Positions 1-64,000 of a stretch of 64,000 nt of DNA are shown piece after piece. Numbering within the stretch: the first letter of the stretch is position 1; each line of letters starts with the position of its first letter. The notes beneath the pieces are model-generated. The model was not told where the DNA came from, made no database searches, and was given only the letters and a program-made list of their open reading frames with translations. A program made the translations under genes and the position numbers. The stretch is taken from IMG/VR virus record IMGVR_UViG_3300008952_000004, positions 32,001 through 96,000 of that record, one strand, 5' to 3'. The DNA is from a virus.

Positions 1-513
1 ATAAAAAAACATAAGTGGTATAATATTTGTTTTGTACCAGAATTTCTTAGAGAAAGATGTGCTTCTATTGATTTTGTCGAGAACCATGATGTATGTATAA
101 TCGGCACAAATGAAGATTGGATATATGATAAGGTAGTATCCGCCCATGGAAAGTACCCGCAGACCTTTTGTCGCTTGACTCCGACAGAAGCTGAATTGTC
201 TAAGTATTTTAATAACATTTATAATGCAACTCTGATCACATTTGCAAATAGTTTTTTTGAAGTGTGTGAGGCAGTCGGCGCCGATTATACTAATGTAAAA
301 AATGCGATTACAACTCGAACACATATTCAGGATATATATCTTGATTGTAATAAAAACTTTAGGGGCTTTGGCGGCATGTGCTTACCCAAGGATACTAAAG
401 CTATAGCCGCACTTTGTAAAGAAAGAAACATCAGTGTGAACTTTTTCAAATCACTTTTGGAAGAAAATAACAAATATAAAATAACAGTGTTTGAAGGGAT
501 GAGGTTAAAATGA
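1..513 (+). CDS. ugd: UDP-glucose/GDP-mannose dehydrogenase family protein, 5'-truncated by the window
   Basis: Frame 1 is open from base 1 (IKKHKWYNICFVPEFLRE...). Contains the PEFLRE motif, EAELSKYFNN and GFGGMCLPKD (catalytic Cys). Confidence 0.9.
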   Translation: MKKHKWYNICFVPEFLRERCASIDFVENHDVCIIGTNEDWIYDKVVSAHGKYPQTFCRLTPTEAELSKYFNNIYNATLITFANSFFEVCEAVGADYTNVKNAITTRTHIQDIYLDCNKNFRGFGGMCLPKDTKAIAALCKERNISVNFFKSLLEENNKYKITVFEGMRLK

Positions 514-1238
514 GTAGAGAAAAAAAGATGAAAATTTTGATTCCGTTAGCAGGCGCCGGTTCTCGATTCTTTAAGGAAGGGTATACAGATCCGAAACCTC
601 TTATTGATGTTGCAGGAAAGCCAATGATACGTCGGGTTATTGAAAATATTGACATGCCAGAAATGGAACACATCTTTATTGTTCAAAAGTCACACATTGA
701 AAAGTATCCTAAAATTAAAGAATATCTTAGTGGCTGCGTCCGACGGGCTACGCTAGTTGAGATTGATGGTTTGACTGAAGGGGCAGCTTGCACAACCTTA
801 TTAGCAGAAGAATACCTAGATGACAGTCCGCTCCTTATTGTGAATTCGGATCAATGGGTTGACTGGGTACCATCACACTTTGTTAACTTTTGCAAAGATT
901 TGGACGGCTGCATTCCTTTCTTTTTATCAGACAGTCCAAAGCACTCATACTCTAGAGTGAACTACGAAACGGGTTTGGTAACTCAGGTCGCAGAAAAGCA
1001 GGTTATAAGTAATTTTGCCACAGTCGGGATATATTATTGGAAAAGTGGAAAAGAATATATCGATTGTGTTAAAGAGATGATTCGCAAAGACATCAGATTC
1101 AACAATGAATTTTACATTTGTCCCGTCTATAACATTTTGATAAATTCTAGAGGCGGGCAGGTAAAACCTTATCCAGTGTTTGAAATGAGGGGAATGGGAA
1201 CTCCCCAGGAACTAGAAAAATTTATAAATAAACTTTAA
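510..1238 (+). CDS. Sugar-phosphate nucleotidyltransferase (NTP_transferase fold)
   Basis: N-terminal LIPLAGAGSRF..GY..PKPLI signature; EGAACT, IVNSDQ, AEKQVIS, ATVGIYYW. ATGA overlap with ugd. Confidence 0.88.
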   Translation: MSREKKMKILIPLAGAGSRFFKEGYTDPKPLIDVAGKPMIRRVIENIDMPEMEHIFIVQKSHIEKYPKIKEYLSGCVRRATLVEIDGLTEGAACTTLLAEEYLDDSPLLIVNSDQWVDWVPSHFVNFCKDLDGCIPFFLSDSPKHSYSRVNYETGLVTQVAEKQVISNFATVGIYYWKSGKEYIDCVKEMIRKDIRFNNEFYICPVYNILINSRGGQVKPYPVFEMRGMGTPQELEKFINKL

Positions 1239-1252
1239 TTAAGGAGAAATAG

Positions 1253-2443
1253 ATGCGCTTGTTTAAGAGCCTTAAAGAAATTGATTTAGACAAATATATT
1301 ATTTGCACTTATTATTTGCAATCAAGCACTACGCTTCGTGACGCGGCTTGGGCTCTGGCAATCGGACAAAGTGTGGGCAATCCAAATGTAAGAAATCGCT
1401 GGGAAACAGATAAATTGTTTGAAGAACATTCTTGTCTGATCGTTGGGACAGAGGAATCCCTTGCATCCGTCAAAGCGGGCACAATCCAAATCGCTTTTCC
1501 TATTGTGAACACGGATTTCAGAACTGATGGCGTTTCACATCTACTCTGTCAGTTTATGGGTGGACAAATGGACATTGATATAGTTGAAAAGTGTCATCTA
1601 AATAAAGTTGAAATACCAAAAAGAATAGAACAGAAATATTTTCTTAAACCAAAATATGGAATTGACGGTATTAGAAAGTTTACTGGCGTCGGCGAAAAAC
1701 CACTACTTGGCGGCATCGTCAAGCCAAAAATTGGTGTAGATAGCAGGGTATTATTAGAGATGGTCAAAGAGATGGTTCAGGGCGGAGTGAACTTCATTAA
1801 AGAGGACGAAATAATGTCAAACCCTGCTTGTTGCCCGATAGAAGAAAGAGTGCCTCTGATCATGGAATATATTAAAGATAAAAATGTAATTTATTCAGTT
1901 TGTGTTAATAGCGACCCGGCACAGGTAATTGAACGGGTCAAAAAAGTTCACAGTATGGGAGCTAATTCGATCCATATAAATTTTTGGAGCGGCTTGGGAG
2001 TATATAAATCAATTCGAGAATTGGACTTACCCTTATTCATACATTTTCAAAAAAGCGGCGACAAAATTTTAACAAACAAAGAACACGCTTATCATATTTC
2101 TTGGGATGTTATTTGTGATTTGGCTGGACTAATGGGTGTTGATTTTATACATGCCGGTATGTGGGGTGGGTATATGTCAGACAACGAAACCTCACTTAGA
2201 CAAACATTACAAATTTTACATAATAGACAGGTGATGCCAGCGCTAAGTTGTGGGATGCATCCCGGTCTTGTGCAAGCAATTAATGAAAAGTTTGGTGTGA
2301 ATTACCTTGCCAATGTCGGCGGCGCCCTCCACGGTCATCCGAAAGGAACACTTGGCGGGGCAATGGCAATGCGGCAAGCAATCGATAATACTCCATCAGA
2401 GGAATATAATATTGCAATTGATAAGTGGGGCTTGATCAAATGA
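1253..2443 (+). CDS. RuBisCO-like protein (form IV RLP)
   Basis: IVKPKIG (K175/K177), GGVNFIKEDE (K201/D203/E204), IHAG, ALSCGMHPG, VGGALHGHPKG. Lacks equivalents of E60, N123, H294 and K334. AAGGAG RBS. Confidence 0.93.
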   Translation: MRLFKSLKEIDLDKYIICTYYLQSSTTLRDAAWALAIGQSVGNPNVRNRWETDKLFEEHSCLIVGTEESLASVKAGTIQIAFPIVNTDFRTDGVSHLLCQFMGGQMDIDIVEKCHLNKVEIPKRIEQKYFLKPKYGIDGIRKFTGVGEKPLLGGIVKPKIGVDSRVLLEMVKEMVQGGVNFIKEDEIMSNPACCPIEERVPLIMEYIKDKNVIYSVCVNSDPAQVIERVKKVHSMGANSIHINFWSGLGVYKSIRELDLPLFIHFQKSGDKILTNKEHAYHISWDVICDLAGLMGVDFIHAGMWGGYMSDNETSLRQTLQILHNRQVMPALSCGMHPGLVQAINEKFGVNYLANVGGALHGHPKGTLGGAMAMRQAIDNTPSEEYNIAIDKWGLIK

Positions 2444-2880
2444 TCGTGATTTCCCATAGGGGATATGAAAGTGGGGAAAATGATAAGTTGGAGAATAACC
2501 CTCTCCAGATAAGAAGGCTTTTGAGTATGGGCATAGATGTAGAGATAGATGTGTCATATGACGGTCGTTTTTTCCTGGGACACAATAGTGGCAAGTATGA
2601 AATCGATATTGATTTTTTAAAACAGGACGGGCTCTGGTGTCACGCAAAAGATAGTCTGGCATTTGAACTGATGCTGCAAAGCGGTGTGCACTGTTTTTGG
2701 CATCAGTGTGACGACTATACTTTGACCAGCCGAGGCATAATCTGGGCTTATCCCTCAAAAGACTTGCACAATCTGCATCAATCGGTGTTATTATTTCCAG
2801 AAAATATCCCCGGTGGATTAACAAGTGCTCAGCGGGAAAATCTTTACGCGATATGTACTGATTTTCCGTTTCTATATTAG
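2440..2880 (+). CDS. Short GDPD/PI-PLC-like phosphodiesterase-fold protein
   Basis: MIVISHRG...ENNP...DVEIDV...LGH...WCHAK...FWHQ.DDYTLTSRG.IWAYP. Start placed at the ATGA overlap with the RLP stop. Confidence 0.7.
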   Translation: MIVISHRGYESGENDKLENNPLQIRRLLSMGIDVEIDVSYDGRFFLGHNSGKYEIDIDFLKQDGLWCHAKDSLAFELMLQSGVHCFWHQCDDYTLTSRGIIWAYPSKDLHNLHQSVLLFPENIPGGLTSAQRENLYAICTDFPFLY

Positions 2881-2892
2881 GAGTAATTTTTT

Positions 2893-3633
2893 ATGAAAGT
2901 TGGAACAGTAATAACAATGTATGACGAACATCCGATTGCTCTTAAAAGCGTGACGGAAATAAAAAAAACGATACCAGATAGTACAATCATACTGGTGCAC
3001 TCAGATGATTGTCAAGAAACATCAGAATTAATAGCCCTCAAGGAGATGGTTACTGAATATATAATATTACCGGACATGTCTAAGGTGTTGACTAATCAAC
3101 AAGCACTGGGCGCCAATTGTATTGCTAGAAATTATAGTGCTGGATTTAAATCCCTTTATTCGTTGGGAAAACAATATGACCTAGTTGTGGCTTTGACAGC
3201 GGACACTCTTATAACCGACGGGGAATCATTTTCTAGGCGTCGGGAGGAAATGCTCCGCACCGAGCGTACAGCCTTGGTGTCACAGGCTATAGGACAGAAT
3301 TTCCATGCAGTAGCCAAGGATGGAAGTCGAATTGTTGAGGGTCGCCATCAGAGTCCTGAAATAACTGACTTTATGCCGCAGCTTTTTTTTCTTGACGGCA
3401 GTTTTGCAGCGAAACAAAGGGCGTTCGAAGACGTTGAAGTTACAAATCCGTATGCGTCGGAACAGTGTCTGGGCGATAACTTAGTTAATTGCTTGACAAA
3501 AGAAGATAAAACGTTCTATAATAGTGTTGGTAGATTAAACTGGTTCTCTCCTACATTCGCATATGCTTATGCAGATGGCGCGGAGTATCATGCATTGCAC
3601 GGCGGCATTCCAGCGGGAAGAGAAATAAAATGA
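2893..3633 (+). CDS. Possible GT-A/GT2-like glycosyltransferase
   Basis: N-terminal VITMYDE...IILVHSDD and YDLVVALTADT resemble the GT-A strand pattern; cluster context. No clear DxD motif. Confidence 0.4.
   Translation: MKVGTVITMYDEHPIALKSVTEIKKTIPDSTIILVHSDDCQETSELIALKEMVTEYIILPDMSKVLTNQQALGANCIARNYSAGFKSLYSLGKQYDLVVALTADTLITDGESFSRRREEMLRTERTALVSQAIGQNFHAVAKDGSRIVEGRHQSPEITDFMPQLFFLDGSFAAKQRAFEDVEVTNPYASEQCLGDNLVNCLTKEDKTFYNSVGRLNWFSPTFAYAYADGAEYHALHGGIPAGREIK
3493..3522 (+). promoter_or_regulatory. Consensus sigma70 promoter embedded in the 2893-3633 CDS
   Basis: TTGACA (3493-3498), 18-nt spacer, TATAAT (3517-3522); 108 nt upstream of the 3630 start. Confidence 0.7.
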
Positions 3634-4664
3634 AAAAAGTAATTATTACCGGTAGTCAAGGGTTCATAGGTTCTTATCTATGTACAGAATTTTTAGAAAG
3701 AGGATATGAAGTTGTGGGTATTGACAACTATTCCAAATATGGGGTGGTTAAAAGAGCACACGACAATCATCCAAACTTTTCTTTGTTTGAAATGGACATA
3801 TGTGAGCTAAATTCTAAAAAGGTGCAACCCCACCCATCATTTGCCGACGCTGATTATATTATAGCCAATGCAGCAATGATTGGCGGCATTAGTTACTTTC
3901 ACAAATATGCATACGACTTGTTGGCTACTAATGAGAGAATTTTAGCCTCGACATTTGATTTGGCTATCAGGCTTCATAAAGAATATAATTTAAAAAGAAT
4001 TCTTGTCTTGTCTAGTAGTATGGTATTCGAAAACACTAACAGATACCCAACTCCGGAGTACGAAGTGGAGACTTGCTCTCCACCCGCAAGTACATATGGC
4101 TTTCAGAAACTGGCATCGGAGTATTTTTGCCGAGGGGCTTATGAACAATATAAATTACCATATACAATTATAAGACCCTTTAATTGTGTCGGTATAGGCG
4201 AAGAAGAAGCAGTTGGCGAAGATGTCGTTATGTCGGGGAACATTAAAATGTTAATGAGCCATGTTCTCCCTGATCTGATTCATAAATCATTATTGTTAAG
4301 CCCCAACGATGCTTTGCCAATCCTTGGGGATGGTACACAGATTCGTCATTATACAAACGGTAAAGACATTGCAAAGGGGGTTAGAATTGCCCTAGAATCA
4401 GAAAAAGCAGTTAATGAGGATTTTAATATTTCATCCCCAGAGGCAACCACGGTTGCAGAATTAGCTGATCTTGTTTGGCAAAAAATTCACAATACAAAGG
4501 TTAAGTTTGAACATTGCCAGCCGTTTGAATATGATGTACAAATTAGAAGTCCGGACGTCAATAAAGCTAAAGATATTTTAGGTTTTATAACAGAAGTGAC
4601 TTTAGAGGAAAGTGTTGATGAGGTCATAGAATGGATGAGGAAACAAAATGAAAAATCTAGTTGA
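3630..4664 (+). CDS. NAD-dependent epimerase/dehydratase (extended SDR)
   Basis: ITGSQGFIG Rossmann motif, SSSMVFE, catalytic YGFQK, IRPFNCVG. Confidence 0.92.
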   Translation: MKKVIITGSQGFIGSYLCTEFLERGYEVVGIDNYSKYGVVKRAHDNHPNFSLFEMDICELNSKKVQPHPSFADADYIIANAAMIGGISYFHKYAYDLLATNERILASTFDLAIRLHKEYNLKRILVLSSSMVFENTNRYPTPEYEVETCSPPASTYGFQKLASEYFCRGAYEQYKLPYTIIRPFNCVGIGEEEAVGEDVVMSGNIKMLMSHVLPDLIHKSLLLSPNDALPILGDGTQIRHYTNGKDIAKGVRIALESEKAVNEDFNISSPEATTVAELADLVWQKIHNTKVKFEHCQPFEYDVQIRSPDVNKAKDILGFITEVTLEESVDEVIEWMRKQNEKSS

Positions 4665-4995
4665 TAAAATTATTAAAGAAGCAATACATAAATATGATGG
4701 AAGCTATACTTTGGATAACCCATTTGAAGAAATGATGAGCTTTGGGGAGTTGGTTGACCGATTATCAATTGTTAATTTCAAACTTTTTACTCTAAAAGAT
4801 GAGGTTATGAAACGTCCCGAAGATGACGACTTTAAGTCTTGGGCATCCGTTGAAGACGTTAAACTCGTTAAAGAACGTTCCCGACTTAAAAGATGCATTG
4901 ATGAGAAGATGGTTGCTATGATTACGCGAATCTCAGATGGAGACGCAAGTGGAGGATTTAATCCAGAAGTTAAAAAATATGGGGATAAAATATGA
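4648..4995 (+). CDS. DUF4254/DUF6165-like small helical protein
   Basis: SFGELVDRLSIVNFKLF...ERSRLKRCIDE resembles the family recalled from glycan loci. Confidence 0.5.
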   Translation: MKNLVDKIIKEAIHKYDGSYTLDNPFEEMMSFGELVDRLSIVNFKLFTLKDEVMKRPEDDDFKSWASVEDVKLVKERSRLKRCIDEKMVAMITRISDGDASGGFNPEVKKYGDKI

Positions 4996-5933
4996 AAATT
5001 TTAGTCGTAGGCGGCGCCGGTTACGTCGGTGGACATATGGTTGACCTCTTATCAAAGAATCATGATGTTACGGTATACGACCTTCTCTTATTCGAGAAGA
5101 GGTTTATGAAGCGAGTTAATTTTATTTATGGAGATGTGAGGGACACAGAAAAGCTAGGTACCATAATTAATGATTACGGTACTGTGGTGTGGCTAGCAGG
5201 TATGGTCGGCGACGGCGCATGCGCTGTAAATCCTGCCTTGACAACAGCAGTTAATTATGATTCAGTTAAGTGGCTTGTTGATAACTATAATGGAAGGATC
5301 GCTTTTCCATCAACTTGTTCAATCTATGGTATTAACAACGAACTTATTAATGAAGAGGCAAAACCAAATCCTTTGTCACTTTATGCCGCTACAAAACTTA
5401 AAGCAGAAAAATATATTCGAGCGAATGCGTCTGGTGAATATATTATCTTCAGGCTTGGTACTCTGTTTGGTTTAGGTGACGAGCATTCGCGTATACGACT
5501 GGACTTAGTAGCTAACATTCTTTCTATGCGCGCAGCTAAGGGACTTCCATTGACAGTATTTGGCGGCGAACAATGGCGACCCTTATTACATGTTAAAGAT
5601 GCTGCCCGAGCCTTTGTGTATGCAATAGAGAATAATGTTGCAGGTTATTATAATCTTTCGTACAAAAATTATACGATACAAAGTTTGGCAGAAGAAATAT
5701 CAGATTATATACCGAATACTGAGATTAAATATGTAGATATGCCGTTTGAGGATTTAAGAAATTACAAAGTTAATAATTCTAAGTTCTCGGAATATGATTG
5801 GAAACCCAAATATTCCCTTAAAAACGGGGTCGAAGAAGTGTATAATCTTATTATCCAACAAAGAATTAAGGATACAAACGATATGATATATTCAAATGCT
5901 AGATATATAAAGGAAATCGAGGGAGACAAATAA
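4992..5933 (+). CDS. Extended SDR resembling NDP-sugar C4-dehydrogenases (Cj1427-like) or epimerases
   Basis: VGGAGYVG, LAGMVGDGAC, STCSIYG, YAATK, FRLGTLFG, RLDLVAN, DLRNYKV. Confidence 0.88.
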   Translation: MKILVVGGAGYVGGHMVDLLSKNHDVTVYDLLLFEKRFMKRVNFIYGDVRDTEKLGTIINDYGTVVWLAGMVGDGACAVNPALTTAVNYDSVKWLVDNYNGRIAFPSTCSIYGINNELINEEAKPNPLSLYAATKLKAEKYIRANASGEYIIFRLGTLFGLGDEHSRIRLDLVANILSMRAAKGLPLTVFGGEQWRPLLHVKDAARAFVYAIENNVAGYYNLSYKNYTIQSLAEEISDYIPNTEIKYVDMPFEDLRNYKVNNSKFSEYDWKPKYSLKNGVEEVYNLIIQQRIKDTNDMIYSNARYIKEIEGDK

Positions 5934-6355
5934 TGGGTATTCAATTGATTGAAGGTGGAATGTTCGCTGATGATCGCGGCAAATTGAGGTTTGTGAATGG
6001 GTTTGATTTTTCTAATGTGAAAAGATTTTATCAAGTGGAAAATCATCGTCAAGGGTTCATACGGGCTTGGCACGGACATGTAAAAGAGGGGAAGTATGTT
6101 TATGTGGCTAGCGGTACCGCTCTGGTTGGCGCCGTCCCACTGGACGATGATACTGTCACACCTAAGAAATATGTTTTAACTTCTGAAAAGCCACAGGTTT
6201 TGTGGATTCCTCCGAATCACGCTAATGGGTTTATGAATCTTGAAGAAGGTACAGTTATATTGTTCTTCTCAACTTCTACCTTAGAAGAGAGTAAGGGGGA
6301 CGATATTAGATTTCCTTATGACAAGTGGAACATTTGGGAGGAGGATTATCGATAA
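5933..6355 (+). CDS. RmlC/WxcM-like cupin, NDP-sugar 3,5-epimerase family
   Basis: DDRGKLRF, RAWHGH, LWIPPNHANGF. Confidence 0.88.
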   Translation: MGIQLIEGGMFADDRGKLRFVNGFDFSNVKRFYQVENHRQGFIRAWHGHVKEGKYVYVASGTALVGAVPLDDDTVTPKKYVLTSEKPQVLWIPPNHANGFMNLEEGTVILFFSTSTLEESKGDDIRFPYDKWNIWEEDYR

Positions 6356-6645
6356 TGACTTTTAAACAATACTATGATTATTATTTAAGCTTACACCAAA
6401 ACAAATGGACCCGTCGCTTACACGTTATGGGGCAGGCGGCAACAGTCTTATTTGTTATTTTGTGTGTATCTAAAGGCGCTTGGTTAGCACTCTTATTTGC
6501 CCCTTTTGTTGTGTATCCTTTCGCTTGGAGCGGTCATTTCTTTTTTGAGAAAAATATACCGGCTGCTTTTTCTAAACCCATCTGGGCTAAAGCGTGTGAT
6601 TGGCTAATGTTAAGAGATATTATTTTTGGGAGAATAAAATGGTAA
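6355..6645 (+). CDS. DUF962 / Mpo1-like membrane protein
   Basis: YYLSLHQNKWTRRLH, two hydrophobic segments, PFAWSGHFFFEKNIPA. Start at the TAATG overlap. Confidence 0.85.
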   Translation: MTFKQYYDYYLSLHQNKWTRRLHVMGQAATVLFVILCVSKGAWLALLFAPFVVYPFAWSGHFFFEKNIPAAFSKPIWAKACDWLMLRDIIFGRIKW

Positions 6646-7469
6646 AAGTACTAATTCTTGGAAGCACCGGCATGCTCGGCAATGCTGTTGGCAAGTGGTT
6701 TTCTAAACAGTCTGACCGGTATGAAGTGACATTCACTCACAGGGATTATGATTTAGCTAGCACATATTATGAAGACAAAAATCTTCTTCATTTTGATTGT
6801 TTGGAGGATAAGTTAGTTGATCTTGATTTATCTGGGTATGATTATGTCATTAATTGTATTGGTACAATTAAACCATTTATGTCCTCAAACCCACTATCTG
6901 CAATTAAAATAAATTCTGTTTTTCCCTGGACACTGGCTTGTGTCTGCAAGGGCGCAGGCGCAAAGCTGATTCACATTACAACTGATTGCGTATATTCAGG
7001 GGCGGTAGGACAGTATACTGAAGATGATGAGCACGATGCGCGAGATGCATATGGAAAAAGTAAGTCTCTCGGCGAACCAGATAACTGTATGGTACTGAGA
7101 ACGAGTATTATTGGCGAAGAAGTTCATAAAAACGCTAGCTTGATTGAGTGGGTAAAAAGTCAACGAGGCAACACAGTCAATGGCTATATTAACCACGACT
7201 GGAATGGAATCACAACCACTCAGTATGCGAAGACCTGCGACTATATCATTTCGAACGATATGTATGTTGAGGGTACGTACCACGTGATGTCGCCGAAACC
7301 AGTCAATAAATATGAGCTTGTTACTCTGCTCGGACAGAAATATAATTTAGATCTAACGGTCAATGAATTCGAAGCATCGATTAGAGTTGATCGCACACTT
7401 GGAACTGTAAAGAGTTTGTGTGGGGATTTGAACATACCATCCATCCAACAACAAATAGCGGAGATGTAA
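6639..7469 (+). CDS. rmlD: dTDP-4-dehydrorhamnose reductase-like protein
   Basis: ILGSTGMLG, VINCIG, IHITTDCVYSG, YGKSK, LRTSIIG, WNGITT. Confidence 0.85.
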   Translation: MVKVLILGSTGMLGNAVGKWFSKQSDRYEVTFTHRDYDLASTYYEDKNLLHFDCLEDKLVDLDLSGYDYVINCIGTIKPFMSSNPLSAIKINSVFPWTLACVCKGAGAKLIHITTDCVYSGAVGQYTEDDEHDARDAYGKSKSLGEPDNCMVLRTSIIGEEVHKNASLIEWVKSQRGNTVNGYINHDWNGITTTQYAKTCDYIISNDMYVEGTYHVMSPKPVNKYELVTLLGQKYNLDLTVNEFEASIRVDRTLGTVKSLCGDLNIPSIQQQIAEM

Positions 7470-7471
7470 AG

Positions 7472-7666
7472 GTGAATTTAGATTTATCAAAGCAAGAATT
7501 AACAGTACTCAGAAACCACTTAGCGAAGGAGTTGAAATATTTTTATCAAACTCCCACTGAGTGGGATTTTTGGAAAGAAACTTGCCATTTAGAAGAAATG
7601 GACTTAATCTTAAAAAAGATCGATTATCATTTAGATTTAATGAAAAAACATACAGGAGAAAAATAA
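7472..7666 (+). CDS. Hypothetical protein, 64 aa
   Basis: GTG start just after the rmlD stop; TAATG coupling to the next gene. Confidence 0.5.
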   Translation: MNLDLSKQELTVLRNHLAKELKYFYQTPTEWDFWKETCHLEEMDLILKKIDYHLDLMKKHTGEK

Positions 7667-7869
7667 TGAAATTATCAGATCAAGCAATTACTTGCCTTAT
7701 GGGCGCTTTACAAAAATGTATTTTAGAACAAACAGATATCACAAACCTTTTGAGGAATTTTGATTTTGATAAGGCTCCGGAAAATAAAAGGTGGGGTGGG
7801 AACGGCGCCCTAGTGGTTACAAATCCGCCTACAATCCAGATGCAAGTACCACAAAAAGAAGATAAATAA
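7666..7869 (+). CDS. Hypothetical protein, 67 aa
   Basis: AGGAG RBS; TAATG overlaps at both ends. Confidence 0.7.
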   Translation: MKLSDQAITCLMGALQKCILEQTDITNLLRNFDFDKAPENKRWGGNGALVVTNPPTIQMQVPQKEDK

Positions 7870-8129
7870 TGCCAGAGTACGCTTACAAGTGCAAATCTTG
7901 TGAGATAGTGTTTGAAATCTATCACTCAATAAAAGAGAAGTTGGAGGATTGTGATCACTGTGGAGAAAATTCTTCGTTAGAGCGAATCCCCTCTTTACCA
8001 TTAATCTTAAAAAGAAATAATAATAATGGTATAATGGGAAAGCCCGGAGAGATAGTGAAAGACTTTATATCTGACGCAAAAGAAGAAATGAAAAGAGAAA
8101 AGAAAAGACTCTCTGAGAGGGAAAAATAA
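7869..8129 (+). CDS. FmdB-family zinc ribbon protein
   Basis: MPEYAYKCKSC...DCDHCG...LERIPS signature. Confidence 0.88.
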   Translation: MPEYAYKCKSCEIVFEIYHSIKEKLEDCDHCGENSSLERIPSLPLILKRNNNNGIMGKPGEIVKDFISDAKEEMKREKKRLSEREK

Positions 8130-8130
8130 A

Positions 8131-8319
8131 ATGGAATATACACAAGAATTTTATATTATGGTCACAAGCTTGGTATTGAATGTGATTTTGGGATTTATTA
8201 TTTATACTTTAAAATCGAGAGAAAAATATATTTTAAGAACATCCCAAGACATGATTCAGATATCAGAATCGTTTTCAAAAGAATTGCAAAAACTAAAACA
8301 TGAGGTTGATGAATCCTGA
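8131..8319 (+). CDS. Small membrane protein
   Basis: One N-terminal TM segment followed by a coiled coil. Confidence 0.6.
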   Translation: MEYTQEFYIMVTSLVLNVILGFIIYTLKSREKYILRTSQDMIQISESFSKELQKLKHEVDES

Positions 8320-8633
8320 TGCTTGTTTTAGTTTCTTTTCTGTTAATCATTAGTTTGGCTTTAAACATTATATTGGTGTGGTATGTTCGACGGTTGATAC
8401 AAAGTATGCTACCCCTGCATGATGATGCGACGGAAGTTCAAGGAGTGTTGCGAGACTTTTTAGAACACGTACAAGGGGTATATGAACTGCCTCTGTTCTA
8501 TGGCGATCCGACTTTGAAAGCCCTACTGGAACATTCCAGAGAAGCAACTAATCAATTGGAGAGCTTTCGAAGCAGCTTTGTATTTGAAGAAGAAAAAAAG
8601 GAAATAGAAGAATATGACGAAGAAGGGACGTAG
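8319..8633 (+). CDS. Membrane-anchored hypothetical protein
   Basis: N-terminal TM segment; ELPLFYGDPTLKALLEH; TGATG coupling. Confidence 0.7.
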   Translation: MLVLVSFLLIISLALNIILVWYVRRLIQSMLPLHDDATEVQGVLRDFLEHVQGVYELPLFYGDPTLKALLEHSREATNQLESFRSSFVFEEEKKEIEEYDEEGT

Positions 8634-9306
8634 CCGTAAGGGAAATTATTATTTTACCCAAGAGCATGAAGATGCCGTGATTAAGTATGCCATATCGGAC
8701 AACCGCCGCGAAAAAGAGCAAATTTATATACAATATATTGGACCAGCGTTTGGAGAAATGGTTGATAAAATTGTATACACTTATAAATTTACCACTCTTC
8801 CAAATATTGATGTACTTAAAGACGAATGTAAAATATGGTTGACCACAATCCTTGATAAATATGATCCGAACAAAGGGTCGAAAGCATTTTCATATTTTAG
8901 CGTAATTACGAAAAATTGGTTTATTCATAAAGTCAAAAAACATTCTACTCGTCTCCGCCGAGAAATTCAACTCGATAAAGTTACTAAAGAGGTTGAACAA
9001 CAACACATTTCCAATACTAATTTTTACGATGAGCGCCGAGAGGAGCAAGAGTTTTGGCAATACTTGTGGAGCGAAATTGAAGTATGGGAAGAAGAACTTT
9101 TAAAGCCAAACGAACAAAAAGTTCTAAATGCGGTTAAACACCTTTTATCTAATTCAGAAGATATAGAAATTTTTAATAAAAAAGCTATTTATCTATATCT
9201 ACGGGAGTTAACAGACTTGAACACAAAACAGGTGGTCAATAATCTTAACAAGCTCAGGACCAGATATAGGAGTTTTAAAAACAGATGGATGGACGGAGAA
9301 ATATAG
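8614..9306 (+). CDS. Phage late sigma factor (T4 gp55-like, sigma region 2)
   Basis: LDKYDPNKGSKAFSYFSVITKNWF matches the region 2 FDPxK...AFxYFT pattern; C-terminal helix-turn-helix-like segment. Confidence 0.75.
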   Translation: MTKKGRSRKGNYYFTQEHEDAVIKYAISDNRREKEQIYIQYIGPAFGEMVDKIVYTYKFTTLPNIDVLKDECKIWLTTILDKYDPNKGSKAFSYFSVITKNWFIHKVKKHSTRLRREIQLDKVTKEVEQQHISNTNFYDERREEQEFWQYLWSEIEVWEEELLKPNEQKVLNAVKHLLSNSEDIEIFNKKAIYLYLRELTDLNTKQVVNNLNKLRTRYRSFKNRWMDGEI

Positions 9307-9608
9307 AGAATCTAGAGTCTTATCTAGAAGAAGCAATAAAGAACATTCGTGACGATCGAGCAATTACATCAGCTTTGTTAGCAGAAGCTGTTTCATATAT
9401 TAAGAAGAATGAAAGCCACCATAAAGATGTTGGACCGGTTGCAGCAAAATATGTAGAAACACTTCAACGCTCGAACGAACAATTAGTAAAAATTTCCAGC
9501 CTTTTACAAAAAAAAGAGCAAGCCAGACATCAGGGCTTATCTGAAGAAGACAGAAAAGATATTTTTGATTTGATTGGTAATGGCGAAGGAACAGCCGATG
9601 AGCGGTAA
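9285..9608 (+). CDS. Helical hypothetical protein, possibly terminase small subunit-like
   Basis: The H..VG.VAAKYVETLQRSNEQLVK...LQKK pattern loosely recalls T4 gp16-like proteins. Confidence 0.35.
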   Translation: MDGRRNIENLESYLEEAIKNIRDDRAITSALLAEAVSYIKKNESHHKDVGPVAAKYVETLQRSNEQLVKISSLLQKKEQARHQGLSEEDRKDIFDLIGNGEGTADER

Positions 9609-12600
9609 AACCCCGCCAACTACCGGTGCAAAAGGAAGTGAAACTCCACCCGTTGGCGCCCGGTCAGAACAAAAGCCCCCCACTGCGGGCGCACCATCCG
9701 GCGTTGCTACAGATCGTGTTTCACACGACTTTGCACCGGGAGAACTCAACGACCTTCCTGTACCTGACTTTATGCCCAGATATGAGGGTGGTAAAGATGA
9801 TGTGTTTAGCGCTTGGCGCAAGATGGCAAGAGATTTTTATACTCCAGATACATTTTCCAAGCTTGGTCCAATGAGGGGGGTCGTTTTAAGAATCGAGGAA
9901 GTTCCACACAAACCTGTTGAAGAAGGGTTCATGGGTTGGACATGGATGGACTTTTTGGATATGGAACAGGCGACAGTTAAAAAGATGCGAGTGCGGATCC
10001 CTGAGATACATTCGATGATTCCTTGCCCCGCAACTATCGGAAAAGAAGCCACAGAAGCAGACAACAAAATAATAGATTTATATGATTTATTTCCACCCAA
10101 AGATCTTGATATTAACGCAGATGCAGTTGTTGAGGGAGATATCGTTTGGGTGGATTATGGAAATAAACTAAATTGGAAGGACCCAGTTTACCTCGGCGCA
10201 GTTAACAAAAAACCATCAGCGGGCGCAGGCGGCATGCCCCCTGGTGGCGCCAATGCCCACGCCAATGGGTGCGGAGGGCAATACCAAAGAACCTCTACCA
10301 CTGCCACTGGAGGCGGCGGAACTGCAATGCCAGCAGCCAACGCTCCGCAGCAACCATATCAAGGGCTCCCCAGAATAGCAAGAGTAGATTTGGAAAAAGG
10401 ACAATGGGGGGACATTAGCAATGCAGCAGCATCAGCCACTGGCGGCTCAAGTGCTACAATGTCGCTTGACGCAAAATGGGTGGTGAATGAAGCAGCGCCC
10501 TACGGAAAGGGTACATATAATGGTTTTAAAAAGGCAGCAAAAGCCTGTCCATATCAACTTAGAGTATATTATGGACATATCCCCGGCAACGGAGAGGCAG
10601 ATAAAAAGAATAGACCCAATGCGCGAACAAGCATAGTCGCTGCCCCTTGGTATTTTGATGCGACCCAACCTTGGGAATTAATATACTTTTTTCACGGGCT
10701 GGGAGGATTTCAATCAAAATCTTTTTCAAATAGAATTATTCCTAATATAAAAAAGCTGATTAAAGAAAAAAGAAATTTTGTTTATGTTAAACCACAATTA
10801 GGTCACGGAGCTTTCGGTCACCGGGATGGACAAACTGATTCTTTTAATCCGGAAAAACACCCTGGTCGCGGAGGGGATTTTGCAATTTACCATAACAATA
10901 TTATAATGACAATTCAGAAACACATTACGTCAACAAAGACTCCCATAGCTAAAACGATGCAAGTGTCTATGTACGCTTGGTCCGCAGGCGGCGCCACAAT
11001 TGGTCGAATTGCCGCATCCGGTGCCATGGCAAAAATAAAGCCTAGCAGAATCTTTTTTGCTGATGCCGAATACCTTTGGGGATATGGAGATGTAAAAGAT
11101 GCCGATGGCAATAGTCAAGGCAAGGCTACTTCTGCACTTACGGCCGTTTGGAAGGGGTATGTTAAAGATAATCCTAAAGTGTGGTTAACTTGCATGACTG
11201 GGACTAAGAAAGTAGATGGATACACAAAAAGAAAATTTAATAGTATAAAGAAAAAAAATGATATATCAAAAAGACCGGTGTATTATTGGGCTACTGGAAA
11301 AAGTCATGGTTGGTGTGGAAAAAACGCCCTCTTTCTTATCTGCCCAGAACACAAGAGTAGAACTTTAAACCCACCTTCCGCCACCACAGCGGCTAAAGCC
11401 GCAGCGCCACCAAAAGTAGAAAGTAATGATAAACAAGCAGAGACAGAAGAAAACAAGAATACAGGTGTAAAACCAGAAGAGGAAAAGACAGGAGCCGAAG
11501 AGGACCAGGGCTTTGTACCCAAGCTTCCACCACAAAAAGAAACGACTGAGACTCCAAAGGAAAACAAACCAAAAAAGTCAGCTAGCGAAAAGCCAAAGGA
11601 TAAAGAGGAGAAAACGTCTGGCGGTGGTATTATGGGGAAGATGAAAGCTGCGGTTTCCGACGCTAAAGACAAGGCAGTGACTTCTGCTAAGGTCGCCTCG
11701 GCAAAAAAGAAATGGACTGTCGTTCCCTCAGGTCCGGACACCTCTTGGAAAGAGAATCGTGTACGAATTAGACATTATGGCGGAACAATTAAAAATAAAA
11801 AAGATAAATTATTGGCTAAAATTAAGGGTCCAAATGAGCGCGGGTATCTGAAGGCACACTTATTAGTTGTCAAGCGTTATCAAGCTATGAAAGCCGCCGC
11901 TGCTGCCGCTGGCGTACAAATGAAGGTCGTATCCGGATGGCGAAAACATAAATACAAATCATTCGAAGATTACGAAGCAAAAATGCTAGCCAAAGGTTAT
12001 GCATCAGCAAAAGCAGCTAGCAAGTGGATTGCCTTTAATTCTCCTCATGAGACGGGAATGGCTCTGGATATTAATTCAGTTGGTGAAGAAAAAGGGATGA
12101 TTTGCCAGAATCGCGCCGAAACATCTGGACGCAATAAAAACTCTGTTTTGGGAAAGTGGTTAATAGCAAATGCTTGGAAGTTTGGATTTGCGCCATATAA
12201 GAACGAGACTTGGCACTGGGAAGTTAGATTACCGGTTTATTCTTGGGTTACAGGTGAGGAATTTACCGACAACTTTGCTGTTCGAGTTACGAAAGTAGGT
12301 CCCAAAGTAAAAGGGTTTACTGGTTCTGGCGAATTTGGAAACACTAATATAGCGCCGGGAGCACAAGCAGGCGGTGGCAGTGTTGGCTCAGCTACCGGCG
12401 CCGGTCCTTGCATTCATGTACCATCCAATGTAGCTGGGATGGGCGAGCCATTACAGGTAACCAATGCTGCGCCAGTCTCAGGGCTTGGGGATAAATTAGT
12501 AATGGGCACACCGGGATCTGACGCGGTAGGCGACGATAAATATTTACGTAAATTAGTAGCTTTCTGTGTACACGAAACTGCCGGTTGGCCAACGAATATT

Positions 12601-13578
12601 CGTCAGAGAAAAAGAAATCAGGATTCCTATGCAGATAAAGGGGGGCATCCCTGTGGCGTGCACTTTTGGGGCACTTCAGATGGCGGCATATTACAAACAA
12701 CCCATCCTGCAAAGCGCATATGGCATGCCCAGGGCGGTTCAATGTTTTCTACATCGATAGAGACTTGTACCATGGGTCCGACTCATCCACGTTATCACGG
12801 AATGATAAAATATTTTGCCAATATGGGATTTCATTTTGTTAGCACGACCAAAGGTAAAGGGGATATTCTTACAGATGAAGGTTGTACTGCTGGCAACGCT
12901 AAAACTTGGCAAGTTATGATGCTTCCGACTCCCCAAATGCAGGAATCGCTCTATAAACTAATATACGGCTTGTCTAAAAACCCTCCGTCAAATGAAGGAA
13001 CTAAATGGAGCTATGGCGGCAAATCAGGTAAAACAGAAATTAATATTCCGATGGCTTTTCCAGCCGTTAACGCAAATGAAGGAAAAATGTGGTGGGGACC
13101 TTGGTATGGAAAGCCGGGGAGTGTTCATTGGGGCAAAGCTGATTTCGCCGCGAACAGTAGTGAGTGGTTTAAGAAAAATCAACCCCCCGGTGTTTTCTGT
13201 CACTGGAACGTGGGTCACCACGCCGATGGATGTATGGGGGTATTTTATACTATGGCACGTGCCCTTGGTATGAATTCGTCCGATGCTTTTTATGCGATGG
13301 TTGGTGCTGTCTGTACTACAAAATATGATTCGACTGTTAAAAACTTTTGGACCCCTCTTCCAAAAGGCGCTGACGGCAAAGAATTAATAAAAAAGGGGAA
13401 AGCCAAGTATCCCTGGCCATTGGATGCTAAGACATTTGTCGACACCCCCGGTGTCACTAGCCAGCCGCTTGCCATATGGAAAAATTTCCCACACAAGTGG
13501 AAAAAAGTAAAAACAGCGTGGGAACAACTAAAGGAAGAAAAGAAAGTACATTTTGGCGATTTTGATAACCCCACATAA
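9598..13578 (+). CDS. gp5-like baseplate hub / virion lysin with alpha/beta-hydrolase, M15 peptidase and Amidase_2 domains
   Basis: OB-fold-like N-terminus (GVVLRIEE...VRIPEIH...GDIVWVDY); FHGLG and WSAGG; SGWR, SPHETGMALD and ETWHWE; VHETA, WHA, SIE and CHWNVGHHADG. Start chosen at 9598 (AAGGA RBS). Confidence 0.8.
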   Translation: MSGKTPPTTGAKGSETPPVGARSEQKPPTAGAPSGVATDRVSHDFAPGELNDLPVPDFMPRYEGGKDDVFSAWRKMARDFYTPDTFSKLGPMRGVVLRIEEVPHKPVEEGFMGWTWMDFLDMEQATVKKMRVRIPEIHSMIPCPATIGKEATEADNKIIDLYDLFPPKDLDINADAVVEGDIVWVDYGNKLNWKDPVYLGAVNKKPSAGAGGMPPGGANAHANGCGGQYQRTSTTATGGGGTAMPAANAPQQPYQGLPRIARVDLEKGQWGDISNAAASATGGSSATMSLDAKWVVNEAAPYGKGTYNGFKKAAKACPYQLRVYYGHIPGNGEADKKNRPNARTSIVAAPWYFDATQPWELIYFFHGLGGFQSKSFSNRIIPNIKKLIKEKRNFVYVKPQLGHGAFGHRDGQTDSFNPEKHPGRGGDFAIYHNNIIMTIQKHITSTKTPIAKTMQVSMYAWSAGGATIGRIAASGAMAKIKPSRIFFADAEYLWGYGDVKDADGNSQGKATSALTAVWKGYVKDNPKVWLTCMTGTKKVDGYTKRKFNSIKKKNDISKRPVYYWATGKSHGWCGKNALFLICPEHKSRTLNPPSATTAAKAAAPPKVESNDKQAETEENKNTGVKPEEEKTGAEEDQGFVPKLPPQKETTETPKENKPKKSASEKPKDKEEKTSGGGIMGKMKAAVSDAKDKAVTSAKVASAKKKWTVVPSGPDTSWKENRVRIRHYGGTIKNKKDKLLAKIKGPNERGYLKAHLLVVKRYQAMKAAAAAAGVQMKVVSGWRKHKYKSFEDYEAKMLAKGYASAKAASKWIAFNSPHETGMALDINSVGEEKGMICQNRAETSGRNKNSVLGKWLIANAWKFGFAPYKNETWHWEVRLPVYSWVTGEEFTDNFAVRVTKVGPKVKGFTGSGEFGNTNIAPGAQAGGGSVGSATGAGPCIHVPSNVAGMGEPLQVTNAAPVSGLGDKLVMGTPGSDAVGDDKYLRKLVAFCVHETAGWPTNIRQRKRNQDSYADKGGHPCGVHFWGTSDGGILQTTHPAKRIWHAQGGSMFSTSIETCTMGPTHPRYHGMIKYFANMGFHFVSTTKGKGDILTDEGCTAGNAKTWQVMMLPTPQMQESLYKLIYGLSKNPPSNEGTKWSYGGKSGKTEINIPMAFPAVNANEGKMWWGPWYGKPGSVHWGKADFAANSSEWFKKNQPPGVFCHWNVGHHADGCMGVFYTMARALGMNSSDAFYAMVGAVCTTKYDSTVKNFWTPLPKGADGKELIKKGKAKYPWPLDAKTFVDTPGVTSQPLAIWKNFPHKWKKVKTAWEQLKEEKKVHFGDFDNPT

Positions 13579-13593
13579 TAGGAGATAAGATAT

Positions 13594-14547
13594 ATGTCAT
13601 CATTCTGGAAAAAGTTAACAACAAAGACTCCAGCAGTTAATAAACTAGGTCGCAATCCCATGTCGGACTTGGTGGAATCAACCGCTGGAAAAATTTTACA
13701 AGTTGATAATTTGGGCATCAACGGTGATAATATTGCCGAAGGTGTTCCCAACGTTGTTGCTGCGCCAAGCGAAAAAATATTAAGAGGAAGGAACAATAGT
13801 TTTATTATTTTAGGTCGCGACAGACCATCGACATTAAGCAGTGGATACGGCGGAATTGGGGACACACATGCAGGTAGAATAGACATTGTTGTCGGGATGT
13901 TAGCTCACAAAGCTGCCAGTCATGGCACTCTGGGTGAACCAATACACGCAGATCCAAATATGTCAAAAGATGCCGCTCGAATATACATGAGTCAAAAAAC
14001 AGACGTCGACAAGAATTTTAAACTTGCTAGGGGTCGGGTTGGTACCTCACGAGCCAAATCTGGAATTGCCATAAAGGCGGACGCGGTTAGAGTTATCGGA
14101 CGTGAGGGTATTAAACTTGTTACTCGCAGCGAAAGGATTAATTCGCAGGGTTCGAATATAATTTCTGTCCCCGGTGTCGATATTATTGCGGGAAACGACG
14201 ATTCCGATTTGCAGCCAATGGTCAAGGGTGACAATTTGAGTCAGTGCTTGGACCGACTTGCAACACATTTGGTAGCTTTAAACGGTATACTTGATACTTT
14301 TCTTATTACTCAGATGAGGTATAACAAGGCTTTGGCTAACCATTTTCACAATTCTCCGTTCTTTGCCGCACCTACAACACCAGCTTTTAGGGCTCAACAA
14401 GAGGGCATTAGAACCGTAATTAAACAACTAACGAAGGTAAAACGCTCCCTTTTGACCCATAAAGACAATGTTGGAAAATGGAATACAACCTATTTACAAC
14501 AAGGCGGCGGTCGCTATATTAATAGCCGCTATAACAATGTTAATTAG
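13594..14547 (+). CDS. Putative baseplate spike / gp5 C-terminal-like protein
   Basis: Beta-rich repeats (IILGRDR, RIDIVVG, IYMSQKT, IAIKADAVRVIGREGIKLVT); position after the hub gene. Confidence 0.55.
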   Translation: MSSFWKKLTTKTPAVNKLGRNPMSDLVESTAGKILQVDNLGINGDNIAEGVPNVVAAPSEKILRGRNNSFIILGRDRPSTLSSGYGGIGDTHAGRIDIVVGMLAHKAASHGTLGEPIHADPNMSKDAARIYMSQKTDVDKNFKLARGRVGTSRAKSGIAIKADAVRVIGREGIKLVTRSERINSQGSNIISVPGVDIIAGNDDSDLQPMVKGDNLSQCLDRLATHLVALNGILDTFLITQMRYNKALANHFHNSPFFAAPTTPAFRAQQEGIRTVIKQLTKVKRSLLTHKDNVGKWNTTYLQQGGGRYINSRYNNVN

Positions 14548-14555
14548 GAGATCTA

Positions 14556-17500
14556 ATGTCTCACGAGGAAGAAAAGAAACAACAGCAAGAAGAAGAGGCT
14601 GGGACAATGTATCTCAAGGGAATTCCTATTGTCTCAGGTTCAATGCTCGCTGTACAGGCTCTGAAAAATTATAATTTTAAGAATTTAGAGGAGAAAACCA
14701 CAGCGTTGCTCGATGAGGCTAAAGGCTCTAAGGGTAGTGATACGTCTATGGCTGCAACATTAGCTCCATATCTTGGTGCGGCAGCAGCACTGGCTAAAGC
14801 AGCCATCCCGCAGTATATGACGGTTCTTGGCGGTATAAGTAAAGAATTTCCAGCCGCAACGCATTACATACGGGATCAAACGATTGGTGTACCAGGCGCA
14901 CGGGAAGAGGCGGTACCCGCCGATGCTGACGCAGCAGTTAAAGAAGCTGAAAAGGTAGCTGATCAAGCAGCAGGCGGTGGAGATCAGGCAGCAGGCGGTG
15001 GAGAGATTGTTTTTACAGATGAAGAAGCAGGCACCATATACGCTAATGAACCAGATGAGAACACCGACAGTTCGGAAGTCGCCGGAGAGGACAAGAAAGA
15101 CGACGCCCCCGCAGGCGCCCAAGAAATTGAACTACCTTTGCAGGGCACCGAAGTAGAAAAGAATCCATTTCACCATTATGCAGAACCATGGCTAAAACCA
15201 AAAAAATATTCACTATACAGCAAACCATCCAGAGACTCTCGTTGGGAAGTAGGGCATATTTTTTCTCACATGGGCACAGACCCACAAAAACCGAGCGACC
15301 TCACTTTAGTGAGGGTGCTTAAACCATTCTTGGGTACCAAAAGAGATGTACATCGTATAGAAGTTATTAATCCGAAGCCAATAATGAGCGCTGTATTCAG
15401 CGCGTACAAAGGTCCTTTATATATAGAGTCTAGTGCTTGTCATCCCTTGCCGGGAATTCCAGAGTTTGAGCCAATCTCTGCGGCAGGCGCCTCCAGCGCA
15501 CACGGTTATCCCTGGCCATACGATTGGAAAGAACTAGGTCCAATTGGGACCGGAGAATGGTGTTATTTAGAAGAAAAGCAACAGATGTATTACGCAAGGT
15601 TATACCAACCAGGGCTTAGGACGAAACCAATTAAATTGGAGGAGGGTTCATCTTGGATCACTGGCGCAAGTGCAGAAATAGAATTACCATTACCAAACCC
15701 AGAGGATGGATACGATGGTGCGAAATATGACGTACCAGAACCGGATAATGAAAAGCCATTCAAAACACTAAAAGAATTTGTTGAATTTGCAGATGAAAAA
15801 GCTATACTACAACGCGGAGTCACACAAATATTACACTTTTATGGAAGGATAAATGCATATGAAAGTCCGCCCAAAGACCTGTTGGATATGATTGTTGACA
15901 CCGAAATGGCATATATCCCATCGCCACCACACGGATTTTATCTAGATCCGAGAACCGGATATATTGACATTGCAGTTGCTCTACGTGCTTCGTATGTAAA
16001 TGCCATTCCACGATATCTATACAGTGATGACGATTTAAATAAATATTTTAGCAATACCGATGGATATTCTTATAGTTTCGCCTATAGCACACTACAGGCA
16101 AAAATAGACTTTATAACGAAACATACTACTGACCGCGCAACAGAACTACAGCCTAAATTTCCAAAGCAAGCAGCAAAACTTATTCGGGTTGTGCAATATT
16201 TGAACTCTTTCCCGGCAAGGTTTAAAAGATTTGTTTTATTAAATGAGGTACCTGAAGAAGAATTAACTGGCACAGACCCACACTTCGAGCTTGGTTTTTC
16301 AAAAGATTTTCAGATATCGTATGTGTTGATGGGGAAAGCGGACAAGCGCTCAACCCCCCTCACCATTGCTTTACCGATGCTGACAAGTGTAAATCAGCGT
16401 CCCGGCACAACGGCAATTGCATCTCACCACTTTCTTTATTCGTTTGAAGATATGGAAAAGAAGGTGCAAGATCCTGCCTTGACAGCAATTGAGTTCGCTC
16501 AAAGATATTACTATCCAGTTACTGCAATAGTTTTTAAACCAACAGAAGCAGAATCAGAAGAAAATCCTCGAACCACGACCCCAGCTATAGCGCAAGCTGC
16601 CGCTGTTTCGAAACACGAAGATCCCGCTGGAGTCGGAAAGTCCACATCCCAAATAATGAGGGAAAAACAAAGTTTAGACAATGTAGATCATAAAATTCAA
16701 CTTTCAAAGTCTCGTGAAAAAGAACAAGAGTTTACAGGCGATAATATAATCGAAGACATAGAATTTTTGAAGGCTCAGGCAAAGGATCCCGAAGGCATTT
16801 ATAAACATGTTCTTAACAAAACAAGTATCAAGGAGTTGTCTGCAATCGCCCTTGCTGATCTGACAAAAGATTTTGGCTTTGCTGATCAGCAAAAAATGGT
16901 GCTTGATTCGGTAATAACAAAAGCTACCGGTGCTCAAATAGAAAAAATGGCAAGCATTATACAGGAAAAATATCCAGGCGAATATTCCAAAGCTCTCGCT
17001 AAAGAATTGGATGCTGCACAAGAATATTTTGAAACCACTGGTACCCCAAAAGAAGGCACAGTTCCACCGGCTATAAAAAACTCAGATGGTAGCATCAACG
17101 ACGTTAAATTAGCACGGGCAATAGAAACTAATATGGCACTATCAGGGTGGCATAAAAATATTCAGTCACCTCAACAAAACCAAGGACAACAAATCTCTGA
17201 AGAAATGAGCCCGGACCAAAAGAAACAAATGAGATATTTCTCTGGTTTCGAATATGGTTCGGGGTTAAAATTTGGTGAAGGATATTCTTTGCCAACAGTC
17301 GATGGTATATTATCAGATAACACAACCATTAGCTCTCCAGCAAGAAAGGCAGATATTTTAAAACGCCTTACTAACAATTCCGGCAATGAGTTTAAATTGC
17401 CAATATCGATATTGGAAAAAACCATTCTGCCGATTGTTCCATACGCAGACGTAAGGAGTACTTTGTCTCAATATATGGGGAATGTTAATGACGTTATGGA

Positions 17501-20500
17501 AGAAATTCAAGAACCGACATCCCTTAAAGAACTTGCACCTCCGACAGTGACACTTCCTGATAATTCATTCACCTCCGACCCTACACCGGGTGTTGTTGAT
17601 GCCGTGGTTGCTGGCATTCGAGAAGCAATTGCCAAAGGTCTGATTGCAACTATAACGATGGTGCTGGATCGAATCAAAAAATCGGCTGCCGACGCATTTG
17701 GAGAAAGATTCGGCGCCATGGTGGGAAAAATTCCACTAGATATGATCAAAGCAGCGTTCCACAACGCGGGTGTGCCCCCCGGCACAGGTGCGGAATTTTT
17801 TGAGAATCTAGCCAAGCAGGCTACCGTTTCTGAAATGGAAGATCTTTTCGCTGGAAGAACCAGCGAAGAAACGGATTCTTTGGTAATGGTTACCGCAGGC
17901 ATGACTCCCGGCATGTTCGAGCATCTTCAAAATATTTCTAATGCGTTTGACAATTTATCAGATTTAGTCGAGCCAGACATTTTTCGCAAGGCGAGAGAGT
18001 CAGAAGCAGAGGCAGAAGTAGAAGATGCGCCTTGGTCTGGACTTCTTTGTGAAGATGATGATTTTCCAGATGAAGACAACCGCGACCGAACAGGGCTAGA
18101 GGAGGCACAACACGAGCGTGACCGGGATTTGGCTAATCGATTAAAAGATCTTATCGATGGGGCAAATAATTTATTGTCGGATATTCCAAGTACAATGTCC
18201 GATTGTGGTGAACAGGGGTTGATTTCTCGTGATCCACCATCAATGCAGATGGCTAATAAATTAGCACTGGATACAATATTTGAATCTGTTGAAATGGCGT
18301 TTTCTCAAGATGCAACCGGATTCATGGATAGTTTATTGTTGAAGAAGTCAAGAGATGCCAAAAAGGGTGATCCTGATTGGATTCCAACATATGGAAAAGA
18401 ACTTGGTATCGATCAGATGACAGGTGCGAAGATCGATCCTAATCCAACAAAAAAGATGGCAGTGGCTCACAATAAGAAAAATTCTAAAATCGAAGTATCA
18501 GTACTACCCTCTTTGAAAAAAAATCTTAGCGACGTTCATAAAAAGAATTTTAAATTATATTCTGAATATGTCGGCGATGAAGAAAAGGGAGAAGGTATTA
18601 CTTGGATTTCGATGAGCGGAGAAGTCGATCCTAAAAAAACTAAACTACCAATTACATTTGCTGCTGAAGAAGCTCAACTCGCACAGGCTAAAGCCACTGT
18701 AAAAAAAATACAAAATAAAATGTCGGACCTGAATTCTTCAGGTTTAGGTCTTGGGGCAGATGCCCTTCACCATCTTCTAAATGATATGGAGAAAGCCGAT
18801 AACGCATTTACCGCAGCCAAAGAAGTACTCGACCAAGCAATAAAAGCAGCACCATCTAAAATTAAAAAAGATAAGTCGTTCGATTTGTCAAACAAGGTTG
18901 AAGAAAAGCTGCTCGAATTTTCTATGACCTGGCCAGAATCCAGCGGTCCCGTTGTCGATAGACATTCTGTCACCTTGGGAGACGGCGACCAAAAATATGT
19001 TTTAGCAAATAAAACAAAATCCCCTTCAAATAATTTGAGCGAAACGACGTTTTATAAGATTTTGCCAGGTTCGACCGGTGAACTCGGGGTTTACAGAACT
19101 GCCCAGTCTCAAGCATTTGCAAACTATATAACCAACAGGTTTACCAACGCTGGATATGCTCTTGCTGGTATACCAGAAGATTTTGAAATGTCAACCGGCT
19201 TTCAAGAATATGCATTAAACTGGGAACAAGTATTTTTCAGATTGTTCAAAAAGACTGCACGACAGGCGAGCCTATCCAACCTTTTTGAACTAGAGGAATT
19301 GTTGGAGGTATCATTATCAAAGAAATATGAAAAAACATTATGCGCCCCAGATCCGGAGGCGTTTGATCTACTTTCAGTTTCTGAAACCAAGGAAGAAGTG
19401 GAGGATGATTATGAACAATCTTGTAAGCCATCTAACAAGAGCGATGCCGCAGGCTCCCCGTTCGAAGAGGCAGCACTAGGAGGTGTACTTAAAGTATATT
19501 TAAGATTATGTGTTGCCGAGGTGTTATTGCGTTCTATATTTATATATTCTCAATTTAATCCCGAAGAAGTATTCGAAGATGGTCTGTTTATGGATTATGT
19601 TGTAGACATGCTTCGAAAAGATCTTGAAAATTCAGATCCAGATTTTTTTTCAAGATTGAAAAAACAAGCTCAAATCATAATCTCAAATAAAAGGAAGAGT
19701 GGAGATCTCAAAAATATATACAATATAAACGATATGACCTTATTAGATGATTTAGATGAGACAGGTTATCAAGAGGAGCGAGCCAATGCTGCATTTAAAT
19801 ATATTGTTTTGGAACAAGCGGCAGACCTATCATATAAATTACAACAGGCACTTGGCACCCAAGCGCCAAAAATATATAAAAGGTTTTTAAACAGCACCGG
19901 CACTCCTGAACCTTTTAATATTGTCACCCCTCAAACGAGTCTAGGTTCAGGCTGGATTCGCACCATAGATGCTCCAAAGGCAAGTGTCGTTGGTACCGGC
20001 GACCAGCGCTTCATTGCTAGAAATGAAGATAAAGTAAAGAACTTAGGAGGTAATCAATCGACTGGAACCAGTCAAACCACCTGGGAGGGCGAGATTACTT
20101 ATGATACTGCGCGTCTAATGTACCCAGATTTAGCCATGGTTGGCGGCACTTTCGTTCTAGAAAAATATGTGCGTGTTGAAGATCTGGACAGGCTCCCTGA
20201 TGATTTCAAAGATCCCTATGGATTTCGCCTCCGGCACGGTGGACCGGACGCACCGGATGAAGGACCCGGAGAGCCCGACACACTAGCCTCGTGGTGTAAA
20301 ACGACACCACATCTTTCTGGCGTTGTAAATATTTCGGCTTTTCGCCAATATCTTGATCAGGTGTTTGAGATACATCCAGCAGACGCAAAGGTTTCTAGCT
20401 TTTTCAAACCATTGAAGTTTGGAATGCGTCTGATGTGGATACCCCCGACCAATCAAAACTTCAAGGCGCAACTTTATGCGTCGGAAACTTCTGAGGTAGT

Positions 20501-21617
20501 AGGCGACATCAAAAAAGAGCAAAAGCACGAAGGCAAAGCTGACGCTACCTTTGGTTCTTTAGGGTTGAGTCCGAGCCAGACTGCTTTATATGAAGAGACA
20601 TTTGGGCAAGGTGCCGCGACTCATGACGATGTAAAAGGGACTATTCTCACAGGTGGACAGACGGATATAGAATATAGCATAAAGGATACTTATAAAGATC
20701 TGTCAGCAAAGAGCCCAATTGCAAAAAAAGAAAAAGCTTTTTGCATCATAGAGAAAGACTTGGCAGAGAGTAAACTCACACTTGGAGGCAAAATCCAAGC
20801 CAGTCCGGACGCAAAAGTGGAACAATACGACTATAAACAGGAGCACACACGAGGATACAGCAAAGAATTATATCCAATACCGCTTGTATCTGTTGAGCGC
20901 CCGCTCTCCGCAACAACTATGAAGGAGGCTCGCAAAGCATATTATGATGAAGAATATTTTCGGGGATTAATAGAAGGATCCGCCGAATTCAAATTTTTAT
21001 TTAAATATGTTTTTCCGCTTCCAAGAATGTTATCCCTTTTGACTATTTATAATTCAGAGTCAGTACTTAAAAATTCAGATGAAGTCGCTGGCGCTTTCGA
21101 TGGTACAAAGGGGGCATTGAGGAATTTGTTTTATACTCTTGATGTTGACGAGGGCGACTTAGCAACAAGCTGGTGGCAAGAAGAAAGTAAACTAGAAGAA
21201 GAAGGTAAAGATGCCCGCCATGAATTGGAACGTCAAGAAGCAGGTCTTTCACCTTTTAGCGCTCCCGGTTTAACCGCTATGGCAATGAGAACGGTTCCGT
21301 TGTTTGTTAGAGGTTATGCTGAGTACAGCGATCCGCATTATAAATTTGTTAGTCGCTTATCCGACCAAGGGGTTTTACCAACTGGAAAGACATGGGCTTC
21401 AGTACCTTTATTATGGCCCGTTAATTGGAGCATCGGTGGCATTCCCGGTTGGGGACCACCACTTGGTCCTTGGGGCATCGCGGCATATAGTATGCCACAG
21501 TTACCCGGTGATAGAAAACAACAAAATATTACCAAGCAAGAACAAGCAGCCGAAGTAGAAATGTTTAAACAAGCGTATACCGATAAAGAGTTAGACTGTG
21601 ATGAAGAGGAGAACTAA
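14556..21617 (+). CDS. 2353-aa acidic, largely helical protein; putative virion/ejection or tape-measure-like protein
   Basis: Uninterrupted ORF with AGGAG RBS between spike-like and gp25-like genes; Trp/Gly/Pro-rich C-terminus. No family recognised. Confidence 0.6.
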   Translation: MSHEEEKKQQQEEEAGTMYLKGIPIVSGSMLAVQALKNYNFKNLEEKTTALLDEAKGSKGSDTSMAATLAPYLGAAAALAKAAIPQYMTVLGGISKEFPAATHYIRDQTIGVPGAREEAVPADADAAVKEAEKVADQAAGGGDQAAGGGEIVFTDEEAGTIYANEPDENTDSSEVAGEDKKDDAPAGAQEIELPLQGTEVEKNPFHHYAEPWLKPKKYSLYSKPSRDSRWEVGHIFSHMGTDPQKPSDLTLVRVLKPFLGTKRDVHRIEVINPKPIMSAVFSAYKGPLYIESSACHPLPGIPEFEPISAAGASSAHGYPWPYDWKELGPIGTGEWCYLEEKQQMYYARLYQPGLRTKPIKLEEGSSWITGASAEIELPLPNPEDGYDGAKYDVPEPDNEKPFKTLKEFVEFADEKAILQRGVTQILHFYGRINAYESPPKDLLDMIVDTEMAYIPSPPHGFYLDPRTGYIDIAVALRASYVNAIPRYLYSDDDLNKYFSNTDGYSYSFAYSTLQAKIDFITKHTTDRATELQPKFPKQAAKLIRVVQYLNSFPARFKRFVLLNEVPEEELTGTDPHFELGFSKDFQISYVLMGKADKRSTPLTIALPMLTSVNQRPGTTAIASHHFLYSFEDMEKKVQDPALTAIEFAQRYYYPVTAIVFKPTEAESEENPRTTTPAIAQAAAVSKHEDPAGVGKSTSQIMREKQSLDNVDHKIQLSKSREKEQEFTGDNIIEDIEFLKAQAKDPEGIYKHVLNKTSIKELSAIALADLTKDFGFADQQKMVLDSVITKATGAQIEKMASIIQEKYPGEYSKALAKELDAAQEYFETTGTPKEGTVPPAIKNSDGSINDVKLARAIETNMALSGWHKNIQSPQQNQGQQISEEMSPDQKKQMRYFSGFEYGSGLKFGEGYSLPTVDGILSDNTTISSPARKADILKRLTNNSGNEFKLPISILEKTILPIVPYADVRSTLSQYMGNVNDVMEEIQEPTSLKELAPPTVTLPDNSFTSDPTPGVVDAVVAGIREAIAKGLIATITMVLDRIKKSAADAFGERFGAMVGKIPLDMIKAAFHNAGVPPGTGAEFFENLAKQATVSEMEDLFAGRTSEETDSLVMVTAGMTPGMFEHLQNISNAFDNLSDLVEPDIFRKARESEAEAEVEDAPWSGLLCEDDDFPDEDNRDRTGLEEAQHERDRDLANRLKDLIDGANNLLSDIPSTMSDCGEQGLISRDPPSMQMANKLALDTIFESVEMAFSQDATGFMDSLLLKKSRDAKKGDPDWIPTYGKELGIDQMTGAKIDPNPTKKMAVAHNKKNSKIEVSVLPSLKKNLSDVHKKNFKLYSEYVGDEEKGEGITWISMSGEVDPKKTKLPITFAAEEAQLAQAKATVKKIQNKMSDLNSSGLGLGADALHHLLNDMEKADNAFTAAKEVLDQAIKAAPSKIKKDKSFDLSNKVEEKLLEFSMTWPESSGPVVDRHSVTLGDGDQKYVLANKTKSPSNNLSETTFYKILPGSTGELGVYRTAQSQAFANYITNRFTNAGYALAGIPEDFEMSTGFQEYALNWEQVFFRLFKKTARQASLSNLFELEELLEVSLSKKYEKTLCAPDPEAFDLLSVSETKEEVEDDYEQSCKPSNKSDAAGSPFEEAALGGVLKVYLRLCVAEVLLRSIFIYSQFNPEEVFEDGLFMDYVVDMLRKDLENSDPDFFSRLKKQAQIIISNKRKSGDLKNIYNINDMTLLDDLDETGYQEERANAAFKYIVLEQAADLSYKLQQALGTQAPKIYKRFLNSTGTPEPFNIVTPQTSLGSGWIRTIDAPKASVVGTGDQRFIARNEDKVKNLGGNQSTGTSQTTWEGEITYDTARLMYPDLAMVGGTFVLEKYVRVEDLDRLPDDFKDPYGFRLRHGGPDAPDEGPGEPDTLASWCKTTPHLSGVVNISAFRQYLDQVFEIHPADAKVSSFFKPLKFGMRLMWIPPTNQNFKAQLYASETSEVVGDIKKEQKHEGKADATFGSLGLSPSQTALYEETFGQGAATHDDVKGTILTGGQTDIEYSIKDTYKDLSAKSPIAKKEKAFCIIEKDLAESKLTLGGKIQASPDAKVEQYDYKQEHTRGYSKELYPIPLVSVERPLSATTMKEARKAYYDEEYFRGLIEGSAEFKFLFKYVFPLPRMLSLLTIYNSESVLKNSDEVAGAFDGTKGALRNLFYTLDVDEGDLATSWWQEESKLEEEGKDARHELERQEAGLSPFSAPGLTAMAMRTVPLFVRGYAEYSDPHYKFVSRLSDQGVLPTGKTWASVPLLWPVNWSIGGIPGWGPPLGPWGIAAYSMPQLPGDRKQQNITKQEQAAEVEMFKQAYTDKELDCDEEEN
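14961..15002 (+). repeat. 21-bp tandem repeat x2, in frame (DQAAGGG)
   Basis: GATCAAGCAGCAGGCGGTGGA followed by GATCAGGCAGCAGGCGGTGGA. Confidence 0.9.
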
Positions 21618-21622
21618 TTAAA
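21613..21622 (+). promoter_or_regulatory. Putative late promoter (CTAWTTA motif)
   Basis: ACTAATTAAA, 12 nt before the gp25-like ATG; no SD. Confidence 0.5.
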
Positions 21623-21624
21623 AT

Positions 21625-22062
21625 ATGAGCGGAATGTCACCAAAATTGCCTTTACATAAAAGCCCTGAAGATGGTTATTATGCACTAACGAAGACCCACC
21701 ATGAAGTAATAAGACAAAATTTAAAAAATTTAATTTTAACTGTTCCCGGTGAAAGAATCATGATTCCCGATTTTGGTGTGGGGCTAAAAAAATTACTCTT
21801 TGAACAAAGGGATCCGGATATATATGCTAGCATATGCGCGAGAATCGATCAACAGACGACTCAATATATGCCGTTCGTTACTATTGAGGATGTAGAAATT
21901 ATAGACTCGGAAATCCGCTGGACCCTTTCTGGTGGGGAACCCGAATTCCACTCATCAGACTATTTGAAACAAAATTCTATGAACAGTAATACTATTAAGA
22001 TCCGGATTATGTTTTTTATACGTGCATTAAATTCGCGAGCAATCTTATCTTTTAGGGTATAA
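21625..22062 (+). CDS. Baseplate wedge protein, gp25/GPW-like
   Basis: IRQNLKNLILTVPGERIMIPDFGVGLKKLLFEQ...YMPFVTI. Confidence 0.9.
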   Translation: MSGMSPKLPLHKSPEDGYYALTKTHHEVIRQNLKNLILTVPGERIMIPDFGVGLKKLLFEQRDPDIYASICARIDQQTTQYMPFVTIEDVEIIDSEIRWTLSGGEPEFHSSDYLKQNSMNSNTIKIRIMFFIRALNSRAILSFRV

Positions 22063-22074
22063 ATGGGCGAAAGT

Positions 22075-22084
22075 TCTATTTAAT
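22075..22084 (+). promoter_or_regulatory. Putative late promoter (CTAWTTA motif)
   Basis: TCTATTTAAT in the intergenic gap before the gp6-like gene. Confidence 0.5.
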
Positions 22085-22100
22085 AGGGGGAAAGAACTAT

Positions 22101-23924
22101 ATGGTAGATAAGAAAAAGAAGAAGAGTCAAAGGGTACCAATCGAATACACTAGCCGCGATTATAATTCTATTAAGAATGATTTGTTGGAGCATGCAAAAC
22201 GCTATTACCCTGATACCTACCAAGATTTTAATGATGCATCATTTGGTTCCTTAATGTTTGATACTGTTGCCTATGTTGGTGACATACTTTCTTTTTATTT
22301 GGATTATCAAGCCAACGAGACTTTTCTTGATACAGCATCTGAGTACTCAAACATTATTAGACATGCTCGGCGAATGGGATATGATCCATATGCCAGCGCC
22401 GTAGCTACAACTGGAAGGTGTCAATTTTTTATAACTGTACCTGCGAATGCAGCCGCCACCGGACCAGACGAAGCATATATGCCAATTTTACAAAGAGGTG
22501 CCAAATTAATTTCTAAATCTGGTGCCTTTTTTACCCTAGAGGAAGATGTTGACTTCGGTGCAAATAACACAGAAATTATTGTAGCATCGTCAGATGTTAA
22601 CGGATCACCGACATTTTATGCTATTAAAGCAACTGGTCTTGTCTTATCTGGAATAGAATATCAATCAGAGATACCTGTGGGAGATTTCAAGCCATTCCGG
22701 CGAGTCCAAATTCAAGAACCTGATCTAGTTGAGGTGACAAGTGTCGTGGACTCACAGGGACACATATGGCATGAAGTAGAATATCTTTCACAAGATGTAG
22801 TATATATTCAGATTAACAATCAAGACTACGACCACACCTTTGGATCCCCGCCGAAAATACTAAAGCCTATATCAGTACCTAGACGATTTATCATAGAGAG
22901 GAATCGATCAGGTGTTGCGCTACAGTTCGGCTCAGGCGAGTCTCTTGACGAATCGGATAGAACAATTGATCCTTCAAAAGTAGCAATTGCACAATATGGA
23001 CGAAATCACGTATCAGATCGTTCGTTTGATCCACATAAGTTGGTACGGCAAGACACCCTTGGGGCGGTCCCGGCAAACACTCATCTTACTGTAACATACC
23101 GATCAAACAATGTCGGTTCCGATAAAATTAACGTAGGGGTTGGGCAGATTTCTGAGATTGCAGCAAGTAGGTTTGTCTTTAAAGATCCGTCCACACTGAG
23201 CGCAATTCAAAAAAGCAAAGTAATTACTAGTCTGGAAGTAACTAATGAATACCCAATTACGGGTGAATTATTTAAGCCAACTGCTAAAGAAATTAGACAA
23301 AGAGCAAAAGGCGCACACGCAGCACAGTATAGGGCTGTTACTGCTCAAGACTATGAGTCATTATCATATGCTATGCCTCCAAAATATGGAAAAATTAAGC
23401 GTTGCTGTATTCTTCTAGACACAAACTCCTTGAAAAGAAATTTAAACTTATATGTGATATCGGAGGACGAAGACGGCAGATTCTTTCGGACAAACGATAT
23501 TGTTAGTTATAATCTGAAGTCTTGGCTAACAGATAAAAAAATGATGAATGATTATATTGACATCATTCCGGCAAGAATCGTTAATCTTGGGGTAAACTTT
23601 ACCGTGATAGCATCCGATAATACAAATAAATCTGATTGTTTAAGTCGATGCTATGTGGCTCTCAGTCAATATTTTGCACACAATAAACCAAATATAGGCG
23701 AACACTTTGACATTTCTATTCTTTATAAAATATTGAATGCTGTAGTGGGTGTTGATGATACTCTAGACATTGACGTAGAAGTAAAGGAAGGGGGCATATA
23801 TGCAAGCACCAAGTTTGATATTTGGACTCAAACCTCAGCCGACGGGCGCAAAATAAGAATGCCCGAGGATACTGTTTGGGAAATTAAGTTTACTGCTGAT
23901 GATCTTAGTGGGGCGGTGAAATAA
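22101..23924 (+). CDS. Baseplate wedge protein, T4 gp6-like (baseplate J family)
   Basis: YTSRDYNSIKNDL...YQDFNDASFGSLMFD..AYVGDILSFYLDYQANE.FL.TA; QFGSG; RAVTAQDYE. Confidence 0.88.
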   Translation: MVDKKKKKSQRVPIEYTSRDYNSIKNDLLEHAKRYYPDTYQDFNDASFGSLMFDTVAYVGDILSFYLDYQANETFLDTASEYSNIIRHARRMGYDPYASAVATTGRCQFFITVPANAAATGPDEAYMPILQRGAKLISKSGAFFTLEEDVDFGANNTEIIVASSDVNGSPTFYAIKATGLVLSGIEYQSEIPVGDFKPFRRVQIQEPDLVEVTSVVDSQGHIWHEVEYLSQDVVYIQINNQDYDHTFGSPPKILKPISVPRRFIIERNRSGVALQFGSGESLDESDRTIDPSKVAIAQYGRNHVSDRSFDPHKLVRQDTLGAVPANTHLTVTYRSNNVGSDKINVGVGQISEIAASRFVFKDPSTLSAIQKSKVITSLEVTNEYPITGELFKPTAKEIRQRAKGAHAAQYRAVTAQDYESLSYAMPPKYGKIKRCCILLDTNSLKRNLNLYVISEDEDGRFFRTNDIVSYNLKSWLTDKKMMNDYIDIIPARIVNLGVNFTVIASDNTNKSDCLSRCYVALSQYFAHNKPNIGEHFDISILYKILNAVVGVDDTLDIDVEVKEGGIYASTKFDIWTQTSADGRKIRMPEDTVWEIKFTADDLSGAVK

Positions 23925-25375
23925 TGGCAATCAAACGTTACATTGCAACTAAAGACACTACGATAGCAAATAGTTATCAAGCGAATCTATCGACAACAGC
24001 CTCTGGGTCAAACATGGGCGCCGCCGATGTAACTGAAGTATTCTCTATATATGGTCAAGTATCATCTAGTACATCAGGAAATTCACTTGAAGCTTCCCGC
24101 GCTCTATACTACTTTGATGTTGCCGATATTACCACGGACAGGACTAATGGAGACATTCCTAAATCCGGATCAGTGGATTTCGTATTAAAGTTAACAAATG
24201 CAGAACACCATAAGACAACTCCACAAAATTATGATATGCGAGTGATCGCAGTTTCAGAAAGTTGGACTGAGGGGTCCGGTTTAGATTTAGATAATTATAG
24301 AGATATTGGAGAATGTAATTGGAATTATCGCACATCTGCTAACGCTTGGGGAAATGGTAACGCAGCAGCAAAGGGCGGCGTTTTCCATACAGGAAGTGTG
24401 GAAGCGTGGTCTAATGAAATACAATTCAAACAAGCGTTTGGAGAAGACGTGACAGAAGATCTAGAAATAGTTATTACTCCTTTGGTTGAACACTGGATCG
24501 CAGGCACTGTTTCTAATAATGGAATAGGTGTCTTATTGTCTGGCTCATATGAGGATGGTACTAGCCTTCGGTCTTATTATACTAAAAAGTTCTTCGCTAG
24601 GAATAGTGAGTATTTCTTTAAAAGACCGAGAATCGAAGCTCGTTGGGATTCTTCTAAAAAAGATGACCGCGCAAATTTTTATGCCAGCAGTTCTCTGGGG
24701 GACACTGAAAATACAAATACAATATATCTATATAATAATCTTCGAGGACAGCTTACCAATATCCCAGGCTTGCATGCCCGCAACACACTAGTTGTTAAAC
24801 TTTATCGCGATGCTCTTACTGACAGTGCGCCTGTGGAAGTCACAGGTGGTTTGACATCAGACACTGGAATTTATACCGCATCGTTAGCCATGGACACGTC
24901 GGCTTCCGTATTGTATGATGTATGGTCGACTGGCTCGATACAGTTTTATACTGGTTCCATCACTGTTAAAAGTTTTGCAGCTACTGCCGAAAATCCTAAC
25001 AGCACTTACAACACATCTATTGTAAATTTAAAACCTTCGTATTCAACAAAAGAAACGGCGCGATTTCGCTTCTTTGTTAGAAAACAAAATTGGACTCCCA
25101 CTATTTATAATAAGGCTACAGAAACTTTAAATAGCGAAGTAATAAGCTCTGCGTATTATAAAATTTTCAGGATTTCAGACAACTATGAGGTAATGCCATA
25201 TGGGACAGGAAGCGAACAGCACACTAAAATGTCATACGATCAGAGCGGAAGTTATTTTGATTTAGATATGAGTATGCTTCAGAAGGACTATGCTTATGGT
25301 TTATCATTAACATATTATTTGAATGGAAAATATGTAGAACAACCAGAGGTATTTAAATTTAGAGTAGAAGGATAA
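23924..25375 (+). CDS. Virion structural protein (DNRLRE-like N-terminus, Ig-like C-terminus)
   Basis: KDTTI...SRALYYFDV...LKLTN pattern; eight [ST]GS motifs. Confidence 0.55.
   Translation: MAIKRYIATKDTTIANSYQANLSTTASGSNMGAADVTEVFSIYGQVSSSTSGNSLEASRALYYFDVADITTDRTNGDIPKSGSVDFVLKLTNAEHHKTTPQNYDMRVIAVSESWTEGSGLDLDNYRDIGECNWNYRTSANAWGNGNAAAKGGVFHTGSVEAWSNEIQFKQAFGEDVTEDLEIVITPLVEHWIAGTVSNNGIGVLLSGSYEDGTSLRSYYTKKFFARNSEYFFKRPRIEARWDSSKKDDRANFYASSSLGDTENTNTIYLYNNLRGQLTNIPGLHARNTLVVKLYRDALTDSAPVEVTGGLTSDTGIYTASLAMDTSASVLYDVWSTGSIQFYTGSITVKSFAATAENPNSTYNTSIVNLKPSYSTKETARFRFFVRKQNWTPTIYNKATETLNSEVISSAYYKIFRISDNYEVMPYGTGSEQHTKMSYDQSGSYFDLDMSMLQKDYAYGLSLTYYLNGKYVEQPEVFKFRVEG
25100..25109 (+). promoter_or_regulatory. 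Possible internal late promoter for the 3234-aa gene
   Basis: ACTATTTATA, identical to the 50760 and 61464 copies; 277 nt upstream of 25377, inside a CDS. Confidence 0.35.
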
Positions 25376-25376
25376 A

Positions 25377-28300
25377 ATGGGCGGCGGAATAAAGGATTTA
25401 TTTGGGAATTCGGATAGTGTTTTATCAAAGACACATATCAGAGATATAGCTAATGCTGATTCACCAGTTGAGTCATCAGAATATATTGAAAAATATCTTT
25501 TGGAAAAAGAGAGATTTCTTCCGACTGCCGATTTTTCTACAGCTAGTAATTTTGCTATGTATGGTTCCGCAGAACAATACGTAACAGATGCTTTACAAAA
25601 TATATACCAATACTACCCATATGATGGTTCTTTGACGGAGAAGATTGAGTGGATCAACACAGCGAATTATTATGATATATATATGTTCCAATTTTTGTAT
25701 CCGCGAACTTGTGGTTACGCCGTGTTTTCTCCCGACGGCTGGGGCACGCAAACTGATTTAATTGCTGATGCTGGGCTGACACCACAGCACGTATTTGGAT
25801 TGTCAAACAATCCGGAGTATATTCAGCTTAAAGCCGGTCCACACCCAGATCCAGATGCTGCCGCAAAAACTTTATCAAAACAATTTCCAGAACCTTGGGA
25901 CGGCACAGCCAATATATGGGACGATACCACAGGGGTTAATCGTGTTTCTAATATTGTTTTAGATCCTGCAAAGGGGGTTACTACTGAGTTTTGGTTTAAA
26001 AAAGATGGTTATGTTTCCTCGTCCGCAACAACAAGATTTGAATATTTGTTTGACGTATGGAATGGACAGAAGGGGACAGCAGAGGGGGAAACCTATGGAC
26101 GCTATTCTATTTTACATGACGGAACATCTACCGGAGCCATTAAATTAGGAGTGATGTCTGGGTCACAACTTCTTACGTGCGATTCCGGCTTAACAACCGC
26201 CGAGGTGTTTGATAATAAATGGCACCATATCGCGATTGCCTTTCAAAGTGGCTCGGATTGGGTTGAGGTTAATACTTTTTTCGACGGACAACACCATACT
26301 CGACAAACCAGTGTTGATCAAGCCAACGTTGTTATTGGAGAAATAACCGGCTCTCTGATCGCAAATATTGGCGCTGCGCGAATACCTACCATTTCTCAGG
26401 CAGGTACTGCTGCGCTCGCCTCGGCTAAAATAAAAGATGGCTATGGAAAACTATCCGGCTCCATTGACGAGTTTAGGTTTTGGAAAACAGCTAGGACTCC
26501 AAAACAGATCGGTCGTTTCTGGTTTACTCAAATTGCCGGTGGTACAAACACAGATAATAATAAATTCTCAGGATCCGCCGCACCGGTAGATTTAGGTTTT
26601 TATTATAAATTTAACGAGGGAAATACCGGGGACAATACAGTTGATTCGACCGTCTTGGACTATTCGGGACGCATATCGAATGGTACTTGGACCGGGTTTA
26701 TTTCTGACAAGTCGCGTGTTGCTGGGGCAATGAAATCTGCGATGATAGAATCTTCAGCTTCGGTATCTGAGTTTAAAGATCCGATCATTTATTCGACACA
26801 TCCAGACGTCACCGCTCTATCTGATCGATTATTATCAGAAGGAAAAGAGTGGGATTTAAACAACAATTCATCACTATATCATACAATGCCAGAGTGGATT
26901 ATTTCTGAAGATGCTGACGAAAATGGAAATACACTCAAAAAGTTGGCACAAATGCTCGGTGTATATTTTGATACGCTACACATGCAGATAAACAGTTTGC
27001 CTTCATTAGCTGAGAAGCGATACCCAGTAACCGATTTTATTGTACACGATCCAAATTTCATAGATTATAACCTTGGTGGTCCGAATACCGGTAAGACTAG
27101 AGAATACACATTTTTTCAGAAGCCGAAACCTACTGCAAAAATGTCGGTAGAACATTCTGGTATGGAAGCTTCAGAATTGTTTTCCGACGTCACTATCTTG
27201 AACCAACTGGCTAGTCGTGATGAACATCGGGAATTCGAATCTAAACTATATGATATTAAAAATACGATATATCAAAACATATATAATAATCTAACTTATA
27301 TCTACAAAACAAAAGGTACATTTAAAAGCTTCCGGAATCTTATGCATTGCTTTGGGATTGATGAGGATCTAATCGCCATTAACTTATACGCCAATGATGA
27401 ATCTTTTAAATATGATGATTCGCGCTATCGTTCTAAAACATTGCGGAAAAATTATATAGATTTTGCGACTTCCGATAGACAACAATCTACGGTGTTTCAA
27501 TCATCTAGTGTTTCCATATCTGATTCTCTTAGCTATATCCCCGGTGCTTATGATAAGCCCATGACGGTTGAGGCAAACATAATTTTCCCACTGAAGAAAG
27601 ATGAAAATGACACAAACTATTATGAATATAATTATTATTCTAGTTCATTGTTTGGTTGTCATGAAGCACTCCCGTCCGCGCCTACCAATTATACTTGGCA
27701 CTCAAACGATTCAGCGTCTTTTCAAGTCTATGTGGTAAGGCAAGAATTTCGCGGTAAAGATGCAAAATTTATTCTTTCTTCAAGTAATGGATATTTTCCA
27801 ACGTTAACAACACCCACGTTTAAAGATGTATATAACAATACTAATTGGCATTTTGCTGTACGCTTAGCTCCATCACAAGATGCGGTCAGTGGTTCGGTAA
27901 TCACAGGCTCATCTCCCGATCATTGGGATCTGGAGTTTTATGGTGTTAATACAGCACTAGATCAAATCGATAAAAAGTTTCACGTGTCGGGAAGTATATC
28001 GACTGTTGACGCACAAAATAATTTTGCCGCTCTAGCAAAAAGATTTTATCTTGGTGCCCATAGAACAAATTTTACTGGCAGTACTGTGTTAACAAACACA
28101 GATATTAAGGTGGGTTCCTTCTCTGTCTGGCAAGATCGTTTGTCGGACGAAGAAATAAATTCACATGCAAAAGATCCGAACAACGTCGGTCGAGATTATC
28201 CTTATGAAAACGCATATATGTTTGAGGGCGTAGACCCAAATATTGACATCACATATATTCCTAGGATTAAAACACATATTTTAAATTGGCAATTCGCAAC

Positions 28301-31300
28301 GATCACTGGCTCCACTGATGGAGTATATGGTGTTGATTATTATGGAGGCTCGGCGTGGAATTCCTCTTTTGAGGTCTTGGACATGACTTCCGGTTCTGAT
28401 GATAAATGGGACGTCCCATCGTTGTATAAAACGCACTACCCCGCTCGCGGTGATTGGTTCCTTCCAAATGATACAGTTGTCGAAACTGAATATCTATATA
28501 CAGCCAATCAAATTCTCCCAGAGACACTGACGGGTGACGATAACATCAAAATTTTAGCAGCAGACCGAGAAACGTTTGTAAGAGATACCATTCCAACAAA
28601 TCAGTTTTTTGCTATTGAAAAGAGTATGGCTCAGACAATTTCAAAAGAAATGCTGGATGTGTTAGGGGCGGTCACTGCTTTTAATAATCTTGTTGGTGAA
28701 CCGGTTAATAGATATCGACAAGAGTACAAGTCTCTAGAAAAGATGAGGGAAATATTCTTTCGTCGGGTTTCTGGGGAAATCGATTTCGACAGGTTTATGA
28801 ATTTTTATAGTTGGGTCGATGGAACCCTATCAGAAATGTTAGTGAGTCTGGTACCGGCTACTGCCAATGTATCGGACGGTATACGAAATGTTATTGAAAG
28901 TCATATCTTAGAAAGAAATAAATATTGGAATAAGTTTCCGACATTGGAAATGAAAGACAAGCCAATTATTGGGTTTGTTAAGGGTATTAAAGAATTAACA
29001 TATGACTGGAAACACGGTCACGCACCTCTTAACCCGACCCAATTCGTTAATGAAGACACAAATTGTCTTTGGTGGAAGGAGCGCGCTGAAGCTAGTGGGT
29101 CCGCAGGAGCACTTGGTTGGCAGGGCGCGTCTACGTCTGGAGATTCTTATGTAGATTCGGATCGTAACACTATACGACGTATTATAACTTCTGATATTTC
29201 AACAAACAAAATTCTTGCAACTGGAGAATATACAGATCCGATTGATTATCCAAACAGTGGAATTCCAAATGCGGCTCAAATAGAACTAGCACAGAGCGGA
29301 AGCAATTCTGCCGGAAGACAAGAATACAAGGGTAGTACATATGCTTTAAGAAGATTTACTAGACCTTATAAATTAAACTTAGATAATTCTAAAGAAGTCC
29401 GTTCAGGTCACAACCCTGCAAGAAACAATAAGGGTATTGATGTCTTCTGGGCTCAAGCTCGACGCGGAGGATCGACTTATGTAAATATGGATTTTGATTC
29501 CACTCTTGCAGGGTTTGATGGTCCAGAACCAAGCTGTGATGACGCCAAAATCCCAGTTCCGTTGCGTAAGGTGAGAAGACATGCTGCTTGGGAAGGCGCA
29601 GCAGGACAGCAACCCTTGGTTGGTATAGAGCCTATTAAAGCGAGAATAGTTGCACCATTTGTATATCTTTCTCAGTCATCTGATATAACCACGGCACGCT
29701 CATTAACTTTTTTTAATAATTCGGCAGACACAGCATATGCGGGGCTGCACGTTGATACATACGGACCTTCACAAGAAACCCCAATGCAGGGTCCATTTAC
29801 AGAGAAAAATGTCGGAGGACGTCAATACCGTCACGCTCCACTAAGCACCGGAGAAGACAATGTGACTAATCGGACTGAAGGATTCCGAATCTATAAATAT
29901 GGAGAATTCTTGTTTACACCACTCCGTGACGATAGCGGTACTTCCTTCCAACCGAGTTTGATACCTCGTGGATGGTATTACCGTGACGAAGTGGCAAAAA
30001 GACCGGTTAATATTAGAAACATCCAAACTGTGACATCTTCGAATGATCTTGGTAACTATTCAAATGTATTACAGCTTGTTAACACTCAGGACACGAATAC
30101 AAGTCCATGGTTTGTAAAGTTGCAGGCAGCAACAGGCTCTCAAGGGCTTTCTACTCTTATGTCGGGTAAGGCGAGTGATTTCGGTATTAGCGACGTCCCA
30201 GATAGACCAAAATTAAAATATTTTGCTAAACATTTAATGGGTGAAGAAAATTTAGCTGCCCCATTTACTGAAGAAGAAGTAACTGCATCTTTATCAAAAC
30301 ATAAAATAATTGAAAGATTCTCTGCTCCTGGCGGTCCCGACACAGCAGGTGATGCATATGGTGGGTTTGGGTTAAGCCAGATTACAACAATGTATTCTCC
30401 AAATAACTCTATCAACTATAGAAATCTTTCTGTAAGGACACCTTTAAACGCTTTATTAAAATCGCCCATGGGCAACTATGGTTCTTTTTCCGGAAGCACC
30501 TTGTCGATTTTAGGTGAAACGACTGCCCTGTCAGCATCTTATCATAAGGTAAATCGTAATGCAAGACTTCGCACAGAACTAGTTGGAGACTCACCATTTT
30601 CTTCTTCTTTGCACGGCTTTGACCGCGCCATTGTTCATTGCACTTCTTCGTATGACAACTGGTTTGTACAGCATGCAATCCCTGCAACTGACTTTGCTTA
30701 TGCTTGGATTACAGCCTCGACAAACAGAACCGATTATTGCACTTCGCTTGGCACCTCATCATTCATTAGCGCAAGTGAATATATGTCTTATATCAACACC
30801 GAAGAAGATAATGTCCGCTTGTGGGGCGCTACACCGAACGGTATAGCAGCTTGGTCTACTTATTTGGGTGAATATACAGTTACAACACAAACAGATTTTG
30901 TTGGTTTGAATCATCATATATATGCACCGGTTTCAGCAAGTACCAACATGTTTGGGTATGCATCGAGTCCTGAACAGGCATATTTGAATGATAGTTTCGT
31001 TGATCACCCGTCAGGTTTTGAACCACAAGATACAACACCTCCTGCAACACTGAATTCTATTCTTCTCAACCGGGATGGTCCTTACGGGTATCCTTCTTGG
31101 AAACAAATTCGAACTGGGGAACACCCAATTGTGAGATCTCACAAAAAGAACAATATTCTTTCTATAGGAGAAAAACCAAAGACGATTAATTTTGTTGTTG
31201 CAGGCGCACTCACTTCTAGCACAGAGTTACGCTCATCGCGGTTTACAAATTACACTGAACCGCCTGTATCATCAAAATATTACTCAATGATCCATCGTAT

Positions 31301-34300
31301 TGATACACATAAATCAAAAGGCGGCAGCAAACAATTTCCGCCTCTTACACTGCTTCATACGTATGCAAACAATTTAGGGATGTTTGCAAACACAGAAATA
31401 ACAGAAAAGTTGGATGTAGAAAAAACAGATGAGCAAATGTATGATACATTACTTTATAAATACACCATTGGAAATGCCCAGGCTAAAAAACCGCTCGAAT
31501 TTTTTAAATCCCTTCTTTATAAGGAAACAATATATCCGAAAGAAGTTAATACTTACCTGTCTGGCGCCCGAGGGCGGACTGCCTTTAGTGAAACGACGGA
31601 AGAACTCTCTGCGAGTTCTCGCGTTTGGGAGCGCACTTTTTGGAGAACTAGAGCAGAAAATCGTGCCCGTGAAGAAGGCGCAGTTAACTCAATGGGGTAT
31701 AGAATTTATAATTCCTCGAATAGATCAAGTCGTGACTTTATGGCTTCCGATAAGCTTTCCGGCTCGTGGTTTTTACCATCAGGTTCATTAAGTATCTGGC
31801 CACTAGATACGGGTAATAGTGAAATAGAATACGTCACTCCATCACCGAGCACGGGTGTCCAAAGTACTCATGCAACGCAAAATACAATCCGCCCCGGCGG
31901 CTCCCAATGGGGCGGACCATCCGTTGGTGAATTGTATATGGATCCAATCGGAACTCTGTATGGAAGCTTATCGACTGCCGATCTGACTGGTATGCAGCCT
32001 GGGCATCATTTCTTAACAAAAGACGGTGATGGATTATACAGCTTCGGCGGCGTCAATCGAATATTTACAACTCACGGCACAGCATCCGTTTGCTTTAACC
32101 ATTTTTGTTTAGCTGGCACGACGCACGATCATGCTCTTCAGGGTTCAAATATAAACCGTCGTCCGAACGAACCAAACCACATTATGCAATGGCACACAAA
32201 CCAATATGCTGGAAGAAATCCGTGGTTTGATTCATATGAAGAATATTCTGAGGACATTCGAGTGATGGGGAAAAACTATACAGTCATTCCGGAATTTAGA
32301 ATATCAGAACATATGGAACATTATCTTGACAATGGATTTTTCACAGAACCAAATTATAAATTTTTGTCACTCCTCGGCGCCGCCAACAGTTCCAGCGCCG
32401 ATCAATATGATAAAGATTATGTAGAACCGTTTTGGAAAGAGTATTGCCATTCAGATTTTTTGAAACACTTTACTCAAATTCAGGAAGACCACAAGGATAT
32501 AGCGCCTGTAACCAGTATAAGTTTTAAGTGCAATGCAATCAAAAAGCTTTTACCATATAATGGATTCTATCCTGTGCAAAGAAGCTTGCAGTTAGCTAGT
32601 CTCTTTTCTCAGTCCTATGGACCATACATTGAAGGCTCTTCCAAAGCCGAGTATGGCGGCGCAGGCAAATACCAAGCTGAGAGATTACAATCTCTTCTTC
32701 AGCCATTTTATGCGCCGGGTATTATGTATAATACTTTAAAATCTTGTGTAGCAGTTGATTATCCAGTTTGGACCGGCTCAGCCGCAGAAGTTGCAGATAT
32801 GCGCGGTTCTTATACAAATCAATCGACGATGACACTTCAAGATTCGGGCTCCCGACGCACTGTTTTGGATGACCCAAATTACAGAATGCCATTTGAAGCA
32901 CTCATTGAACCACATAATTATTTACCACAGTCATCCAGTATAACTCCAACGTCTCCTGCTTATGACGCTTCGGCTGAAAATCAAGGGAAACTATATCTTA
33001 CAGCCCCCTATTATGGATCGGCTTCGTTTTATTGCCAGTGGTCTGGACAGTATAAAGACCATTATTCTCTTGCTGCACATAACTTTTTTGCTGAGGTTCC
33101 GAATTTCTTCTTGGAAAATAAGGTATTCACAACATTTGAGAGTGCTCAAGAATCACAGTTTGGGATGATGCGCTCGGGCTCGACCTACTATATGGATGTA
33201 TACATACACAAGACTAACGATTATGTTGCATATGAGAACTTTGCTTATGATACAAAAACAGATGATGATGACGCCATAACCACTCGTGGCTGGGGCTATG
33301 GTCCTCCATTAGATCCAGGCTTAGGCGTGACTGCTGCTGATCCAGCTTGGGCGCCATTTACTCCTCCATATTTTTATGGGCGTTCTGTGGCACGAATTCA
33401 ATTTTCACCACATAAGCATATATTTCTTGATGAGGGGCACCAAGCCCAATTTGGTTTACAAGAGATTATGGACGGAGCAAAAATTGAAACTGAGTTTGTT
33501 CATGAACAACAAATCAATGCGCCGCCATACGAAAAAGAAGTTTCCGAGATAATGGCAATTGCACAGGATGATACTGATACAAATCCGGCTGTCAAAAACC
33601 GGATGCATGTTTCATCTTCTGTGAGCCTGTTCGGTAAGAGAATGAACCTTGCATACGAATATAACCCGTTCACTGGTGAAGCAATATCAGCGACAGAGAA
33701 CCCCCAAGCAGGGTTGGAGAGTTGGGTAATCAATACTAAATTTGAGTGTCCCTCATTGAACTTTTATGGTTCGCATGGCGGAGCACCTGACCATGACGGG
33801 ACCATACCATCGATCCCCGCTGACCCTGCAAATCCCGATCTCACATCGGGCTCCTTGCAACATAGGATTCGTGGCTTATATAATGGATATGGCGAAGTTA
33901 CAGAAAATAGCTCAGGGATATTTTTAGGCGTGCGAGACTCTTTCCCACAAATAACAAATTCAGCAATAAATCCAGATTTGCAAACCACCGGTTCACTTCT
34001 TAAAGTTTTGGGCTTTAAGCCCGAAGAACGAAAGCTTGGTCAACTGGCTGCATCAAAAGAGATATCGGAGGCTGTGGTAGCAATACCTTTTATCGATATT
34101 GAAGGTGAGCGTAAGTTCTTTGGTCTTGGCATGAGCCCCGCACAATCCAGAACAATATTTCAAGATGCCTTTGCTGGAATAGAAGATATAGGTACTTCAA
34201 TTAAAATGTTGGCACAACGAATGCCTAGATATGTCATTCCTCCACATTTTGACTTTCTTAGGGATGAATCAATAGAACCATTTGTAATGTACATATTTGA

Positions 34301-35081
34301 ATTTTCTCACAAGCTAACTCGCACGGATTTGAAAAATATTTGGCAAAATGTTATGCCCGATATTGCAGTGACAGCACAGAAAGCCCAGGATATAATAACT
34401 CATTTGGCTGGACCAAACGAATTTTTTAGAGGCAATCCGATTCCAGAACACACTCGGTGGATGGTTTTTAAGGTTAAACAGCGAGCACAAAAAAATTATA
34501 ATAGCTTAACTGCTGATGATTTAGACAACCCGCCGCATACTATAACTGCACAACCATATAGTTATAACTGGCCGTATGATTATTTTTCATTAGTTGAGCT
34601 TGTGAAAGTGGATGCTGCACTTCGAATAGGACAACCAGAAATGCCAATAAAAGCACTAGAAATAGAAAAAATAGACTATACACCGGGTACTGGTACTGAC
34701 ATTGGGCTTGGAGCAAACCTACAGATAGAACAAAACGCTACAAATCTCGGCACCACCATTGCACAGGCAAATCTCGATATGACGGCAATGCCGAGTAATT
34801 TTAACCCTCCAATTATGAACGCTATAGGGGGTACAGTTAAAACTGTTTCACCGGGGCTTCTTATTGAAAAAGCACTTGAACTAGAAAACCCAAAATGGGT
34901 AGGCGGATTTGCTGGTGGACCAATCGCTGGTGATGGTCTGCAAAAAGCTGCTGCCGCCGCGACCACCGGAATGAACCCTGGTAAACAGTCACCGGCTGGT
35001 GGGTCCAAGTCTGGCGCAGGCGCCAAGGGCTTTGGTTTCGGAAAACCGGGAGGATTTGGAAAACCGGGAGGATTTGATTAA
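25377..35081 (+). CDS. 3234-aa baseplate/tail protein with LamG-like domains (gp7-like segment)
   Basis: TEFWFK...KWHHIA...FFDG...GSIDEFRFWKTART (LamG); a second LamG-like unit near NWHFAVRL; YIYKTKGTFKSFRNLMHCFG (gp7/P2 gpI-like). Confidence 0.7.
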   Translation: MGGGIKDLFGNSDSVLSKTHIRDIANADSPVESSEYIEKYLLEKERFLPTADFSTASNFAMYGSAEQYVTDALQNIYQYYPYDGSLTEKIEWINTANYYDIYMFQFLYPRTCGYAVFSPDGWGTQTDLIADAGLTPQHVFGLSNNPEYIQLKAGPHPDPDAAAKTLSKQFPEPWDGTANIWDDTTGVNRVSNIVLDPAKGVTTEFWFKKDGYVSSSATTRFEYLFDVWNGQKGTAEGETYGRYSILHDGTSTGAIKLGVMSGSQLLTCDSGLTTAEVFDNKWHHIAIAFQSGSDWVEVNTFFDGQHHTRQTSVDQANVVIGEITGSLIANIGAARIPTISQAGTAALASAKIKDGYGKLSGSIDEFRFWKTARTPKQIGRFWFTQIAGGTNTDNNKFSGSAAPVDLGFYYKFNEGNTGDNTVDSTVLDYSGRISNGTWTGFISDKSRVAGAMKSAMIESSASVSEFKDPIIYSTHPDVTALSDRLLSEGKEWDLNNNSSLYHTMPEWIISEDADENGNTLKKLAQMLGVYFDTLHMQINSLPSLAEKRYPVTDFIVHDPNFIDYNLGGPNTGKTREYTFFQKPKPTAKMSVEHSGMEASELFSDVTILNQLASRDEHREFESKLYDIKNTIYQNIYNNLTYIYKTKGTFKSFRNLMHCFGIDEDLIAINLYANDESFKYDDSRYRSKTLRKNYIDFATSDRQQSTVFQSSSVSISDSLSYIPGAYDKPMTVEANIIFPLKKDENDTNYYEYNYYSSSLFGCHEALPSAPTNYTWHSNDSASFQVYVVRQEFRGKDAKFILSSSNGYFPTLTTPTFKDVYNNTNWHFAVRLAPSQDAVSGSVITGSSPDHWDLEFYGVNTALDQIDKKFHVSGSISTVDAQNNFAALAKRFYLGAHRTNFTGSTVLTNTDIKVGSFSVWQDRLSDEEINSHAKDPNNVGRDYPYENAYMFEGVDPNIDITYIPRIKTHILNWQFATITGSTDGVYGVDYYGGSAWNSSFEVLDMTSGSDDKWDVPSLYKTHYPARGDWFLPNDTVVETEYLYTANQILPETLTGDDNIKILAADRETFVRDTIPTNQFFAIEKSMAQTISKEMLDVLGAVTAFNNLVGEPVNRYRQEYKSLEKMREIFFRRVSGEIDFDRFMNFYSWVDGTLSEMLVSLVPATANVSDGIRNVIESHILERNKYWNKFPTLEMKDKPIIGFVKGIKELTYDWKHGHAPLNPTQFVNEDTNCLWWKERAEASGSAGALGWQGASTSGDSYVDSDRNTIRRIITSDISTNKILATGEYTDPIDYPNSGIPNAAQIELAQSGSNSAGRQEYKGSTYALRRFTRPYKLNLDNSKEVRSGHNPARNNKGIDVFWAQARRGGSTYVNMDFDSTLAGFDGPEPSCDDAKIPVPLRKVRRHAAWEGAAGQQPLVGIEPIKARIVAPFVYLSQSSDITTARSLTFFNNSADTAYAGLHVDTYGPSQETPMQGPFTEKNVGGRQYRHAPLSTGEDNVTNRTEGFRIYKYGEFLFTPLRDDSGTSFQPSLIPRGWYYRDEVAKRPVNIRNIQTVTSSNDLGNYSNVLQLVNTQDTNTSPWFVKLQAATGSQGLSTLMSGKASDFGISDVPDRPKLKYFAKHLMGEENLAAPFTEEEVTASLSKHKIIERFSAPGGPDTAGDAYGGFGLSQITTMYSPNNSINYRNLSVRTPLNALLKSPMGNYGSFSGSTLSILGETTALSASYHKVNRNARLRTELVGDSPFSSSLHGFDRAIVHCTSSYDNWFVQHAIPATDFAYAWITASTNRTDYCTSLGTSSFISASEYMSYINTEEDNVRLWGATPNGIAAWSTYLGEYTVTTQTDFVGLNHHIYAPVSASTNMFGYASSPEQAYLNDSFVDHPSGFEPQDTTPPATLNSILLNRDGPYGYPSWKQIRTGEHPIVRSHKKNNILSIGEKPKTINFVVAGALTSSTELRSSRFTNYTEPPVSSKYYSMIHRIDTHKSKGGSKQFPPLTLLHTYANNLGMFANTEITEKLDVEKTDEQMYDTLLYKYTIGNAQAKKPLEFFKSLLYKETIYPKEVNTYLSGARGRTAFSETTEELSASSRVWERTFWRTRAENRAREEGAVNSMGYRIYNSSNRSSRDFMASDKLSGSWFLPSGSLSIWPLDTGNSEIEYVTPSPSTGVQSTHATQNTIRPGGSQWGGPSVGELYMDPIGTLYGSLSTADLTGMQPGHHFLTKDGDGLYSFGGVNRIFTTHGTASVCFNHFCLAGTTHDHALQGSNINRRPNEPNHIMQWHTNQYAGRNPWFDSYEEYSEDIRVMGKNYTVIPEFRISEHMEHYLDNGFFTEPNYKFLSLLGAANSSSADQYDKDYVEPFWKEYCHSDFLKHFTQIQEDHKDIAPVTSISFKCNAIKKLLPYNGFYPVQRSLQLASLFSQSYGPYIEGSSKAEYGGAGKYQAERLQSLLQPFYAPGIMYNTLKSCVAVDYPVWTGSAAEVADMRGSYTNQSTMTLQDSGSRRTVLDDPNYRMPFEALIEPHNYLPQSSSITPTSPAYDASAENQGKLYLTAPYYGSASFYCQWSGQYKDHYSLAAHNFFAEVPNFFLENKVFTTFESAQESQFGMMRSGSTYYMDVYIHKTNDYVAYENFAYDTKTDDDDAITTRGWGYGPPLDPGLGVTAADPAWAPFTPPYFYGRSVARIQFSPHKHIFLDEGHQAQFGLQEIMDGAKIETEFVHEQQINAPPYEKEVSEIMAIAQDDTDTNPAVKNRMHVSSSVSLFGKRMNLAYEYNPFTGEAISATENPQAGLESWVINTKFECPSLNFYGSHGGAPDHDGTIPSIPADPANPDLTSGSLQHRIRGLYNGYGEVTENSSGIFLGVRDSFPQITNSAINPDLQTTGSLLKVLGFKPEERKLGQLAASKEISEAVVAIPFIDIEGERKFFGLGMSPAQSRTIFQDAFAGIEDIGTSIKMLAQRMPRYVIPPHFDFLRDESIEPFVMYIFEFSHKLTRTDLKNIWQNVMPDIAVTAQKAQDIITHLAGPNEFFRGNPIPEHTRWMVFKVKQRAQKNYNSLTADDLDNPPHTITAQPYSYNWPYDYFSLVELVKVDAALRIGQPEMPIKALEIEKIDYTPGTGTDIGLGANLQIEQNATNLGTTIAQANLDMTAMPSNFNPPIMNAIGGTVKTVSPGLLIEKALELENPKWVGGFAGGPIAGDGLQKAAAAATTGMNPGKQSPAGGSKSGAGAKGFGFGKPGGFGKPGGFD
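35040..35075 (+). repeat. Perfect 18-bp tandem repeat x2 (GKPGGF) at the C-terminus
   Basis: GGAAAACCGGGAGGATTT twice, immediately before GAT TAA. Confidence 0.95.
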
Positions 35082-36193
35082 TGGCTAAATTTTTTAACCC
35101 TAAAGAGGACATAATTGATCTTCAGGTTACATCTTATGGGAAACATGCCCTTTCAAAAGGTGCTTTCGTTCCAAAGTATTATGCTTTTTTTGATGATGAC
35201 ATTTTATATGATTCTCAATGGGCATCTGCTTCTTATGGCGAACAACAAAATGAGATTAAAGAACGTTTAATAAACGAAACTCCCAGAATAAAAGTTGCAC
35301 CAGCGCTATCTGGAGTTGAAACAAATATTAAGAAGGCGGTGGAGATGGTTAAACATAATCTTGCCCACATCGGCGCCCAACAAATACAGCCCGCCAAGGA
35401 TAAACACTTTGCATTGCCAATGCCGCTTGGTAATAGCTCTTTAGGGAGTATCTCATTACCGGCTTGGGATTTATATTTTTTAAAGGGTGAAATATCGGAC
35501 TCGGCATATCACTATTCAGGATCCGCTCAGGCACCACATATAAGAACTCCTCAAATTAATGCAGAGATAACTTATAGAGTTACGCCGTTTACAAGTGCTC
35601 AGAAGATTCCATTAAGTGAAGCCGAGGCTAAAGTTAACGCAACAGGGATCGATGGTTCGACACTGAGTTCAGATGCTGACACTATTGGAGTTTGGGGTGG
35701 CTTATTTGACGACTTTATCGATGGCTCCAGGCTGAAGATTTATAAGGATTCGTTAATCATAGAATTGAATGAGGAAAATACAGATTACCTTGCAGATAAT
35801 TTTGACATCGAAGTATATGAAACCAGACAGGTCACAGGATCTGCCTATCCCGGCGACAAAGGTCTTCAGGTTGTTGAGGAATTAATCCCGTTGTATTTCG
35901 CTCGCGGTCGCCGCCCTGACACGGGTGTTTCATATCTTTCTGACGAACATTTCGATCTCGACGAATCAATAATAGACGCAGATTCTAATTATGTTGAATA
36001 TTTTTTCGAGATTAATGTGGATAAGGAAATTGAGACTTCCGAGCTATGCGCGCACTTACCTCATGAGAAGTCAAGAAGAAAGAATTTACTTAGAGAGGTA
36101 GACTGCGGACGAACCCAGGGCAAGACAATTAAAGATGCTGCTTACGGCGCATATGCTGATTCCATCACTGTTGATCCGGAGGATTGTGAATAA
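35081..36193 (+). CDS. Virion structural protein with tail-collar-like N-terminus
   Basis: IIDLQVTSYGKHALSKG...YYAFFDDDILYD; paralogous start to the 42744 gene. Confidence 0.55.
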   Translation: MAKFFNPKEDIIDLQVTSYGKHALSKGAFVPKYYAFFDDDILYDSQWASASYGEQQNEIKERLINETPRIKVAPALSGVETNIKKAVEMVKHNLAHIGAQQIQPAKDKHFALPMPLGNSSLGSISLPAWDLYFLKGEISDSAYHYSGSAQAPHIRTPQINAEITYRVTPFTSAQKIPLSEAEAKVNATGIDGSTLSSDADTIGVWGGLFDDFIDGSRLKIYKDSLIIELNEENTDYLADNFDIEVYETRQVTGSAYPGDKGLQVVEELIPLYFARGRRPDTGVSYLSDEHFDLDESIIDADSNYVEYFFEINVDKEIETSELCAHLPHEKSRRKNLLREVDCGRTQGKTIKDAAYGAYADSITVDPEDCE

Positions 36194-39100
36194 TGCCAGC
36201 AATAGGACAACAACAAATTCTGGGCGCCTTGGTGCCGGATATAAGTATCGATAAAATAACATTGGAGTCTGCACCTACAGTGCAAAAAAGGCGCCGAAGT
36301 GATCGCATTTCAGCGCACGTGCAAGAGAACAAGGTCGACGGGACTTCTTTAGAGTTTATTGAAGGATACCAGAACATCCACGCCGACCCTGAAAAAAATC
36401 TTACTGTCACATTGAGTATGAGCATTAAAGACCGTCTAGATAATGGCTCCATCACTACGTGGTTTAATAATCAAAACATTCATGAATTCTTACATGTGAC
36501 AGTCGTACAGTCGATCGATCCCTTTACCAGCAAGCTGTTATCAGCATCAAACAACGCCATTCAAATAGCTAATTTCAGTTCAGGACAAGATCAAGGCTGG
36601 GAACAACCTGGCGGCATGAAAGAAAAAATAATGTCTATGCTAATAGATATATCTGGAGATCCCGAATTTAAGGATTTTCAGAACAAATTCGGCATCGATG
36701 CAAGCTTAAACGGCGCACAATCTGAAGCAGTCTTTGAGTGGATGAATTCATTTATGACCACGAAAGGGATGACATTCTCTCAGATTGCCGCCCAAAACGA
36801 CATTGGCGATCTTATGGATAGTCAATATAGCGATGAAAATACCAATTCATTTGACGTGCCTTTCCAGCTTCAATTCGAATTACAGGGGACACCTCAACAT
36901 TTATCATACTTTGCCGTGGTTGCGTTTTCACCATCGGCAATTCAAAATAAATATGGCGTTCATATGGATGATCCATTCTTTATTGATATGATGACTGGTA
37001 ATACCGTAGGGGAGCTTGTTATTAACGGGAGTCGGGTGATTGACCAATCATATATTTATAGGATGATTGACGGTACGATTTATACAGGACCGGTTGAACA
37101 TATTAATGATTCTTGGTGGTGGGTTGGAGCAAACACAGCGACTGATGAGCCGCTTACGAGAGATCTGTACCCACATAGTAAAGTGCAAGATTTTCGAGTG
37201 CTTGAAAGATTGAAAGACATGAGGTTTGCTTTTACTGAAGCGCAGGCAAATTTGATGGACTCTGTTGGCAAATATAAAACACCACATTCAGAAAAAATAT
37301 CTTGGGATTTACAAAAAATATATTTTTCTAATTTTGCTATAACGACCACCCCTAATCATAATCTTAAATTCGCTTTCAGTATGGACTACGGTTCACTAGT
37401 GAGAGATAATACAAAATTTTCAAAACTTTTTAAGATTCCGAAGTCCGGATGGACAGCAGATACTCTAAAAGAATTGATGTCTGCTGTTGAGATAGCAAAC
37501 ATGACGATCCTTCGTCGCCGAGTATCAAATGAATATCAGGGCTTGAACGCTTTAGGCTCACCAGCCGATCTCCGAAATATATTTAATGAGGCAGAACAGG
37601 TGCCGGTGGTTATTGCTTCCGGTCGAGATGTTTCAGGAAAGCTGGAGGAAGTACCCTCTCCCATAGGGTTAATTAAAGAGTCTAAGATTCAAACCGCAGG
37701 TGACACGCCGCTGCATGCGATTCGGCATTTCGAAGCTGCTGACAACACAATGAGCACAGTCACTGACGGACATTATCAATATGGTGTAGAGCTTGAGATT
37801 AAAGATAACACTCATAAAAAAATAGCTAATCTGTTGCAGGATTTGCTTGTGCATAAAGCCGAGTTTGATAAATACGCCTTAGCTGCAAGTGTACCAACTA
37901 CTGGTACCAAAGGCAGTGATGCGTCTAGCGTGACCACCAGATCTGGTTACGGTCTGTCTGCTTCGCAAACACTGGAAAAAAGAACACTGGGTGTATTTGA
38001 TCCGGTCAGAAATCGCTTTACTGATAAATTTATAAAAGAACAAGAAGCATTATATAAAACTCCTACAGTGTTTATCTCAGACAAGCCATGGGAAATGGCA
38101 CCTTTTGCTTATTTTGTATTTCTCAGTTTAATATCTGGAGGCACAGATCTGGATATCAGCGGCAATACAATAGAACAGCTTGTGAAATCGATTGCCCCTG
38201 ATACTGGAACACCACAAGGTATAAGCCTCTTTCAAAAGCTTATGGACGATCTAGTTTCCAAAGTCGAGGGTTATATAAAATCACAGATGGCAGAGTCTAG
38301 CAATAAAACTGGCGCCACTAAAGCGGCTATGCCTTTGGCACCAAGTCACCGCACTTTTAAAATAGCACACTGGTTTGGTGAAACATGGGATAGCAATTTA
38401 CCAAAAGTGGGTTATGATTATTTGTCGGAAGGTACAATTGATGTGACGGATCCGACACAGGGTTTAAAAAATATTCCACTGAATCAATACGAAAATGTGG
38501 TTAATGCTGAAACCACAAAACATTGGAAATCTTTAGGTGAACAGTTGGAGGTTACTAAGGGCGGCAAATCTATCAACACGGGCGATAATCTTGATGCAAC
38601 AAAATGGGAATATTTAACGCCATCTAATGTGGACCTCGGTGATAACGGCGGCTGCTTCCAAACAGATCCGGTCAGTTCCGAAAAGAACGCTATGATGAAG
38701 TCTGCAATTCAAAAATTAAATCAAACCAAGCAAAGTCCATTTTTACCTATTATGCCCTTCCTTGATATAAAACCAATTTTAAAGAGTGTTGGCAAAAGAG
38801 CAGAGACAAGAGAAACCGCGACCGGAAACCACTCCGCTGCAAACTTATTAATGACCAAGGTAAACGTGGCAGACATATTAGCCAACACCGTAAACCTCAC
38901 GGTCCATGTTCCAGATATTATCGCGACTGGGACAGGCGCCAAGTCTTTGCTTGAGGGCATCACAAATAGAGCAGCCGACGATCCTTGGGTTGATGCCACT
39001 AAGAACTTGGGGGATGCTTACGATTTTGTCGATCCAATTGATCCGACCAAGGTCCGGAAACAAAGTCCAGTAATATACGAAGAAGACGCTATAGTTTTAT

Positions 39101-39891
39101 TAGAAGAACTTGTGTCTGATACTCTTGATCTTGCTGATGTGGGTCTGAAAAACAAACCTCAAGCTGTTGTTAACAAAGATATCCTTGAGAAAAAATTTAG
39201 ATTTTATGATCACTCGTTTTACAATTTAAATAATGGGTTTAATGCGATAAATAAGAAAGTCTCGGAAATATTGACAAAGGGTTCTGTTATCCCAGCGTCA
39301 GATGGAGGCTTACCACCGCAAATACAAAATGAGTTCATCAAGATGCCAAATCAAATTAAATCACTGTTTATCGGAAGTTTGAAACCGGACGTGGTAAATT
39401 ATGACATGTCTGCAAATAACGGCGCATACTTCAGCAATCCAATTAACCACGCAACTATTATTTTTAACTATAAGATGATTCGAAAAGTAGAAGTCCTCAC
39501 AGGATATAAAGTGGATGAAACAGGCGCACCAATGCTTAAACAGCCAATATGGACCGCGCTGGGCGATGCGGTATTACAAAAAATGAAAGGTAAGGACATT
39601 CTTTGTAGACATACAAAATATACAGATCGAAGTTTGGGTATCGAAATGCCTTCCTCGATGAAGTTGCCCGTCTATGACAGGTACTTTACTATTTCAGTTC
39701 CTGCTGGCGATAAAAAGAAGAAAAAACCAGCAGCTTCCACCCAACAAGTTATTAAAAAAGCGATTCAAAATATCTTAACTCAAAATAAAAATATACCGGT
39801 AAAACATCTACATACAATAGATGTGAGCATGAAAAACGTTGAACAAAGTCTTGAACATAAGGCTATAATACAAGAGCACAAATGGAAATAA
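36193..39891 (+). CDS. Large hypothetical virion protein, 1232 aa
   Basis: Long ORF coupled by TAATG within the tail operon. Confidence 0.65.
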   Translation: MPAIGQQQILGALVPDISIDKITLESAPTVQKRRRSDRISAHVQENKVDGTSLEFIEGYQNIHADPEKNLTVTLSMSIKDRLDNGSITTWFNNQNIHEFLHVTVVQSIDPFTSKLLSASNNAIQIANFSSGQDQGWEQPGGMKEKIMSMLIDISGDPEFKDFQNKFGIDASLNGAQSEAVFEWMNSFMTTKGMTFSQIAAQNDIGDLMDSQYSDENTNSFDVPFQLQFELQGTPQHLSYFAVVAFSPSAIQNKYGVHMDDPFFIDMMTGNTVGELVINGSRVIDQSYIYRMIDGTIYTGPVEHINDSWWWVGANTATDEPLTRDLYPHSKVQDFRVLERLKDMRFAFTEAQANLMDSVGKYKTPHSEKISWDLQKIYFSNFAITTTPNHNLKFAFSMDYGSLVRDNTKFSKLFKIPKSGWTADTLKELMSAVEIANMTILRRRVSNEYQGLNALGSPADLRNIFNEAEQVPVVIASGRDVSGKLEEVPSPIGLIKESKIQTAGDTPLHAIRHFEAADNTMSTVTDGHYQYGVELEIKDNTHKKIANLLQDLLVHKAEFDKYALAASVPTTGTKGSDASSVTTRSGYGLSASQTLEKRTLGVFDPVRNRFTDKFIKEQEALYKTPTVFISDKPWEMAPFAYFVFLSLISGGTDLDISGNTIEQLVKSIAPDTGTPQGISLFQKLMDDLVSKVEGYIKSQMAESSNKTGATKAAMPLAPSHRTFKIAHWFGETWDSNLPKVGYDYLSEGTIDVTDPTQGLKNIPLNQYENVVNAETTKHWKSLGEQLEVTKGGKSINTGDNLDATKWEYLTPSNVDLGDNGGCFQTDPVSSEKNAMMKSAIQKLNQTKQSPFLPIMPFLDIKPILKSVGKRAETRETATGNHSAANLLMTKVNVADILANTVNLTVHVPDIIATGTGAKSLLEGITNRAADDPWVDATKNLGDAYDFVDPIDPTKVRKQSPVIYEEDAIVLLEELVSDTLDLADVGLKNKPQAVVNKDILEKKFRFYDHSFYNLNNGFNAINKKVSEILTKGSVIPASDGGLPPQIQNEFIKMPNQIKSLFIGSLKPDVVNYDMSANNGAYFSNPINHATIIFNYKMIRKVEVLTGYKVDETGAPMLKQPIWTALGDAVLQKMKGKDILCRHTKYTDRSLGIEMPSSMKLPVYDRYFTISVPAGDKKKKKPAASTQQVIKKAIQNILTQNKNIPVKHLHTIDVSMKNVEQSLEHKAIIQEHKWK

Positions 39892-39897
39892 AAAAAT

Positions 39898-42678
39898 ATG
39901 ACTAATGGATTTGGCAAAGATTTTGGAAATAAGTTCGCAGATTTAGATGTTAAACTCGACCCGAACAGTAAGGTTCCAAAAATAGATTTCGGAAAAGAAC
40001 ATTTCACCACAGGCGGATTTCTTGGATTTACTACCGACGGTTGGACTAAACCTCAGCCCTTTCAAACAGACATAAATCTGCAAGGCACTAGCGCAAATAG
40101 AAAGTTTGTTGTATGTGAAAAAAATTGGTATACACACGTTGCAGCGTTTGCATCGGGTCAAAGACTTTCCGGTCGACCACTCAATGACTATGACACCTTC
40201 TTGGAATTAGCTCGAAAATATTGGACCATAAACCCCAAAGCCGTCGAACCTTCACTCATTTTCTTGAACCCGAGCATGATTCCGGACGAAGCGTTAGGTG
40301 TTCCATTTTTGATGAAGTTTAGTCAACCACAATATAATCCAGCACCCCCGCACGCTGGTCTTCCAGATCATATTAACCTATGGTTTGAAATTTATCAACA
40401 AATGGTGCTCTATCCAGATAAAAGTCAAATATATGATACTCAAATCATCCCAACTGCGATCCCGAATGTAAACATAACACAAAAAAATTATTCACCCGCG
40501 AAGTGGAAACAATTACTCGTGGGTGCAGAAGCCACTGTGGCTCCCGGTGAATTTGGAGTCTTGAACGAGAATGTAAAATATGAATATTTAGCGTTTCAGT
40601 TATCCTTGCCGTACAGTAAGGAGCAGTCAGATAACTCTACATTACCTAAGCAATCATATGTCGAGGTAATTCCAGAGTATAATTTTGATGCACAAAAATA
40701 TGAGCACGCAATTTCAGTAGAAACCGTACCAGAAACCATTCTACCAAACTTGTATAGTCTTCAAATTGTTTCAAATACACAACCAGATGAAATACTGGGC
40801 GTTAACGGACACATTATAAACCATGTTTCCCTACTTGCAAGGCTTAAAGTGGTTATGAACTGGGCAAACGCCACGAAAATCGTAAAAAACAATACTAACT
40901 ATTTTACAACTTACGCTGATAAGATATCTGAATTTGCAGCGATGCCTGGAGGCGTCAGCGCAGACGAAGACCTTATGTCGGTTGCGAATAAATATAAAAA
41001 TATAATTATCCCATCTCAAGAAATATCCAATTTAAAGGACATGGCAGAGAGAAAAGAACTGTATCCAATTCACACAACAATAAATATTTCGACTGAAAAA
41101 TTATCTCAATTTACCGACATATTGAGAGAGACTAATTTGCTTGATCGATTTACTATGGAGATAGTCAAGACCTATATTAACAAAGGGCACGATGTAAAAA
41201 GATTTCGGGAAGTTAATGAGTTACTTATTACCGGTGAAACTCCACTCGGCGAGCCCATAATTAAAAAATCTTCCAAAGAGGCTCTAAGAGATCAGCGCGT
41301 GTGGGATATTACAAAGACTCTGGAAGCAATTTCTTTGCTTAGTTTTGACACAGGAAAACCAGAGGTAACAGAAACACTAGAGCAACATCTGGACGCAGTT
41401 TCAGATTTAATTGTTTTGGATCCAACTGGAGACATAGAAACGCAGGAAGCAGTTCCTTCTGAGCATAAATTCTATAACAATTTGATGACTCTTATAGCAG
41501 TACAAAAATTAAAAAAGTTCTTTAAAACACGTATACGAACATATGAAGACTTGATGAAGGGCAAGTTGAATTACTCTGAGACTGTGTTATACAGAATAGC
41601 AAAAATCCCCACCGACGAGGGCGTTGCCATTGGTGATAGTGAGATCCAAAACATATGGCTAGCTAACATTAGTGAGCAGGATGTTATAACATATGTCGAT
41701 ACACAATTGAAATATGGCGAAGAATATCGCTATTCTATATATGCATATCAAATGGTACTAGAATCTGTTTATCGCTATCAAGATGTTCACGTCAATGGAA
41801 GCGAGACAGCAGCAGGTTACGATCCCGACATGCCAGCAATTGCAACTGTGGTATTACAACCACAGGTTTTGTTGGTGGAGCAAGAGGTCCATCGTTATAG
41901 CTTTATGATACTAGATAGTCCTCCTCCACCACCACAAGTTGATATTGTGCCGTATAAAGATAACCCAAGACAAATTCTTATTAATTTCAGTCCGTCTGTT
42001 GATGATTATTTAGCAGACCCGATCATTATAGAGATGGCTGACCAAACTGTGTTTGACGAAATCAGGAAGGCACAAAAAAAACCAGCGCCAGAAAAAATCC
42101 GGTTCAACGCTGACGATACAACTGGGGCTAATGGGTATTATGAGGTCTATAGAATGAACCGGAAACCGAGCCGGTGGACCGACTTTGCTGGTCATCGGAG
42201 GGCGATAATCGCGAACAGTTATGAACAAGGTTCTAACATAAACGCATCCACGGCATCATTGCGAGATAGTATAACTTCTAACACGAAATATTATTATATG
42301 TTCAGGATGGTTGATACTCACAGTCATATTTCGAATCCGACAGTTATTTATGAGATTGAAATGATTGAGGATCGCGGCGCGCATTATTTTACAAAAAAGA
42401 TTGTAGAACTCAAGCCCCGAGAACCCCGCCTGCCCTCAAAACCATGTCGGCGATTAATCGAGATCAAGCCCGCCTTGGATCAACAGTTTATGGATATGGA
42501 AAGCTTTGGGGATATGGAATCTGCTTTCAATGTTGATGCCCCTCGATTGGGTAATGCTATTTCCCCTTGGGACAAAAAATTTAAAATTAGATTTGTTTCA
42601 AGAAAAACAGGCAAAAAATTGGATCTTAATTTGACTTGCAAGGTCAAACTGGAAAAGGGCAATCCAGATAATGAATAA
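39898..42678 (+). CDS. Large hypothetical virion protein with FN3-like C-terminal domains
   Basis: DTQLKYGEEYRYSIYAY; PPPPPQVDIV...YEVYR...TKYYYMFRMVD..SHISNPT. Confidence 0.6.
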   Translation: MTNGFGKDFGNKFADLDVKLDPNSKVPKIDFGKEHFTTGGFLGFTTDGWTKPQPFQTDINLQGTSANRKFVVCEKNWYTHVAAFASGQRLSGRPLNDYDTFLELARKYWTINPKAVEPSLIFLNPSMIPDEALGVPFLMKFSQPQYNPAPPHAGLPDHINLWFEIYQQMVLYPDKSQIYDTQIIPTAIPNVNITQKNYSPAKWKQLLVGAEATVAPGEFGVLNENVKYEYLAFQLSLPYSKEQSDNSTLPKQSYVEVIPEYNFDAQKYEHAISVETVPETILPNLYSLQIVSNTQPDEILGVNGHIINHVSLLARLKVVMNWANATKIVKNNTNYFTTYADKISEFAAMPGGVSADEDLMSVANKYKNIIIPSQEISNLKDMAERKELYPIHTTINISTEKLSQFTDILRETNLLDRFTMEIVKTYINKGHDVKRFREVNELLITGETPLGEPIIKKSSKEALRDQRVWDITKTLEAISLLSFDTGKPEVTETLEQHLDAVSDLIVLDPTGDIETQEAVPSEHKFYNNLMTLIAVQKLKKFFKTRIRTYEDLMKGKLNYSETVLYRIAKIPTDEGVAIGDSEIQNIWLANISEQDVITYVDTQLKYGEEYRYSIYAYQMVLESVYRYQDVHVNGSETAAGYDPDMPAIATVVLQPQVLLVEQEVHRYSFMILDSPPPPPQVDIVPYKDNPRQILINFSPSVDDYLADPIIIEMADQTVFDEIRKAQKKPAPEKIRFNADDTTGANGYYEVYRMNRKPSRWTDFAGHRRAIIANSYEQGSNINASTASLRDSITSNTKYYYMFRMVDTHSHISNPTVIYEIEMIEDRGAHYFTKKIVELKPREPRLPSKPCRRLIEIKPALDQQFMDMESFGDMESAFNVDAPRLGNAISPWDKKFKIRFVSRKTGKKLDLNLTCKVKLEKGNPDNE

Positions 42679-42698
42679 AGCGTTTTTGTTACTAGAGA

Positions 42699-42708
42699 AC
42701 TATTTATT
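42699..42708 (+). promoter_or_regulatory. Putative late promoter (CTAWTTA motif)
   Basis: ACTATTTATT in the intergenic gap, followed by an AGGAG RBS. Confidence 0.6.
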
Positions 42709-42743
42709 CCGTAAGCCTATATACTATTAACAGGAGAAAACAA

Positions 42744-43658
42744 ATGGCATTTCTTGACAACTCCGGCGACATTATTCTTGACGCTGTTTTAACTGATACC
42801 GGAAGGTTTAGACTAGCAAAGGGGGATGGCAGTTTTAAGATTGCTAAATTTGCCCTTGCGGATGACGAAATAAATTACGAACTTTATAATAAAAGCCATT
42901 CCAGCGGAAGTGCCTACTACGATTTAGAGATTCTGCAAACACCATGCCTTGAAGCTTTTACGAACAATACGTCTTCGGTTAAATATAGACTTATGTCGAT
43001 AGCACGAACAAACTTGCTATATTTGCCTGTACTTAAATTGAACGACAAAAAATTTCCAGGCAGAACGGATACTGCCAGCACACACGTTGTGGCAGTTGAC
43101 AAAGAAACTGAAAATATTATGAATGTTCAAGACGCTGGTAGTATGTACGGTGAACGACCGAAAGATTCGCCATGGCAAATTCAGCTCGACCAAGGGTTGG
43201 ACACGAATGAGCTTCCACCGAGTATGAATATCGATGCAGATTTGGTTGAAACACAATACATTGTTCAAATTGATAATCGTTTTGGAAGTATTGTATCCAA
43301 AAACGGACACCCCGCTGCTGTTTCGTTTATCGACGACGACAGCGTTGCAACATATTACTTTTCTTCGAACACTGATGATCAGTTTGTTACAAACAACTCC
43401 AATGATGACGCCGACGCAGAGAGTGAAGTTATTGCGGGACCACGCGGCACAAATTTTGCTTTTAAGATCGCATCTTCGATAGAACTTAACAGCAGTACGT
43501 ACTTGTTTGAAAAACTGGGAAGCACCGCTGCATCAGCCGGGGCAAAGCCCTCTCTTGGTTCGGACATATATTATATTGACAGCATTGTGCGGGTTACTGG
43601 AGCAACTACGGGATATAGTGTTGATATTCCAGTCCGCTTTGTTAAGAAGAAAGCGTAA
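42744..43658 (+). CDS. Virion structural protein with tail-collar-like N-terminus
   Basis: IILDAVLTDTGRFRLAKGDGSFKIAKFALADDEINY resembles the DUF3751 N-terminal half. Confidence 0.55.
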   Translation: MAFLDNSGDIILDAVLTDTGRFRLAKGDGSFKIAKFALADDEINYELYNKSHSSGSAYYDLEILQTPCLEAFTNNTSSVKYRLMSIARTNLLYLPVLKLNDKKFPGRTDTASTHVVAVDKETENIMNVQDAGSMYGERPKDSPWQIQLDQGLDTNELPPSMNIDADLVETQYIVQIDNRFGSIVSKNGHPAAVSFIDDDSVATYYFSSNTDDQFVTNNSNDDADAESEVIAGPRGTNFAFKIASSIELNSSTYLFEKLGSTAASAGAKPSLGSDIYYIDSIVRVTGATTGYSVDIPVRFVKKKA

Positions 43659-43677
43659 ACAATAAAAGGAAAAATCT

Positions 43678-44865
43678 ATGGCAACCACATTTAAAACATT
43701 TTTGAGCAACGACATTGCAGCATCTCGCACGATGCTCCATGAAGCAATTCCAATCACTGGGTCGCTGGTTTCGGGGACGTATGGTACCGGACCTGTTGAT
43801 CTTGGCTCTGAACCACATATAAAGAGCTATTCTCACGGAATGTTCCAGTCAGTATATGATTATCCATACCTGAGTTCTTCCGCAAATCACATTTTTGATA
43901 TTACGATCGGGCTATCTCCAAGTGGAAGCCTTTATTCTTCAACCACGAGCCAGAAAAGCAAAAAAGCGAATATTTATAACCAAATGGCGCAAATCCTGAT
44001 GGGTCATGACGCAACTGGTTCTATTCGAGAGTTTGACGAAGATGGAAACATTGTTGCCGGTGGAAATAAACTTCAAGAGGTTTTCTTTCTAAACTTTTCT
44101 CGCCTCCTCACAAAAGACGAAATTAAAAAAGGGTCCTTTGAATTAGAACTTGGCGTAAACAGTGATTACTCCGAGGATACCAAAGTAGCTCAAAAGCGAA
44201 TTAAAATCACTGATGCTAGCGGCTCCGACGGATTTCACGTCAATTCGCCCGCTGGCGAGTACGGCATCTTGTATGCTCAAACTGCTGCTGGTACTACACC
44301 ATTGTTACATAGCGAGGGTGTCAATTTACCGAATGCGAATTCTTCCAGAATTGGCAATGCTAGTTATCATCCCCCTTGTGGTTTAATATTCTATCAGGCA
44401 GGCATCATTGTTGTGTCTGGTTCAGTTTTTAATGACGCAACGGGCTCTGCTACCGCATTGGGCACAGGCATCTTGCACACAAACAACGTTGACTCTATGG
44501 AGATGCTGAACGGGAAAGGTTATACAGGATTCGGGTTTGTGACCGGATCTGCTATCGGTGTTTGTGCTGACCGAATTAGAAATCGAATTTATAATATTCA
44601 ATTCAACAACACAACAGAATTGAATTCTTCAATTTATTTCTGTCGTGTTAATCACAATGATTTCAATTATAGTTCAAACCCAACTTATTTGTCTGGTAGT
44701 AAAATTCGAATGAAAAATGCGACAACAGACAATCCAGCTACATATATCACTACGGTTGGTTTATATTCAGCAGATAATGAGTTGTTGGCAGTAGCAAAGC
44801 TCAGTGAGCCTTTGAAGAAGGACCCGTCAACTGAAATGACTTTGCGAGTACGTTTAGACTACTAA
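43678..44865 (+). CDS. Virion structural protein with tail-collar-like C-terminus
   Basis: Ends ITTVGLYSADNELLAVAKLSEPLKKD...LRVRLDY. Confidence 0.6.
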   Translation: MATTFKTFLSNDIAASRTMLHEAIPITGSLVSGTYGTGPVDLGSEPHIKSYSHGMFQSVYDYPYLSSSANHIFDITIGLSPSGSLYSSTTSQKSKKANIYNQMAQILMGHDATGSIREFDEDGNIVAGGNKLQEVFFLNFSRLLTKDEIKKGSFELELGVNSDYSEDTKVAQKRIKITDASGSDGFHVNSPAGEYGILYAQTAAGTTPLLHSEGVNLPNANSSRIGNASYHPPCGLIFYQAGIIVVSGSVFNDATGSATALGTGILHTNNVDSMEMLNGKGYTGFGFVTGSAIGVCADRIRNRIYNIQFNNTTELNSSIYFCRVNHNDFNYSSNPTYLSGSKIRMKNATTDNPATYITTVGLYSADNELLAVAKLSEPLKKDPSTEMTLRVRLDY

Positions 44866-44877
44866 ATCGATATAAAG

Positions 44878-44887
44878 ACTAATTAAT
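44878..44887 (+). promoter_or_regulatory. Putative late promoter (CTAWTTA motif)
   Basis: ACTAATTAAT, 16 nt before the ATG at 44894; no SD. Confidence 0.55.
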
Positions 44888-44893
44888 AATGTT

Positions 44894-46144
44894 ATGCCAC
44901 TGTACCCATTTGAACCAAACGATGTTTTTTATAATCGTGTAGAAACTCGCCCAAAGGTGGAGTTCTTTATATACGATACAAAAGTATATTATAATAACAA
45001 TGGAAATGATATAGGACAGCACAGTGATCAGGCGACACATGTACCGTCTGGGCACATATCTCTATACGAAATGAATGTTGATAGAGACACAGATGCTGAT
45101 AATCAACTAATACACCCATTTATCACAAAAGAGAGTGGGATTACTGCTTTTAAGACTGTTAGTACTTCTAATTTTAATTCTGGGTTTCTTTATGGAGAGG
45201 AAATAGAAGGTAGCTATCCGTTGTCGGCTTCACTGGCTTTTTATCTTTATCGAAGCGAGATAGCTCCGGATATCTCCGGCGGCAAAGTAAATCGCCCCCA
45301 TCTACTGGCTTTGAAAAATACGCTCAATCATTACAAATTTCTAAGTAATCATCATGCATATTCTAGTAGTCTAGGAGACAAGGGCACCGACGATGTTCGT
45401 CTGATAAGCATCCCGTCTATTTTTTATGGCTCTAGCATAGAGAAAGGGAGCGTGAGTTTAAGGTTCTATGTCACCGGTACACTTGTTGGAGAACTTCAAG
45501 ACATTCACAAAAATGGTGAACTAATACAGGTCAGCGGCGCCGCCAACGATCTAGGTGCTGATTTCGGTTCCGGATCAGTAGCCGGAGTTGTCTTGTACAA
45601 TGAGGGGTTTGTTGTCTTGACCGGTAGTTGGTCTTTAGACCCTGTTCACACAGGATACTATACTGCTTCGGCTAATGGAATACCTCAGTGGCTAGGATTT
45701 GGTCAATCTGTCGGAAGGGATCAGTCAGATTCGAATTTGAGTTTGCCGAATTCTTCTTGGGGGGTAACCTTTAGAGGTATAAATTATGTTCCAACACTGA
45801 CGATGATGGCAAATGCTCCGAAGGGCATGTATAACCATTCAAACAATCCAACATATAAAGACTTCGGTCAAGTTGAAAAACTACCAGCTTCAGGATCAAA
45901 GATGTTTAAAGAATTTACTGAATTTAAAATAAAAAATACTGTAAGTTCTAGTTGGGATGTGCTAACATCAAGTAATATACCGAGCTATTCTACGAATTCT
46001 GCTTCTTTTGAGAAGCATACATATATTTCAAAGATTGGTATATACGATGAGCAGAAAAATCTTATTGCAATTGCAAAGCTGGCAAAACCGATAAAGAAGG
46101 CAGAACAAGATGCTTACACTTTTAAACTTAAACTAGATTTTTAA
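44894..46144 (+). CDS. Virion structural protein, C-terminal paralog of the 43678 gene
   Basis: Ends ISKIGIYDEQKNLIAIAKLAKPIKK...FKLKLDF; shares FNYSSNPTY/YNHSNNPTY and G..FYQAG/GVVLYNEG segments with the 43678 gene. Confidence 0.6.
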   Translation: MPLYPFEPNDVFYNRVETRPKVEFFIYDTKVYYNNNGNDIGQHSDQATHVPSGHISLYEMNVDRDTDADNQLIHPFITKESGITAFKTVSTSNFNSGFLYGEEIEGSYPLSASLAFYLYRSEIAPDISGGKVNRPHLLALKNTLNHYKFLSNHHAYSSSLGDKGTDDVRLISIPSIFYGSSIEKGSVSLRFYVTGTLVGELQDIHKNGELIQVSGAANDLGADFGSGSVAGVVLYNEGFVVLTGSWSLDPVHTGYYTASANGIPQWLGFGQSVGRDQSDSNLSLPNSSWGVTFRGINYVPTLTMMANAPKGMYNHSNNPTYKDFGQVEKLPASGSKMFKEFTEFKIKNTVSSSWDVLTSSNIPSYSTNSASFEKHTYISKIGIYDEQKNLIAIAKLAKPIKKAEQDAYTFKLKLDF

Positions 46145-46147
46145 AAA

Positions 46148-46678
46148 ATGATTTTAGGAATGGATATTTCCACGAGCATTACAGGTATAACCGTGCTAAA
46201 TAATAATGGCGAGGTGGTGGTGTGCGATGTTTGGGATCTTCGTAAAAATAAAAACTTTTTTCAAAAGGTGGAGAACGCGAAGAGCCATCTTGAAAGAATT
46301 AAAAAGAATCAGAAAATTGAAAGGATCTTTATTGAACAGAGCCTCCAGTCGTTCAGAACCGGTTTCTCGTCGGCGCAAACGCTCTCGACGCTAGCACGAT
46401 TTAATGGAACCCTTAGTTGGTTATGTTATGAATTGTTTGATATTGAGCCTGAATTTATTAACGCGGCAACGGCTCGCAAATTATATGGTGTTAAAGTCCC
46501 ACGCGGTCAAAAAGCAAAAGAAGTTGTTTTAAAAAAAGTTCTTGACACGGAAGAGGGTTTTGTAGTAGACTATACAAGATACGGGAACCCCAAACCGGGT
46601 ACCTATGACAGAGCAGACAGCTTGGTTATTGCGAAAGCCGGATATAGAATTTGCACAGAGAAAAATATAAAATCTTAG
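46148..46678 (+). CDS. RuvC-like Holliday junction resolvase
   Basis: ILGMDISTSITG, IFIEQ, DRADSLVIA acidic active-site pattern. Confidence 0.82.
   Translation: MILGMDISTSITGITVLNNNGEVVVCDVWDLRKNKNFFQKVENAKSHLERIKKNQKIERIFIEQSLQSFRTGFSSAQTLSTLARFNGTLSWLCYELFDIEPEFINAATARKLYGVKVPRGQKAKEVVLKKVLDTEEGFVVDYTRYGNPKPGTYDRADSLVIAKAGYRICTEKNIKS
46542..46571 (+). promoter_or_regulatory. Sigma70-type promoter inside the RuvC-like CDS, upstream of primase
   Basis: A-tract, TTGACA (46542-46547), 18-nt spacer, TAGACT (46566-46571). Confidence 0.55.
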
Positions 46679-47601
46679 CAAGAGCACTGGGTACCTCATA
46701 TAAGTCTGGCGATGAGCGTCTGTACTTGTGCCCCAAGTGTAAACATCATAAAAAGAAATTATCAGTTAATATAGAATTAGATAAATTTAAATGCTGGATA
46801 TGTGAATACGCTGGACACTCTTTGAAGAAACTCATAAGAGACTTCGGCAGTCACGACTGCAACCAAAAGTGGGATTTAATTGACAGCGAGAATATTGACC
46901 TTTCAGCGTTTAAAAACATTTTTAAAGATGAGGCACAGGAATCGCCACAGCACAGAGTAGAACTCCCTCAAGAGTTTCAGACTTTGACTGGCAAGACATC
47001 GCTTCTGTCATCACCCGCAAAGAAATATCTTCAAAATCGCGGCATTTCTAAAAGGGACATCATCAGGTGGAAGGTCGGGTTTTGTCCTACAGGCGAATAT
47101 AAGGGGCGTATAATAATACCGTCTTTTTCTTTGGAAGGGGACCTTAACTATTTTGTCGCAAGGAGTTATAATGGTAATTGGAAGAAGTACATGAATCCTC
47201 CTGCGTCTAGAGATATTATATTTAATGACTTGATGATAAATTGGGATTCTGATATTGTTTTAGTTGAGGGAGTCTTTGACGCCTTGGTAGCAGGAACAAA
47301 TTCGATCCCCTTGTTGGGATCCCAGATTAAAGAAGGTTCAGTATTGTTTCAAAAGATTATTGATAAAAAACCAAAAGTTTATCTGGCTTTAGATCCAGAT
47401 ATTGAAAAAAAATCAGCAAAAATAATCAAAAAAATGTTGACATATGGCGTCGAACTTGCTAAAGTAGAGATTAAACCATATTCAGACGTCGGAGAGATGT
47501 CAAGGGAAGAGTTTCAGCGTCGGAAGTCCTCCGCAGTATCTCTTTCTACCTCATTTGTGGATTATTTTTCTTATTTGTTAGGACACACGGTTAAAATATG
47601 A
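46651..47601 (+). CDS. DNA primase (Zn finger plus TOPRIM)
   Basis: CPKC...CWIC zinc finger; GRIIIPS; VLVEGVFDA; LALDPD; SDVGE. TTG start. Confidence 0.88.
   Translation: MHREKYKILARALGTSYKSGDERLYLCPKCKHHKKKLSVNIELDKFKCWICEYAGHSLKKLIRDFGSHDCNQKWDLIDSENIDLSAFKNIFKDEAQESPQHRVELPQEFQTLTGKTSLLSSPAKKYLQNRGISKRDIIRWKVGFCPTGEYKGRIIIPSFSLEGDLNYFVARSYNGNWKKYMNPPASRDIIFNDLMINWDSDIVLVEGVFDALVAGTNSIPLLGSQIKEGSVLFQKIIDKKPKVYLALDPDIEKKSAKIIKKMLTYGVELAKVEIKPYSDVGEMSREEFQRRKSSAVSLSTSFVDYFSYLLGHTVKI
47437..47465 (+). promoter_or_regulatory. Sigma70 promoter with extended -10 inside the primase CDS
   Basis: A-tracts, TTGACA (47437-47442), 17-nt spacer ending TGc, TAAAGT (47460-47465); 133 nt before sbcD-sbcC. 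Confidence 0.6.
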
Positions 47602-50600
47602 AGTTTGCACACATAGCTGATACACATATCAGAAATTTGAAATATCATTACGAGTATAGGGCAGTGTTTGAGAAACTCTACGAACACCTCCGCGCCGAAA
47701 AGGTAGACTATATTATTCATTGTGGCGACATTGCACACACTAAGACGCAGATTTCTCCGGAATTTGTCGAGATGTGTGCCAAATTCCTTGGGAACCTGGC
47801 TGATATCGCCCCAACCTATGTAATTTTGGGTAATCACGACGGAAATCTGAAGAATTCCAGCCGTCAGGACGCACTTTCACCGATTGCAGAGGCTTTGGAC
47901 CATAAAAACCTCCATTTGTTGAAGAATTCGGGCGAAACTGAGCTAAAAGACGGGTTTACTCTCAATGTTTTGTCTGTTTTTGACACAGACAACTGGGTAA
48001 AGCCCACTCCCGGTGGAGATCGGGTCAATATTGCTCTATACCATGGCTCAGTAAGCGGTTGCCAGACGGATACGGGCTGGACAATGGATTATGGCGAGAA
48101 TGACATCAGTATCTTCGACAATCACGACTATGCTTTCTTGGGAGACATCCATAAAACAGACCAGTCATTGGACAAGGAAGGTCGCATTCGGTATCCGGGC
48201 TCCACGGTCCAACAAAACCACGGAGAAACCAACGACAAGGGGTTTTTAATTTGGGATATTAAAAATCGCGATGATTATATTTGCAAACACATTGTTTTGG
48301 AGAACCCCAAGCCGTTTGTTACGATTGAAATGACCCCAAAAGGTCGCGTACCCAAAGGGACAGAGGTACCAGAAGGTGCGCGCATTAGATTGGTGTCCAA
48401 CAACAACCTTCCTCTTGATAGGATGCGCCGAGCAGTCGATGTAGTTAAAACGAGATTTAAACCGGAATCAATTACTTTTTTAAATCGTGCCGCTGGCGAG
48501 CGAGGTTCCGTTGAGGACCTTACAGACGGACTACAGCAGGAGGACTTGCGAGATATTGCAGTGCAAGAAGAACTTATCGCTGAATACCTGAAGGACTATC
48601 AAGTAGAGGATGAAACGCTGCAACGGGTGTTTGCAATGAACGAGAAATATAATTCTAAGGCAGAAGAAAATGAAGAAGTAGCTCGCAATGTGAATTGGAA
48701 ACTAACCTCTTTGGAATGGGACAATCTTTTTAACTATGGAGAGGGCAACCGAATTGATTTTACAAATTTAAGTGGCATTGTTGGGATATTTGGTAAGAAC
48801 TTCTCTGGGAAATCAAGTATCATTGATAGTTTTTTATATACCTTATTTAATTCAACTTCGAAGAACGTTAGAAAGAATTTAAACATTATCAACCAAACAA
48901 AAGAGTTTGGTAGTGGTAAGGTTACGATTGAAATTGGCAATAAAGAATATGTTGTTGAGAGAGACTCCGAAAAATATACCAAAAGACTTAAAGGGGAAGA
49001 AACAACAGAAGCAAAGACAAATACCAATTTTATAAGTAAGGATCATGTTCTACAAGAAGAGGTTAGTTTAAATGGATTGACAAGGGCAGATACCGACAAG
49101 GCTATTCGCAGGGTCTTTGGTGGTTTAGATGATTTTCTTTTAACCGCAATGTCTTCTCAGTTGGGTTCTTTGGCATTTATTAGTGAAGGTTCGACAAGAC
49201 GTAAGGAGATTCTTGCAAAGTTTCTCGACTTGGAAATATTTGATAAAAAATATAAATTGGCACACAATGACGCTGCTGATTTGAGAGGGGCACTGAAGCG
49301 CCTGGAGGAAAGAAACTTTGATGAGGAACTAGTCGAGGCTCGCCAACTATTATTTGAAAACGAAGCCAAGAGCCTGGGTCACAAGAACGCTTGCAAGAAT
49401 ATTAAGAGGAAGATAACCAAAGCACAGAAGCTTGTAACCAACCTTCAAGAGTCGATTGACGCGGTACCAGGGGAGCCAATAAATATCAAGAATGTGGAAA
49501 GGCTCCGAGAGGAGTTGATTAACTCTTTAAAAAAATACGAACAAAAAAATACAACAAATCAAAAAAATATTGAAAAAAATAATATTTTTATTGAAAAGGC
49601 AAAGAGTTTTCTTAGGGATTTCGATATAGAAAAATTAGAAGAAAAACAGCAAATTGAAAAATCCAAGAAGCAGGAACTGGATCAAATAAACAAGTCCTTG
49701 ACAGAAGAGTCTAGAACCCACGAACTGTATTGTAATCGTGCTAAAACCCTTGAAGGGGTTCCTTGTGGGAATCAGTTTGTTACTACTTGCAAGTTTATAA
49801 AAGATGCCTATAGTGCATCAAAACTGATTGATTCTGTCGCAGATAACATTGCTGAACTAGAGGGTAATACCAAGAAGATAGAACAAGAGGTCGTCGAACT
49901 TGACATGGATTCAGTTCGAACTTATATAAAAAAACATAAGGAGTTGCTTGACAAGAAAACCAAAGTAGAGAATGATAATGTCAAGCTTCGACTTGGCATA
50001 GAAAGAAGTAACAACCAAATCTTACAGGATACCAGTAGTTTAGAGAATTGTCAAGAAAAAATAGATTATTATTATGAAAACAAGACAGCAATTGAAAACT
50101 ATAATGTTCTTTTGAATCAAAAGGAAGATGCACTTATAAGTATTCGAGAATTGGAATGTTCGCTAGAAGAATGTGAAAATGAAGTGCTTGAACTTTATAA
50201 GATTCATGGTTCATACGAACAAAATATAATTAACCTTGAACAGTTGAAAGAAGAGCTTCAGCAACATAGGCAGTCCTATGAGGCATATGATCTATATTTG
50301 AAGTGTATGAATAGCAATGGAATCGCTTATGACATTATTAAAAAAAGGCTGCCTGTTATTAATAATGAGATCGCTAAAGTTCTAACCAATATAGTTAACT
50401 TTGACGTTTTCTTGGAAAATGATGGAAGAAAGCTGGACATATATATAAAGCACCCAAGATTTGAGCCAAGACCGCTGGAGTTGGGATCCGGCGCCGAGAA
50501 AACTATTTCGGCTATGGCTATCCGCCTAGCCTTACTCAGTGTATCGTCTTTGCCAAAGGGGAATGTCTTTATTCTTGATGAGCCGGGTACGGCATTGGAT

Positions 50601-50756
50601 GAAGACAATATGGAAGGGTTTGTTCGTATTTTAGATATGGTCAAAGATTATTATAAGACTGTGTTACTTATTAGTCATTTGGACAGTCTTAAAGATTGTG
50701 TCGACACTCAAATAGTTATCGATAAAAAAGATGGATTTGCTTTTATTAACCAGTGA
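47598..50756 (+). CDS. Fused SbcD-SbcC (Mre11-Rad50, T4 gp47-gp46-like) nuclease-ATPase
   Basis: Phosphoesterase motifs ADTH, GDIAH, GNHD, YHG, GDIH; Walker A GKNFSGKS; coiled coil; signature GSGAE; Walker B LDEP; ISH. Confidence 0.92.
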   Translation: MKFAHIADTHIRNLKYHYEYRAVFEKLYEHLRAEKVDYIIHCGDIAHTKTQISPEFVEMCAKFLGNLADIAPTYVILGNHDGNLKNSSRQDALSPIAEALDHKNLHLLKNSGETELKDGFTLNVLSVFDTDNWVKPTPGGDRVNIALYHGSVSGCQTDTGWTMDYGENDISIFDNHDYAFLGDIHKTDQSLDKEGRIRYPGSTVQQNHGETNDKGFLIWDIKNRDDYICKHIVLENPKPFVTIEMTPKGRVPKGTEVPEGARIRLVSNNNLPLDRMRRAVDVVKTRFKPESITFLNRAAGERGSVEDLTDGLQQEDLRDIAVQEELIAEYLKDYQVEDETLQRVFAMNEKYNSKAEENEEVARNVNWKLTSLEWDNLFNYGEGNRIDFTNLSGIVGIFGKNFSGKSSIIDSFLYTLFNSTSKNVRKNLNIINQTKEFGSGKVTIEIGNKEYVVERDSEKYTKRLKGEETTEAKTNTNFISKDHVLQEEVSLNGLTRADTDKAIRRVFGGLDDFLLTAMSSQLGSLAFISEGSTRRKEILAKFLDLEIFDKKYKLAHNDAADLRGALKRLEERNFDEELVEARQLLFENEAKSLGHKNACKNIKRKITKAQKLVTNLQESIDAVPGEPINIKNVERLREELINSLKKYEQKNTTNQKNIEKNNIFIEKAKSFLRDFDIEKLEEKQQIEKSKKQELDQINKSLTEESRTHELYCNRAKTLEGVPCGNQFVTTCKFIKDAYSASKLIDSVADNIAELEGNTKKIEQEVVELDMDSVRTYIKKHKELLDKKTKVENDNVKLRLGIERSNNQILQDTSSLENCQEKIDYYYENKTAIENYNVLLNQKEDALISIRELECSLEECENEVLELYKIHGSYEQNIINLEQLKEELQQHRQSYEAYDLYLKCMNSNGIAYDIIKKRLPVINNEIAKVLTNIVNFDVFLENDGRKLDIYIKHPRFEPRPLELGSGAEKTISAMAIRLALLSVSSLPKGNVFILDEPGTALDEDNMEGFVRILDMVKDYYKTVLLISHLDSLKDCVDTQIVIDKKDGFAFINQ

Positions 50757-50759
50757 ACA

Positions 50760-50769
50760 ACTATTTATA
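50760..50769 (+). promoter_or_regulatory. Putative late promoter (CTAWTTA motif)
   Basis: ACTATTTATA in the gap before the holin-like gene. Confidence 0.6.
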
Positions 50770-50804
50770 AGTGTTAATTGAATGTTTTTTTATAGGAGAA
50801 AATT

Positions 50805-50990
50805 ATGAGAGAATTAGCTGATAAATTACTTGATAAGTTGATTTCGAGAAAACTAATGGTCTGGATGACTGCCACGGGGCTCCTGGCTTATTCCGATTTA
50901 TCCTCAAGCGATTGGGTCGCAATTTCGCTGGTGTATATCGGCTCTGAGGGTCTTGCTGATATAGCTTCCCGCTGGAAACACGGAAGATAA
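50805..50990 (+). CDS. Putative holin (two TM segments)
   Basis: 61 aa; SRKLMVW..., DWVAISLVYIGSEGLADI; AGGAG RBS. Confidence 0.55.
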   Translation: MRELADKLLDKLISRKLMVWMTATGLLAYSDLSSSDWVAISLVYIGSEGLADIASRWKHGR

Positions 50991-50992
50991 TA

Positions 50993-51433
50993 TTGGGATG
51001 GGTTATGACAAATATGTCGTGGAGTGCTACAAAAGTATTTCTAAAGAAGTCTTGGGTCTGGATTAAAACTCACTGGTACGTGCCGCTTGTTTTAATTTAT
51101 ACTGTTATACTGTGGTTTATGTTTCGTCGAAATGATGCCGCAACCAGAAAGGTATTGGAAGCTTCTAGAGAAAGTTATGAATCGCAAATAAAAAGTATTA
51201 ATGAGACACATGCCAAGGAGATTGCTGGAAGGGATAGGGCACTCCAAAATTATGAGGCGATCGTTAGTGCCCTAGAAGAAGAATATGCACTGAAGAGAGA
51301 AGAGTTAGACGAAGCAAAAAAAGAAAAAATAAAAGAATATGTGGAAAAATATGAAGAAGACCCCGAAGAGTTGGCGCGTATTATTGAAGAGCGATTCGGG
51401 ATAAGGTATAAACCAAATGAAGAAAACGAATAA
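50993..51433 (+). CDS. Putative inner-membrane spanin-like protein
   Basis: Single N-terminal TM segment (HWYVPLVLIYTVILWFMF) then a long coiled coil. True start may be 51005 or 51014. Confidence 0.45.
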   Translation: MGWVMTNMSWSATKVFLKKSWVWIKTHWYVPLVLIYTVILWFMFRRNDAATRKVLEASRESYESQIKSINETHAKEIAGRDRALQNYEAIVSALEEEYALKREELDEAKKEKIKEYVEKYEEDPEELARIIEERFGIRYKPNEENE

Positions 51434-51908
51434 ACTTGTATCTTTAATATTGTGCTTTTTGTTGGCTTTTCCAGCGAGCGTATATGCCGAACCTGAACAA
51501 CCCCCAGAATCGTCGACTGAATTGAGTTTGGGTACTTTTACCCTCTTGAAAAAGCAAGATAAAGCCCCCTTTACTGGCTTTTTAATTGATCAAACCGGGA
51601 TGGCAAAACTGCTCGCTGAAACAGAGTTCAAAATTCAACAGCTAGTATTGGAACACAAATTTTCACTCCAGAGTAGCGAAGCTCTTTGGAAGTTAAAGCT
51701 AGAAAACAGTCAGACATCGTTAACATCACTGCAAGAAAAGCATAGTTCTTTACTAGCTATTAAAGATAACGAGATTAAAAGGTTGTCAGACATAGCAATG
51801 GAGAGTCCGAACGATTATAATGCGTGGTGGTTTGTCGGCGGTATTGTGTTAGGTGTGGGACTTACCATTGGTGTAGTATACGGAGTGGCAGAAACGCTAG
51901 AAAACTAA
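51417..51908 (+). CDS. Secreted coiled-coil protein with C-terminal TM segment; possible spanin partner
   Basis: Signal peptide ending ASVYA, coiled coil, C-terminal WWFVGGIVLGVGLTIGVVYG. Confidence 0.5.
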   Translation: MKKTNKLVSLILCFLLAFPASVYAEPEQPPESSTELSLGTFTLLKKQDKAPFTGFLIDQTGMAKLLAETEFKIQQLVLEHKFSLQSSEALWKLKLENSQTSLTSLQEKHSSLLAIKDNEIKRLSDIAMESPNDYNAWWFVGGIVLGVGLTIGVVYGVAETLEN

Positions 51909-53680
51909 TGCCTATTATTACTCAAAAAAGGAGAAGTACCACTGTCGGCAACATGAGTCGCGCCCAATTAAAAGGGTTTGTAAGCGGCTCCGGCGGTGTC
52001 GGCGACACTGGCGCTGATGGCGCTGATGCCTTTACACTTTTTGCCACTAGTGGCGGCGTTATTATGGCAGCAGTTGTAAACTCGTCTGGCGCAGTGACTG
52101 ATAACGCATCAGACTTTGTTTTAATTAAGGGTCTGCGTGCAAATACTACCATTGTAAATAATGGAAACACGGCAGGTGCCGAGGGCACAACCAATGATCG
52201 CTTTGCTTTAGATGTTGAGACTAACGACAAAGTTACTGGGCACAGTTATGACACTAGTGGTAACGAACGAGATGTACATTCAACTTGGAACAGTGGTAAA
52301 ATAGAATTGCGAGATAATAGTGTCAGTGGGGCGATTATCGCCAAACTTACAGTAAGCGACACGGGAAATGATGCAAAACTATTATTAACTGATTTCGCGA
52401 CGGATCAACGAGGAGCTTCCAGCAACACCCTTCAAAAGATTGTGGTCGACGTTCCTGTAGATGTAAGGGTTAATGGTGCCTCAGTTACTGGGTATCCAGT
52501 CACTATAACCATTGTCAAGAACATTCCCGGCGCTAACGGCTCTAATGGTTCAAACGGTTCTGATGGCTCTGATGGGTCGGATGGAGCAGCCGCCCATCGA
52601 ATTTGGTTAACAGGAGGGCATCAGATTACAGCAACACATGTAACCTCTGCCGGGGCAGTAACAAATAGTTCTGCCGATTACGTTGAAGCCAAAGGCTTAT
52701 TATATCCGTCGACATCCATCCTCTACAACGGCAACACTGCTGGGGCAGAAGGGGGCACTAATAATCGGTTTGCATTAGATGTTGAAACAACTGATAAAGT
52801 TACTGGACATAGTTATGACATTGATGGCAACGAGAGAGACGTACATTCAACTTGGAACAGTTCATACATAGAATTAAGGGACAACTCCACTGGTGGTTCG
52901 ATCATAGCCAAGTTGACTCCTACAGACACTGGAGATAATGCTAAATTGTTGCTGACCGATTTTGCAACAGATCAACGTGGCGGTTCCAGCAACACACTAC
53001 AACAAATAAAAGTTGATATTCCTGTTGATGCCCGAGTCAACAGCACCTCAACCGATGAAACGGTTTCTTTGGATATAATTAAAAATATTCCCGGTGCGTC
53101 CGGAACTAACGCACCTTCGTTTATTTCTATTTCCGGTTCCGTATCAAGCGGACTTATAAGTGCCAGATCTACTGGTCACTGGTTGGTCCATGGCGGCTCT
53201 TCCGCTCCTGGCAGCGGCTGGAACCTTACCAGTGGGATAGAGATTGGTCGTGACAATGATAATGCAGGCTCCCCGTCGTCGACACTTACTCTGGATTCTG
53301 GTGTTGGAGAACCTAAAGAAACATTAATCGCAATGGTTCCGGCAGGTAAAACTTGGACATTTAAAAGTGTTTCAGGCACTATTGAGACGACAGCAAGTGG
53401 AGCGGCTTCTCCTCTTGTTGAGGGGGTTTTATGGATTGCCAAAACATCCGCTGCTGTTTCAGGTATGAGTGGCGATGAGGACGTGGTTTTGATGGATGAC
53501 TCTGCCGCTCTTGACATTGATCATTCTGGTGCTGGCACCATGGCTACGTCAGTATACTACACATTAGATGAAGCAGTTTCTGCGGGTTATGGCATCACGC
53601 TAGTCTTGTTTGTTGAAACCCTCGCCGACAGAACTGTTAATATCGGCTTTAATCTTACTTTGGAATTTGAAATTACATAA
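51908..53680 (+). CDS. Fibre-like protein with duplicated domain and collagen-like linker
   Basis: Start at the TAATG overlap; two near-identical modules joined by seven G-X-Y triplets. Confidence 0.7.
   Translation: MPIITQKRRSTTVGNMSRAQLKGFVSGSGGVGDTGADGADAFTLFATSGGVIMAAVVNSSGAVTDNASDFVLIKGLRANTTIVNNGNTAGAEGTTNDRFALDVETNDKVTGHSYDTSGNERDVHSTWNSGKIELRDNSVSGAIIAKLTVSDTGNDAKLLLTDFATDQRGASSNTLQKIVVDVPVDVRVNGASVTGYPVTITIVKNIPGANGSNGSNGSDGSDGSDGAAAHRIWLTGGHQITATHVTSAGAVTNSSADYVEAKGLLYPSTSILYNGNTAGAEGGTNNRFALDVETTDKVTGHSYDIDGNERDVHSTWNSSYIELRDNSTGGSIIAKLTPTDTGDNAKLLLTDFATDQRGGSSNTLQQIKVDIPVDARVNSTSTDETVSLDIIKNIPGASGTNAPSFISISGSVSSGLISARSTGHWLVHGGSSAPGSGWNLTSGIEIGRDNDNAGSPSSTLTLDSGVGEPKETLIAMVPAGKTWTFKSVSGTIETTASGAASPLVEGVLWIAKTSAAVSGMSGDEDVVLMDDSAALDIDHSGAGTMATSVYYTLDEAVSAGYGITLVLFVETLADRTVNIGFNLTLEFEIT
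52160..53104 (+). repeat. Internal duplication (about 52160-52537 and 52727-53104) flanking (G-X-Y)7 at 52529-52591
   Basis: NGNTAGAEG.TN.RFALDVET.DKVTGHSYD..GNERDVHSTWNS...KLLLTDFATDQRG.SSNTLQ...KNIPG occurs twice, offset 564-567 nt. Confidence 0.95.
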
Positions 53681-54069
53681 TGGCGGATAATAGAGACAGA
53701 ATTGCTGGCATCGAGAAAGTCATCAAAGAAAAATATGGCGAGGAAGCAATTGTTAACCCTCGCTCTCTTTGGGATGACGAAAAAGAAAGAAATTATCTTG
53801 AACAGTTGAGGAAAGTGACCGCACAGCATTACCAAAAAACTGAAAAGCCAGATAAGGTCGATAATGACGGTTTTTTCATTTCAAAGAAACTACTTAATAG
53901 AGAATCAGAACGAGAGTGCCCTGTATGTGAAATATATTCTTTTGATGTTCGAGATGATGTTTATATGAGTAAATATGAATGTTGTTTCAAATGTTATGTT
54001 CAATATGTTGAAGACAGGGAGGAAAGATGGCTAAACGGATGGAGGCCCAATAATGGCAACAACACTTGA
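53680..54069 (+). CDS. Hypothetical protein with C-terminal Zn finger
   Basis: CPVC...CCFKC. Confidence 0.7.
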   Translation: MADNRDRIAGIEKVIKEKYGEEAIVNPRSLWDDEKERNYLEQLRKVTAQHYQKTEKPDKVDNDGFFISKKLLNRESERECPVCEIYSFDVRDDVYMSKYECCFKCYVQYVEDREERWLNGWRPNNGNNT

Positions 54070-54613
54070 AATCGCGAGAGGAATTTCGCAAGTAATGGCA
54101 AATGTGCACGACGGTGCGCTTGACGAGAAGGGAGATCCAATCAGTATTGGTCTTCGAAGAGAAGAGGATGTGTGTATACACGACCGACGATTAATGGATG
54201 GGTTTAAAGTGGCTCTTTATGGAGATCATCTTTGTTTGAAGTACCATGGAGAGGTGTTCCTTAAAGAAGTTCACGCCAACGGCTTTGAAGATGATATTGC
54301 TAAAATGATTAAGACGTGTTTGAAATATCTTAAAAAGGAATATAAAAACGTTACAGGTGGCGCCCTCTCCCTTAAAGCTGTCGATGAGCCGGATATTATG
54401 GTGCAAAACACTTCTCGTGTTCGTTCGTGGGTCCAAGCTCAACAGCATTTTCAGATTAGTGGCATGGATGGCACTGAAACTGTTAAGCAGGAGAGTGAAG
54501 ATCGGTTGGACGATGCTATTAAAAACTGGCTAGCTATTGGAAAAGATAAATTTCCTAAGACAAAAAAACCGGAAAATGTATCCGGTAAAAGAGATGAGGA
54601 ACCAAGATCATGA
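54053..54613 (+). CDS. Hypothetical protein, 186 aa
   Basis: Overlapping operonic ORF. Confidence 0.7.
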   Translation: MATTLEIARGISQVMANVHDGALDEKGDPISIGLRREEDVCIHDRRLMDGFKVALYGDHLCLKYHGEVFLKEVHANGFEDDIAKMIKTCLKYLKKEYKNVTGGALSLKAVDEPDIMVQNTSRVRSWVQAQQHFQISGMDGTETVKQESEDRLDDAIKNWLAIGKDKFPKTKKPENVSGKRDEEPRS

Positions 54614-54927
54614 AAATGTCAAAAACAAGATTATTAGATATTATTAGAGAAGAAATCGAAAATATTTCTTTATTTGAAGCAGAGCCCGAAGGAGGTGATG
54701 TCGGGGCACCTGCCGGTGAAGAAACTAAAAGGGACGTTCAACGAGTGGGCGATAAAATGGATAAGACGGCAGGCTTGGATAGGTTGCTTGCTGCCATTAA
54801 TACTCCGGAAGAATTCCACCAATTGATGGTTATGTTCTTGCAAAAAGCCTCTCAACACCCTTCGATTAAACCAACCCAGGTCAAGAGATCTCTACTACAA
54901 TTATCAAGAGAAGCTGCGAAACAATAA
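54610..54927 (+). CDS. Hypothetical protein upstream of TerL
   Basis: ATGA overlap, GAGG RBS; begins with SKTRLLDIIREEIE. Confidence 0.65.
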   Translation: MKMSKTRLLDIIREEIENISLFEAEPEGGDVGAPAGEETKRDVQRVGDKMDKTAGLDRLLAAINTPEEFHQLMVMFLQKASQHPSIKPTQVKRSLLQLSREAAKQ

Positions 54928-54939
54928 AACGAGTAATGG

Positions 54940-56517
54940 ATGGGGTATCAACTAACCAAGAGTGAAATTGTGCGAGAGGTTGTTAAGTGTGGCAAAGACC
55001 CAGCATATTTTATTAATAGTTATGCAAAGATTTCCCATCCTATGAGGGGGCTTATACCTTTTCGCACATATGATTTTCAAGACGATCTCTTGAGAGATTT
55101 CAATGATTATCGCTTTAATGTAATATTAAAAGCTCGTCAGCTTGGTATTTCCACGGTGACCGCTGCTTATGTTGCTTGGATGATGATGTTTCATCGTGAC
55201 AAAAACATTCTTGTTATCGCCACGAAGTTTTCGACAGCAGGAAACTTAGTCAAAAAGGTCAAGCACCTCATTCGAAACCTACCGGATTGGATGATGGTGG
55301 CTAGTATTTCCGTTGACAACCGAACGTCGTTTGAGCTTTCAAACGGATCCCAAATTAAAGCTTCTTCAACATCGGGCGATGCTGGACGTTCAGAAGCGTT
55401 ATCTCTCCTTGTTATTGACGAGGCAGCACACGTTGAGGGCTTGGAAGAACTGTGGACAGGTTTGTATCCCACACTGTCGACTGGTGGTCGCTGCATCGCC
55501 CTGTCGACACCAAATGGTGTTGGCAATTGGTTTCATCAAACTTTTATCGACGCTGATATAGCTGCAAACGATTTCCATCCGACAACACTCCCATGGGACG
55601 TCCACCCTGATCGAAATCAAGAATGGTTTGAAAAAGAAACAAAGAATATGTCGCGACGTCAAATTGCACAAGAGCTTGAGTGCAATTTTAATATGTCCGG
55701 TGAGACAGTCCTTCACCCAGCAGATTTGGAAAAGTTGGAGAGCGAACATTTATGTGAACCCAAATATAAAACGGGCTTCGATAGAAATCTTTGGATATGG
55801 GAGACACATAATCCGGAACATGGGTACTTGCTTGTTGCTGACGTCGCTCGCGGCGACGGCAAAGACTATTCAGCATTTCACGTTATCGACTTGGTGACTT
55901 TGGAACAGGTTGCAGAATATCAAGGTCGACCGAACCTTGAGTCATATGCACAATTGCTTTTTGAGACTGCTAAAGAATATGGTGAATGTATGTTAGTAGT
56001 TGAAAATAACAATATCGGATTTGCTATTTTGGAAAAATTGATTGAAGCTGGGTACCCAAACATTTATTTTTCTGTTAAGTCGACTCACGAGTATATTGAA
56101 CCGCACCTAGCCGAATATGCTAGTAATTCGGTGCCGGGATTTACTACGACTATGAAGACTAGACCGTTGATCATTGCTAAACTTGAAGAATTTATACGCA
56201 ATCAACTAATTATTCTGCGTTCACCGAGGACAATAAACGAAATGAAAACTTTTATTTGGAATAACGGAAAACCAGAAGCGATGAGGGGATACCACGATGA
56301 CTTGGTGATGAGTTTGGCAATTGCCTGCTGGGTGCGAGATACAGCACTAATAACCAATCAAAAAGATTTAGAATATAAAAAATCTTTCTTAAATTCTATG
56401 ACAAAATCGAATAGTATATTAGATACGACTATACCGGGCATGACCGGACACAAGCACAGCGAAGCAACAGATGCGATCAAGAAGCGAAAAGAATTTATCT
56501 GGCTTCTTAAAGGTTAA
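54940..56517 (+). CDS. terL: Terminase large subunit (T4 gp17-like)
   Basis: KARQLGIST (Walker A), LLVIDEAAHV (Walker B), STPNG, ADVARGDGKDYSA, HDDLVMSLA. Confidence 0.95.
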   Translation: MGYQLTKSEIVREVVKCGKDPAYFINSYAKISHPMRGLIPFRTYDFQDDLLRDFNDYRFNVILKARQLGISTVTAAYVAWMMMFHRDKNILVIATKFSTAGNLVKKVKHLIRNLPDWMMVASISVDNRTSFELSNGSQIKASSTSGDAGRSEALSLLVIDEAAHVEGLEELWTGLYPTLSTGGRCIALSTPNGVGNWFHQTFIDADIAANDFHPTTLPWDVHPDRNQEWFEKETKNMSRRQIAQELECNFNMSGETVLHPADLEKLESEHLCEPKYKTGFDRNLWIWETHNPEHGYLLVADVARGDGKDYSAFHVIDLVTLEQVAEYQGRPNLESYAQLLFETAKEYGECMLVVENNNIGFAILEKLIEAGYPNIYFSVKSTHEYIEPHLAEYASNSVPGFTTTMKTRPLIIAKLEEFIRNQLIILRSPRTINEMKTFIWNNGKPEAMRGYHDDLVMSLAIACWVRDTALITNQKDLEYKKSFLNSMTKSNSILDTTIPGMTGHKHSEATDAIKKRKEFIWLLKG

Positions 56518-56536
56518 ATAAAAGAGGGACAATTAT

Positions 56537-58429
56537 ATGGCTGATAATACAAATAATCCAAGAAATTCAGAATCAACACTTTTTAAAAGATTAACGCGCT
56601 TGTTCTCTGGACCCATCGTGAATCATAGAGCACAAACACCGAGATCCTCGCGCCGCCGACAACTTGATAAATATAAATTTACCTCTACGACCGGACAACA
56701 ATTTAAAAAGACCCAATATAATCCGTTTGAAAGTCTTTCTAGTGCCTATATGTCAAATCAAAATCGTGGCGATCGTTACGCGGACTTTGATCAAATGGAA
56801 TATACCCCAGAAATTGCATCTGCTCTGGACGTATATGCTGATGAAATGACCACATCCACATCTTTGCAACCGTTAATGACAATCGATTGTCCAAACGGCG
56901 AAATCAAAGATGTGTTAAATTCGCTTTATCACAATATATTAAATGTTGAATTTAACTTGTTTGGATGGTGTAGGACGATGTGCAAATACGGAGACTTTTT
57001 CCTATATGTCGACATCGATGAAAGAGAAGGTGTTAAAAATGCCATTGGCTTGCCGCCACACGAAGTAGAACGTCTAGAGGGAGAAGACAAAACTAATCCA
57101 AACTATGTACAATTCCAGTGGAACTCAGGCGGTTTGACATTTGAAAACTGGCAAATTGCACATTTGAGAATTTTGGGTAATGATAAATATTCTCCATATG
57201 GCACATCTGTTCTAGAACCCGCTCGCCGGATTTGGCGCCAGCTTACTTTGCTTGAGGATGCCATGATGGCTTATCGTATTGTCCGATCACCTGAGCGTCG
57301 TGTTTTCTACATCGATGTTGGTAATATTGCTCCGAATGACATTGAGCAGTACATGCAACGGGTAATGTCCCAGATGAAACGATCGCAAATTGTTGATCCG
57401 GATACCGGAAGGGTTGATCTTCGCTATAACCCAATGAGTGTTGATGAGGACTATTTTATTCCTCAACGCGGTGGGCAGTCTTCTAGAGTAGAAAGCCTTC
57501 CCGGTGGAACCTATACGGGTGACATTGATGACGTCAAATATTTGCGTGATAAGTTATTCTCCGCGCTTAAAGTGCCGATGTCGTACCTTTCCAGGGGCGA
57601 AGGCGCTGATGAAGACAAAGCGACGTTGGCTCAAAAAGACATTCGATTCGCTCGAACGATCCAGAGACTCCAGAGAGCAATCATTTCTGAGCTTGAAAAG
57701 GTGGGTATTATACACTTATATACACTTGGCTATCGCGAGGAAGATTTAGTTTCTTTTAAATTGAAGCTTAATAATCCCTCTCGAATTGCAGAACTTCAAG
57801 AACTAGAACATTGGAGGACAAAGTTTGATGTTGCTGGGTCTGCAACTGACGGATTTTTTAGCAAGCGATGGATTGCAAAGAACGTTTTCAGTCTTTCGGA
57901 TGAGGAACATCTTCAGAACCTGCGGGAAATGTTCTTTGATAAGAAACACGAAGCGGCGCTAGAAGCTGCCGCCGCAGGCGATGTAGAAGCAGGCGGCGAT
58001 GATCTTGGCGGTGGAGGAGACTTTGGTGGTGACGAGGATGATTTAGATCTTGGCGGAGACGATGAAGGCGCCGAGGAAGCGGAAGAAGGACCACTCCTTG
58101 CCGCACCAGCCCGCCGAGCCGATGACGGCTCATACATTACTCCCGGCGCCAAGGGAAAATATTATACCCCGGTTAATTCTGATAAAAGATCTCTAGGTGC
58201 AAAAAATAGAAGCTTGAGATCAGATTATTCTGATGAATCTGGGCGTAATACAGTACGGAATACCTTTAAGGGCATGACAGATATTAGGACCCTTGTTAAA
58301 ACCACTGGGCTTTCGGAAAATAAAGATTCTAATTACCAAATAGAAGAAAAGATGTTAAGTGTCGATAGCGACGTTAAATCATTGATTAAAGAGTTGGAGA
58401 CAAAAACAAATGAAATTAAAGCACAATAA
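56537..58429 (+). CDS. Portal protein (T4 gp20-like) with acidic C-terminal extension
   Basis: EDAMMAYRIVRSPERRVFYIDVGN, EDYFIPQRGG, DDVKYLRDKLFSALKVP. Confidence 0.95.
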   Translation: MADNTNNPRNSESTLFKRLTRLFSGPIVNHRAQTPRSSRRRQLDKYKFTSTTGQQFKKTQYNPFESLSSAYMSNQNRGDRYADFDQMEYTPEIASALDVYADEMTTSTSLQPLMTIDCPNGEIKDVLNSLYHNILNVEFNLFGWCRTMCKYGDFFLYVDIDEREGVKNAIGLPPHEVERLEGEDKTNPNYVQFQWNSGGLTFENWQIAHLRILGNDKYSPYGTSVLEPARRIWRQLTLLEDAMMAYRIVRSPERRVFYIDVGNIAPNDIEQYMQRVMSQMKRSQIVDPDTGRVDLRYNPMSVDEDYFIPQRGGQSSRVESLPGGTYTGDIDDVKYLRDKLFSALKVPMSYLSRGEGADEDKATLAQKDIRFARTIQRLQRAIISELEKVGIIHLYTLGYREEDLVSFKLKLNNPSRIAELQELEHWRTKFDVAGSATDGFFSKRWIAKNVFSLSDEEHLQNLREMFFDKKHEAALEAAAAGDVEAGGDDLGGGGDFGGDEDDLDLGGDDEGAEEAEEGPLLAAPARRADDGSYITPGAKGKYYTPVNSDKRSLGAKNRSLRSDYSDESGRNTVRNTFKGMTDIRTLVKTTGLSENKDSNYQIEEKMLSVDSDVKSLIKELETKTNEIKAQ

Positions 58430-59249
58430 AAAAAGAAATACAGCTTTTTTATTTGAGGCGCTTGTACGAGAATACACGAGAGCCGCAATTAGAAAAGATG
58501 AAAGAGTCATGACTGAATGTCGGGTTATTCTAAAAAATTATTTTTCTGTTAACACGATCTTGGGGAAGGAACTGTCCTTATATCGCTCTTTGTATGAGAC
58601 AGTGGGATTATCAAAATCCGCCGCCGAAAAACTGATACTGGAAGTCCGTAGGGCTTATAAAGATATTATTTCTGAAAGTCAAAATGAGATCTTTGCCGAA
58701 CAAAGCGCTGTAATTAATAAGATTAATAAGAATGTTTCTACAAATGTTTTTTCTAATTTTGTGCCACAATATAAGAACCTTGCAACCGTCTATCAAATAT
58801 TTAATGGCGGATTGCCTCCTGAAAAAAGAATTCTTCTAGAGGAATATATAAGCGGCGCAATTTCCAGCCCCCCGGTTGAAAAAATACCGAAAGCTAAAGA
58901 TCCCGTAGATAATTTAGTGCTTAAAAACTTTTTAAAAAAGTTTAATAATAAGTATGGAAACTCTCTTCTTGAAGAGCAGAATAAACTTCTGAACCGATAT
59001 GTGCTTTCTTTTTCGGACAATGGGTTGGCTTTCCGGGCATACCTCAACGAAGAACTTGGGCGACTTAAATTAGCTGTGTCACATGGTTTAAAATCGGAAG
59101 AGATCGCAAACGACAAGGATATGGTTGAAAAAACAGAGAAAGTTACAACCATATTAGACAATTTTGCTACTAAAAAAATGACAAACGAAGGCTTGCACCA
59201 AATTTTAAAAATTCAATCGCTAGTCAAGGAGATAAACACTAATGGCTGA
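58410..59249 (+). CDS. Hypothetical protein, possible prohead core component
   Basis: Overlaps the portal end; MKLKHNKKRNTAFLFEAL; position equivalent to T4 core genes. Confidence 0.6.
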   Translation: MKLKHNKKRNTAFLFEALVREYTRAAIRKDERVMTECRVILKNYFSVNTILGKELSLYRSLYETVGLSKSAAEKLILEVRRAYKDIISESQNEIFAEQSAVINKINKNVSTNVFSNFVPQYKNLATVYQIFNGGLPPEKRILLEEYISGAISSPPVEKIPKAKDPVDNLVLKNFLKKFNNKYGNSLLEEQNKLLNRYVLSFSDNGLAFRAYLNEELGRLKLAVSHGLKSEEIANDKDMVEKTEKVTTILDNFATKKMTNEGLHQILKIQSLVKEINTNG

Positions 59250-59799
59250 TATTACAATAAAGGTTAATGCTCCGGAAAGTGAACCTGCTCCACAAACAAC
59301 CGTGGAACTTATAGCTAGGAAAACCCTTGATGGCAACATTCTGATTATGGATCATGAGGAAATCGATATTGTTGTATATCCAGAAAATAAAAAAATACTG
59401 GCTTTAGCCAAGGAAAGTTTCCGACATACAGTATACGAAACACAGGAACGTTTTTTTAAATTTTTGTGGAAAACCGGAGTTATTGATATGTCTTCTATAC
59501 AAGCGGGCAATATATTTGCTTCTATGGAGGGGGCAATTCTTGAATCTTCCTCTGAAGGCGTTGATTCAATCCAGATGGCAATGCTCTCTATAGATAAGTT
59601 TATGAACGAAGAAAGACCATATTTTATGGTCAGCAAAGCATACGAGAAAGCTGAACTGGAGCGTTTGACAGAACCGGACGCCGATGAGAGCACTGAAATG
59701 GGAGAAGTCCCTAGCGCCGAAGAAAAGGGAGCGCTGGGCACCGCCTTGGCATATGGAACGGGCGGCGCACATCAGCAACGCGGCAGGCGCTACGTTTAA
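59242..59799 (+). CDS. Hypothetical acidic protein
   Basis: Operonic ORF with GGAG RBS. Confidence 0.7.
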   Translation: MADITIKVNAPESEPAPQTTVELIARKTLDGNILIMDHEEIDIVVYPENKKILALAKESFRHTVYETQERFFKFLWKTGVIDMSSIQAGNIFASMEGAILESSSEGVDSIQMAMLSIDKFMNEERPYFMVSKAYEKAELERLTEPDADESTEMGEVPSAEEKGALGTALAYGTGGAHQQRGRRYV

Positions 59800-59808
59800 G
59801 AGGTACAT

Positions 59809-60117
59809 TTGAGTTTAATATATTTTATTTTATGTGCGTTCGGAATGACGCAAATTATAACTTATGGAAAGCTATTTGATGCCATTAGACCCGGCTGTGA
59901 CAAATACTTGGGTTTTTTTCATTGTCCGATGTGTATCGGGTTTTGGGTCGGTGCTTTTCTGTGCGGAATAAACACTTATACCGAACTATTTATTTTTGAA
60001 ATAAATGTTACGAACATTTTTTTGTTAGGGTGCTTGAGTTCTGGAACTTCATATATTTTAAGCACCCTTTTTGATGATTGGGGTATAAGAAGTGAACATT
60101 TTACAAGAAGAGAATAA
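59809..60117 (+). CDS. DUF1360-like membrane protein with CxxC
   Basis: TTG start after GAGG; three hydrophobic segments; FHCPMCIGFWVG. Confidence 0.65.
   Translation: MSLIYFILCAFGMTQIITYGKLFDAIRPGCDKYLGFFHCPMCIGFWVGAFLCGINTYTELFIFEINVTNIFLLGCLSSGTSYILSTLFDDWGIRSEHFTRRE
59985..59994 (+). promoter_or_regulatory. Possible internal late promoter (CTAWTTA motif)
   Basis: ACTATTTATT, upstream of the micro-ORF and prohead protease. Confidence 0.4.
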
Positions 60118-60124
60118 AACAATT

Positions 60125-60175
60125 ATGAAACGTTGGGGGTTACAACCAGTACGGCGATGCTGTAAAGGTTCGTGA
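60125..60175 (+). CDS. Micro-ORF MKRWGLQPVRRCCKGS (may start at GTG 60092, 27 aa)
   Basis: Fills the gap between the DUF1360-like gene and the protease; too short for the ORF track. Confidence 0.35.
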   Translation: MKRWGLQPVRRCCKGS

Positions 60176-60180
60176 CTCGC

Positions 60181-60195
60181 GCAGGTAATGCCTGC
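60181..60195 (+). other. GC-rich hairpin directly before the protease RBS
   Basis: GCAGG-TAATG-CCTGC followed by AAAAAGGAG. Confidence 0.6.
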
Positions 60196-60209
60196 AAAAA
60201 GGAGTAAGG

Positions 60210-60815
60210 ATGTCTAAATTAGTTTTACGAGAATATTTTGAACTTTGTGAAGGTGGCGTGTGCCAAGATTTTTTAACCGAGGCAGAAAAAGCTGAAGTCA
60301 AAAACGGTACGCTGTACTTGACTGGGATAATGCAGAAATCTAATACACCTAACGGCAATGGTCGGGTTTATCCTGACAAGGTTCTCCGTCGCGAGGTTGA
60401 AAATTATAAAAAACTTGTTAAAGAGCGCCGCGCACTTGGTGAGTTGGATCACCCAGAAGATTCGGTCATCAACTTGAAGAACGCTTCCCACATGGTTACC
60501 GATATTTGGTGGGACGGTCAGAGTGTAATGGGAAAAGTAAAGGTTCTCAATACCCCTTCTGGTAGAATTCTTCAAGACCTAGTGAGTTCAGGAGTTACAC
60601 TTGGAATATCTTCACGTGGACTAGGTTCCGTGCACGAATCTAACAATGGCGCAGCTATTGTAGAAGATGACTTCCAGTTAATTTGTTTTGATTTTGTGTC
60701 AGAACCATCGACCCCCGGCGCCTATATGATGAAAGAACATAAGGAGCCTAATATTTTTACAAAGGCAGATCGAATCAATCGAGCTTTGAACGACATTATA
60801 ACGAGCGTGGAATGA
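60210..60815 (+). CDS. Prohead core protease (T4 gp21-like)
   Basis: NGNGRVYP, ALGELDHP, LGISSRGLGS, DFVSEPSTPGA. Confidence 0.93.
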   Translation: MSKLVLREYFELCEGGVCQDFLTEAEKAEVKNGTLYLTGIMQKSNTPNGNGRVYPDKVLRREVENYKKLVKERRALGELDHPEDSVINLKNASHMVTDIWWDGQSVMGKVKVLNTPSGRILQDLVSSGVTLGISSRGLGSVHESNNGAAIVEDDFQLICFDFVSEPSTPGAYMMKEHKEPNIFTKADRINRALNDIITSVE

Positions 60816-61234
60816 AAAAAGAACAAATTAAAGAAACCTTAAAGCCTATAATCAAGCAGTGTATTAAGGAGGTACTCTTCGAGGAAGGGGTACTTTCAGG
60901 CATTGTGTCAGAGGTTGTTCAGGGCTTGGGACGTCCCGCAGAGGTTATTCGAGAGGATAACAATAATGTGACAGAATCCTCAGCACACCGAGAAAGAGAG
61001 TTGTACATACAACAAGCCAGAGAAGAACACAGGAAAGAAATAGAAGCTCAACGGAAATCGTTGAATGAGTCTATATCTTCTCGCTTTGGTGGTGTTGATT
61101 TATTTGAAGGGACAGCGCCTATTTCTAAGGCTGGTTCCCCAGACGGTACCGTCACGCCAACCGGAGCCCTCCAAGGGGTGGACCCGAGCGATTCCGGTGT
61201 GGATATATCACGCTTGGGAATATTTGGAAAATAA
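60812..61234 (+). CDS. Hypothetical protein, 140 aa
   Basis: ATGA overlap with the protease; LKPIIKQCIKEVLFEEG.LS.IV.EV. Confidence 0.7.
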   Translation: MKKEQIKETLKPIIKQCIKEVLFEEGVLSGIVSEVVQGLGRPAEVIREDNNNVTESSAHRERELYIQQAREEHRKEIEAQRKSLNESISSRFGGVDLFEGTAPISKAGSPDGTVTPTGALQGVDPSDSGVDISRLGIFGK

Positions 61235-61244
61235 AGGAAGACCA

Positions 61245-61460
61245 ATGGCAAAACGCCCTATCAACGTAGAAATTAAACCTAAACACAACGAACATCCGGA
61301 TCGGCTTATCCGCCGCTTTACCAGAAAGGTAAAAAAAGAAGGTATTTTGGATGAAGTTCGGGAAAGAAGATATTATGAAAAACCTTCTACCCGTAAACGA
61401 AAAGAAAAAATTAGAAGAAAGCGTCTTGCTAAGCGAGAACAAGAGAAGAACAGTAAATAA
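61245..61460 (+). CDS. rpsU: Ribosomal protein bS21
   Basis: 71 aa, highly basic; V.V/I...E..DRLIRRFTRKVKKEGILDEVRERRYYEKPSTRKRK signature; AAGGA RBS. Confidence 0.93.
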   Translation: MAKRPINVEIKPKHNEHPDRLIRRFTRKVKKEGILDEVRERRYYEKPSTRKRKEKIRRKRLAKREQEKNSK

Positions 61461-61463
61461 TAG

Positions 61464-61473
61464 ACTATTTATA
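61464..61473 (+). promoter_or_regulatory. Putative late promoter (CTAWTTA motif)
   Basis: ACTATTTATA just after the bS21 stop, followed by GAGGAG. Confidence 0.6.
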
Positions 61474-61489
61474 GTACGAGGAGAACACA

Positions 61490-61897
61490 ATGGCAACAGG
61501 AAGATCAACATGGCAAAGCTATGGACGCACACGGTGTCCCAAAAATATAGCAGGGGCACACGGCACCGCAGTTACGGTTCTTGCCCACGACGCCGTTCCA
61601 TCAGGTATAACAGCGACCAATGGCTCTGGAGGTTATTCGACTGAAAATCAAAGATATTTACACGTGACGGTTGATAACGCTGGAACAGATGATCCCGGTG
61701 AGGATATTGAGGTCTGGGCGTATTCACATTTTTCTGGCGTGTGGTCAATTTTTACTACTATTAATTGCGATGCCATAACTCAAAATACAACATATGTAAT
61801 TGAGATTTACGGCGCCGACCGCGTTGCTTTTGTTACAGGCGGATCCGGCGCATTTGATCACGCTCCTGCCGTTTACGCAGCTTGCAGCACATTTTAG
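61490..61897 (+). CDS. Hypothetical beta-rich virion protein
   Basis: Strong RBS; beta-sandwich-like pattern (YLHVTV, IEVWAYS, YVIEIYGADRVAFV). Confidence 0.65.
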   Translation: MATGRSTWQSYGRTRCPKNIAGAHGTAVTVLAHDAVPSGITATNGSGGYSTENQRYLHVTVDNAGTDDPGEDIEVWAYSHFSGVWSIFTTINCDAITQNTTYVIEIYGADRVAFVTGGSGAFDHAPAVYAACSTF

Positions 61898-61907
61898 GAG
61901 GTAGTTT

Positions 61908-62636
61908 ATGGGAGGCTTCGCTAAATTTAGTAAGAATTTTGGTCGTGGATCCGTCGGAGGCGGCGCCGTAACCCTTCAGGACCTTACTGATGTGGGCTGG
62001 ACTCTTCCGACGGAGGCAGAAAACCGCGAAGTGTTAACCTATAACGGCAGCAAATGGACACCCTCAGATACCCCTCCTTTTTTGGAGGGTGGAGACACAG
62101 GTGGTGGTGATCGCACCATTGGTAACAAGGACTCATATGCTCTAAATCTATCTACCAACAACTCCACTCGAATGCAAATCAAAAATGATGGTTATATCGG
62201 TATCGGTTCGACTGGGGCAGACGTCACGCACAAACTTACACTTCCAAATGATTCGAATGGAAATAACGGTAAAGCAAAAGCCTTTGCTTGGGCAACTTAT
62301 TCATCTAGACGATATAAGGAAAATATTGAGCCTATTAAAAATCCGCTTGGGATCATCAATAATATTGAAGGGGTGACATATAACTGGAAAGATTCTGGAT
62401 ATAGCGATATTGGATTTGTTGCAGAAGAAGTTGGTAAAGTTGTACCTTGTGTGGTTGACTATGAAGAGAACGGCACAGACGCTATAGCGATGGATTATAC
62501 ACGCCTTAATGCAATACTGGTTGAAGCCGTGAAAGCACAAGACCAAAAAATAAAAAAATTAATTAATTTAATCGATTCAGTCCATGAAATCCAGCGCAGC
62601 AAAATAAACTCAATCTGTACTATTCTGAAGCCATAA
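61908..62636 (+). CDS. Short fibre protein with C-terminal S74 intramolecular chaperone
   Basis: YSSRRYKENI...GVTYNWK...IGFVAEEV..V.P.VV...DYTRLNAILVEAVK plus coiled coil. Confidence 0.9.
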   Translation: MGGFAKFSKNFGRGSVGGGAVTLQDLTDVGWTLPTEAENREVLTYNGSKWTPSDTPPFLEGGDTGGGDRTIGNKDSYALNLSTNNSTRMQIKNDGYIGIGSTGADVTHKLTLPNDSNGNNGKAKAFAWATYSSRRYKENIEPIKNPLGIINNIEGVTYNWKDSGYSDIGFVAEEVGKVVPCVVDYEENGTDAIAMDYTRLNAILVEAVKAQDQKIKKLINLIDSVHEIQRSKINSICTILKP

Positions 62637-62642
62637 AATTCG

Positions 62643-62652
62643 ACTAATTAGT
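62643..62652 (+). promoter_or_regulatory. Putative late promoter (CTAWTTA motif)
   Basis: ACTAATTAGT in the intergenic gap. Confidence 0.5.
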
Positions 62653-62716
62653 AGGAACATTTGCAAAGGGCACTGGACCCAGCGCATTTGTTTTTTATTT
62701 TGGGAGGAATAAATTT

Positions 62717-64000
62717 ATGGCTACAGAATATGGAAGATATTCAATCGGGGTTGAAACAAATCACAGTGATACAAACACTGACCCCAGCGGGGCGTCCGGA
62801 GAGGCGTCCATTTTTGTCTCAGGCTCAGGCACTGCGGCAAAATTTTATCAGGTTAACGGTAATGGAGACAAGGGTACGGTTTTGACAACCGACATCGTTT
62901 CCGGTGACGCAACCATGAGTGCCGCAGGCGCACTCACAATTGCAGCAGGCGCTGTTGAAAACAGTATGCTTGCAGATGATGCTGTTGACAGCGACGAAAT
63001 CGCCGCAGGGGCAATTGACACTGCACACATTGCAGATAATCAAGTAACTCTTGCTAAGATGGCGGGATTGGCTCGCGGTAAGCTTATTTACGGTGATGCT
63101 TCTGGTGACCCTGCGGCTCTTGCTGCTGGCGGAAACGGGAAGCTTCTCGTTGCTGACGCAAACGGCGACCTTTCGTGGACTACTTTGAGTGGCGATGCCA
63201 CTTTAAGCGCAGGCGCTCTTACAATTGCTGCTACATCGGTTGAAGGCTCTATGCTTAACAACAACGTGGTTAGTGGATTGACAGACATTGGCGCTGATTT
63301 CGCAACAACTGACGAGATCCTCGTTAGTGACAATGGTACGATTCGTCGTGCCGATCTTTCGCGATTTTCGCCACTGTTGGCTGGCACTGTCACAACGAGT
63401 GGTCTTGCAGACAACTCTGGAGTACTTCAAGTTGACATTAATAATTTGACTGCCGAGACAGCCGTAACAGATGCAGATCTTGTTATGGTTTATGACGCAA
63501 CGGCTAGCGCCCTTCGCAAGATGACTCGCGCAAACTTTATTGAGAGTGTTGCTCTCGATTCCATCAATATTGACGGTGGAGCAATTGACGGCACTCCAAT
63601 CGGTGCAAACTCTGCTGCGGCAGGTACATTTGCTGCACTTAAATGGTCTTCGCTTAGTGGTTCCGGTAATGCTGAAGTTGTAGGTACAATCGCTTCGACT
63701 GGTGCAATTGCATCTAGTGGCTCGATCACCGCTGGTTCAAGCTTTATTATTGGTTCTGCTGACATGAACGAGGCTGACTTGGAGAAGCTTGATGGTATTA
63801 CCAACGGTACTGCCGCTGCAAGCAAAGCAGTTGTTCTTGATGCTAGCAAAAATATTGCAACCCTCGGTACCGTTGGTTGTGGTGCTATCACCTCAACTGG
63901 CGCTTCGTCCATGGGTTCGTTGAACATTGGCGGCACGCTAGCGTGTGACACGAGCTTCACTATTGATGCCGTGGTTTTAAACGCTACCGAGCTTGGATAC
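62717..64000 (+). CDS. Ala/Gly/Ser/Thr-rich fibre-like protein, 3'-truncated, absent from the ORF track
   Basis: GGAGG RBS; MATEYGRYSIGVETN... open for 428 codons to the window end; about 10-aa repeats (GAVENSMLA, DAVDSDEIA, GAIDTAHIA, NQVTLAKMA). Confidence 0.88.
   Translation, partial: MATEYGRYSIGVETNHSDTNTDPSGASGEASIFVSGSGTAAKFYQVNGNGDKGTVLTTDIVSGDATMSAAGALTIAAGAVENSMLADDAVDSDEIAAGAIDTAHIADNQVTLAKMAGLARGKLIYGDASGDPAALAAGGNGKLLVADANGDLSWTTLSGDATLSAGALTIAATSVEGSMLNNNVVSGLTDIGADFATTDEILVSDNGTIRRADLSRFSPLLAGTVTTSGLADNSGVLQVDINNLTAETAVTDADLVMVYDATASALRKMTRANFIESVALDSINIDGGAIDGTPIGANSAAAGTFAALKWSSLSGSGNAEVVGTIASTGAIASSGSITAGSSFIIGSADMNEADLEKLDGITNGTAAASKAVVLDASKNIATLGTVGCGAITSTGASSMGSLNIGGTLACDTSFTIDAVVLNATELGY

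What the first reader, a model, noticed from the sequence alone, without database searches (positions are those of the whole stretch)
510..2880. Nucleotidyltransferase-RLP-phosphodiesterase triad as a candidate route to an unusual activated sugar
Seen: three adjacent genes, with the RLP and PDE-like genes joined by an ATGA overlap, placed directly after ugd. Inference: the RLP rearranges a sugar (bis)phosphate, possibly to a branched or epimerised polyol or acid; the GDPD-fold protein trims or opens a phosphate; the transferase makes the NDP donor. I know of no characterised pathway with this combination.
Basis: inference. Interest (0 to 1): 0.78.

Follow-up and report, generated by a model that had tools for sequence, protein, structure and literature searches.

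The report
Phage RuBisCO-like sugar-activation gene cassette
A marine phage carries three tightly linked genes (a sugar nucleotidyltransferase, a non-carbon-fixing RuBisCO relative and a miniature phosphodiesterase) that recur together, sometimes fused, in many phages, SAR11 bacteria and tiny DPANN archaea, pointing to an undescribed route to an activated sugar for surface glycans.

Summary
Three co-directional genes lie at 510-1238 (nucleotidyltransferase, NT), 1253-2443 (RuBisCO-like protein, RLP) and 2440-2880 (146-aa GDPD-fold protein, ATGA overlap), inside a glycan operon of a 190-kb marine myovirus.

All 30 related viral loci carry all three genes within 8 kb, in at least five gene orders. 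SAR11 single-cell genomes, DPANN archaea and a Verrucomicrobium carry them too. Metagenomes hold NT-RLP, NT-cupin, NT-HAD, NT-GDPD and HAD-GDPD fusions.

The RLP keeps the Mg/carbamate site and the P1 phosphate site, but lacks the residues needed for carboxylation and the MtnW base. The NT has the fold and motifs of sugar-1-phosphate transferases. The small protein is a pared-down GDPD barrel that keeps the GDPD N-terminal catalytic motifs.

The substrate and the order of steps remain inferred. My favoured order is RLP isomerises or enolises a host ketose phosphate, NT activates it, and the GDPD-like enzyme performs a phosphodiester step at the glycan interface.

A divergent phage RLP clade was reported in 2018 without a function or genomic context. 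I found no paper describing this cassette. Other first-stage notes of this scan touch the same stretch of this genome.

The parts
510..1238 (+). Nucleotidyltransferase (NT), 242 aa. It is of the sugar-1-phosphate nucleotidyltransferase type. A possible alternative start is ATG 528.
   Evidence: PF00483 E 1e-10, and phrog_3980 E 1e-59 covering the N-terminal half of a 495-position profile. The motif P-L-A-G-A-G-S-R-F is kept in all RLP-linked NTs. Invariant residues include E162-K163 and D114. The model has pLDDT 94. VIA gives Z 28.9 to 4evw and Z 24-25 to GalU/RmlA/GlmU over about 225 residues.
1253..2443 (+). RuBisCO-like protein (RLP, form IV-like), 396 aa, not a carboxylase.
   Evidence: PF00016 E 4e-32. 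Nearest solved chains are the MtnW enolase 2oej (127 bits) and form III RuBisCO. Residues invariant over 47 homologues: K157/K159, K183/D185/E186, H300, S332/G334/G356/G357. The equivalents of N123, H294, R295, H298 and K334 are replaced by G104-Q105, Q266, K267, D270 and Y307.
2440..2880 (+). Miniature GDPD-superfamily phosphodiesterase-like protein, 146 aa, translationally coupled to the RLP (ATGA).
   Evidence: phrog_34507 E 6e-17. Invariant residues include H6, R7, E18, N19, E35, D37, H48, H68, K70, H88 and D91. The family profile hits the GDPD chain 7e0v at E 0.003 over the HRG..EN..ExD..HD block. The model has pLDDT 95. VIA gives Z 10.9, rmsd 3.1 A, 137 of 146 residues to TM1621 GDPD, and the top 31 rows are all GDPD or related phospholipase D entries.
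1..513 (+). 3' part of a truncated UDP-Glc/GDP-Man dehydrogenase-family gene (265 aa in full) directly upstream. Context only.
   Evidence: PF00984, plus part of PF03721 in the full ORF L063:17716-18513. No C-terminal domain.
2893..7469 (+). Downstream genes of the same operon. They are a 246-aa protein of no known family, a GalE/UXS-like SDR (3630-4664), a Cj1427-like SDR (4992-5933), an RmlC-like cupin (5933-6355) and an RmlD-like reductase (6600-7469).
   Evidence: Pfam and NCBIfam. PDB searches put SDR 4992-5933 against 6vo6 at E 4e-39, with the next hit at 1e-19, and also cover the cupin and reductase. A terminator-like hairpin at 7552-7576 follows.

Best explanation
The three genes are a mobile biosynthetic cassette that turns a phosphorylated host ketose into a nucleotide-linked sugar-like unit for a phage-directed glycan.

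Well supported:
- The genes act together.
- The RLP is a Mg2+/carbamate-dependent enolising or isomerising enzyme, not a carboxylase. It binds a phosphate next to a carbonyl at the P1 site, and probably a second anionic group.
- The NT is a catalytically intact nucleotidyltransferase of the sugar-1-phosphate class.
- The 146-aa protein is a minimal GDPD-type barrel that keeps the GDPD N-terminal catalytic motifs.

Inferred order, my favoured reading at about 0.3 for the full order:
1. The RLP rearranges a host 1-phospho-ketose. This could be a 1,3-type carbonyl shift, or a ketose-1-phosphate to aldose-1-phosphate isomerisation through a phosphoenolate.
2. The NT couples the product to NMP, giving NDP-X.
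3. The GDPD-like enzyme carries out a phosphodiester reaction on the activated unit at the interface with the glycan. That reaction would be transfer of X-phosphate with release of NMP, or opening or trimming of a phosphodiester.
4. Variable SDR, cupin, aminotransferase and methyltransferase genes then tailor the unit.
For: Linkage:
- The triad is present in 30 of 30 viral loci, in at least 5 arrangements.
- SAR11 has the order GDPD-NT'-RLP-NT. DPANN has RLP-NT plus GDPD-NT'. A Verrucomicrobium has GDPD-RLP-NT.
- Eight NT-RLP fusion clusters of about 637 aa sit among the best 120 RLP homologues.
- Other fusions: NT-cupin, NT'-GDPD, and HAD-GDPD and NT-GDPD.

RLP chemistry:
- Metal ligands and the P1 glycines are invariant.
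- K177, H327 and a Lys at the R295 position are kept, unlike in MtnW, where they are M, F and F.
- K334, N123 and H294 are replaced.

NT:
- The GxGxR motif is kept in every RLP-linked NT, but lost in the paralogue NT'.
- Fold and the E-K motif are as listed under parts.

GDPD-like:
- Catalytic motifs and fold.
- Full-length Pfam GDPD proteins sit at the equivalent place in archaea and the Verrucomicrobium.
- The domain is fused to GT61, WavE, DUF7796 and methyltransferases as well as to HAD, NT and a kinase. This places it between precursor supply and the glycan.

No other entry enzymes:
- The phage has no MtnA/IF-2B, SIS/GmhA, GHMP kinase or HAD genes. The cassette must therefore start from a ready host sugar phosphate.

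Glycan context.
Against: - No substrate or product is known, and every step order is inference.
- The NT looks like anomeric sugar-1-phosphate transferases. This favours an aldose-1-phosphate over a terminal ketose or polyol phosphate.
- To my knowledge GDPD-superfamily enzymes are hydrolases or cyclising lyases. I know of no NDP-dependent phosphotransferase of this fold.
- In other lineages the NT + GDPD-like pair goes with a beta-phosphoglucomutase-family HAD instead of an RLP. The RLP may therefore be an exchangeable feeder rather than the core.
- The GDPD-like domain's many fusion partners could mean a general housekeeping role in these clusters.
- The downstream SDR, cupin and reductase genes may act on a different NDP-sugar.
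Confidence: 0.5

Rival explanations
1. Aldose-1-phosphate supply model. The RLP converts a host ketose 1-phosphate or 1,n-bisphosphate directly into the matching aldose 1-phosphate. Candidate substrates are fructose-1,6-bisphosphate, sedoheptulose-1,7-bisphosphate and ribulose-1,5-bisphosphate. The reaction would be the reverse of the ribose-1,5-bisphosphate/MtnA isomerase reaction, through a 1-phosphoenolate as in MtnW. The RLP would thereby replace an isomerase plus kinase, or a mutase. The NT then makes an NDP-hexose or NDP-heptose, which the Cj1427-like SDR, the cupin and the reductase tailor. The GDPD-like enzyme would remove a distal phosphoester or open a 1,2-cyclic phosphate.
For: - The NT fold and E-K motif match sugar-1-phosphate transferases.
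- The phage has no kinase, mutase or SIS isomerase.
- The RLP keeps part of the second-phosphate site.
- SDR 4992-5933 is by far closest to 6vo6. [quoted passage not shown]
- In other systems the NT is fused to a beta-phosphoglucomutase-family HAD, which handles sugar 1,n-bisphosphates.
- An Azospirillum locus reads GDPD-HAD-NT-SDR-SDR, like 6-deoxyheptose clusters.
Against: - No RLP is known to catalyse this reaction.
- A GDPD-type diesterase is an odd choice for removing a monoester.
- The GDPD-like gene is also present where a HAD could already do that job.
- Its fusions to glycosyltransferases and methyltransferases are not explained.
- The Cj1427-like gene is not conserved next to the triad in other loci.
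Confidence: 0.25
2. Feed-in (salvage) model. The GDPD-like enzyme acts first and releases a phosphomonoester from a phosphodiester or cyclic phosphate. The RLP rearranges it and the NT activates it.
For: - To my knowledge, hydrolysis is the activity known for GDPD enzymes.
- The GDPD-like protein is cytosolic in form and always next to NT or NT'.
- It is fused to precursor-level enzymes: HAD, a P-loop kinase, ribulose-phosphate 3-epimerase and a PMI-type cupin.
Against: - No abundant host phosphodiester with a keto-sugar is evident.
- Glycerol-3-phosphate, the usual GDPD product, is already abundant and has no carbonyl for an RLP.
- Fusions to GT61, WavE, DUF7796 and methyltransferases point to a late step.
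Confidence: 0.15
3. The RLP works on an already nucleotide-linked ketose. The NT acts first and the RLP enolises or isomerises NDP-X, which would make it the first RuBisCO-superfamily enzyme acting on a nucleotide sugar.
For: - NT-RLP fusions have the NT at the N-terminus.
- The second-phosphate site is remodelled in an invariant way: Q266-K267-S268-G269-D270, W304 and Y307.
Against: - No precedent exists.
- The P1 site geometry expects a phosphate one carbon away from the carbonyl.
- Fusion order says nothing about reaction order.
Confidence: 0.1

Closest known systems
Phage-encoded form-IV-like RLP clade (Jaffe et al. 2018, PMC6389311)
   Same: About 80 divergent RLPs on phage contigs from IMG/VR and groundwater or subsurface metagenomes, at least some of them Myoviridae. 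They lack key RuBisCO residues and have no known function. The window's RLP fits this description.
   Different: That paper does not mention nucleotidyltransferases, glycosyl genes or gene neighbours of the phage RLPs. It links the clade to Beckwithbacteria. I found cellular relatives in SAR11, DPANN and Verrucomicrobia. I did not align the window's RLP to their sequences.
MtnW/MtnX/MtnD of Bacillus methionine salvage (RLP enolase, HAD phosphatase, cupin dioxygenase)
   Same: MtnW is the best solved sequence match (2oej, E 7e-36). The metal site and P1 site are shared. In related loci the RLP travels with a small cupin (27 of 30 viral loci) and sometimes with a HAD (L008, L055).
   Different: The position of the MtnW base (Lys98 as I recall it) is occupied by Q in that alignment and by G in the form III alignment. 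NCBIfam scores are far below the cut-offs (159 against 409). K177, H327 and a Lys at the R295 position are kept here but lost in MtnW. The context is glycan synthesis with an NT, not methionine salvage. No MtnA or MtnB was found.
Rhodospirillum rubrum MTA-isoprenoid shunt (RLP 1,3-isomerase plus cupin methylsulfurylase giving DXP, then IspD-type cytidylyl transfer). Recalled from memory.
   Same: The enzyme logic is the same: RLP, then cupin, then nucleotidyltransferase acting on a pentulose phosphate.
   Different: The window and its closest relatives lack the cupin. The NT is closer to GalU/RmlA than to IspD.
[quoted passage not shown]
   Same: An NT followed by a Cj1427-like SDR, an RmlC-like cupin and a reductase. 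HddC is among the weak PDB hits of the NT.
   Different: The phage has no GmhA, HddA or GmhB. The RLP and the GDPD-like gene stand where those would be. The cupin and reductase are closer to RmlC/RmlD than to Cj1430/Cj1428.
CDP-polyol routes with a phosphotransferase (TarI/TarJ/TarL, ISPD/FKTN/FKRP, LicC/LicD). Recalled from memory.
   Same: The logic is the same: activate X-phosphate as NDP-X, then install X-phosphate as a phosphodiester on a glycan. A protein with the RXYLT1 C-terminal domain (RXYLT1 is, as I recall, a ribitol-phosphate xylosyltransferase) sits next to the HAD-NT + GDPD-like pair in other phages.
   Different: No LicD, TagF or CDP-alcohol transferase is present. A GDPD-fold enzyme in that role would be new.

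Membership tests
RuBisCO large-chain superfamily | Match to the catalytic-domain profile PF00016 above the gathering score | tested here: met
   112 bits against 30.1. 99 solved chains match at E <= 0.001.
RuBisCO large-chain superfamily | Carbamylated Lys plus Asp/Glu metal ligands (K201, D203, E204), and K175 | tested here: met
   K183, D185, E186 and K157 are invariant in 47 homologues and align to GG(M/V)D(Y/L)(I/V)KDDE and KPK of form III and MtnW.
Bona fide carboxylating RuBisCO (forms I-III) | Residues needed for carboxylation: K334 (loop 6), N123, H294, R295, E60/T65/W66 | tested here: not met
   Y307 stands at K334, G104/Q105 at N123, Q266 at H294 and K267 at R295. The N-terminal block reads GQSVGNP instead of E..TW. 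The residue roles come from established RuBisCO literature, recalled from memory. The NCBIfam form III score is 167 against a cut-off of 497.
MtnW / YkrW 2,3-diketo-5-methylthiopentyl-1-phosphate enolase | General-base Lys at the N123 position, and a score above the equivalog cut-off | tested here: not met
   Q (or G) aligns with the Lys of F-G-K-L-S-L in 2oej. Scores are 158.9 against 409 and 132 against 513.6.
3-oxo-isoapionate-4-phosphate RLPs (OiaX type) | Score above the NCBIfam equivalog cut-off | tested here: not met
   115.5 bits against 700.
IV-GOS RLP clade of Tabita et al. 2007 | Phylogenetic placement with the Global Ocean Sampling RLP sequences | not testable with these tools
   No reference sequences of that clade were at hand. 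Marine origin makes membership plausible. This is a lead recalled from memory only.
Sugar-1-phosphate nucleotidyltransferases (PF00483; RmlA/GalU/GlmU type) | Profile match, the N-terminal G-x-G-x-R signature with a downstream Lys, and the fold | tested here: met
   PF00483 at 42 bits against 21.2. A-G-A-G-S-R-F is kept in the RLP-linked NTs; K29, E162-K163 and D114 are invariant in the 24-sequence NT alignment. Z 24-29 over 220-230 residues.
Sugar-1-phosphate nucleotidyltransferases | Use of an anomeric sugar 1-phosphate, and which NTP is used | not testable with these tools
   No equivalog model is reached (best 45.9 bits against 292). The nearest structure, 4evw, has no assigned substrate in its entry name.
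Glycerophosphodiester phosphodiesterase (GDPD, PF03009) | Pfam profile match | tested here: not met
   No Pfam hit for the window protein or for any of 26 family members. Only the first ~50 residues match GDPD by profile (E 0.003 against PDB; hhalign E 1e-4).
Glycerophosphodiester phosphodiesterase (GDPD, PF03009) | Catalytic His-Arg, Glu-Asn, Glu-x-Asp and second His motifs | tested here: met
   H6-R7, E18-N19, E35-x-D37 and H48 are invariant in 26 sequences, D49 nearly so, and they align to the HRG/EN/EIDV/HD block of 7e0v. P120-E121 is a candidate third metal ligand (inference).
Glycerophosphodiester phosphodiesterase (GDPD, PF03009) | Full (beta/alpha)8 barrel of about 220-250 residues | tested here: inconclusive
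   The protein has 146 residues, yet 137 of them superpose on TM1621 GDPD at Z 10.9, rmsd 3.1 A. It is a stripped-down barrel. Full-length GDPDs occupy the same genomic place in DPANN and a Verrucomicrobium.
GDP-heptose pathway (GmhA-HddA-GmhB-HddC) | Presence of the SIS isomerase, the GHMP kinase and the HAD phosphatase | tested here: not met
   No PF01380, PF13580 or PF00288 hit, and no HAD homologue, in the 189.7-kb phage record. The controls rang.

The most novel reading that the evidence does not exclude
A large, mostly viral clade of RuBisCO-like proteins is an enzyme of nucleotide-sugar biosynthesis. Working with, and sometimes fused to, a nucleotidyltransferase, it converts a central ketose (bis)phosphate in one step into the phosphate ester that is then nucleotide-activated. 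This would bypass the usual isomerase/kinase/mutase route. A minimal GDPD-fold enzyme then installs or processes the unit as a phosphodiester on a virion or cell-surface glycan. That would add a new reaction class to the RuBisCO superfamily, and a new transferase role to the GDPD fold.
Probability: 0.25. Interest if true: 0.9.

Novelty: new variant of a known kind. Interest (0 to 1): 0.76.

Why it matters
RuBisCO-like proteins are a classic case of orphan enzyme clades. The phage clade has had no context or function since its description in 2018, and marine RLPs of unknown role date back to the 2007 ocean surveys.

The hard-wired link to a nucleotidyltransferase and a GDPD-fold enzyme gives a concrete, cheap experiment: three small soluble proteins, a panel of NTPs, and a short list of ketose phosphates.

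It also reclassifies what is routinely scored as a viral 'carbon-fixation auxiliary gene' as a glycan-biosynthesis gene. That matters for ecological readings of viral metagenomes.

Finally, it points to a shared surface-glycan building block in marine phages, SAR11 and DPANN archaea.

Tried and rejected
- DNA (blastn) and protein (tblastn) searches of 50,697 isolate phage records found nothing for the 8-kb block or for the RLP. The cassette is known only from uncultured viruses. The terminase is nearest to Flavobacterium phage 'immuto' at 46%, so the host is unknown.
- Pfam, NCBIfam and single-sequence PDB searches gave nothing for the GDPD-like protein. Only the profile and the fold searches worked.
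- The Foldseek E-values for its model were weak (best 2e-3). The VIA second look gave clear rows.
- The protein atlas returned only viral hypothetical clusters. The nearest named cluster carried GDPD in 25% of members at score 0.86, which is a lead only.
- Literature searches found no description of the cassette. They combined RLP with phage, nucleotidyltransferase, GDPD, Pelagibacter, nucleotide sugar and gene neighbourhood.
- Carboxylase and MtnW enolase readings are rejected on active-site residues.
- The idea that HAD and RLP are strict alternatives is rejected: L008 and L055 carry both.
- The idea that the window's 246-aa, 115-aa or 106-aa ORFs are the missing cupin or partners is rejected: no similarity was found.
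- Complex prediction (NT with GDPD-like) was not available.
- No RNA holder is listed for the stretch.
- I could not retrieve the 4evw sequence or the paper giving the 6VO6 accession. The identity of 6vo6 as Cj1427 therefore rests on memory and on the entry's molecule name.
Full report
**What the window is.** The window is bases 32001-96000 of a 189.7-kb IMG/VR virus record that CheckV rates as complete. All large ORFs are on the + strand. PHROGs names a large terminase (54940-56517), a portal (56537-58429) and baseplate wedge proteins. The large terminase is 46% identical to that of Flavobacterium myophage 'immuto', and 35-44% identical to those of Microcystis and Synechococcus phages. Public runs that hold the stretch are marine metagenomes. 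The finding lies near the end of a long glycan operon. The upstream genes include GT4 and GT2 glycosyltransferases, WecB, a PIG-L deacetylase and a formyltransferase. A terminator-like hairpin at 7552-7576 closes the operon.

**The observation.**
- NT, 510-1238: PF00483 match; phrog_3980 E 1e-59.
- RLP, 1253-2443: PF00016 E 4e-32, preceded by GGAG.
- A 146-aa gene, 2440-2880: its ATG overlaps the RLP stop (ATGA). Alignment with 25 homologues fixes this start.

NT may start at 510, which is an ATGA overlap with the upstream gene, or at 528, which matches its relatives. The upstream 'ugd' is only 265 aa. It has part of the NAD domain and the central domain but no C-terminal UDP-binding domain.

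**Is the grouping real?** I fetched relatives through the RLP alone.
- All 30 viral loci (53-74% identical RLPs) also carry an NT and a GDPD-like gene within 8 kb.
- The order and orientation differ between lineages. I saw NT-RLP-GDPD; NT.cupin-GDPD-RLP; GDPD then reversed NT.cupin then RLP; RLP-NT.cupin then reversed GDPD; and looser layouts. Proximity is therefore kept by selection, not only by descent.
- The genome collection gave 20 cellular loci at 43-47% identity.
- Seven of the eight Pelagibacteraceae loci read GDPD-NT'-RLP-NT; the eighth (L042) is a 2.6-kb contig holding only RLP-NT.
- DPANN archaea read RLP-NT, with a full-length Pfam GDPD and NT' close by. In L033 the GDPD and NT' are fused (505 aa).
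- A Verrucomicrobium reads GDPD-RLP-NT.
- In a maximum-likelihood tree the 27 viral RLPs form one clade (100/100). The SAR11 RLPs form another, nested among DPANN and Verrucomicrobia.
- Only 2 of 151 sampled Pelagibacteraceae genomes have the gene, as expected for a strain-variable glycan island. In L037 the cassette sits among GT17-, GT61- and DUF4422-type genes.

**Fusions.** Among the best 120 RLP homologues, eight clusters are 634-651-aa proteins with PF00483 followed by PF00016. They are 56-59% identical to the window's NT and 70-72% identical to its RLP. One sits on a contig that also encodes the small cupin, the GDPD-like protein and a HAD-methyltransferase. Other fusions:
- NT-cupin, 350-470 aa, in most freshwater viral loci.
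- NT-HAD, 457 aa, a very common form in marine contigs, and directly followed by a GDPD-like gene.
- The GDPD-like domain fused to HAD (7 clusters), GT61 (10), methyltransferases (10), DUF7796 (4), WavE (2), NT (2), GT-D (2) and ACP (2). Single clusters fuse it to a PMI-type cupin, a ribulose-phosphate 3-epimerase and a P-loop kinase.

An Azospirillum O-antigen-type locus reads MT-GDPD-HAD-NT.NT-NT-like-SDR-SDR-GT. The deepest pair is therefore NT + GDPD-like. The RLP (usually with a small cupin in phages), a beta-phosphoglucomutase-family HAD, or both, join that pair. The window's phage has the RLP only: no HAD, no cupin of that type and no second NT.

**The RLP.** The best solved matches are MtnW enolases (2oej, 127 bits) and form III RuBisCO (121 bits), so the protein is a deep branch. 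All NCBIfam equivalog scores are far below their cut-offs. I mapped invariant residues of 47 family members onto the HMMER alignments. The residue roles given here are recalled from memory.
- Kept: K157-P-K159 (K175/K177), K183/D185/E186 (carbamate Lys and metal ligands), H300 (H327), S332/G334 (S379/G381) and G356-G357 (G403/G404, the P1 phosphate site).
- Replaced, in an invariant way: G104-Q105-x-D107 for the N123 region, Q266-K267-S268-G269-D270 for H294-R295-..-H298, and W304..Y307 for loop 6 with K334.
- The E60/T65/W66 block is absent.

So it is not a carboxylase. It also lacks the Lys that serves as base in MtnW. Compared with MtnW it retains K177, H327 and a cationic residue at position 295. 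In RuBisCO these contact the second phosphate. This suggests a substrate with a 1-phospho-2-keto head and a second anionic group.

**The NT.** Every RLP-adjacent NT keeps P-(M/L)-A-G-x-G-(S/K/Q)-R-F. The paralogue NT' of SAR11 and DPANN reads A-G-(P/K)-(N/D)-x-x-F, with the second Gly and the Arg lost. NT' is probably non-catalytic or does something else. The model (pLDDT 94) superposes on 4evw at Z 28.9, and on GalU, RmlA and GlmU at Z 24-25 over about 225 residues. E162-K163 is invariant. It lines up, from memory of RmlA, with the E-K pair that holds the sugar phosphate. This favours a sugar-1-phosphate substrate but does not prove it.

**The GDPD-like protein.** Neither Pfam nor NCBIfam recognises it. 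The family alignment shows invariant H-R, E-N, E-x-D and G-H (D nearly invariant), and further invariant His, Lys and Asp residues. Its profile matches the same block of Pyrococcus GDPD and of the archaeal full-length GDPD from L047. The model (pLDDT 95) aligns 137 of 146 residues with Thermotoga GDPD at Z 10.9. The first 31 rows are GDPD or related phospholipase D entries. It is a minimal barrel that keeps the GDPD N-terminal catalytic motifs.

**What the phage lacks.** The whole record has no MtnA/R15P-isomerase family gene, no SIS or GmhA, no GHMP kinase and no HAD. The controls rang in each search. The cassette must therefore start from a phosphorylated host metabolite.

**Downstream genes.** SDR 4992-5933 matches 6vo6 at E 4e-39, and the next hit is at 1e-19. 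From memory, 6vo6 is Cj1427, the GDP-heptose C4-dehydrogenase. Its pathway is described in PMC10680097. An RmlC-like cupin and an RmlD-like reductase follow. These tailoring genes differ between loci, which carry aminotransferases, TylF- and FkbM-type methyltransferases, or a B12 radical-SAM enzyme. The triad is the constant part.

**Mechanism.** The following is shown:
- the linkage of the three genes;
- the family and fold assignments;
- conservation of the key active-site residues in all three proteins;
- the absence of carboxylase residues.

The following is inferred. The RLP enolises or isomerises a 1-phospho-ketose. The NT activates the product. The GDPD-like enzyme acts on a phosphodiester at the border between precursor and glycan. 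I favour a late role for the GDPD-like enzyme for three reasons. It is fused to glycosyltransferases and methyltransferases as well as to precursor enzymes. It is fused to the degenerate NT', which could serve as an NDP-X binding module. No other phosphotransferase is present. The main rival is that the RLP supplies an aldose 1-phosphate directly from a ketose bisphosphate. That model explains the NT's sugar-1-phosphate look, the missing kinase and mutase, and the heptose-type tailoring enzyme. It leaves the GDPD-like role open. A feed-in role for the GDPD-like enzyme, and an RLP acting on NDP-linked ketose, remain possible.

**Comparison and novelty.** Jaffe et al. (2018) reported about 80 divergent RLPs on phage contigs, at least some of them Myoviridae, with function unknown. 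Their text has no mention of nucleotidyl or glycosyl genes, or of neighbours of these RLPs. I found no paper describing the cassette. It resembles MtnW-MtnX-MtnD, and the R. rubrum RLP-cupin shunt, in enzyme types. It resembles CDP-polyol and GDP-heptose routes in logic. It is a member of none of them. I class it as a new variant of a known kind: a new functional context, and probably a new reaction, for RLPs.

Noticed in passing
window 1-513 (full ORF L063:17716-18513): The 'ugd' upstream of the triad is only 265 aa. It has part of the NAD-binding domain and the central domain of the UDP-Glc/GDP-Man dehydrogenase family, but no C-terminal UDP-binding domain. Either it is a minimal or degenerate dehydrogenase, or its missing parts are supplied elsewhere.
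   Followed up: partly
L034-L038, L041, L045 (SAR11); L033, L039, L040, L044, L047-L051 (DPANN): A second NT paralogue (NT') always sits next to, or is fused to, the GDPD gene. It has lost the G-x-G-x-R signature (it reads A-G-P-N-x-x-F or A-G-K-D-x-N-F). It is possibly a non-catalytic nucleotide-binding partner, like GalF or GMPPA.
   Followed up: partly
27 of 30 viral loci, e.g. L008:7666-7989, and L055:10254-10580: A ~107-aa cupin (weak Cupin_7 match) travels with the RLP. It is free-standing or fused to the C-terminus of the NT. One metagenomic GDPD-like fusion carries a PMI-type cupin. The cupin is absent from the window, from L002-L004 and from all cellular loci.
   Followed up: partly
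L056/L057/L058 (marine phage contigs) and L059-L062 (Azospirillum and another bacterium): A parallel cassette exists without the RLP. It consists of a beta-phosphoglucomutase-family HAD fused or adjacent to the same NT family, followed by a GDPD-like gene. In the phages it sits next to a protein with an RXYLT1 C-terminal domain, and to WavE-like and GT9-like genes. In Azospirillum it sits next to Wzt and two SDRs.
   Followed up: partly
metagenomic proteins P0234-P0353: The 146-aa GDPD-like domain is a frequent fusion partner of GT61, FkbM- and TylF-type methyltransferases, DUF7796, WavE, GT-D, ACP and a P-loop kinase. It also occurs in a record named for a chytrid fungus (Spizellomyces) and in one named for a giant virus (Homavirus).
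   Followed up: no
window 3493-3522: A perfect sigma-70 consensus (TTGACA, 18 nt, TATAAT; 12 of 12) lies inside the 246-aa gene, about 110 nt before the SDR gene at 3630. It is possibly an internal promoter. This is a consensus match only.
   Followed up: no
window 2893-3633: A 246-aa protein with no Pfam, NCBIfam or PHROG match, and no homologue in any of the 61 fetched loci. Its N-terminus (VITMYDE...) is reminiscent of GT-A glycosyltransferases. This is an impression only.
   Followed up: partly
window 4992-5933: This SDR is much closer to PDB 6vo6 (E 4e-39) than to any other solved SDR. [quoted passage not shown] The match hints that a heptose, or a manno-configured NDP-sugar, is tailored here.
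   Followed up: partly
G014:C20:824-2005 (a Pelagibacteraceae genome): The only other RLP hit among 151 sampled Pelagibacteraceae genomes is 396 aa long, the viral length, and 47% identical to the SAR11 type. It may be phage-derived DNA in that assembly.
   Followed up: no
window 14556-21617 and 25377-35081: Two giant ORFs (2353 and 3234 aa) lie in the tail/baseplate module downstream of the glycan operon. They were not examined.
   Followed up: no
L047:12207-13817 and L047:6064-7866: In a Woesearchaeota locus the cassette is flanked by a B12-binding radical-SAM enzyme and by a GHMP-kinase-NT fusion (600 aa). This suggests C-methylation and a second activated sugar in the same glycan.
   Followed up: no

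What the first reader, a model, noticed from the sequence alone, without database searches (positions are those of the whole stretch)
1253..2443. Phage-encoded RuBisCO-like protein with a non-carboxylase active site
Seen: KPKIG, KEDE, IHAG, SCG and GG motifs retain the carbamylated Lys, the Mg ligands and the P1 phosphate site. By eye, E60 is G, N123 is G, H294 is Q, R295 is K and the loop-6 K334 is Y. Known: these residues are needed for RuBP carboxylation, and form IV RLPs instead perform enolase, isomerase or transcarboxylase chemistry (MtnW in methionine salvage; OiaX-type in apionate catabolism). Inference: this is not a CO2-fixing gene. No methionine-salvage neighbours are visible, so it may be an RLP clade working in sugar biosynthesis, which is unusual for a phage.
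Basis: partly seen in the sequence, partly recalled or inferred. Interest (0 to 1): 0.85.

Follow-up and report, generated by a model that had tools for sequence, protein, structure and literature searches.

The report
Phage RuBisCO-like enzyme in sugar-activation module
A 190-kb marine tailed phage carries an intact RuBisCO relative that cannot fix CO2 and is tied, across phages, bacteria and tiny archaea, to a sugar-activating enzyme and a miniature phosphodiesterase in surface-sugar gene clusters, so it probably prepares an unusual activated sugar, a role never shown for this enzyme family.

Summary
ORF 1253-2443 (+) encodes an intact 396-aa RuBisCO large-subunit homologue in a complete 189.7-kb myovirus-like IMG/VR genome. 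The carbamylated Lys, Mg ligands, K175/K177, H327 and the P1 phosphate loops are kept. E60, N123, H294, R295, H298 and K334 are replaced by G, G, Q, K, D and Y. These replacements are near-invariant in 218 relatives, so this is a distinct, selected active site rather than decay.

It is not a carboxylase, not MtnW and not OiaX. It falls in a well-supported separate clade that matches the published 'form IV-like' phage/Beckwithbacteria clade (Jaffe et al. 2019), whose function is unknown.

- A 4EVW-type nucleotidyltransferase lies within 3 kb in 73 of 76 loci and is fused to the RLP in both orders.
- A 150-aa GDPD-like phosphodiesterase lies nearby in 47 of 76 loci.
- The same module sits in surface-glycan islands of SAR11, Legionellaceae (next to LicD), CPR bacteria and DPANN archaea.

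My best reading is an enolisation-type isomerase that shapes a phospho-keto-sugar for nucleotide activation. The exact chemistry is untested. This scan has reached the same cassette reading before on other DNA (at least 36 genomes).

The parts
1..513 (+). 3' part of a 265-aa NDP-sugar dehydrogenase-like gene (genome 31716-32513). It lacks the C-terminal UDP-binding domain.
   Evidence: Pfam UDPG_MGDP_dh central domain, E 2.3e-21. It aligns only to residues ~52-306 of 450-aa sugar dehydrogenases.
510..1238 (+). Nucleotidyltransferase (NTPtr, 242 aa) of the 4EVW-like sugar-phosphate type. It is the obligate partner of the RLP.
   Evidence: Pfam NTP_transferase 1.1e-10. phrog_3980 1.4e-59. A profile search against the PDB gives 4evw at 2e-37, followed by sugar-1-P nucleotidyltransferases. 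A homologue lies within 3 kb of the RLP in 73 of 76 loci. It is fused to the RLP in both orders.
1239..1252 (+). Intergenic spacer holding the AAGGAG ribosome-binding site for the RLP gene.
   Evidence: Read directly from the sequence.
1253..2443 (+). RuBisCO-like protein (396 aa, P0001) of the 'form IV-like' clade, with a non-carboxylase active site.
   Evidence: Tree.
2440..2880 (+). Miniature GDPD-like phosphodiesterase of about 146 aa. The listed ORF starts at GTG 2425, but the likely start is ATG 2440, which forms an ATGA overlap with the RLP stop codon.
   Evidence: phrog_34507 3e-17. Invariant H11, R12, E23, N24, E40, D42 and H53. The only PDB sequence hits are GDPDs, best 7e0v at E 0.0064. 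The AF2 model has pLDDT 93.3. Foldseek top hits are GDPDs, best E 8e-4. The start codon is read from the sequence. A homologue lies within 3 kb of the RLP in 47 of 76 loci.
2893..3633 (+). orf246, unknown function, possibly a GT-A-like glycosyltransferase. It is not a conserved part of the module.
   Evidence: No Pfam, NCBIfam or PHROG hit. No homologue in the related loci. The only lead is from the Atlas: a cluster in which 22% of members carry Glycos_transf_2.
3630..4664 (+). SDR-type NDP-sugar epimerase/dehydratase (344 aa); island context.
   Evidence: Pfam Epimerase 3e-35 and GDP_Man_Dehyd 8e-28.
4992..5933 (+). Second SDR-type NDP-sugar epimerase/reductase (313 aa); island context.
   Evidence: Pfam Epimerase 2.6e-33.
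5933..6355 (+). RmlC-like cupin (140 aa); island context.
   Evidence: Pfam dTDP_sugar_isom 1.9e-10.
6600..7469 (+). RmlD-like reductase (289 aa), the last gene of the glycan island.
   Evidence: Pfam RmlD_sub_bind 2.2e-18.

Best explanation
The gene encodes a working, non-carboxylating member of the RuBisCO superfamily.

Shown:
- It keeps the parts RuBisCO uses to bind Mg2+ through a carbamylated lysine, to pull a proton off a keto-sugar (enolisation), and to hold the phosphate next to the carbonyl (the P1 site).
- It has replaced the residues needed for CO2 addition, hydration and C-C cleavage, and the residues of the second phosphate site. The replacement set is family-invariant: G38, Q39, N43, P44, G104, Q266, K267, D270, Y307 and C333.

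Inferred: it binds a mono-phosphorylated keto-sugar and isomerises or epimerises it through an enediolate.

Shown by comparative genomics: it is one step of a tightly packed three-gene module made of a nucleotidyltransferase, the RLP and a mini GDPD-like phosphodiesterase.

Inferred: the RLP acts as the substrate-shaping enzyme. It would fill the slot that a beta-phosphoglucomutase-like HAD domain fills in paralogous nucleotidyltransferase fusions. The nucleotidyltransferase then links the product to a nucleotide. The resulting activated unit is used by the transferases of the phage's ~16.6-kb glycan island (genome 22810-39469) to decorate a surface glycan of the infected cell or the virion.

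The order of the steps, the nucleotide used and the role of the phosphodiesterase are not resolved.
For: - Fold and residues.
- The replacement residues are conserved in 204-218 of 218 relatives, which argues for a selected new active site.
- The family is monophyletic (support 0.999) and separate from representatives labelled by NCBIfam as MtnW, form III and OiaX-like.
- In the search of 1.84 billion representatives there is a clear score gap between this family and the rest of the superfamily.
- In 76 loci (30 viral, 46 cellular) a nucleotidyltransferase homologue lies within 3 kb in 73 and a GDPD-like homologue in 47. Gene order and strand differ between loci.
- Fusions link the parts: NTPtr-RLP (P0032 and seven others) and RLP-NTPtr (P0122); GDPD-NTPtr-cupin (P0406) and NTPtr-GDPD (P0475).
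- The nucleotidyltransferase family also occurs fused to HAD_2/beta-PGM-like domains.
- The cellular context is surface glycan. Pelagibacter sp. Uisw_094 has a GT9 heptosyltransferase and a CMP-sugar cytidylyltransferase nearby. Four Legionellaceae loci have LicD next to RLP-NTPtr. Other loci have GT2, GT25 and O-methyltransferases.
- In this phage the module lies among GT4, GT2, WecB, PIG-L, formyltransferase, SDR, RmlC-like and RmlD-like genes. It has ribosome-binding sites and an ATGA overlap.
Against: - No enzyme of this clade has been assayed, so substrate, product and reaction type rest on residue logic and gene context.
- The loci were collected by similarity to the RLP and are not independent samples. 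Some 'cellular' MAG contigs could be phage contamination, although a complete Pelagibacter chromosome and Legionella, Nonomuraea and Azospirillum isolates are firm.
- The small cupin that accompanies the RLP in about 17 other loci is absent from this phage genome, so the phage module may be incomplete or may rely on the host.
- The nucleotidyltransferase resembles sugar-1-phosphate enzymes more than polyol or ketose-phosphate cytidylyltransferases. That fits poorly with the primary-carbon phosphates of known RLP substrates.
Confidence: 0.6

Rival explanations
1. The module builds a phosphodiester-linked substituent rather than a glycosyl unit. The nucleotidyltransferase would make an NDP- or CDP-activated phospho-compound from the RLP product. 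A phosphotransferase would then move 'phospho-X' onto a glycan, as happens with phosphocholine, ribitol-phosphate or the Campylobacter O-methyl phosphoramidate. This is a variant of the main reading and differs only in what is delivered.
For: - LicD, a family that transfers phospho-alcohols from CDP donors (my own knowledge), sits next to RLP-NTPtr in four Legionellaceae loci that lack the GDPD-like gene.
- In 25 of the 120 listed long proteins the GDPD-like domain is fused to a DUF7796-like domain. The Atlas model of that domain resembles sulfotransferase-containing proteins and Campylobacterota capsule proteins.
- The GDPD-like domain is fused once to an APS-kinase-like domain.
- O-methyltransferases are frequent neighbours.
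Against: - This phage has no LicD, no DUF7796-like gene and no methyltransferase of those clusters.
- The nucleotidyltransferase's nearest solved relatives are sugar-1-phosphate enzymes.
- The structural resemblance of DUF7796 comes from the Atlas only and is a lead, not a test.
Confidence: 0.25
2. The order is reversed. The nucleotidyltransferase first activates a common sugar phosphate. The RLP then enolises the nucleotide-linked keto-sugar, with the beta-phosphate held in the P1 site.
For: - Fusions occur in both orders and do not fix the direction of the pathway.
- The island holds SDR enzymes that could create NDP-keto-sugars.
Against: - No known RuBisCO-superfamily enzyme uses a nucleotide-linked substrate (my own knowledge).
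- In paralogous fusions the nucleotidyltransferase is joined to a mutase-like HAD domain, which would act before it.
Confidence: 0.1
3. The gene is an auxiliary metabolic gene for salvage or catabolism, such as methionine salvage (MtnW-like), a pentose or nucleotide salvage route as with form III RuBisCO, or acid-sugar breakdown (OiaX-like).
For: The best sequence match in the PDB is the MtnW enolase 2oej at 6.6e-36. All known RLP functions are catabolic or salvage (PMC6389311 introduction).
Against: - Scores are below all equivalog cut-offs.
- The MtnW base position is Gly.
- The phage genome has no MtnA/R15P-isomerase family gene and no PRK.
- The protein belongs to a separate clade.
- The neighbours are biosynthetic glycan genes in every lineage examined.
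Confidence: 0.04
4. The gene is a true CO2-fixing RuBisCO, or else a decaying, non-functional remnant.
For: The whole fold, the carbamylation and Mg motif and the P1 site are intact.
Against: - K334, E60, N123 and H294 are all replaced.
- The replacements are invariant across 218 relatives, which speaks against decay.
- The reading frame is intact and has a strong ribosome-binding site.
- Thousands of homologues exist.
Confidence: 0.01

Closest known systems
'Form IV-like' RuBisCO-related clade of phages and Beckwithbacteria (Jaffe, Castelle, Dupont & Banfield 2019, Mol Biol Evol; PMC6389311)
   Same: That paper describes divergent RLPs on Myoviridae-type scaffolds, including a ~200-kb phage. 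They group with Beckwithbacteria sequences and lack several canonical residues. In my tree a Beckwithbacteria MAG homologue (L041, 56% identity) falls inside the same clade, which has support 0.999.
   Different: The paper leaves the function open and does not report the link to a nucleotidyltransferase, a GDPD-like protein or glycan islands. I could not compare directly with their sequences.
MtnW/YkrW 2,3-diketo-5-methylthiopentyl-1-phosphate enolase (PDB 2oej, 2zvi)
   Same: It is the best PDB sequence match, at 6.6e-36. It shares the fold, the carbamylated Lys and Mg ligands, a mono-phosphate substrate and enolisation chemistry.
   Different: The position of the MtnW catalytic Lys (N123 position) is Gly104 here. 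Scores of 159 and 132 bits fall below the cut-offs of 409 and 513. The protein belongs to a separate clade and has no methionine-salvage genes nearby.
Form III RuBisCO (PDB 8dht, 3a12, 2cwx)
   Same: It is the best structural match (TM 0.89). K175, K177, K201, D203, E204, H327, S379, G381, G403 and G404 are shared.
   Different: E60, T65, W66, N123, H294, R295, H298 and K334 are all replaced. The score is 167 bits against a cut-off of 497.
OiaX and related RLPs of D-apionate catabolism, and the Rhodospirillum rubrum-type 5-methylthioribulose-1-phosphate isomerase
   Same: These are non-carboxylating RLPs that move carbonyls or carboxyl groups on phospho-keto-sugars. This is the kind of chemistry proposed here (my own knowledge, and the PMC6389311 introduction).
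   Different: The OiaX model scores 115 bits against a cut-off of 700. The OiaX-like representative P0243 lies in another clade. Those enzymes work in catabolic or salvage pathways, not next to a nucleotidyltransferase.
Two-step polyol or ketose-phosphate activation pathways (TarI/TarJ for CDP-ribitol; AbpA/AbpB for CDP-arabinitol via CDP-xylulose)
   Same: A sugar-phosphate-modifying enzyme is paired with a nucleotidyltransferase to make an activated unit for a surface polymer. This is an analogy from my own knowledge and was not tested.
   Different: The modifying enzyme in those pathways is a reductase, not a RuBisCO-fold enzyme. The nucleotidyltransferase here is closer to sugar-1-phosphate enzymes.

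Membership tests
RuBisCO large-subunit superfamily (Pfam PF00016) | Significant match to the catalytic-domain model, and the two-domain fold | tested here: met
   112 bits against a cut-off of 30.1. The model has pLDDT 94.8 and TM 0.89 to 8dht and 3a12.
Bona fide RuBisCO (forms I-III) | The carboxylation, hydration and cleavage residues K334, E60, N123 and H294, and the P2 phosphate site residues R295 and H298 | tested here: not met
   These positions are Y307, G38, G104, Q266, K267 and D270, and they are invariant in the family.
Bona fide RuBisCO (forms I-III) | Score above the NCBIfam cut-offs (TIGR03326, NF003252, NF010002) | tested here: not met
   167 against 497, 152 against 438, and 78 against 489.
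Bona fide RuBisCO (forms I-III) | Supply of RuBP (phosphoribulokinase or R15P isomerase) and, for form I, a small subunit | tested here: not met
   The phage genome has no PF00485, PF01008 or PF00101 match. The host's complement is unknown.
MtnW / YkrW enolase | Score above the equivalog cut-offs | tested here: not met
   159 against 409 (NF007095) and 132 against 513 (TIGR03332).
MtnW / YkrW enolase | Catalytic Lys at the N123-equivalent position (K98 in Geobacillus, from my own knowledge of Imker et al. 2007) | tested here: not met
   In the 2oej alignment the Gly-Lys of MtnW faces G103-G104 here.
MtnW / YkrW enolase | Methionine-salvage gene neighbours | tested here: not met
   The neighbours are glycan genes. 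The genome has no IF-2B/MtnA family gene.
OiaX 3-oxo-isoapionate-4-phosphate decarboxylase | Score above the equivalog cut-off | tested here: not met
   115 against 700.
'Form IV-like' phage/Beckwithbacteria clade (Jaffe et al. 2019) | Phage (myovirus-type) origin and grouping with Beckwithbacteria sequences, apart from the other RLPs | tested here: met
   Phage hallmark genes are present. The clade that includes the Beckwithbacteria locus L041 has support 0.999.
'Form IV-like' phage/Beckwithbacteria clade (Jaffe et al. 2019) | Direct clustering with the published sequences | not testable with these tools
GDPD / PLC-like phosphodiesterases (for orf 2440-2880) | Catalytic H-R, the E..D metal site and a second His | tested here: met
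   H11, R12, E40, D42 and H53 are invariant in 23 homologues and align with the GDPD motif.
GDPD / PLC-like phosphodiesterases (for orf 2440-2880) | Full-length family match and fold | tested here: inconclusive
   There is no Pfam hit. The PDB profile search gives E 0.0064 over 50 residues only. Foldseek top hits are all GDPDs, but with TM 0.41-0.54 and E 8e-4. The protein is about 150 aa, against about 240 aa for typical GDPDs.
Sugar-phosphate nucleotidyltransferases (PF00483) (for orf 510-1238) | Match above the Pfam cut-off, with the G-x-G-x-R and K-P motifs | tested here: met
   42 bits against a cut-off of 21.2. G15, G17, R19 and K29 are conserved. 4evw matches at 2e-37.

The most novel reading that the evidence does not exclude
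This clade would be the first RuBisCO-fold enzyme with an anabolic role outside carbon fixation. It would make a so far undescribed nucleotide-activated keto, branched or rearranged sugar, or a phospho-sugar substituent, for surface glycans. It would work within a modular system of nucleotidyltransferase, mini-phosphodiesterase, an optional cupin and the RLP. That system is spread among marine and freshwater phages, SAR11, Legionellaceae, CPR bacteria and DPANN archaea. Phages would use it to re-decorate the host surface or the virion.
Probability: 0.45. Interest if true: 0.8.

Novelty: new variant of a known kind. Interest (0 to 1): 0.62.

Why it matters
Every RuBisCO-like protein with a known function works in salvage or catabolism. 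A clade that feeds a nucleotidyltransferase in glycan biosynthesis would add a new functional class to one of the most studied enzyme superfamilies. It would also bear on how the enolisation scaffold was recruited to new chemistry.

The clade is abundant. The word-indexed search returned 2,780 homologues, and the family is found in SAR11 surface-glycan islands and on many ~170-215-kb phages. Its product could therefore be a common but unknown component of marine cell surfaces and a factor in phage-host recognition.

The question is directly testable. The genes are small and soluble. Natural fusion proteins exist. Culturable carriers are known, including three Legionella species, Nonomuraea rosea and Azospirillum oleiclasticum.

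Tried and rejected
- Complex prediction of RLP with the nucleotidyltransferase, 1:1 with alignments: no verdict (score 0.00). This is not evidence either way.
- The look-up of sequencing runs: only marine DNA metagenomes hold the stretch and no RNA holder is listed. This gives no evidence on expression.
- blastn of window 1-8000 and tblastn of the RLP against 50,697 deposited phage records: no match. No isolate phage could therefore serve as a reference.
- Literature searches combining RLP with nucleotidyltransferase, cytidylyltransferase, nucleotide sugar, polysaccharide or SAR11: no paper assigns a function to this clade. The Tabita 2007 review, which defines the IV-GOS clade, is not held, so a possible identity with IV-GOS could not be checked.
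- Search for the small cupin, the DUF7796-like protein and the methyltransferase families of other loci in this phage genome: none found.
- orf246 against the conserved 247-aa neighbour family: unrelated.
- Profile of the 247-aa neighbour family against the PDB: nothing meaningful.
- Pfam scans of conserved neighbours in DPANN and Bacteroidota loci: mostly no hit.
- Cyanophage identity: no psbA. The nearest terminases are from Flavobacterium phage immuto (46%) and Microcystis phage Mel-JY01 (44%). The host remains unknown.
Full report
**What is there.** The window is positions 32001-96000 of a 189,713-bp IMG/VR virus record that CheckV rates 100% complete. All large ORFs run on the + strand. 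A large terminase (54940-56517), a portal protein (56537-58429) and a baseplate wedge protein (22101-23924) identify a myovirus-type tailed phage. Its terminase is only 46% identical to the nearest isolate, Flavobacterium phage immuto. The genome has no psbA, so the host is unknown.

ORF 1253-2443 is open and encodes 396 aa. AAGGAG lies 8 nt upstream of its ATG. It matches Pfam RuBisCO_large at 4.3e-32. The AlphaFold2 model is confident (pLDDT 94.8) and superposes on form III RuBisCO with TM 0.89 and on the MtnW enolase with TM 0.86.

**Active site.** HMMER alignments to two bona fide RuBisCOs (8dht, 2cwx) and to MtnW (2oej, 2zvi) give an unambiguous mapping.
- Kept: K175 (K157), K177 (K159), the carbamylated K201 (K183), the Mg ligands D203 and E204 (D185, E186), H327 (H300), S379 (S332), G381 (G334) and G403/G404 (G356/G357).
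- Replaced: E60->G38, T65->N43, W66->P44, N123->G104, H294->Q266, R295->K267, H298->D270, K334->Y307 and G380->C333.

By established RuBisCO enzymology (my own knowledge), the kept residues form the enolisation core and the P1 phosphate cup. The lost residues serve CO2 addition, hydration and cleavage, and binding of the second phosphate. In an alignment of 218 family members the replacement residues are themselves near-invariant: Q266 in 217, Y307 in 218, N43 and P44 in 216, G104 in 217, D270 in 204 and K267 in 209. This is therefore a different, selected active site and not a decayed one. An acidic residue at the H298 position argues for a mono-phosphate substrate (inference).

**What it is not.** The protein scores far below every curated NCBIfam cut-off:

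| Model | Score (bits) | Cut-off (bits) |
|---|---|---|
| Form III (TIGR03326) | 167 | 497 |
| MtnW (NF007095) | 159 | 409 |
| MtnW (TIGR03332) | 132 | 513 |
| OiaX (NF042437) | 115 | 700 |
| Form II (NF010002) | 78 | 489 |

The Lys that MtnW uses as its base, at the N123 position, is Gly here. The phage genome has no phosphoribulokinase, no IF-2B/MtnA-type isomerase and no small subunit.

**Place in the superfamily.** An exhaustive search of 1.84 billion representatives shows a clear gap. Full-length members of this family score about 155-470 bits. Every other RuBisCO or RLP scores 147 bits or less at about 30% identity. In a maximum-likelihood tree of 136 sequences the family is monophyletic with support 0.999. 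It is separate from clades that I labelled with NCBIfam: MtnW (P0201, P0255), form III (P0224, P0167) and OiaX-like (P0243). The clade contains a Beckwithbacteria MAG sequence alongside the phage sequences. That composition matches the 'form IV-like' clade reported by Jaffe et al. 2019, who found about 80 such proteins on Myoviridae-type scaffolds and left their function open. The gene is thus a new member of a published clade of unknown function.

**Gene context.** I fetched 30 IMG/VR loci and 49 loci from GTDB species genomes, called ORFs and clustered all neighbours. Of the 76 loci with a full RLP:
- A homologue of the upstream gene (510-1238, a nucleotidyltransferase) lies within 3 kb in 73. 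These are 30 of 30 viral loci and 43 of 46 cellular loci.
- A homologue of the downstream gene (2440-2880) lies within 3 kb in 47.

Gene order and strand vary widely between loci, so the association is maintained rather than merely inherited.

Fusion proteins join the parts in several ways:
- Nucleotidyltransferase-RLP: P0032 and seven others, 634-651 aa.
- RLP-nucleotidyltransferase: P0122.
- A triple fusion of GDPD-like, nucleotidyltransferase and cupin: P0406.
- Nucleotidyltransferase-GDPD-like: P0475.

A 107-aa metal cupin resembling small mannose-6-phosphate-isomerase-type cupins sits directly upstream of the RLP in about 17 loci. It is absent from this phage genome.

**The partners.** The nucleotidyltransferase matches the structural-genomics protein 4evw at 2e-37, and then GDP-mannose, GlmU, RmlA and heptose-1-P enzymes. 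Cytidylyltransferases for polyols come much lower. Its wider family of 6,523 hits often carries a fused HAD_2/beta-phosphoglucomutase-like domain. In those fusions the partner would be the enzyme that supplies the phosphorylated substrate. By analogy the RLP occupies that slot (inference).

The downstream protein is a roughly 146-aa miniature of the GDPD/PLC-like phosphodiesterase fold. Its residues H11, R12, E23, N24, E40, D42 and H53 are invariant. The only PDB sequence hits are GDPDs. The model is confident (pLDDT 93.3), and its top Foldseek hits are all GDPDs, though with modest TM scores. Its likely start is ATG 2440, which forms an ATGA overlap with the RLP stop codon.

In longer proteins this mini-domain is also fused to methyltransferases, a DUF7796-like domain, an APS-kinase-like domain, ribulose-phosphate 3-epimerase, GT61 and carrier-protein domains. 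It also occurs in chytrid fungi, a green alga and a giant virus. It therefore belongs to a broader glycan-tailoring toolkit.

**Where the module lives.**
- In this phage it lies in a ~16.6-kb island (genome 22810-39469). The island holds two GT4, two GT2-type genes, WecB, a PIG-L deacetylase, a formyltransferase, a truncated sugar dehydrogenase, two SDRs, an RmlC-like cupin and an RmlD-like reductase.
- In related phages the island content varies, but the three-gene core and the downstream late-sigma and baseplate genes persist.
- In the complete chromosome of Pelagibacter sp. Uisw_094 the module sits beside a GT9 heptosyltransferase, a HAD-nucleotidyltransferase paralogue and a CMP-sugar cytidylyltransferase.
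- In four Legionellaceae loci, from three Legionella isolates and a Tatlockia MAG, RLP-nucleotidyltransferase is paired with LicD and lacks the GDPD-like gene.
- Other carriers are Nonomuraea rosea, Azospirillum oleiclasticum, CPR bacteria and DPANN archaea.

**Most likely mechanism.**
- Shown: an intact enolisation core with a single phosphate cup, and obligate genomic coupling to a nucleotidyltransferase inside glycan clusters.
- Inferred: the RLP converts a phospho-keto-sugar by enediolate chemistry (isomerisation or epimerisation). The nucleotidyltransferase then activates the product, and the island's transferases use it.
- Open: whether the delivered group is a glycosyl unit or a phosphodiester-linked substituent, whether the RLP acts before or after activation, and whether the mini-phosphodiesterase supplies, edits or transfers the unit. 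The LicD and DUF7796 links hint at a phosphodiester-linked substituent.

I put 0.6 on the general reading, about 0.9 or more on 'not a carboxylase and not MtnW', and no more than 0.4 on any specific reaction type.

**Novelty and prior notes.** The phage RLP clade is published, but its biosynthetic wiring is not in the searchable literature. No homologue was found in 50,697 deposited phage genomes. Earlier notes of this scan describe the same cassette on other genomes and reach the same reading. I re-derived each point here on my own loci.
- Residue-level conservation across 218 members.
- An RLP-first fusion order alongside the NTPtr-first one.
- The GDPD-NTPtr-cupin triple fusion.
- The HAD-mutase analogy.
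- The complementary presence of LicD and the GDPD-like gene in the Legionellaceae loci.

Negative or uninformative attempts are listed under Tried and rejected.

Noticed in passing
window 1-513 (genome 31716-32513): The NDP-sugar dehydrogenase-like gene is only 265 aa. It aligns to residues ~52-306 of 450-aa enzymes, so it lacks the C-terminal UDP-binding domain and probably the extreme N-terminus. It may be a split, truncated or repurposed enzyme. The two ORFs upstream (genome 30021-30920 and 30874-31719) have no Pfam hit.
   Followed up: partly
window 9574-13578, 14556-21617, 25377-35081, 36193-39891, 47598-50756: The structural region holds very large ORFs of 1334, 2353, 3234, 1232 and 1052 aa. 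Only the first was scanned against PHROGs, and it gave only a weak tape-measure match. The two largest are unusually big for a ~190-kb myovirus.
   Followed up: no
window 8614-9306: A 230-aa protein matches the late sigma transcription factor family (phrog_234, 1.8e-6). It lies between the glycan island and the baseplate genes. Homologues at 51-62% identity hold the same position in related phages L004-L008.
   Followed up: no
P0406, P0475, P0488, P0511: The mini GDPD-like domain occurs in multi-domain proteins without any RLP. Examples are GDPD-NTPtr-cupin, NTPtr-GDPD and NTPtr-GDPD-HAD-NTPtr. One is a 1165-aa protein of a Pedinophyceae green alga. It also occurs in ~390-aa proteins of chytrid fungi and in a giant virus.
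   Followed up: partly
L004:6529-7272 and relatives (cluster 4, 18 loci): A conserved ~250-aa neighbour with no Pfam hit is often fused to the GDPD-like domain. The Atlas links it to DUF7796, and its Atlas structure resembles sulfotransferase-containing proteins and Campylobacterota capsule proteins. It may be the transferase of the system. It is absent from this phage.
   Followed up: partly
whole RLP family against GenBank phages: tblastn of the RLP against 50,697 deposited phage records found no match. Yet the family has thousands of metagenomic members and at least 30 IMG/VR contigs. All known carriers among phages therefore appear to be uncultivated.
   Followed up: yes
window 6325-6645: A 106-aa ORF between the RmlC-like and RmlD-like genes has a hydrophobic core and looks like a small membrane protein. 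It was not analysed.
   Followed up: no

Follow-up and report, generated by a model that had tools for sequence, protein, structure and literature searches.

A candidate [ST]-G-S tag for O-glycosylation on the outer baseplate proteins of Far-T4-type phages

A short amino-acid motif, Ser or Thr followed by Gly and Ser ([ST]-G-S), crowds into a few baseplate genes of a 190-kb marine T4-like phage and is missing from large genes that lie among them, which raises the question of what, if anything, reads it. The window analysed here is a 64,000-nucleotide stretch of this genome, which groups with the Far-T4 phages (RM378-like relatives of T4; PMC4360716). The original prediction took the motif for a glycosylation sequon on exposed virion proteins. 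Its excess beside a conserved pair of sugar-transferase genes suggests that it is the probable site at which the phage attaches sugar to its own particle, and we give the fuller reading, a putative phage-encoded virion O-glycosylation sequon, an even chance of being right.

Results

The motif is concentrated in one baseplate module

The module is encoded on the plus strand throughout. It begins with a motif-free, gp6-like baseplate wedge gene (22,101..23,924), which also opens the enriched block in all relatives, and directly 3' of this lies the gene for a 483-aa baseplate protein (23,924..25,375) with 8 sites and no match in Pfam or PHROG. A giant protein of 3,234 aa occupies the gp7 position (25,377..35,081) and has 22 sites, five of them at residues 261-398, beside or within a LamG-like domain (PF13385 at 185-378); its C-terminal orthologues are 3.5-fold enriched. 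It is followed by a 370-aa baseplate protein, p370 (35,081..36,193), with 2 sites in a family enriched 5.3-fold. The 1,232-aa and 926-aa proteins (36,193..42,678), to which searches of Pfam, PHROGs and the ESM Atlas assigned no identity, have no site each and serve as an internal negative set, and a 304-aa protein (42,744..43,658) has one conserved site, outside which its family shows no excess (20 vs. 28.7 expected). The block closes with two paralogues (hhalign 99%, E 9e-18): the 395-aa baseplate protein p395 (43,678..44,865), with 8 sites, in a family that is 6-fold enriched and has >8000 members in aquatic metagenomes, and the 416-aa p416 (44,894..46,144), with 3 sites in a family enriched 7.1-fold. 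Fold searches with p395 gave no match that rose above background (Foldseek best E 0.35, VIA-align best Z 3.4).

Elsewhere in the window, the gene at 51,824 has 2 sites, the partial gene at 62,717 has 3, and the 2,353-aa and 1,334-aa proteins have one each, whilst none was counted in the 1,232-aa, 926-aa, gp6-like, SbcCD, TerL or portal proteins. Every hand count behind the original prediction was exact on recount, as was its observation that 8 of 12 [ST]-G dipeptides continue with Ser in the 483-aa and in the 395-aa protein alike.

The excess belongs to the whole, ordered tripeptide

The five baseplate proteins together contain 43 sites where 6.2 are expected (ca. 7-fold); by protein, shuffled sequences gave 0.80 for the 483-aa protein (z 8.1), 3.69 for the 3,234-aa protein (z 9.6), 0.77 for the 395-aa protein (z 8.5), 0.67 for the 416-aa protein and 0.22 for the 370-aa protein. 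An unbiased scan of the same five proteins ranked SGS first of all tripeptides (26 vs. 3.4, p 8e-15) and TGS second (17 vs. 2.7, p 6e-9), the next best reaching only p 2e-4. The parts of the motif are not in excess by themselves, with [ST]G[^S] at 47 vs. 58 and [^ST]GS at 26 vs. 30; together with the shuffles and the scan, these counts rule out composition or dipeptide bias. A DNA-level motif, such as GATC within GGATCN, was also rejected: 44 sites are encoded by 39 distinct 9-mers with diverse codons, and the signal therefore lies in the protein.

Order matters (TGS 17 vs. SGT 2) and each position has its own tolerance: S 7.6-fold and T 6.2-fold at the first, G 7.0-fold and A 3.1-fold at the second, and S 7.0-fold at the third, where T (0.8-fold), N, D and G show no enrichment. 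The consensus of the tag is [ST]-[GA]-S, and the residues flanking the motif are hydrophobic in 49% and 46% of cases vs. 33%. Genome-wide, the six most enriched proteins (the five above and one of 167 aa that lies beyond the window) have 47 sites vs. 6.6, and all remaining ORFs together have 33 vs. 32.9. The excess is limited to baseplate and fibre proteins, the 167-aa protein and part of the sheath.

Contrary to what the motif's proposed role had implied, it does not extend to all exposed proteins. The capsid protein (genome 99,389-101,221) is absent among the enriched ORFs, and the 1,232-aa and 926-aa proteins, which evolve fast and are probably exposed, lack the motif, their orthologues being depleted to 0.4-fold (18 vs. 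46.0, n=46, and 18 vs. 43.5, n=81, respectively).

Sites lie in loops and are repeatedly gained

In predicted models of two families (pLDDT 65 and 71), only 3 of 99 motif positions fall inside beta-strands vs. ~20 expected, the remainder lying in coil, at element edges, in insertions and in a few helices; the expected preference for loops, turns and insertions is thus present, in models of moderate confidence. Some sites are conserved and others have been repeatedly gained in hypervariable loops and insertions. Deeply conserved sites include one at a strand end that is common to the paralogues p395 and p416, whilst sporadic sites are in excess in the p395 (73 vs. 34), p416 (99 vs. 29) and p370 (25 vs. 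9) families and show no excess in two control families. The whole tripeptide is kept two to three times better than control G-centred tripeptides, which does not apply to its single positions.

A purely structural or assembly role would account for part of this pattern: a clade-specific turn or loop that, for example, helps the protein to fold, to contact other subunits or to engage a clade-specific chaperone, and that stays covalently unmodified, the glycan operon being used elsewhere. Sites occupy hairpin turns and the borders of secondary-structure elements, Gly is a common turn residue, the flanks are hydrophobic, core sites are kept across homologues of 50-80% identity and between paralogues, and the fibres of Flavobacterium phage immuto contain the motif within regular repeats such as SGSFSGSF. 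However, the equally turn-prone [ST]GT, [ST]GN, [ST]GD, [ST]GG and SGT are not enriched, the motif occurs in unrelated folds (the LamG domain, that of p395, fibres and a sheath extension), hypervariable loops and insertions continue to acquire it, and the homologous baseplate proteins of T4 and cyanophages manage without it. We consider this explanation unlikely, though it deserves weight.

The motif marks one clade whose hosts span three phyla

TerL and portal trees both place the source phage with RM378 and away from T4 and the cyanophages (support 100/100 in both), and its best TerL match is immuto (46%). Enriched blocks recur in immuto (61 vs. 13.3), Microcystis phage Mel-JY01 (45 vs. 5.9), Rhodothermus phage RM378 (21 vs. 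3.3, counted on the whole genome) and a 269-kb jumbo contig (82 vs. 13.6). The excess also recurs in 80 marine loci, and in distant IMG/VR loci it begins immediately behind gp6. By contrast, the baseplate (gp6-gp12, wac) and long-fibre (gp34-37) regions of T4 show no excess (12 vs. 17 expected), the giant structural proteins of a T4-like cyanophage have 26 vs. 20.7, and the best tripeptide in these controls reaches only p 1e-4 to 1e-5, which rules out a general trait of T4-type baseplates or fibres.

The hosts of motif-positive phages are Bacteroidota, Rhodothermota and Cyanobacteria, and a phage enzyme is therefore favoured over a host enzyme. The tag could instead serve a reader other than a phage glycosyltransferase, through phosphorylation, acylation, ADP-ribosylation, a host enzyme or a non-covalent partner. 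Ordered specificity, turnover and loop position argue for some reader without naming one, and the glycosyltransferase link is correlative; against this, three host phyla make a common host enzyme unlikely, and the only lineage with a weak residual excess (below) has lost one glycosyltransferase specifically. We regard such a reader as improbable.

A conserved glycosyltransferase pair accompanies the motif

The original prediction derived the sugar from a cluster in the first 7.5 kb of the window. This cluster (1..7,469, plus strand) encodes only nucleotide-sugar enzymes and turns out to be one half of an operon of ~17 kb that begins 9 kb upstream of the window. The upstream part (genome 22,810-32,513) encodes four glycosyltransferases, a WecB-like epimerase, a PIG-L deacetylase and a formyltransferase. 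The glycosyltransferases, 3-9 kb upstream of the window, are GT4a, GT4b, a 548-aa GT2 (123 bits) and GT2_4. GT4a and GT4b have Glycos_transf_1 domains (44.7 and 38.8 bits; Pfam cut-off 26.4) and both keep an E-x7-E motif, at residues 303 and 285, respectively, that is conserved in alignments. Among PDB sequences, the second-best match of GT4a is the chlorovirus glycosyltransferase B736L (E 4e-6), and the best match of the 548-aa GT2 is GalT1 (5hea), which we take to be an enzyme of the serine-rich repeat adhesin (GtfA/GtfB) pathway.

GT4a and GT4b are adjacent in ~150 loci, GT4b being present wherever the downstream sequence suffices, as in all ~69 informative loci from a GT4a profile search. 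Motif-bearing relatives had been expected to carry sugar or glycosyltransferase clusters, and every phage with the motif excess does carry the adjacent pair; this pair, not the sugar-synthesis genes, is the conserved partner of the motif. We found no Bac_transf or WecA-type priming enzyme in the genome and, in Pfam scans of the operon ORFs (several of them matchless), no flippase, polymerase or exporter (Wzx, Wzy, ABC). A soluble cytoplasmic acceptor would fit this result.

The operon might alternatively act on DNA or the host envelope, its co-occurrence with the motif being phylogenetic coincidence. Phage glycosyltransferase clusters do hypermodify 5hmC DNA (bioRxiv 10.1101/2023.12.21.572611), and GT4a has, at most loci, a gene for a PD-(D/E)XK nuclease as its neighbour and persists in the motif-negative relative LR756508. 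The genome, however, has no ThyA-family dCMP hydroxymethylase (a Tet/JBP search also gave no match, its control search being uninformative), and an envelope glycan sits poorly with a genome in which neither lipid-carrier priming enzyme nor, in the operon scans, flippase or exporter was found. We hold this explanation to be quite improbable.

A nested relative lacks GT4b and keeps only a weak residual excess

LR756508 nests among the motif-positive phages (TerL 96/95, portal 93/95), keeps GT4a and lacks GT4b. It has no enriched ORF, only a weak residual excess (113 vs. 80.5 over 91% of the genome; baseplate block 5 vs. 1.7), and no outlier tripeptide that would suggest an alternative sequon. 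It also encodes a CMP-sugar synthetase and a GT29-like gene; with GT4a and sugar genes retained, a glycan system can therefore exist without the motif. Searches found no further GT4b-less relatives, and IMG/VR contains nothing closely related to the GT4a of LR756508. The link between GT4b and the motif thus rests on one loss event, the GT4a-GT4b pair and the motif being otherwise near-universal in the clade, and shared ancestry could therefore explain their co-occurrence.

Discussion

The sequon reading gains comparative support from specificity, loop position, repeated gain, restriction to one clade, glycosyltransferase co-occurrence and the nested joint loss, and is chemically unproven. The mechanism we propose is that hydrophobic-flanked [ST]-[GA]-S in loops and hairpin turns would be a recognition tag that Far-T4-type phages bear on their outer baseplate and fibre proteins, that a soluble phage glycosyltransferase would read it in the host cytoplasm and start an O-linked glycan at a hydroxyl of the tag, and that the remaining transferases and variable nucleotide-sugar genes of the operon would extend this glycan. 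The reader would be one enzyme of the adjacent pair, more likely GT4b. For this whole scheme, in which Far-T4-type phages sugar-coat their outer baseplate and fibres via GT4b with GT4a and diversify the glycan through the downstream operon, we see a tentative case somewhat short of an even chance. Modification of the tag, its nature as a sugar, the acceptor residue and the role of the coat are all inferred; a glycan shield, as originally proposed, is conceivable.

If correct, the tag would give bacteriophages their first defined sequon for protein glycosylation. Glycosylated sites would be predictable from sequence alone, the large, fast-changing sugar operons without export genes would be explained, and a compact cytoplasmic O-glycosylation tag would be available for glyco-engineering. 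It would also bear on the means by which marine phages conceal or adjust their adsorption apparatus. The clade is among the most abundant phage groups of aquatic habitats, with thousands of members and cultured representatives in immuto, Mel-JY01 and RM378.

To our knowledge, glycosylated virion proteins are known in a few actinobacteriophages only, with no sequence rule, and no phage sequon of the form [ST]-G-S turned up in our searches of the literature; the Far-T4 paper makes no mention of glycosylation (PMC4360716). The mycobacteriophages Che8 and Rita glycosylate their virions with their own glycosyltransferases (Freeman et al. 2023, Cell Host Microbe, as described in PMC11256854). By that description, their glycans are covalently attached to virion proteins in the cytoplasm, with a shield proposed, and the likeness lies in phage-encoded glycosyltransferases. 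Their target, however, is the major capsid protein, whereas the candidate targets here are baseplate and fibre proteins, and their modification was shown chemically, whereas ours is predicted from sequence. The lineages differ too, ours being a myovirus of Gram-negative and cyanobacterial hosts, and we know of no three-residue sequon described for mycobacteriophage virion glycosylation.

Chloroviruses glycosylate their capsid with virus-encoded cytoplasmic enzymes at the atypical sequons NTXT and NIPG (PMC9614988). As proposed here, no lipid-carrier route is used and a short non-canonical context marks the sites, a likeness to which the match of GT4a to B736L adds; but that linkage is N-linked to Asn on a eukaryotic-virus capsid, whereas our motif is Asn-free and on tail proteins, and N-x-[ST] is not enriched (47 vs. 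48.3). The general O-glycosylation system of Bacteroidota, the phylum of some hosts of the clade, likewise uses a three-residue sequon, D-[ST]-[AILVMT], acting outside the cytoplasm on exported proteins; this sequon is not enriched in the five enriched proteins (20 vs. 17.3). GtfA/GtfB is an adjacent pair of GT-B fold that adds O-GlcNAc to Ser in Ser-small-Ser contexts of serine-rich repeat adhesins, with GT2-type extension. No GtfA or GtfB model was among the NCBIfam matches, and GtfB is non-catalytic, whereas GT4a and GT4b both keep E-x7-E; the GtfA/GtfB substrates are long repeats, whereas the sites described here are dispersed in folded proteins.

Phage placement and the baseplate module

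The window (32001-96000) is part of a single phage contig of 189.7 kb, whose closest TerL matches are Flavobacterium phage immuto (46%) and Microcystis phage Mel-JY01 (44%). In trees of TerL and of the portal protein it groups with Rhodothermus phage RM378, in a clade with 100/100 support apart from T4 and T4-like cyanophages; the clade containing RM378 is the 'Far-T4' group (PMC4360716). The motif-rich stretch is the baseplate module, which follows the gp25-like and gp6-like wedge genes. Ahead of the baseplate genes lies the gene for a 1334-aa protein (window 9574-13578), a probable tail-associated cell-wall hydrolase that combines a D-Ala-D-Ala carboxypeptidase domain of VanY type with an Amidase_2 domain. 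A single 1052-aa ORF (window 47598-50756) encodes a fused SbcCD, with an SbcD-like phosphoesterase domain at residues 1-223 and an SbcC/SMC-like ATPase at 369-1031.

An ordered tripeptide is enriched in a subset of virion proteins

The original prediction held that the tripeptide Ser/Thr-Gly-Ser ([ST]GS) is strongly enriched in some virion proteins, as a candidate glycosylation sequon. Its hand counts were all exact on recount, and the enrichment stood against shuffled sequences, with z between 8 and 10 in the three strongest proteins. The shuffles gave 0.80 expected occurrences for the 8 seen in the 483-aa protein, 3.69 for the 22 in the 3234-aa giant protein (window 25377-35081) and 0.77 for the 8 in the 395-aa protein (p395, window 43678-44865). 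An unbiased scan of all tripeptides in the five enriched proteins put SGS (26 vs 3.4, p 8e-15) in first place and TGS (17 vs 2.7, p 6e-9) in second, with the next tripeptide at p 2e-4, and the same scan found nothing comparable in the remaining large virion proteins. Over the whole genome, the six proteins with the strongest enrichment (the 483-, 3234- and 395-aa proteins, a 370-aa protein, p370, at window 35081-36193, a 416-aa protein, p416, at window 44894-46144, and, outside the window, a 167-aa protein) account for 47 [ST]GS vs 6.6 expected; all other ORFs together hold 33 vs 32.9. As many as 39 different 9-mers encode 44 of the sites, which places selection at the protein level.

The excess attaches to the tripeptide as a whole and in this order: [ST]G without a following S occurs 47 times vs 58 expected, GS without a preceding S or T 26 times vs 30, and order matters (TGS 17, SGT 2). 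By position, S (7.6x) and T (6.2x) are enriched at the first, G (7.0x) and more weakly A (3.1x) at the second, and S (7.0x) at the third, where T, N, D and G do not exceed expectation; this defines the motif as [ST]-[GA]-S. Residues flanking it are hydrophobic in 49% and 46% of cases vs a 33% background.

Two further motif-bearing proteins are encoded downstream of the window. The 167-aa protein (genome 97808-98311), whose gene comes shortly before those for the scaffold and capsid, has no family match and carries 4 [ST]GS vs 0.41 expected; possibly it decorates the head or neck and bears the same tag. The 956-aa tail sheath (genome 104021-106891) has ~420 extra N-terminal residues ahead of the conserved sheath core and carries 4 [ST]GS vs 1.1 expected, of which this extension holds two.

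Conservation, turnover and predicted position of the sites

The division between enriched and non-enriched proteins is stable across 80 IMG/VR loci: enrichment holds for orthologues of p395 (6.0x), p416 (7.1x), p370 (5.3x) and the giant protein's C-terminal portion (3.5x), and not for those of the 1232-aa (0.4x), 926-aa (0.4x), SbcCD (0.5x) and RuvC-like (0.3x) proteins. The p395 family numbers >8000 proteins in aquatic metagenomes, and 53 homologues average 5.45 [ST]GS vs 0.76 expected, with six motif positions widely conserved and further sites gained or lost in variable regions. Sporadic sites, those left after removing conserved and intermediate-frequency ones, are in excess by ratios of 2 to 3.4 with variance inflated by related sequences: 73 vs 34 expected in the p395 family (29 columns), 99 vs 29 in the p416 family (44 columns) and 25 vs 9 in the p370 family, with no such excess in two control families. 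Per column, whole tripeptides are retained 2-3 times better than control G-centred tripeptides while single positions are retained about equally, so the three residues are kept or lost as a unit. The adjacent p395 and p416 (window 43678-46144) are paralogues (hhalign 99%, E 9e-18) with one motif position in common; their common C-terminal domain is also present in RM378 and in the 484 kb phage LR756508.

AlphaFold models of p395 (pLDDT 65) and p416 (pLDDT 71) are of moderate quality and match no solved fold. Mapped on them, as the original prediction had proposed, the 39 motif positions of the p395 family fall in coil (22), insertions (4), element edges (7), helix (4) and strand interior (2), and the 60 of the p416 family in coil (25), insertions (9), element edges (18), helix (7) and strand interior (1). 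Strand interior makes up about a fifth of reference tripeptides in these models and takes only 3 of the 99 sites, which thus strongly avoid it; the sites appear to lie in loops and hairpin turns as modelled, many in a hypervariable loop.

Relatives with the motif and the GT4 pair

The excess recurs in the genes after gp6 and the fibres of immuto (61 vs 13.3 expected) and Mel-JY01 (45 vs 5.9), in an RM378 cluster at 64.8-76 kb (21 vs 3.3), in the fibre cluster of G005, a 269 kb jumbo contig with 31% identical TerL (82 vs 13.6), and in distant IMG/VR loci having gp6 near glycosyltransferase genes. Mel-JY01 has SGS and TGS as its two top-ranked tripeptides, and in the immuto block, which is rich in repeats, they come third and fourth. 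Fibre/spike proteins of immuto, such as gp101 (37658-40819 of the immuto locus), bear the motif within regular repeats, for example SGSFSGSF then GDGSGLTGI; their strong over-representation of HAE (10 vs 0.16) points to a separate repeat family.

A sugar cluster at 1-7.5 kb of the window had been proposed as the source of the modification. Scans of the operon ORFs place only its nucleotide-sugar half there (UDP-glucose dehydrogenase, nucleotidyltransferase, a RuBisCO-like protein, a cupin isomerase and three SDR epimerase/reductases), but the glycosyltransferases lie upstream of the window, in a stretch that encodes a PD-(D/E)XK nuclease, two adjacent GT4 glycosyltransferases (GT4a and GT4b), a 548-aa GT2, a WecB-like epimerase, GT2_4, a PIG-L deacetylase and a formyltransferase. 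The RuBisCO large-chain-like protein (PF00016, 112 bits; window 1253-2443) adjoins the nucleotidyltransferase, a 106-aa Mpo1-like (DUF962) protein (99 bits; window 6325-6645), of a family unusual for a glycan cluster, lies inside the operon, and upstream of it a 442-aa protein fuses a PIN domain to a PhoH-like ATPase (genome 19390-20718). The genome has no lipid-carrier priming enzyme and no ThyA-family hydroxymethylase, and no flippase, polymerase or exporter turned up when the operon ORFs were scanned against Pfam.

As anticipated, relatives bearing the motif carry glycosyltransferase genes: GT4a and GT4b are neighbours in conserved gene order in immuto, Mel-JY01, RM378 (GT4b divergent), G005 and ~150 IMG/VR loci, and none of the ~150 GT4a loci with sufficient downstream sequence lacks GT4b. 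Both keep the GT4 E-x7-E motif and neither matches a named NCBIfam equivalog. The exception is LR756508, nested in the motif-positive clade as sister to immuto and Mel-JY01 (TerL 96/95, portal 93/95), which keeps GT4a but has no GT4b; in its place, after GT4a, come a cytidylyltransferase gene and one resembling GT29 sialyltransferases (305432-309877). This arrangement suggests a remodelled glycan system, possibly of sialic-acid type. No ORF was enriched over 91% of this genome (113 vs 80.5), and its baseplate block holds 5 [ST]GS vs 1.7 expected. Most simply, GT4b and the motif excess would have been lost together, secondarily; as a single event, this is suggestive rather than conclusive.

A putative recognition tag

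The tripeptide is ordered and specific, is found in loops, is preserved or lost whole and has been gained again and again; it marks a single phage clade with hosts in three phyla and is weakest in the sole relative without GT4b. We regard a tag for recognition by a phage enzyme as the best explanation of [ST]-[GA]-S. The most likely chemistry would be O-glycosylation by the GT4a-GT4b pair, to which we give an even chance, and the acceptor hydroxyl would more likely be at position 1, since S and T are equivalent there. That a different reader or modification is involved, or that the glycan operon serves a role unrelated to the motif, seems improbable, each to about the same degree. The proposal of a shield covering every exposed protein is not supported: neither the variable 1232- and 926-aa proteins nor the capsid shows a motif excess. 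Literature searches found no description of a published [ST]-G-S-type phage sequon.

A structural turn motif, which would share the predicted loop and hairpin-turn positions with a recognition tag, is rather unlikely. The T4 baseplate (gp6-gp12, wac) and fibre (gp34-37) regions hold 12 [ST]GS vs 17 expected and the structural region of a T4-like cyanophage 26 vs 20.7, and no tripeptide in these two control phages was better than p 1e-5; baseplate folds of the T4 type thus do not bring the motif with them.
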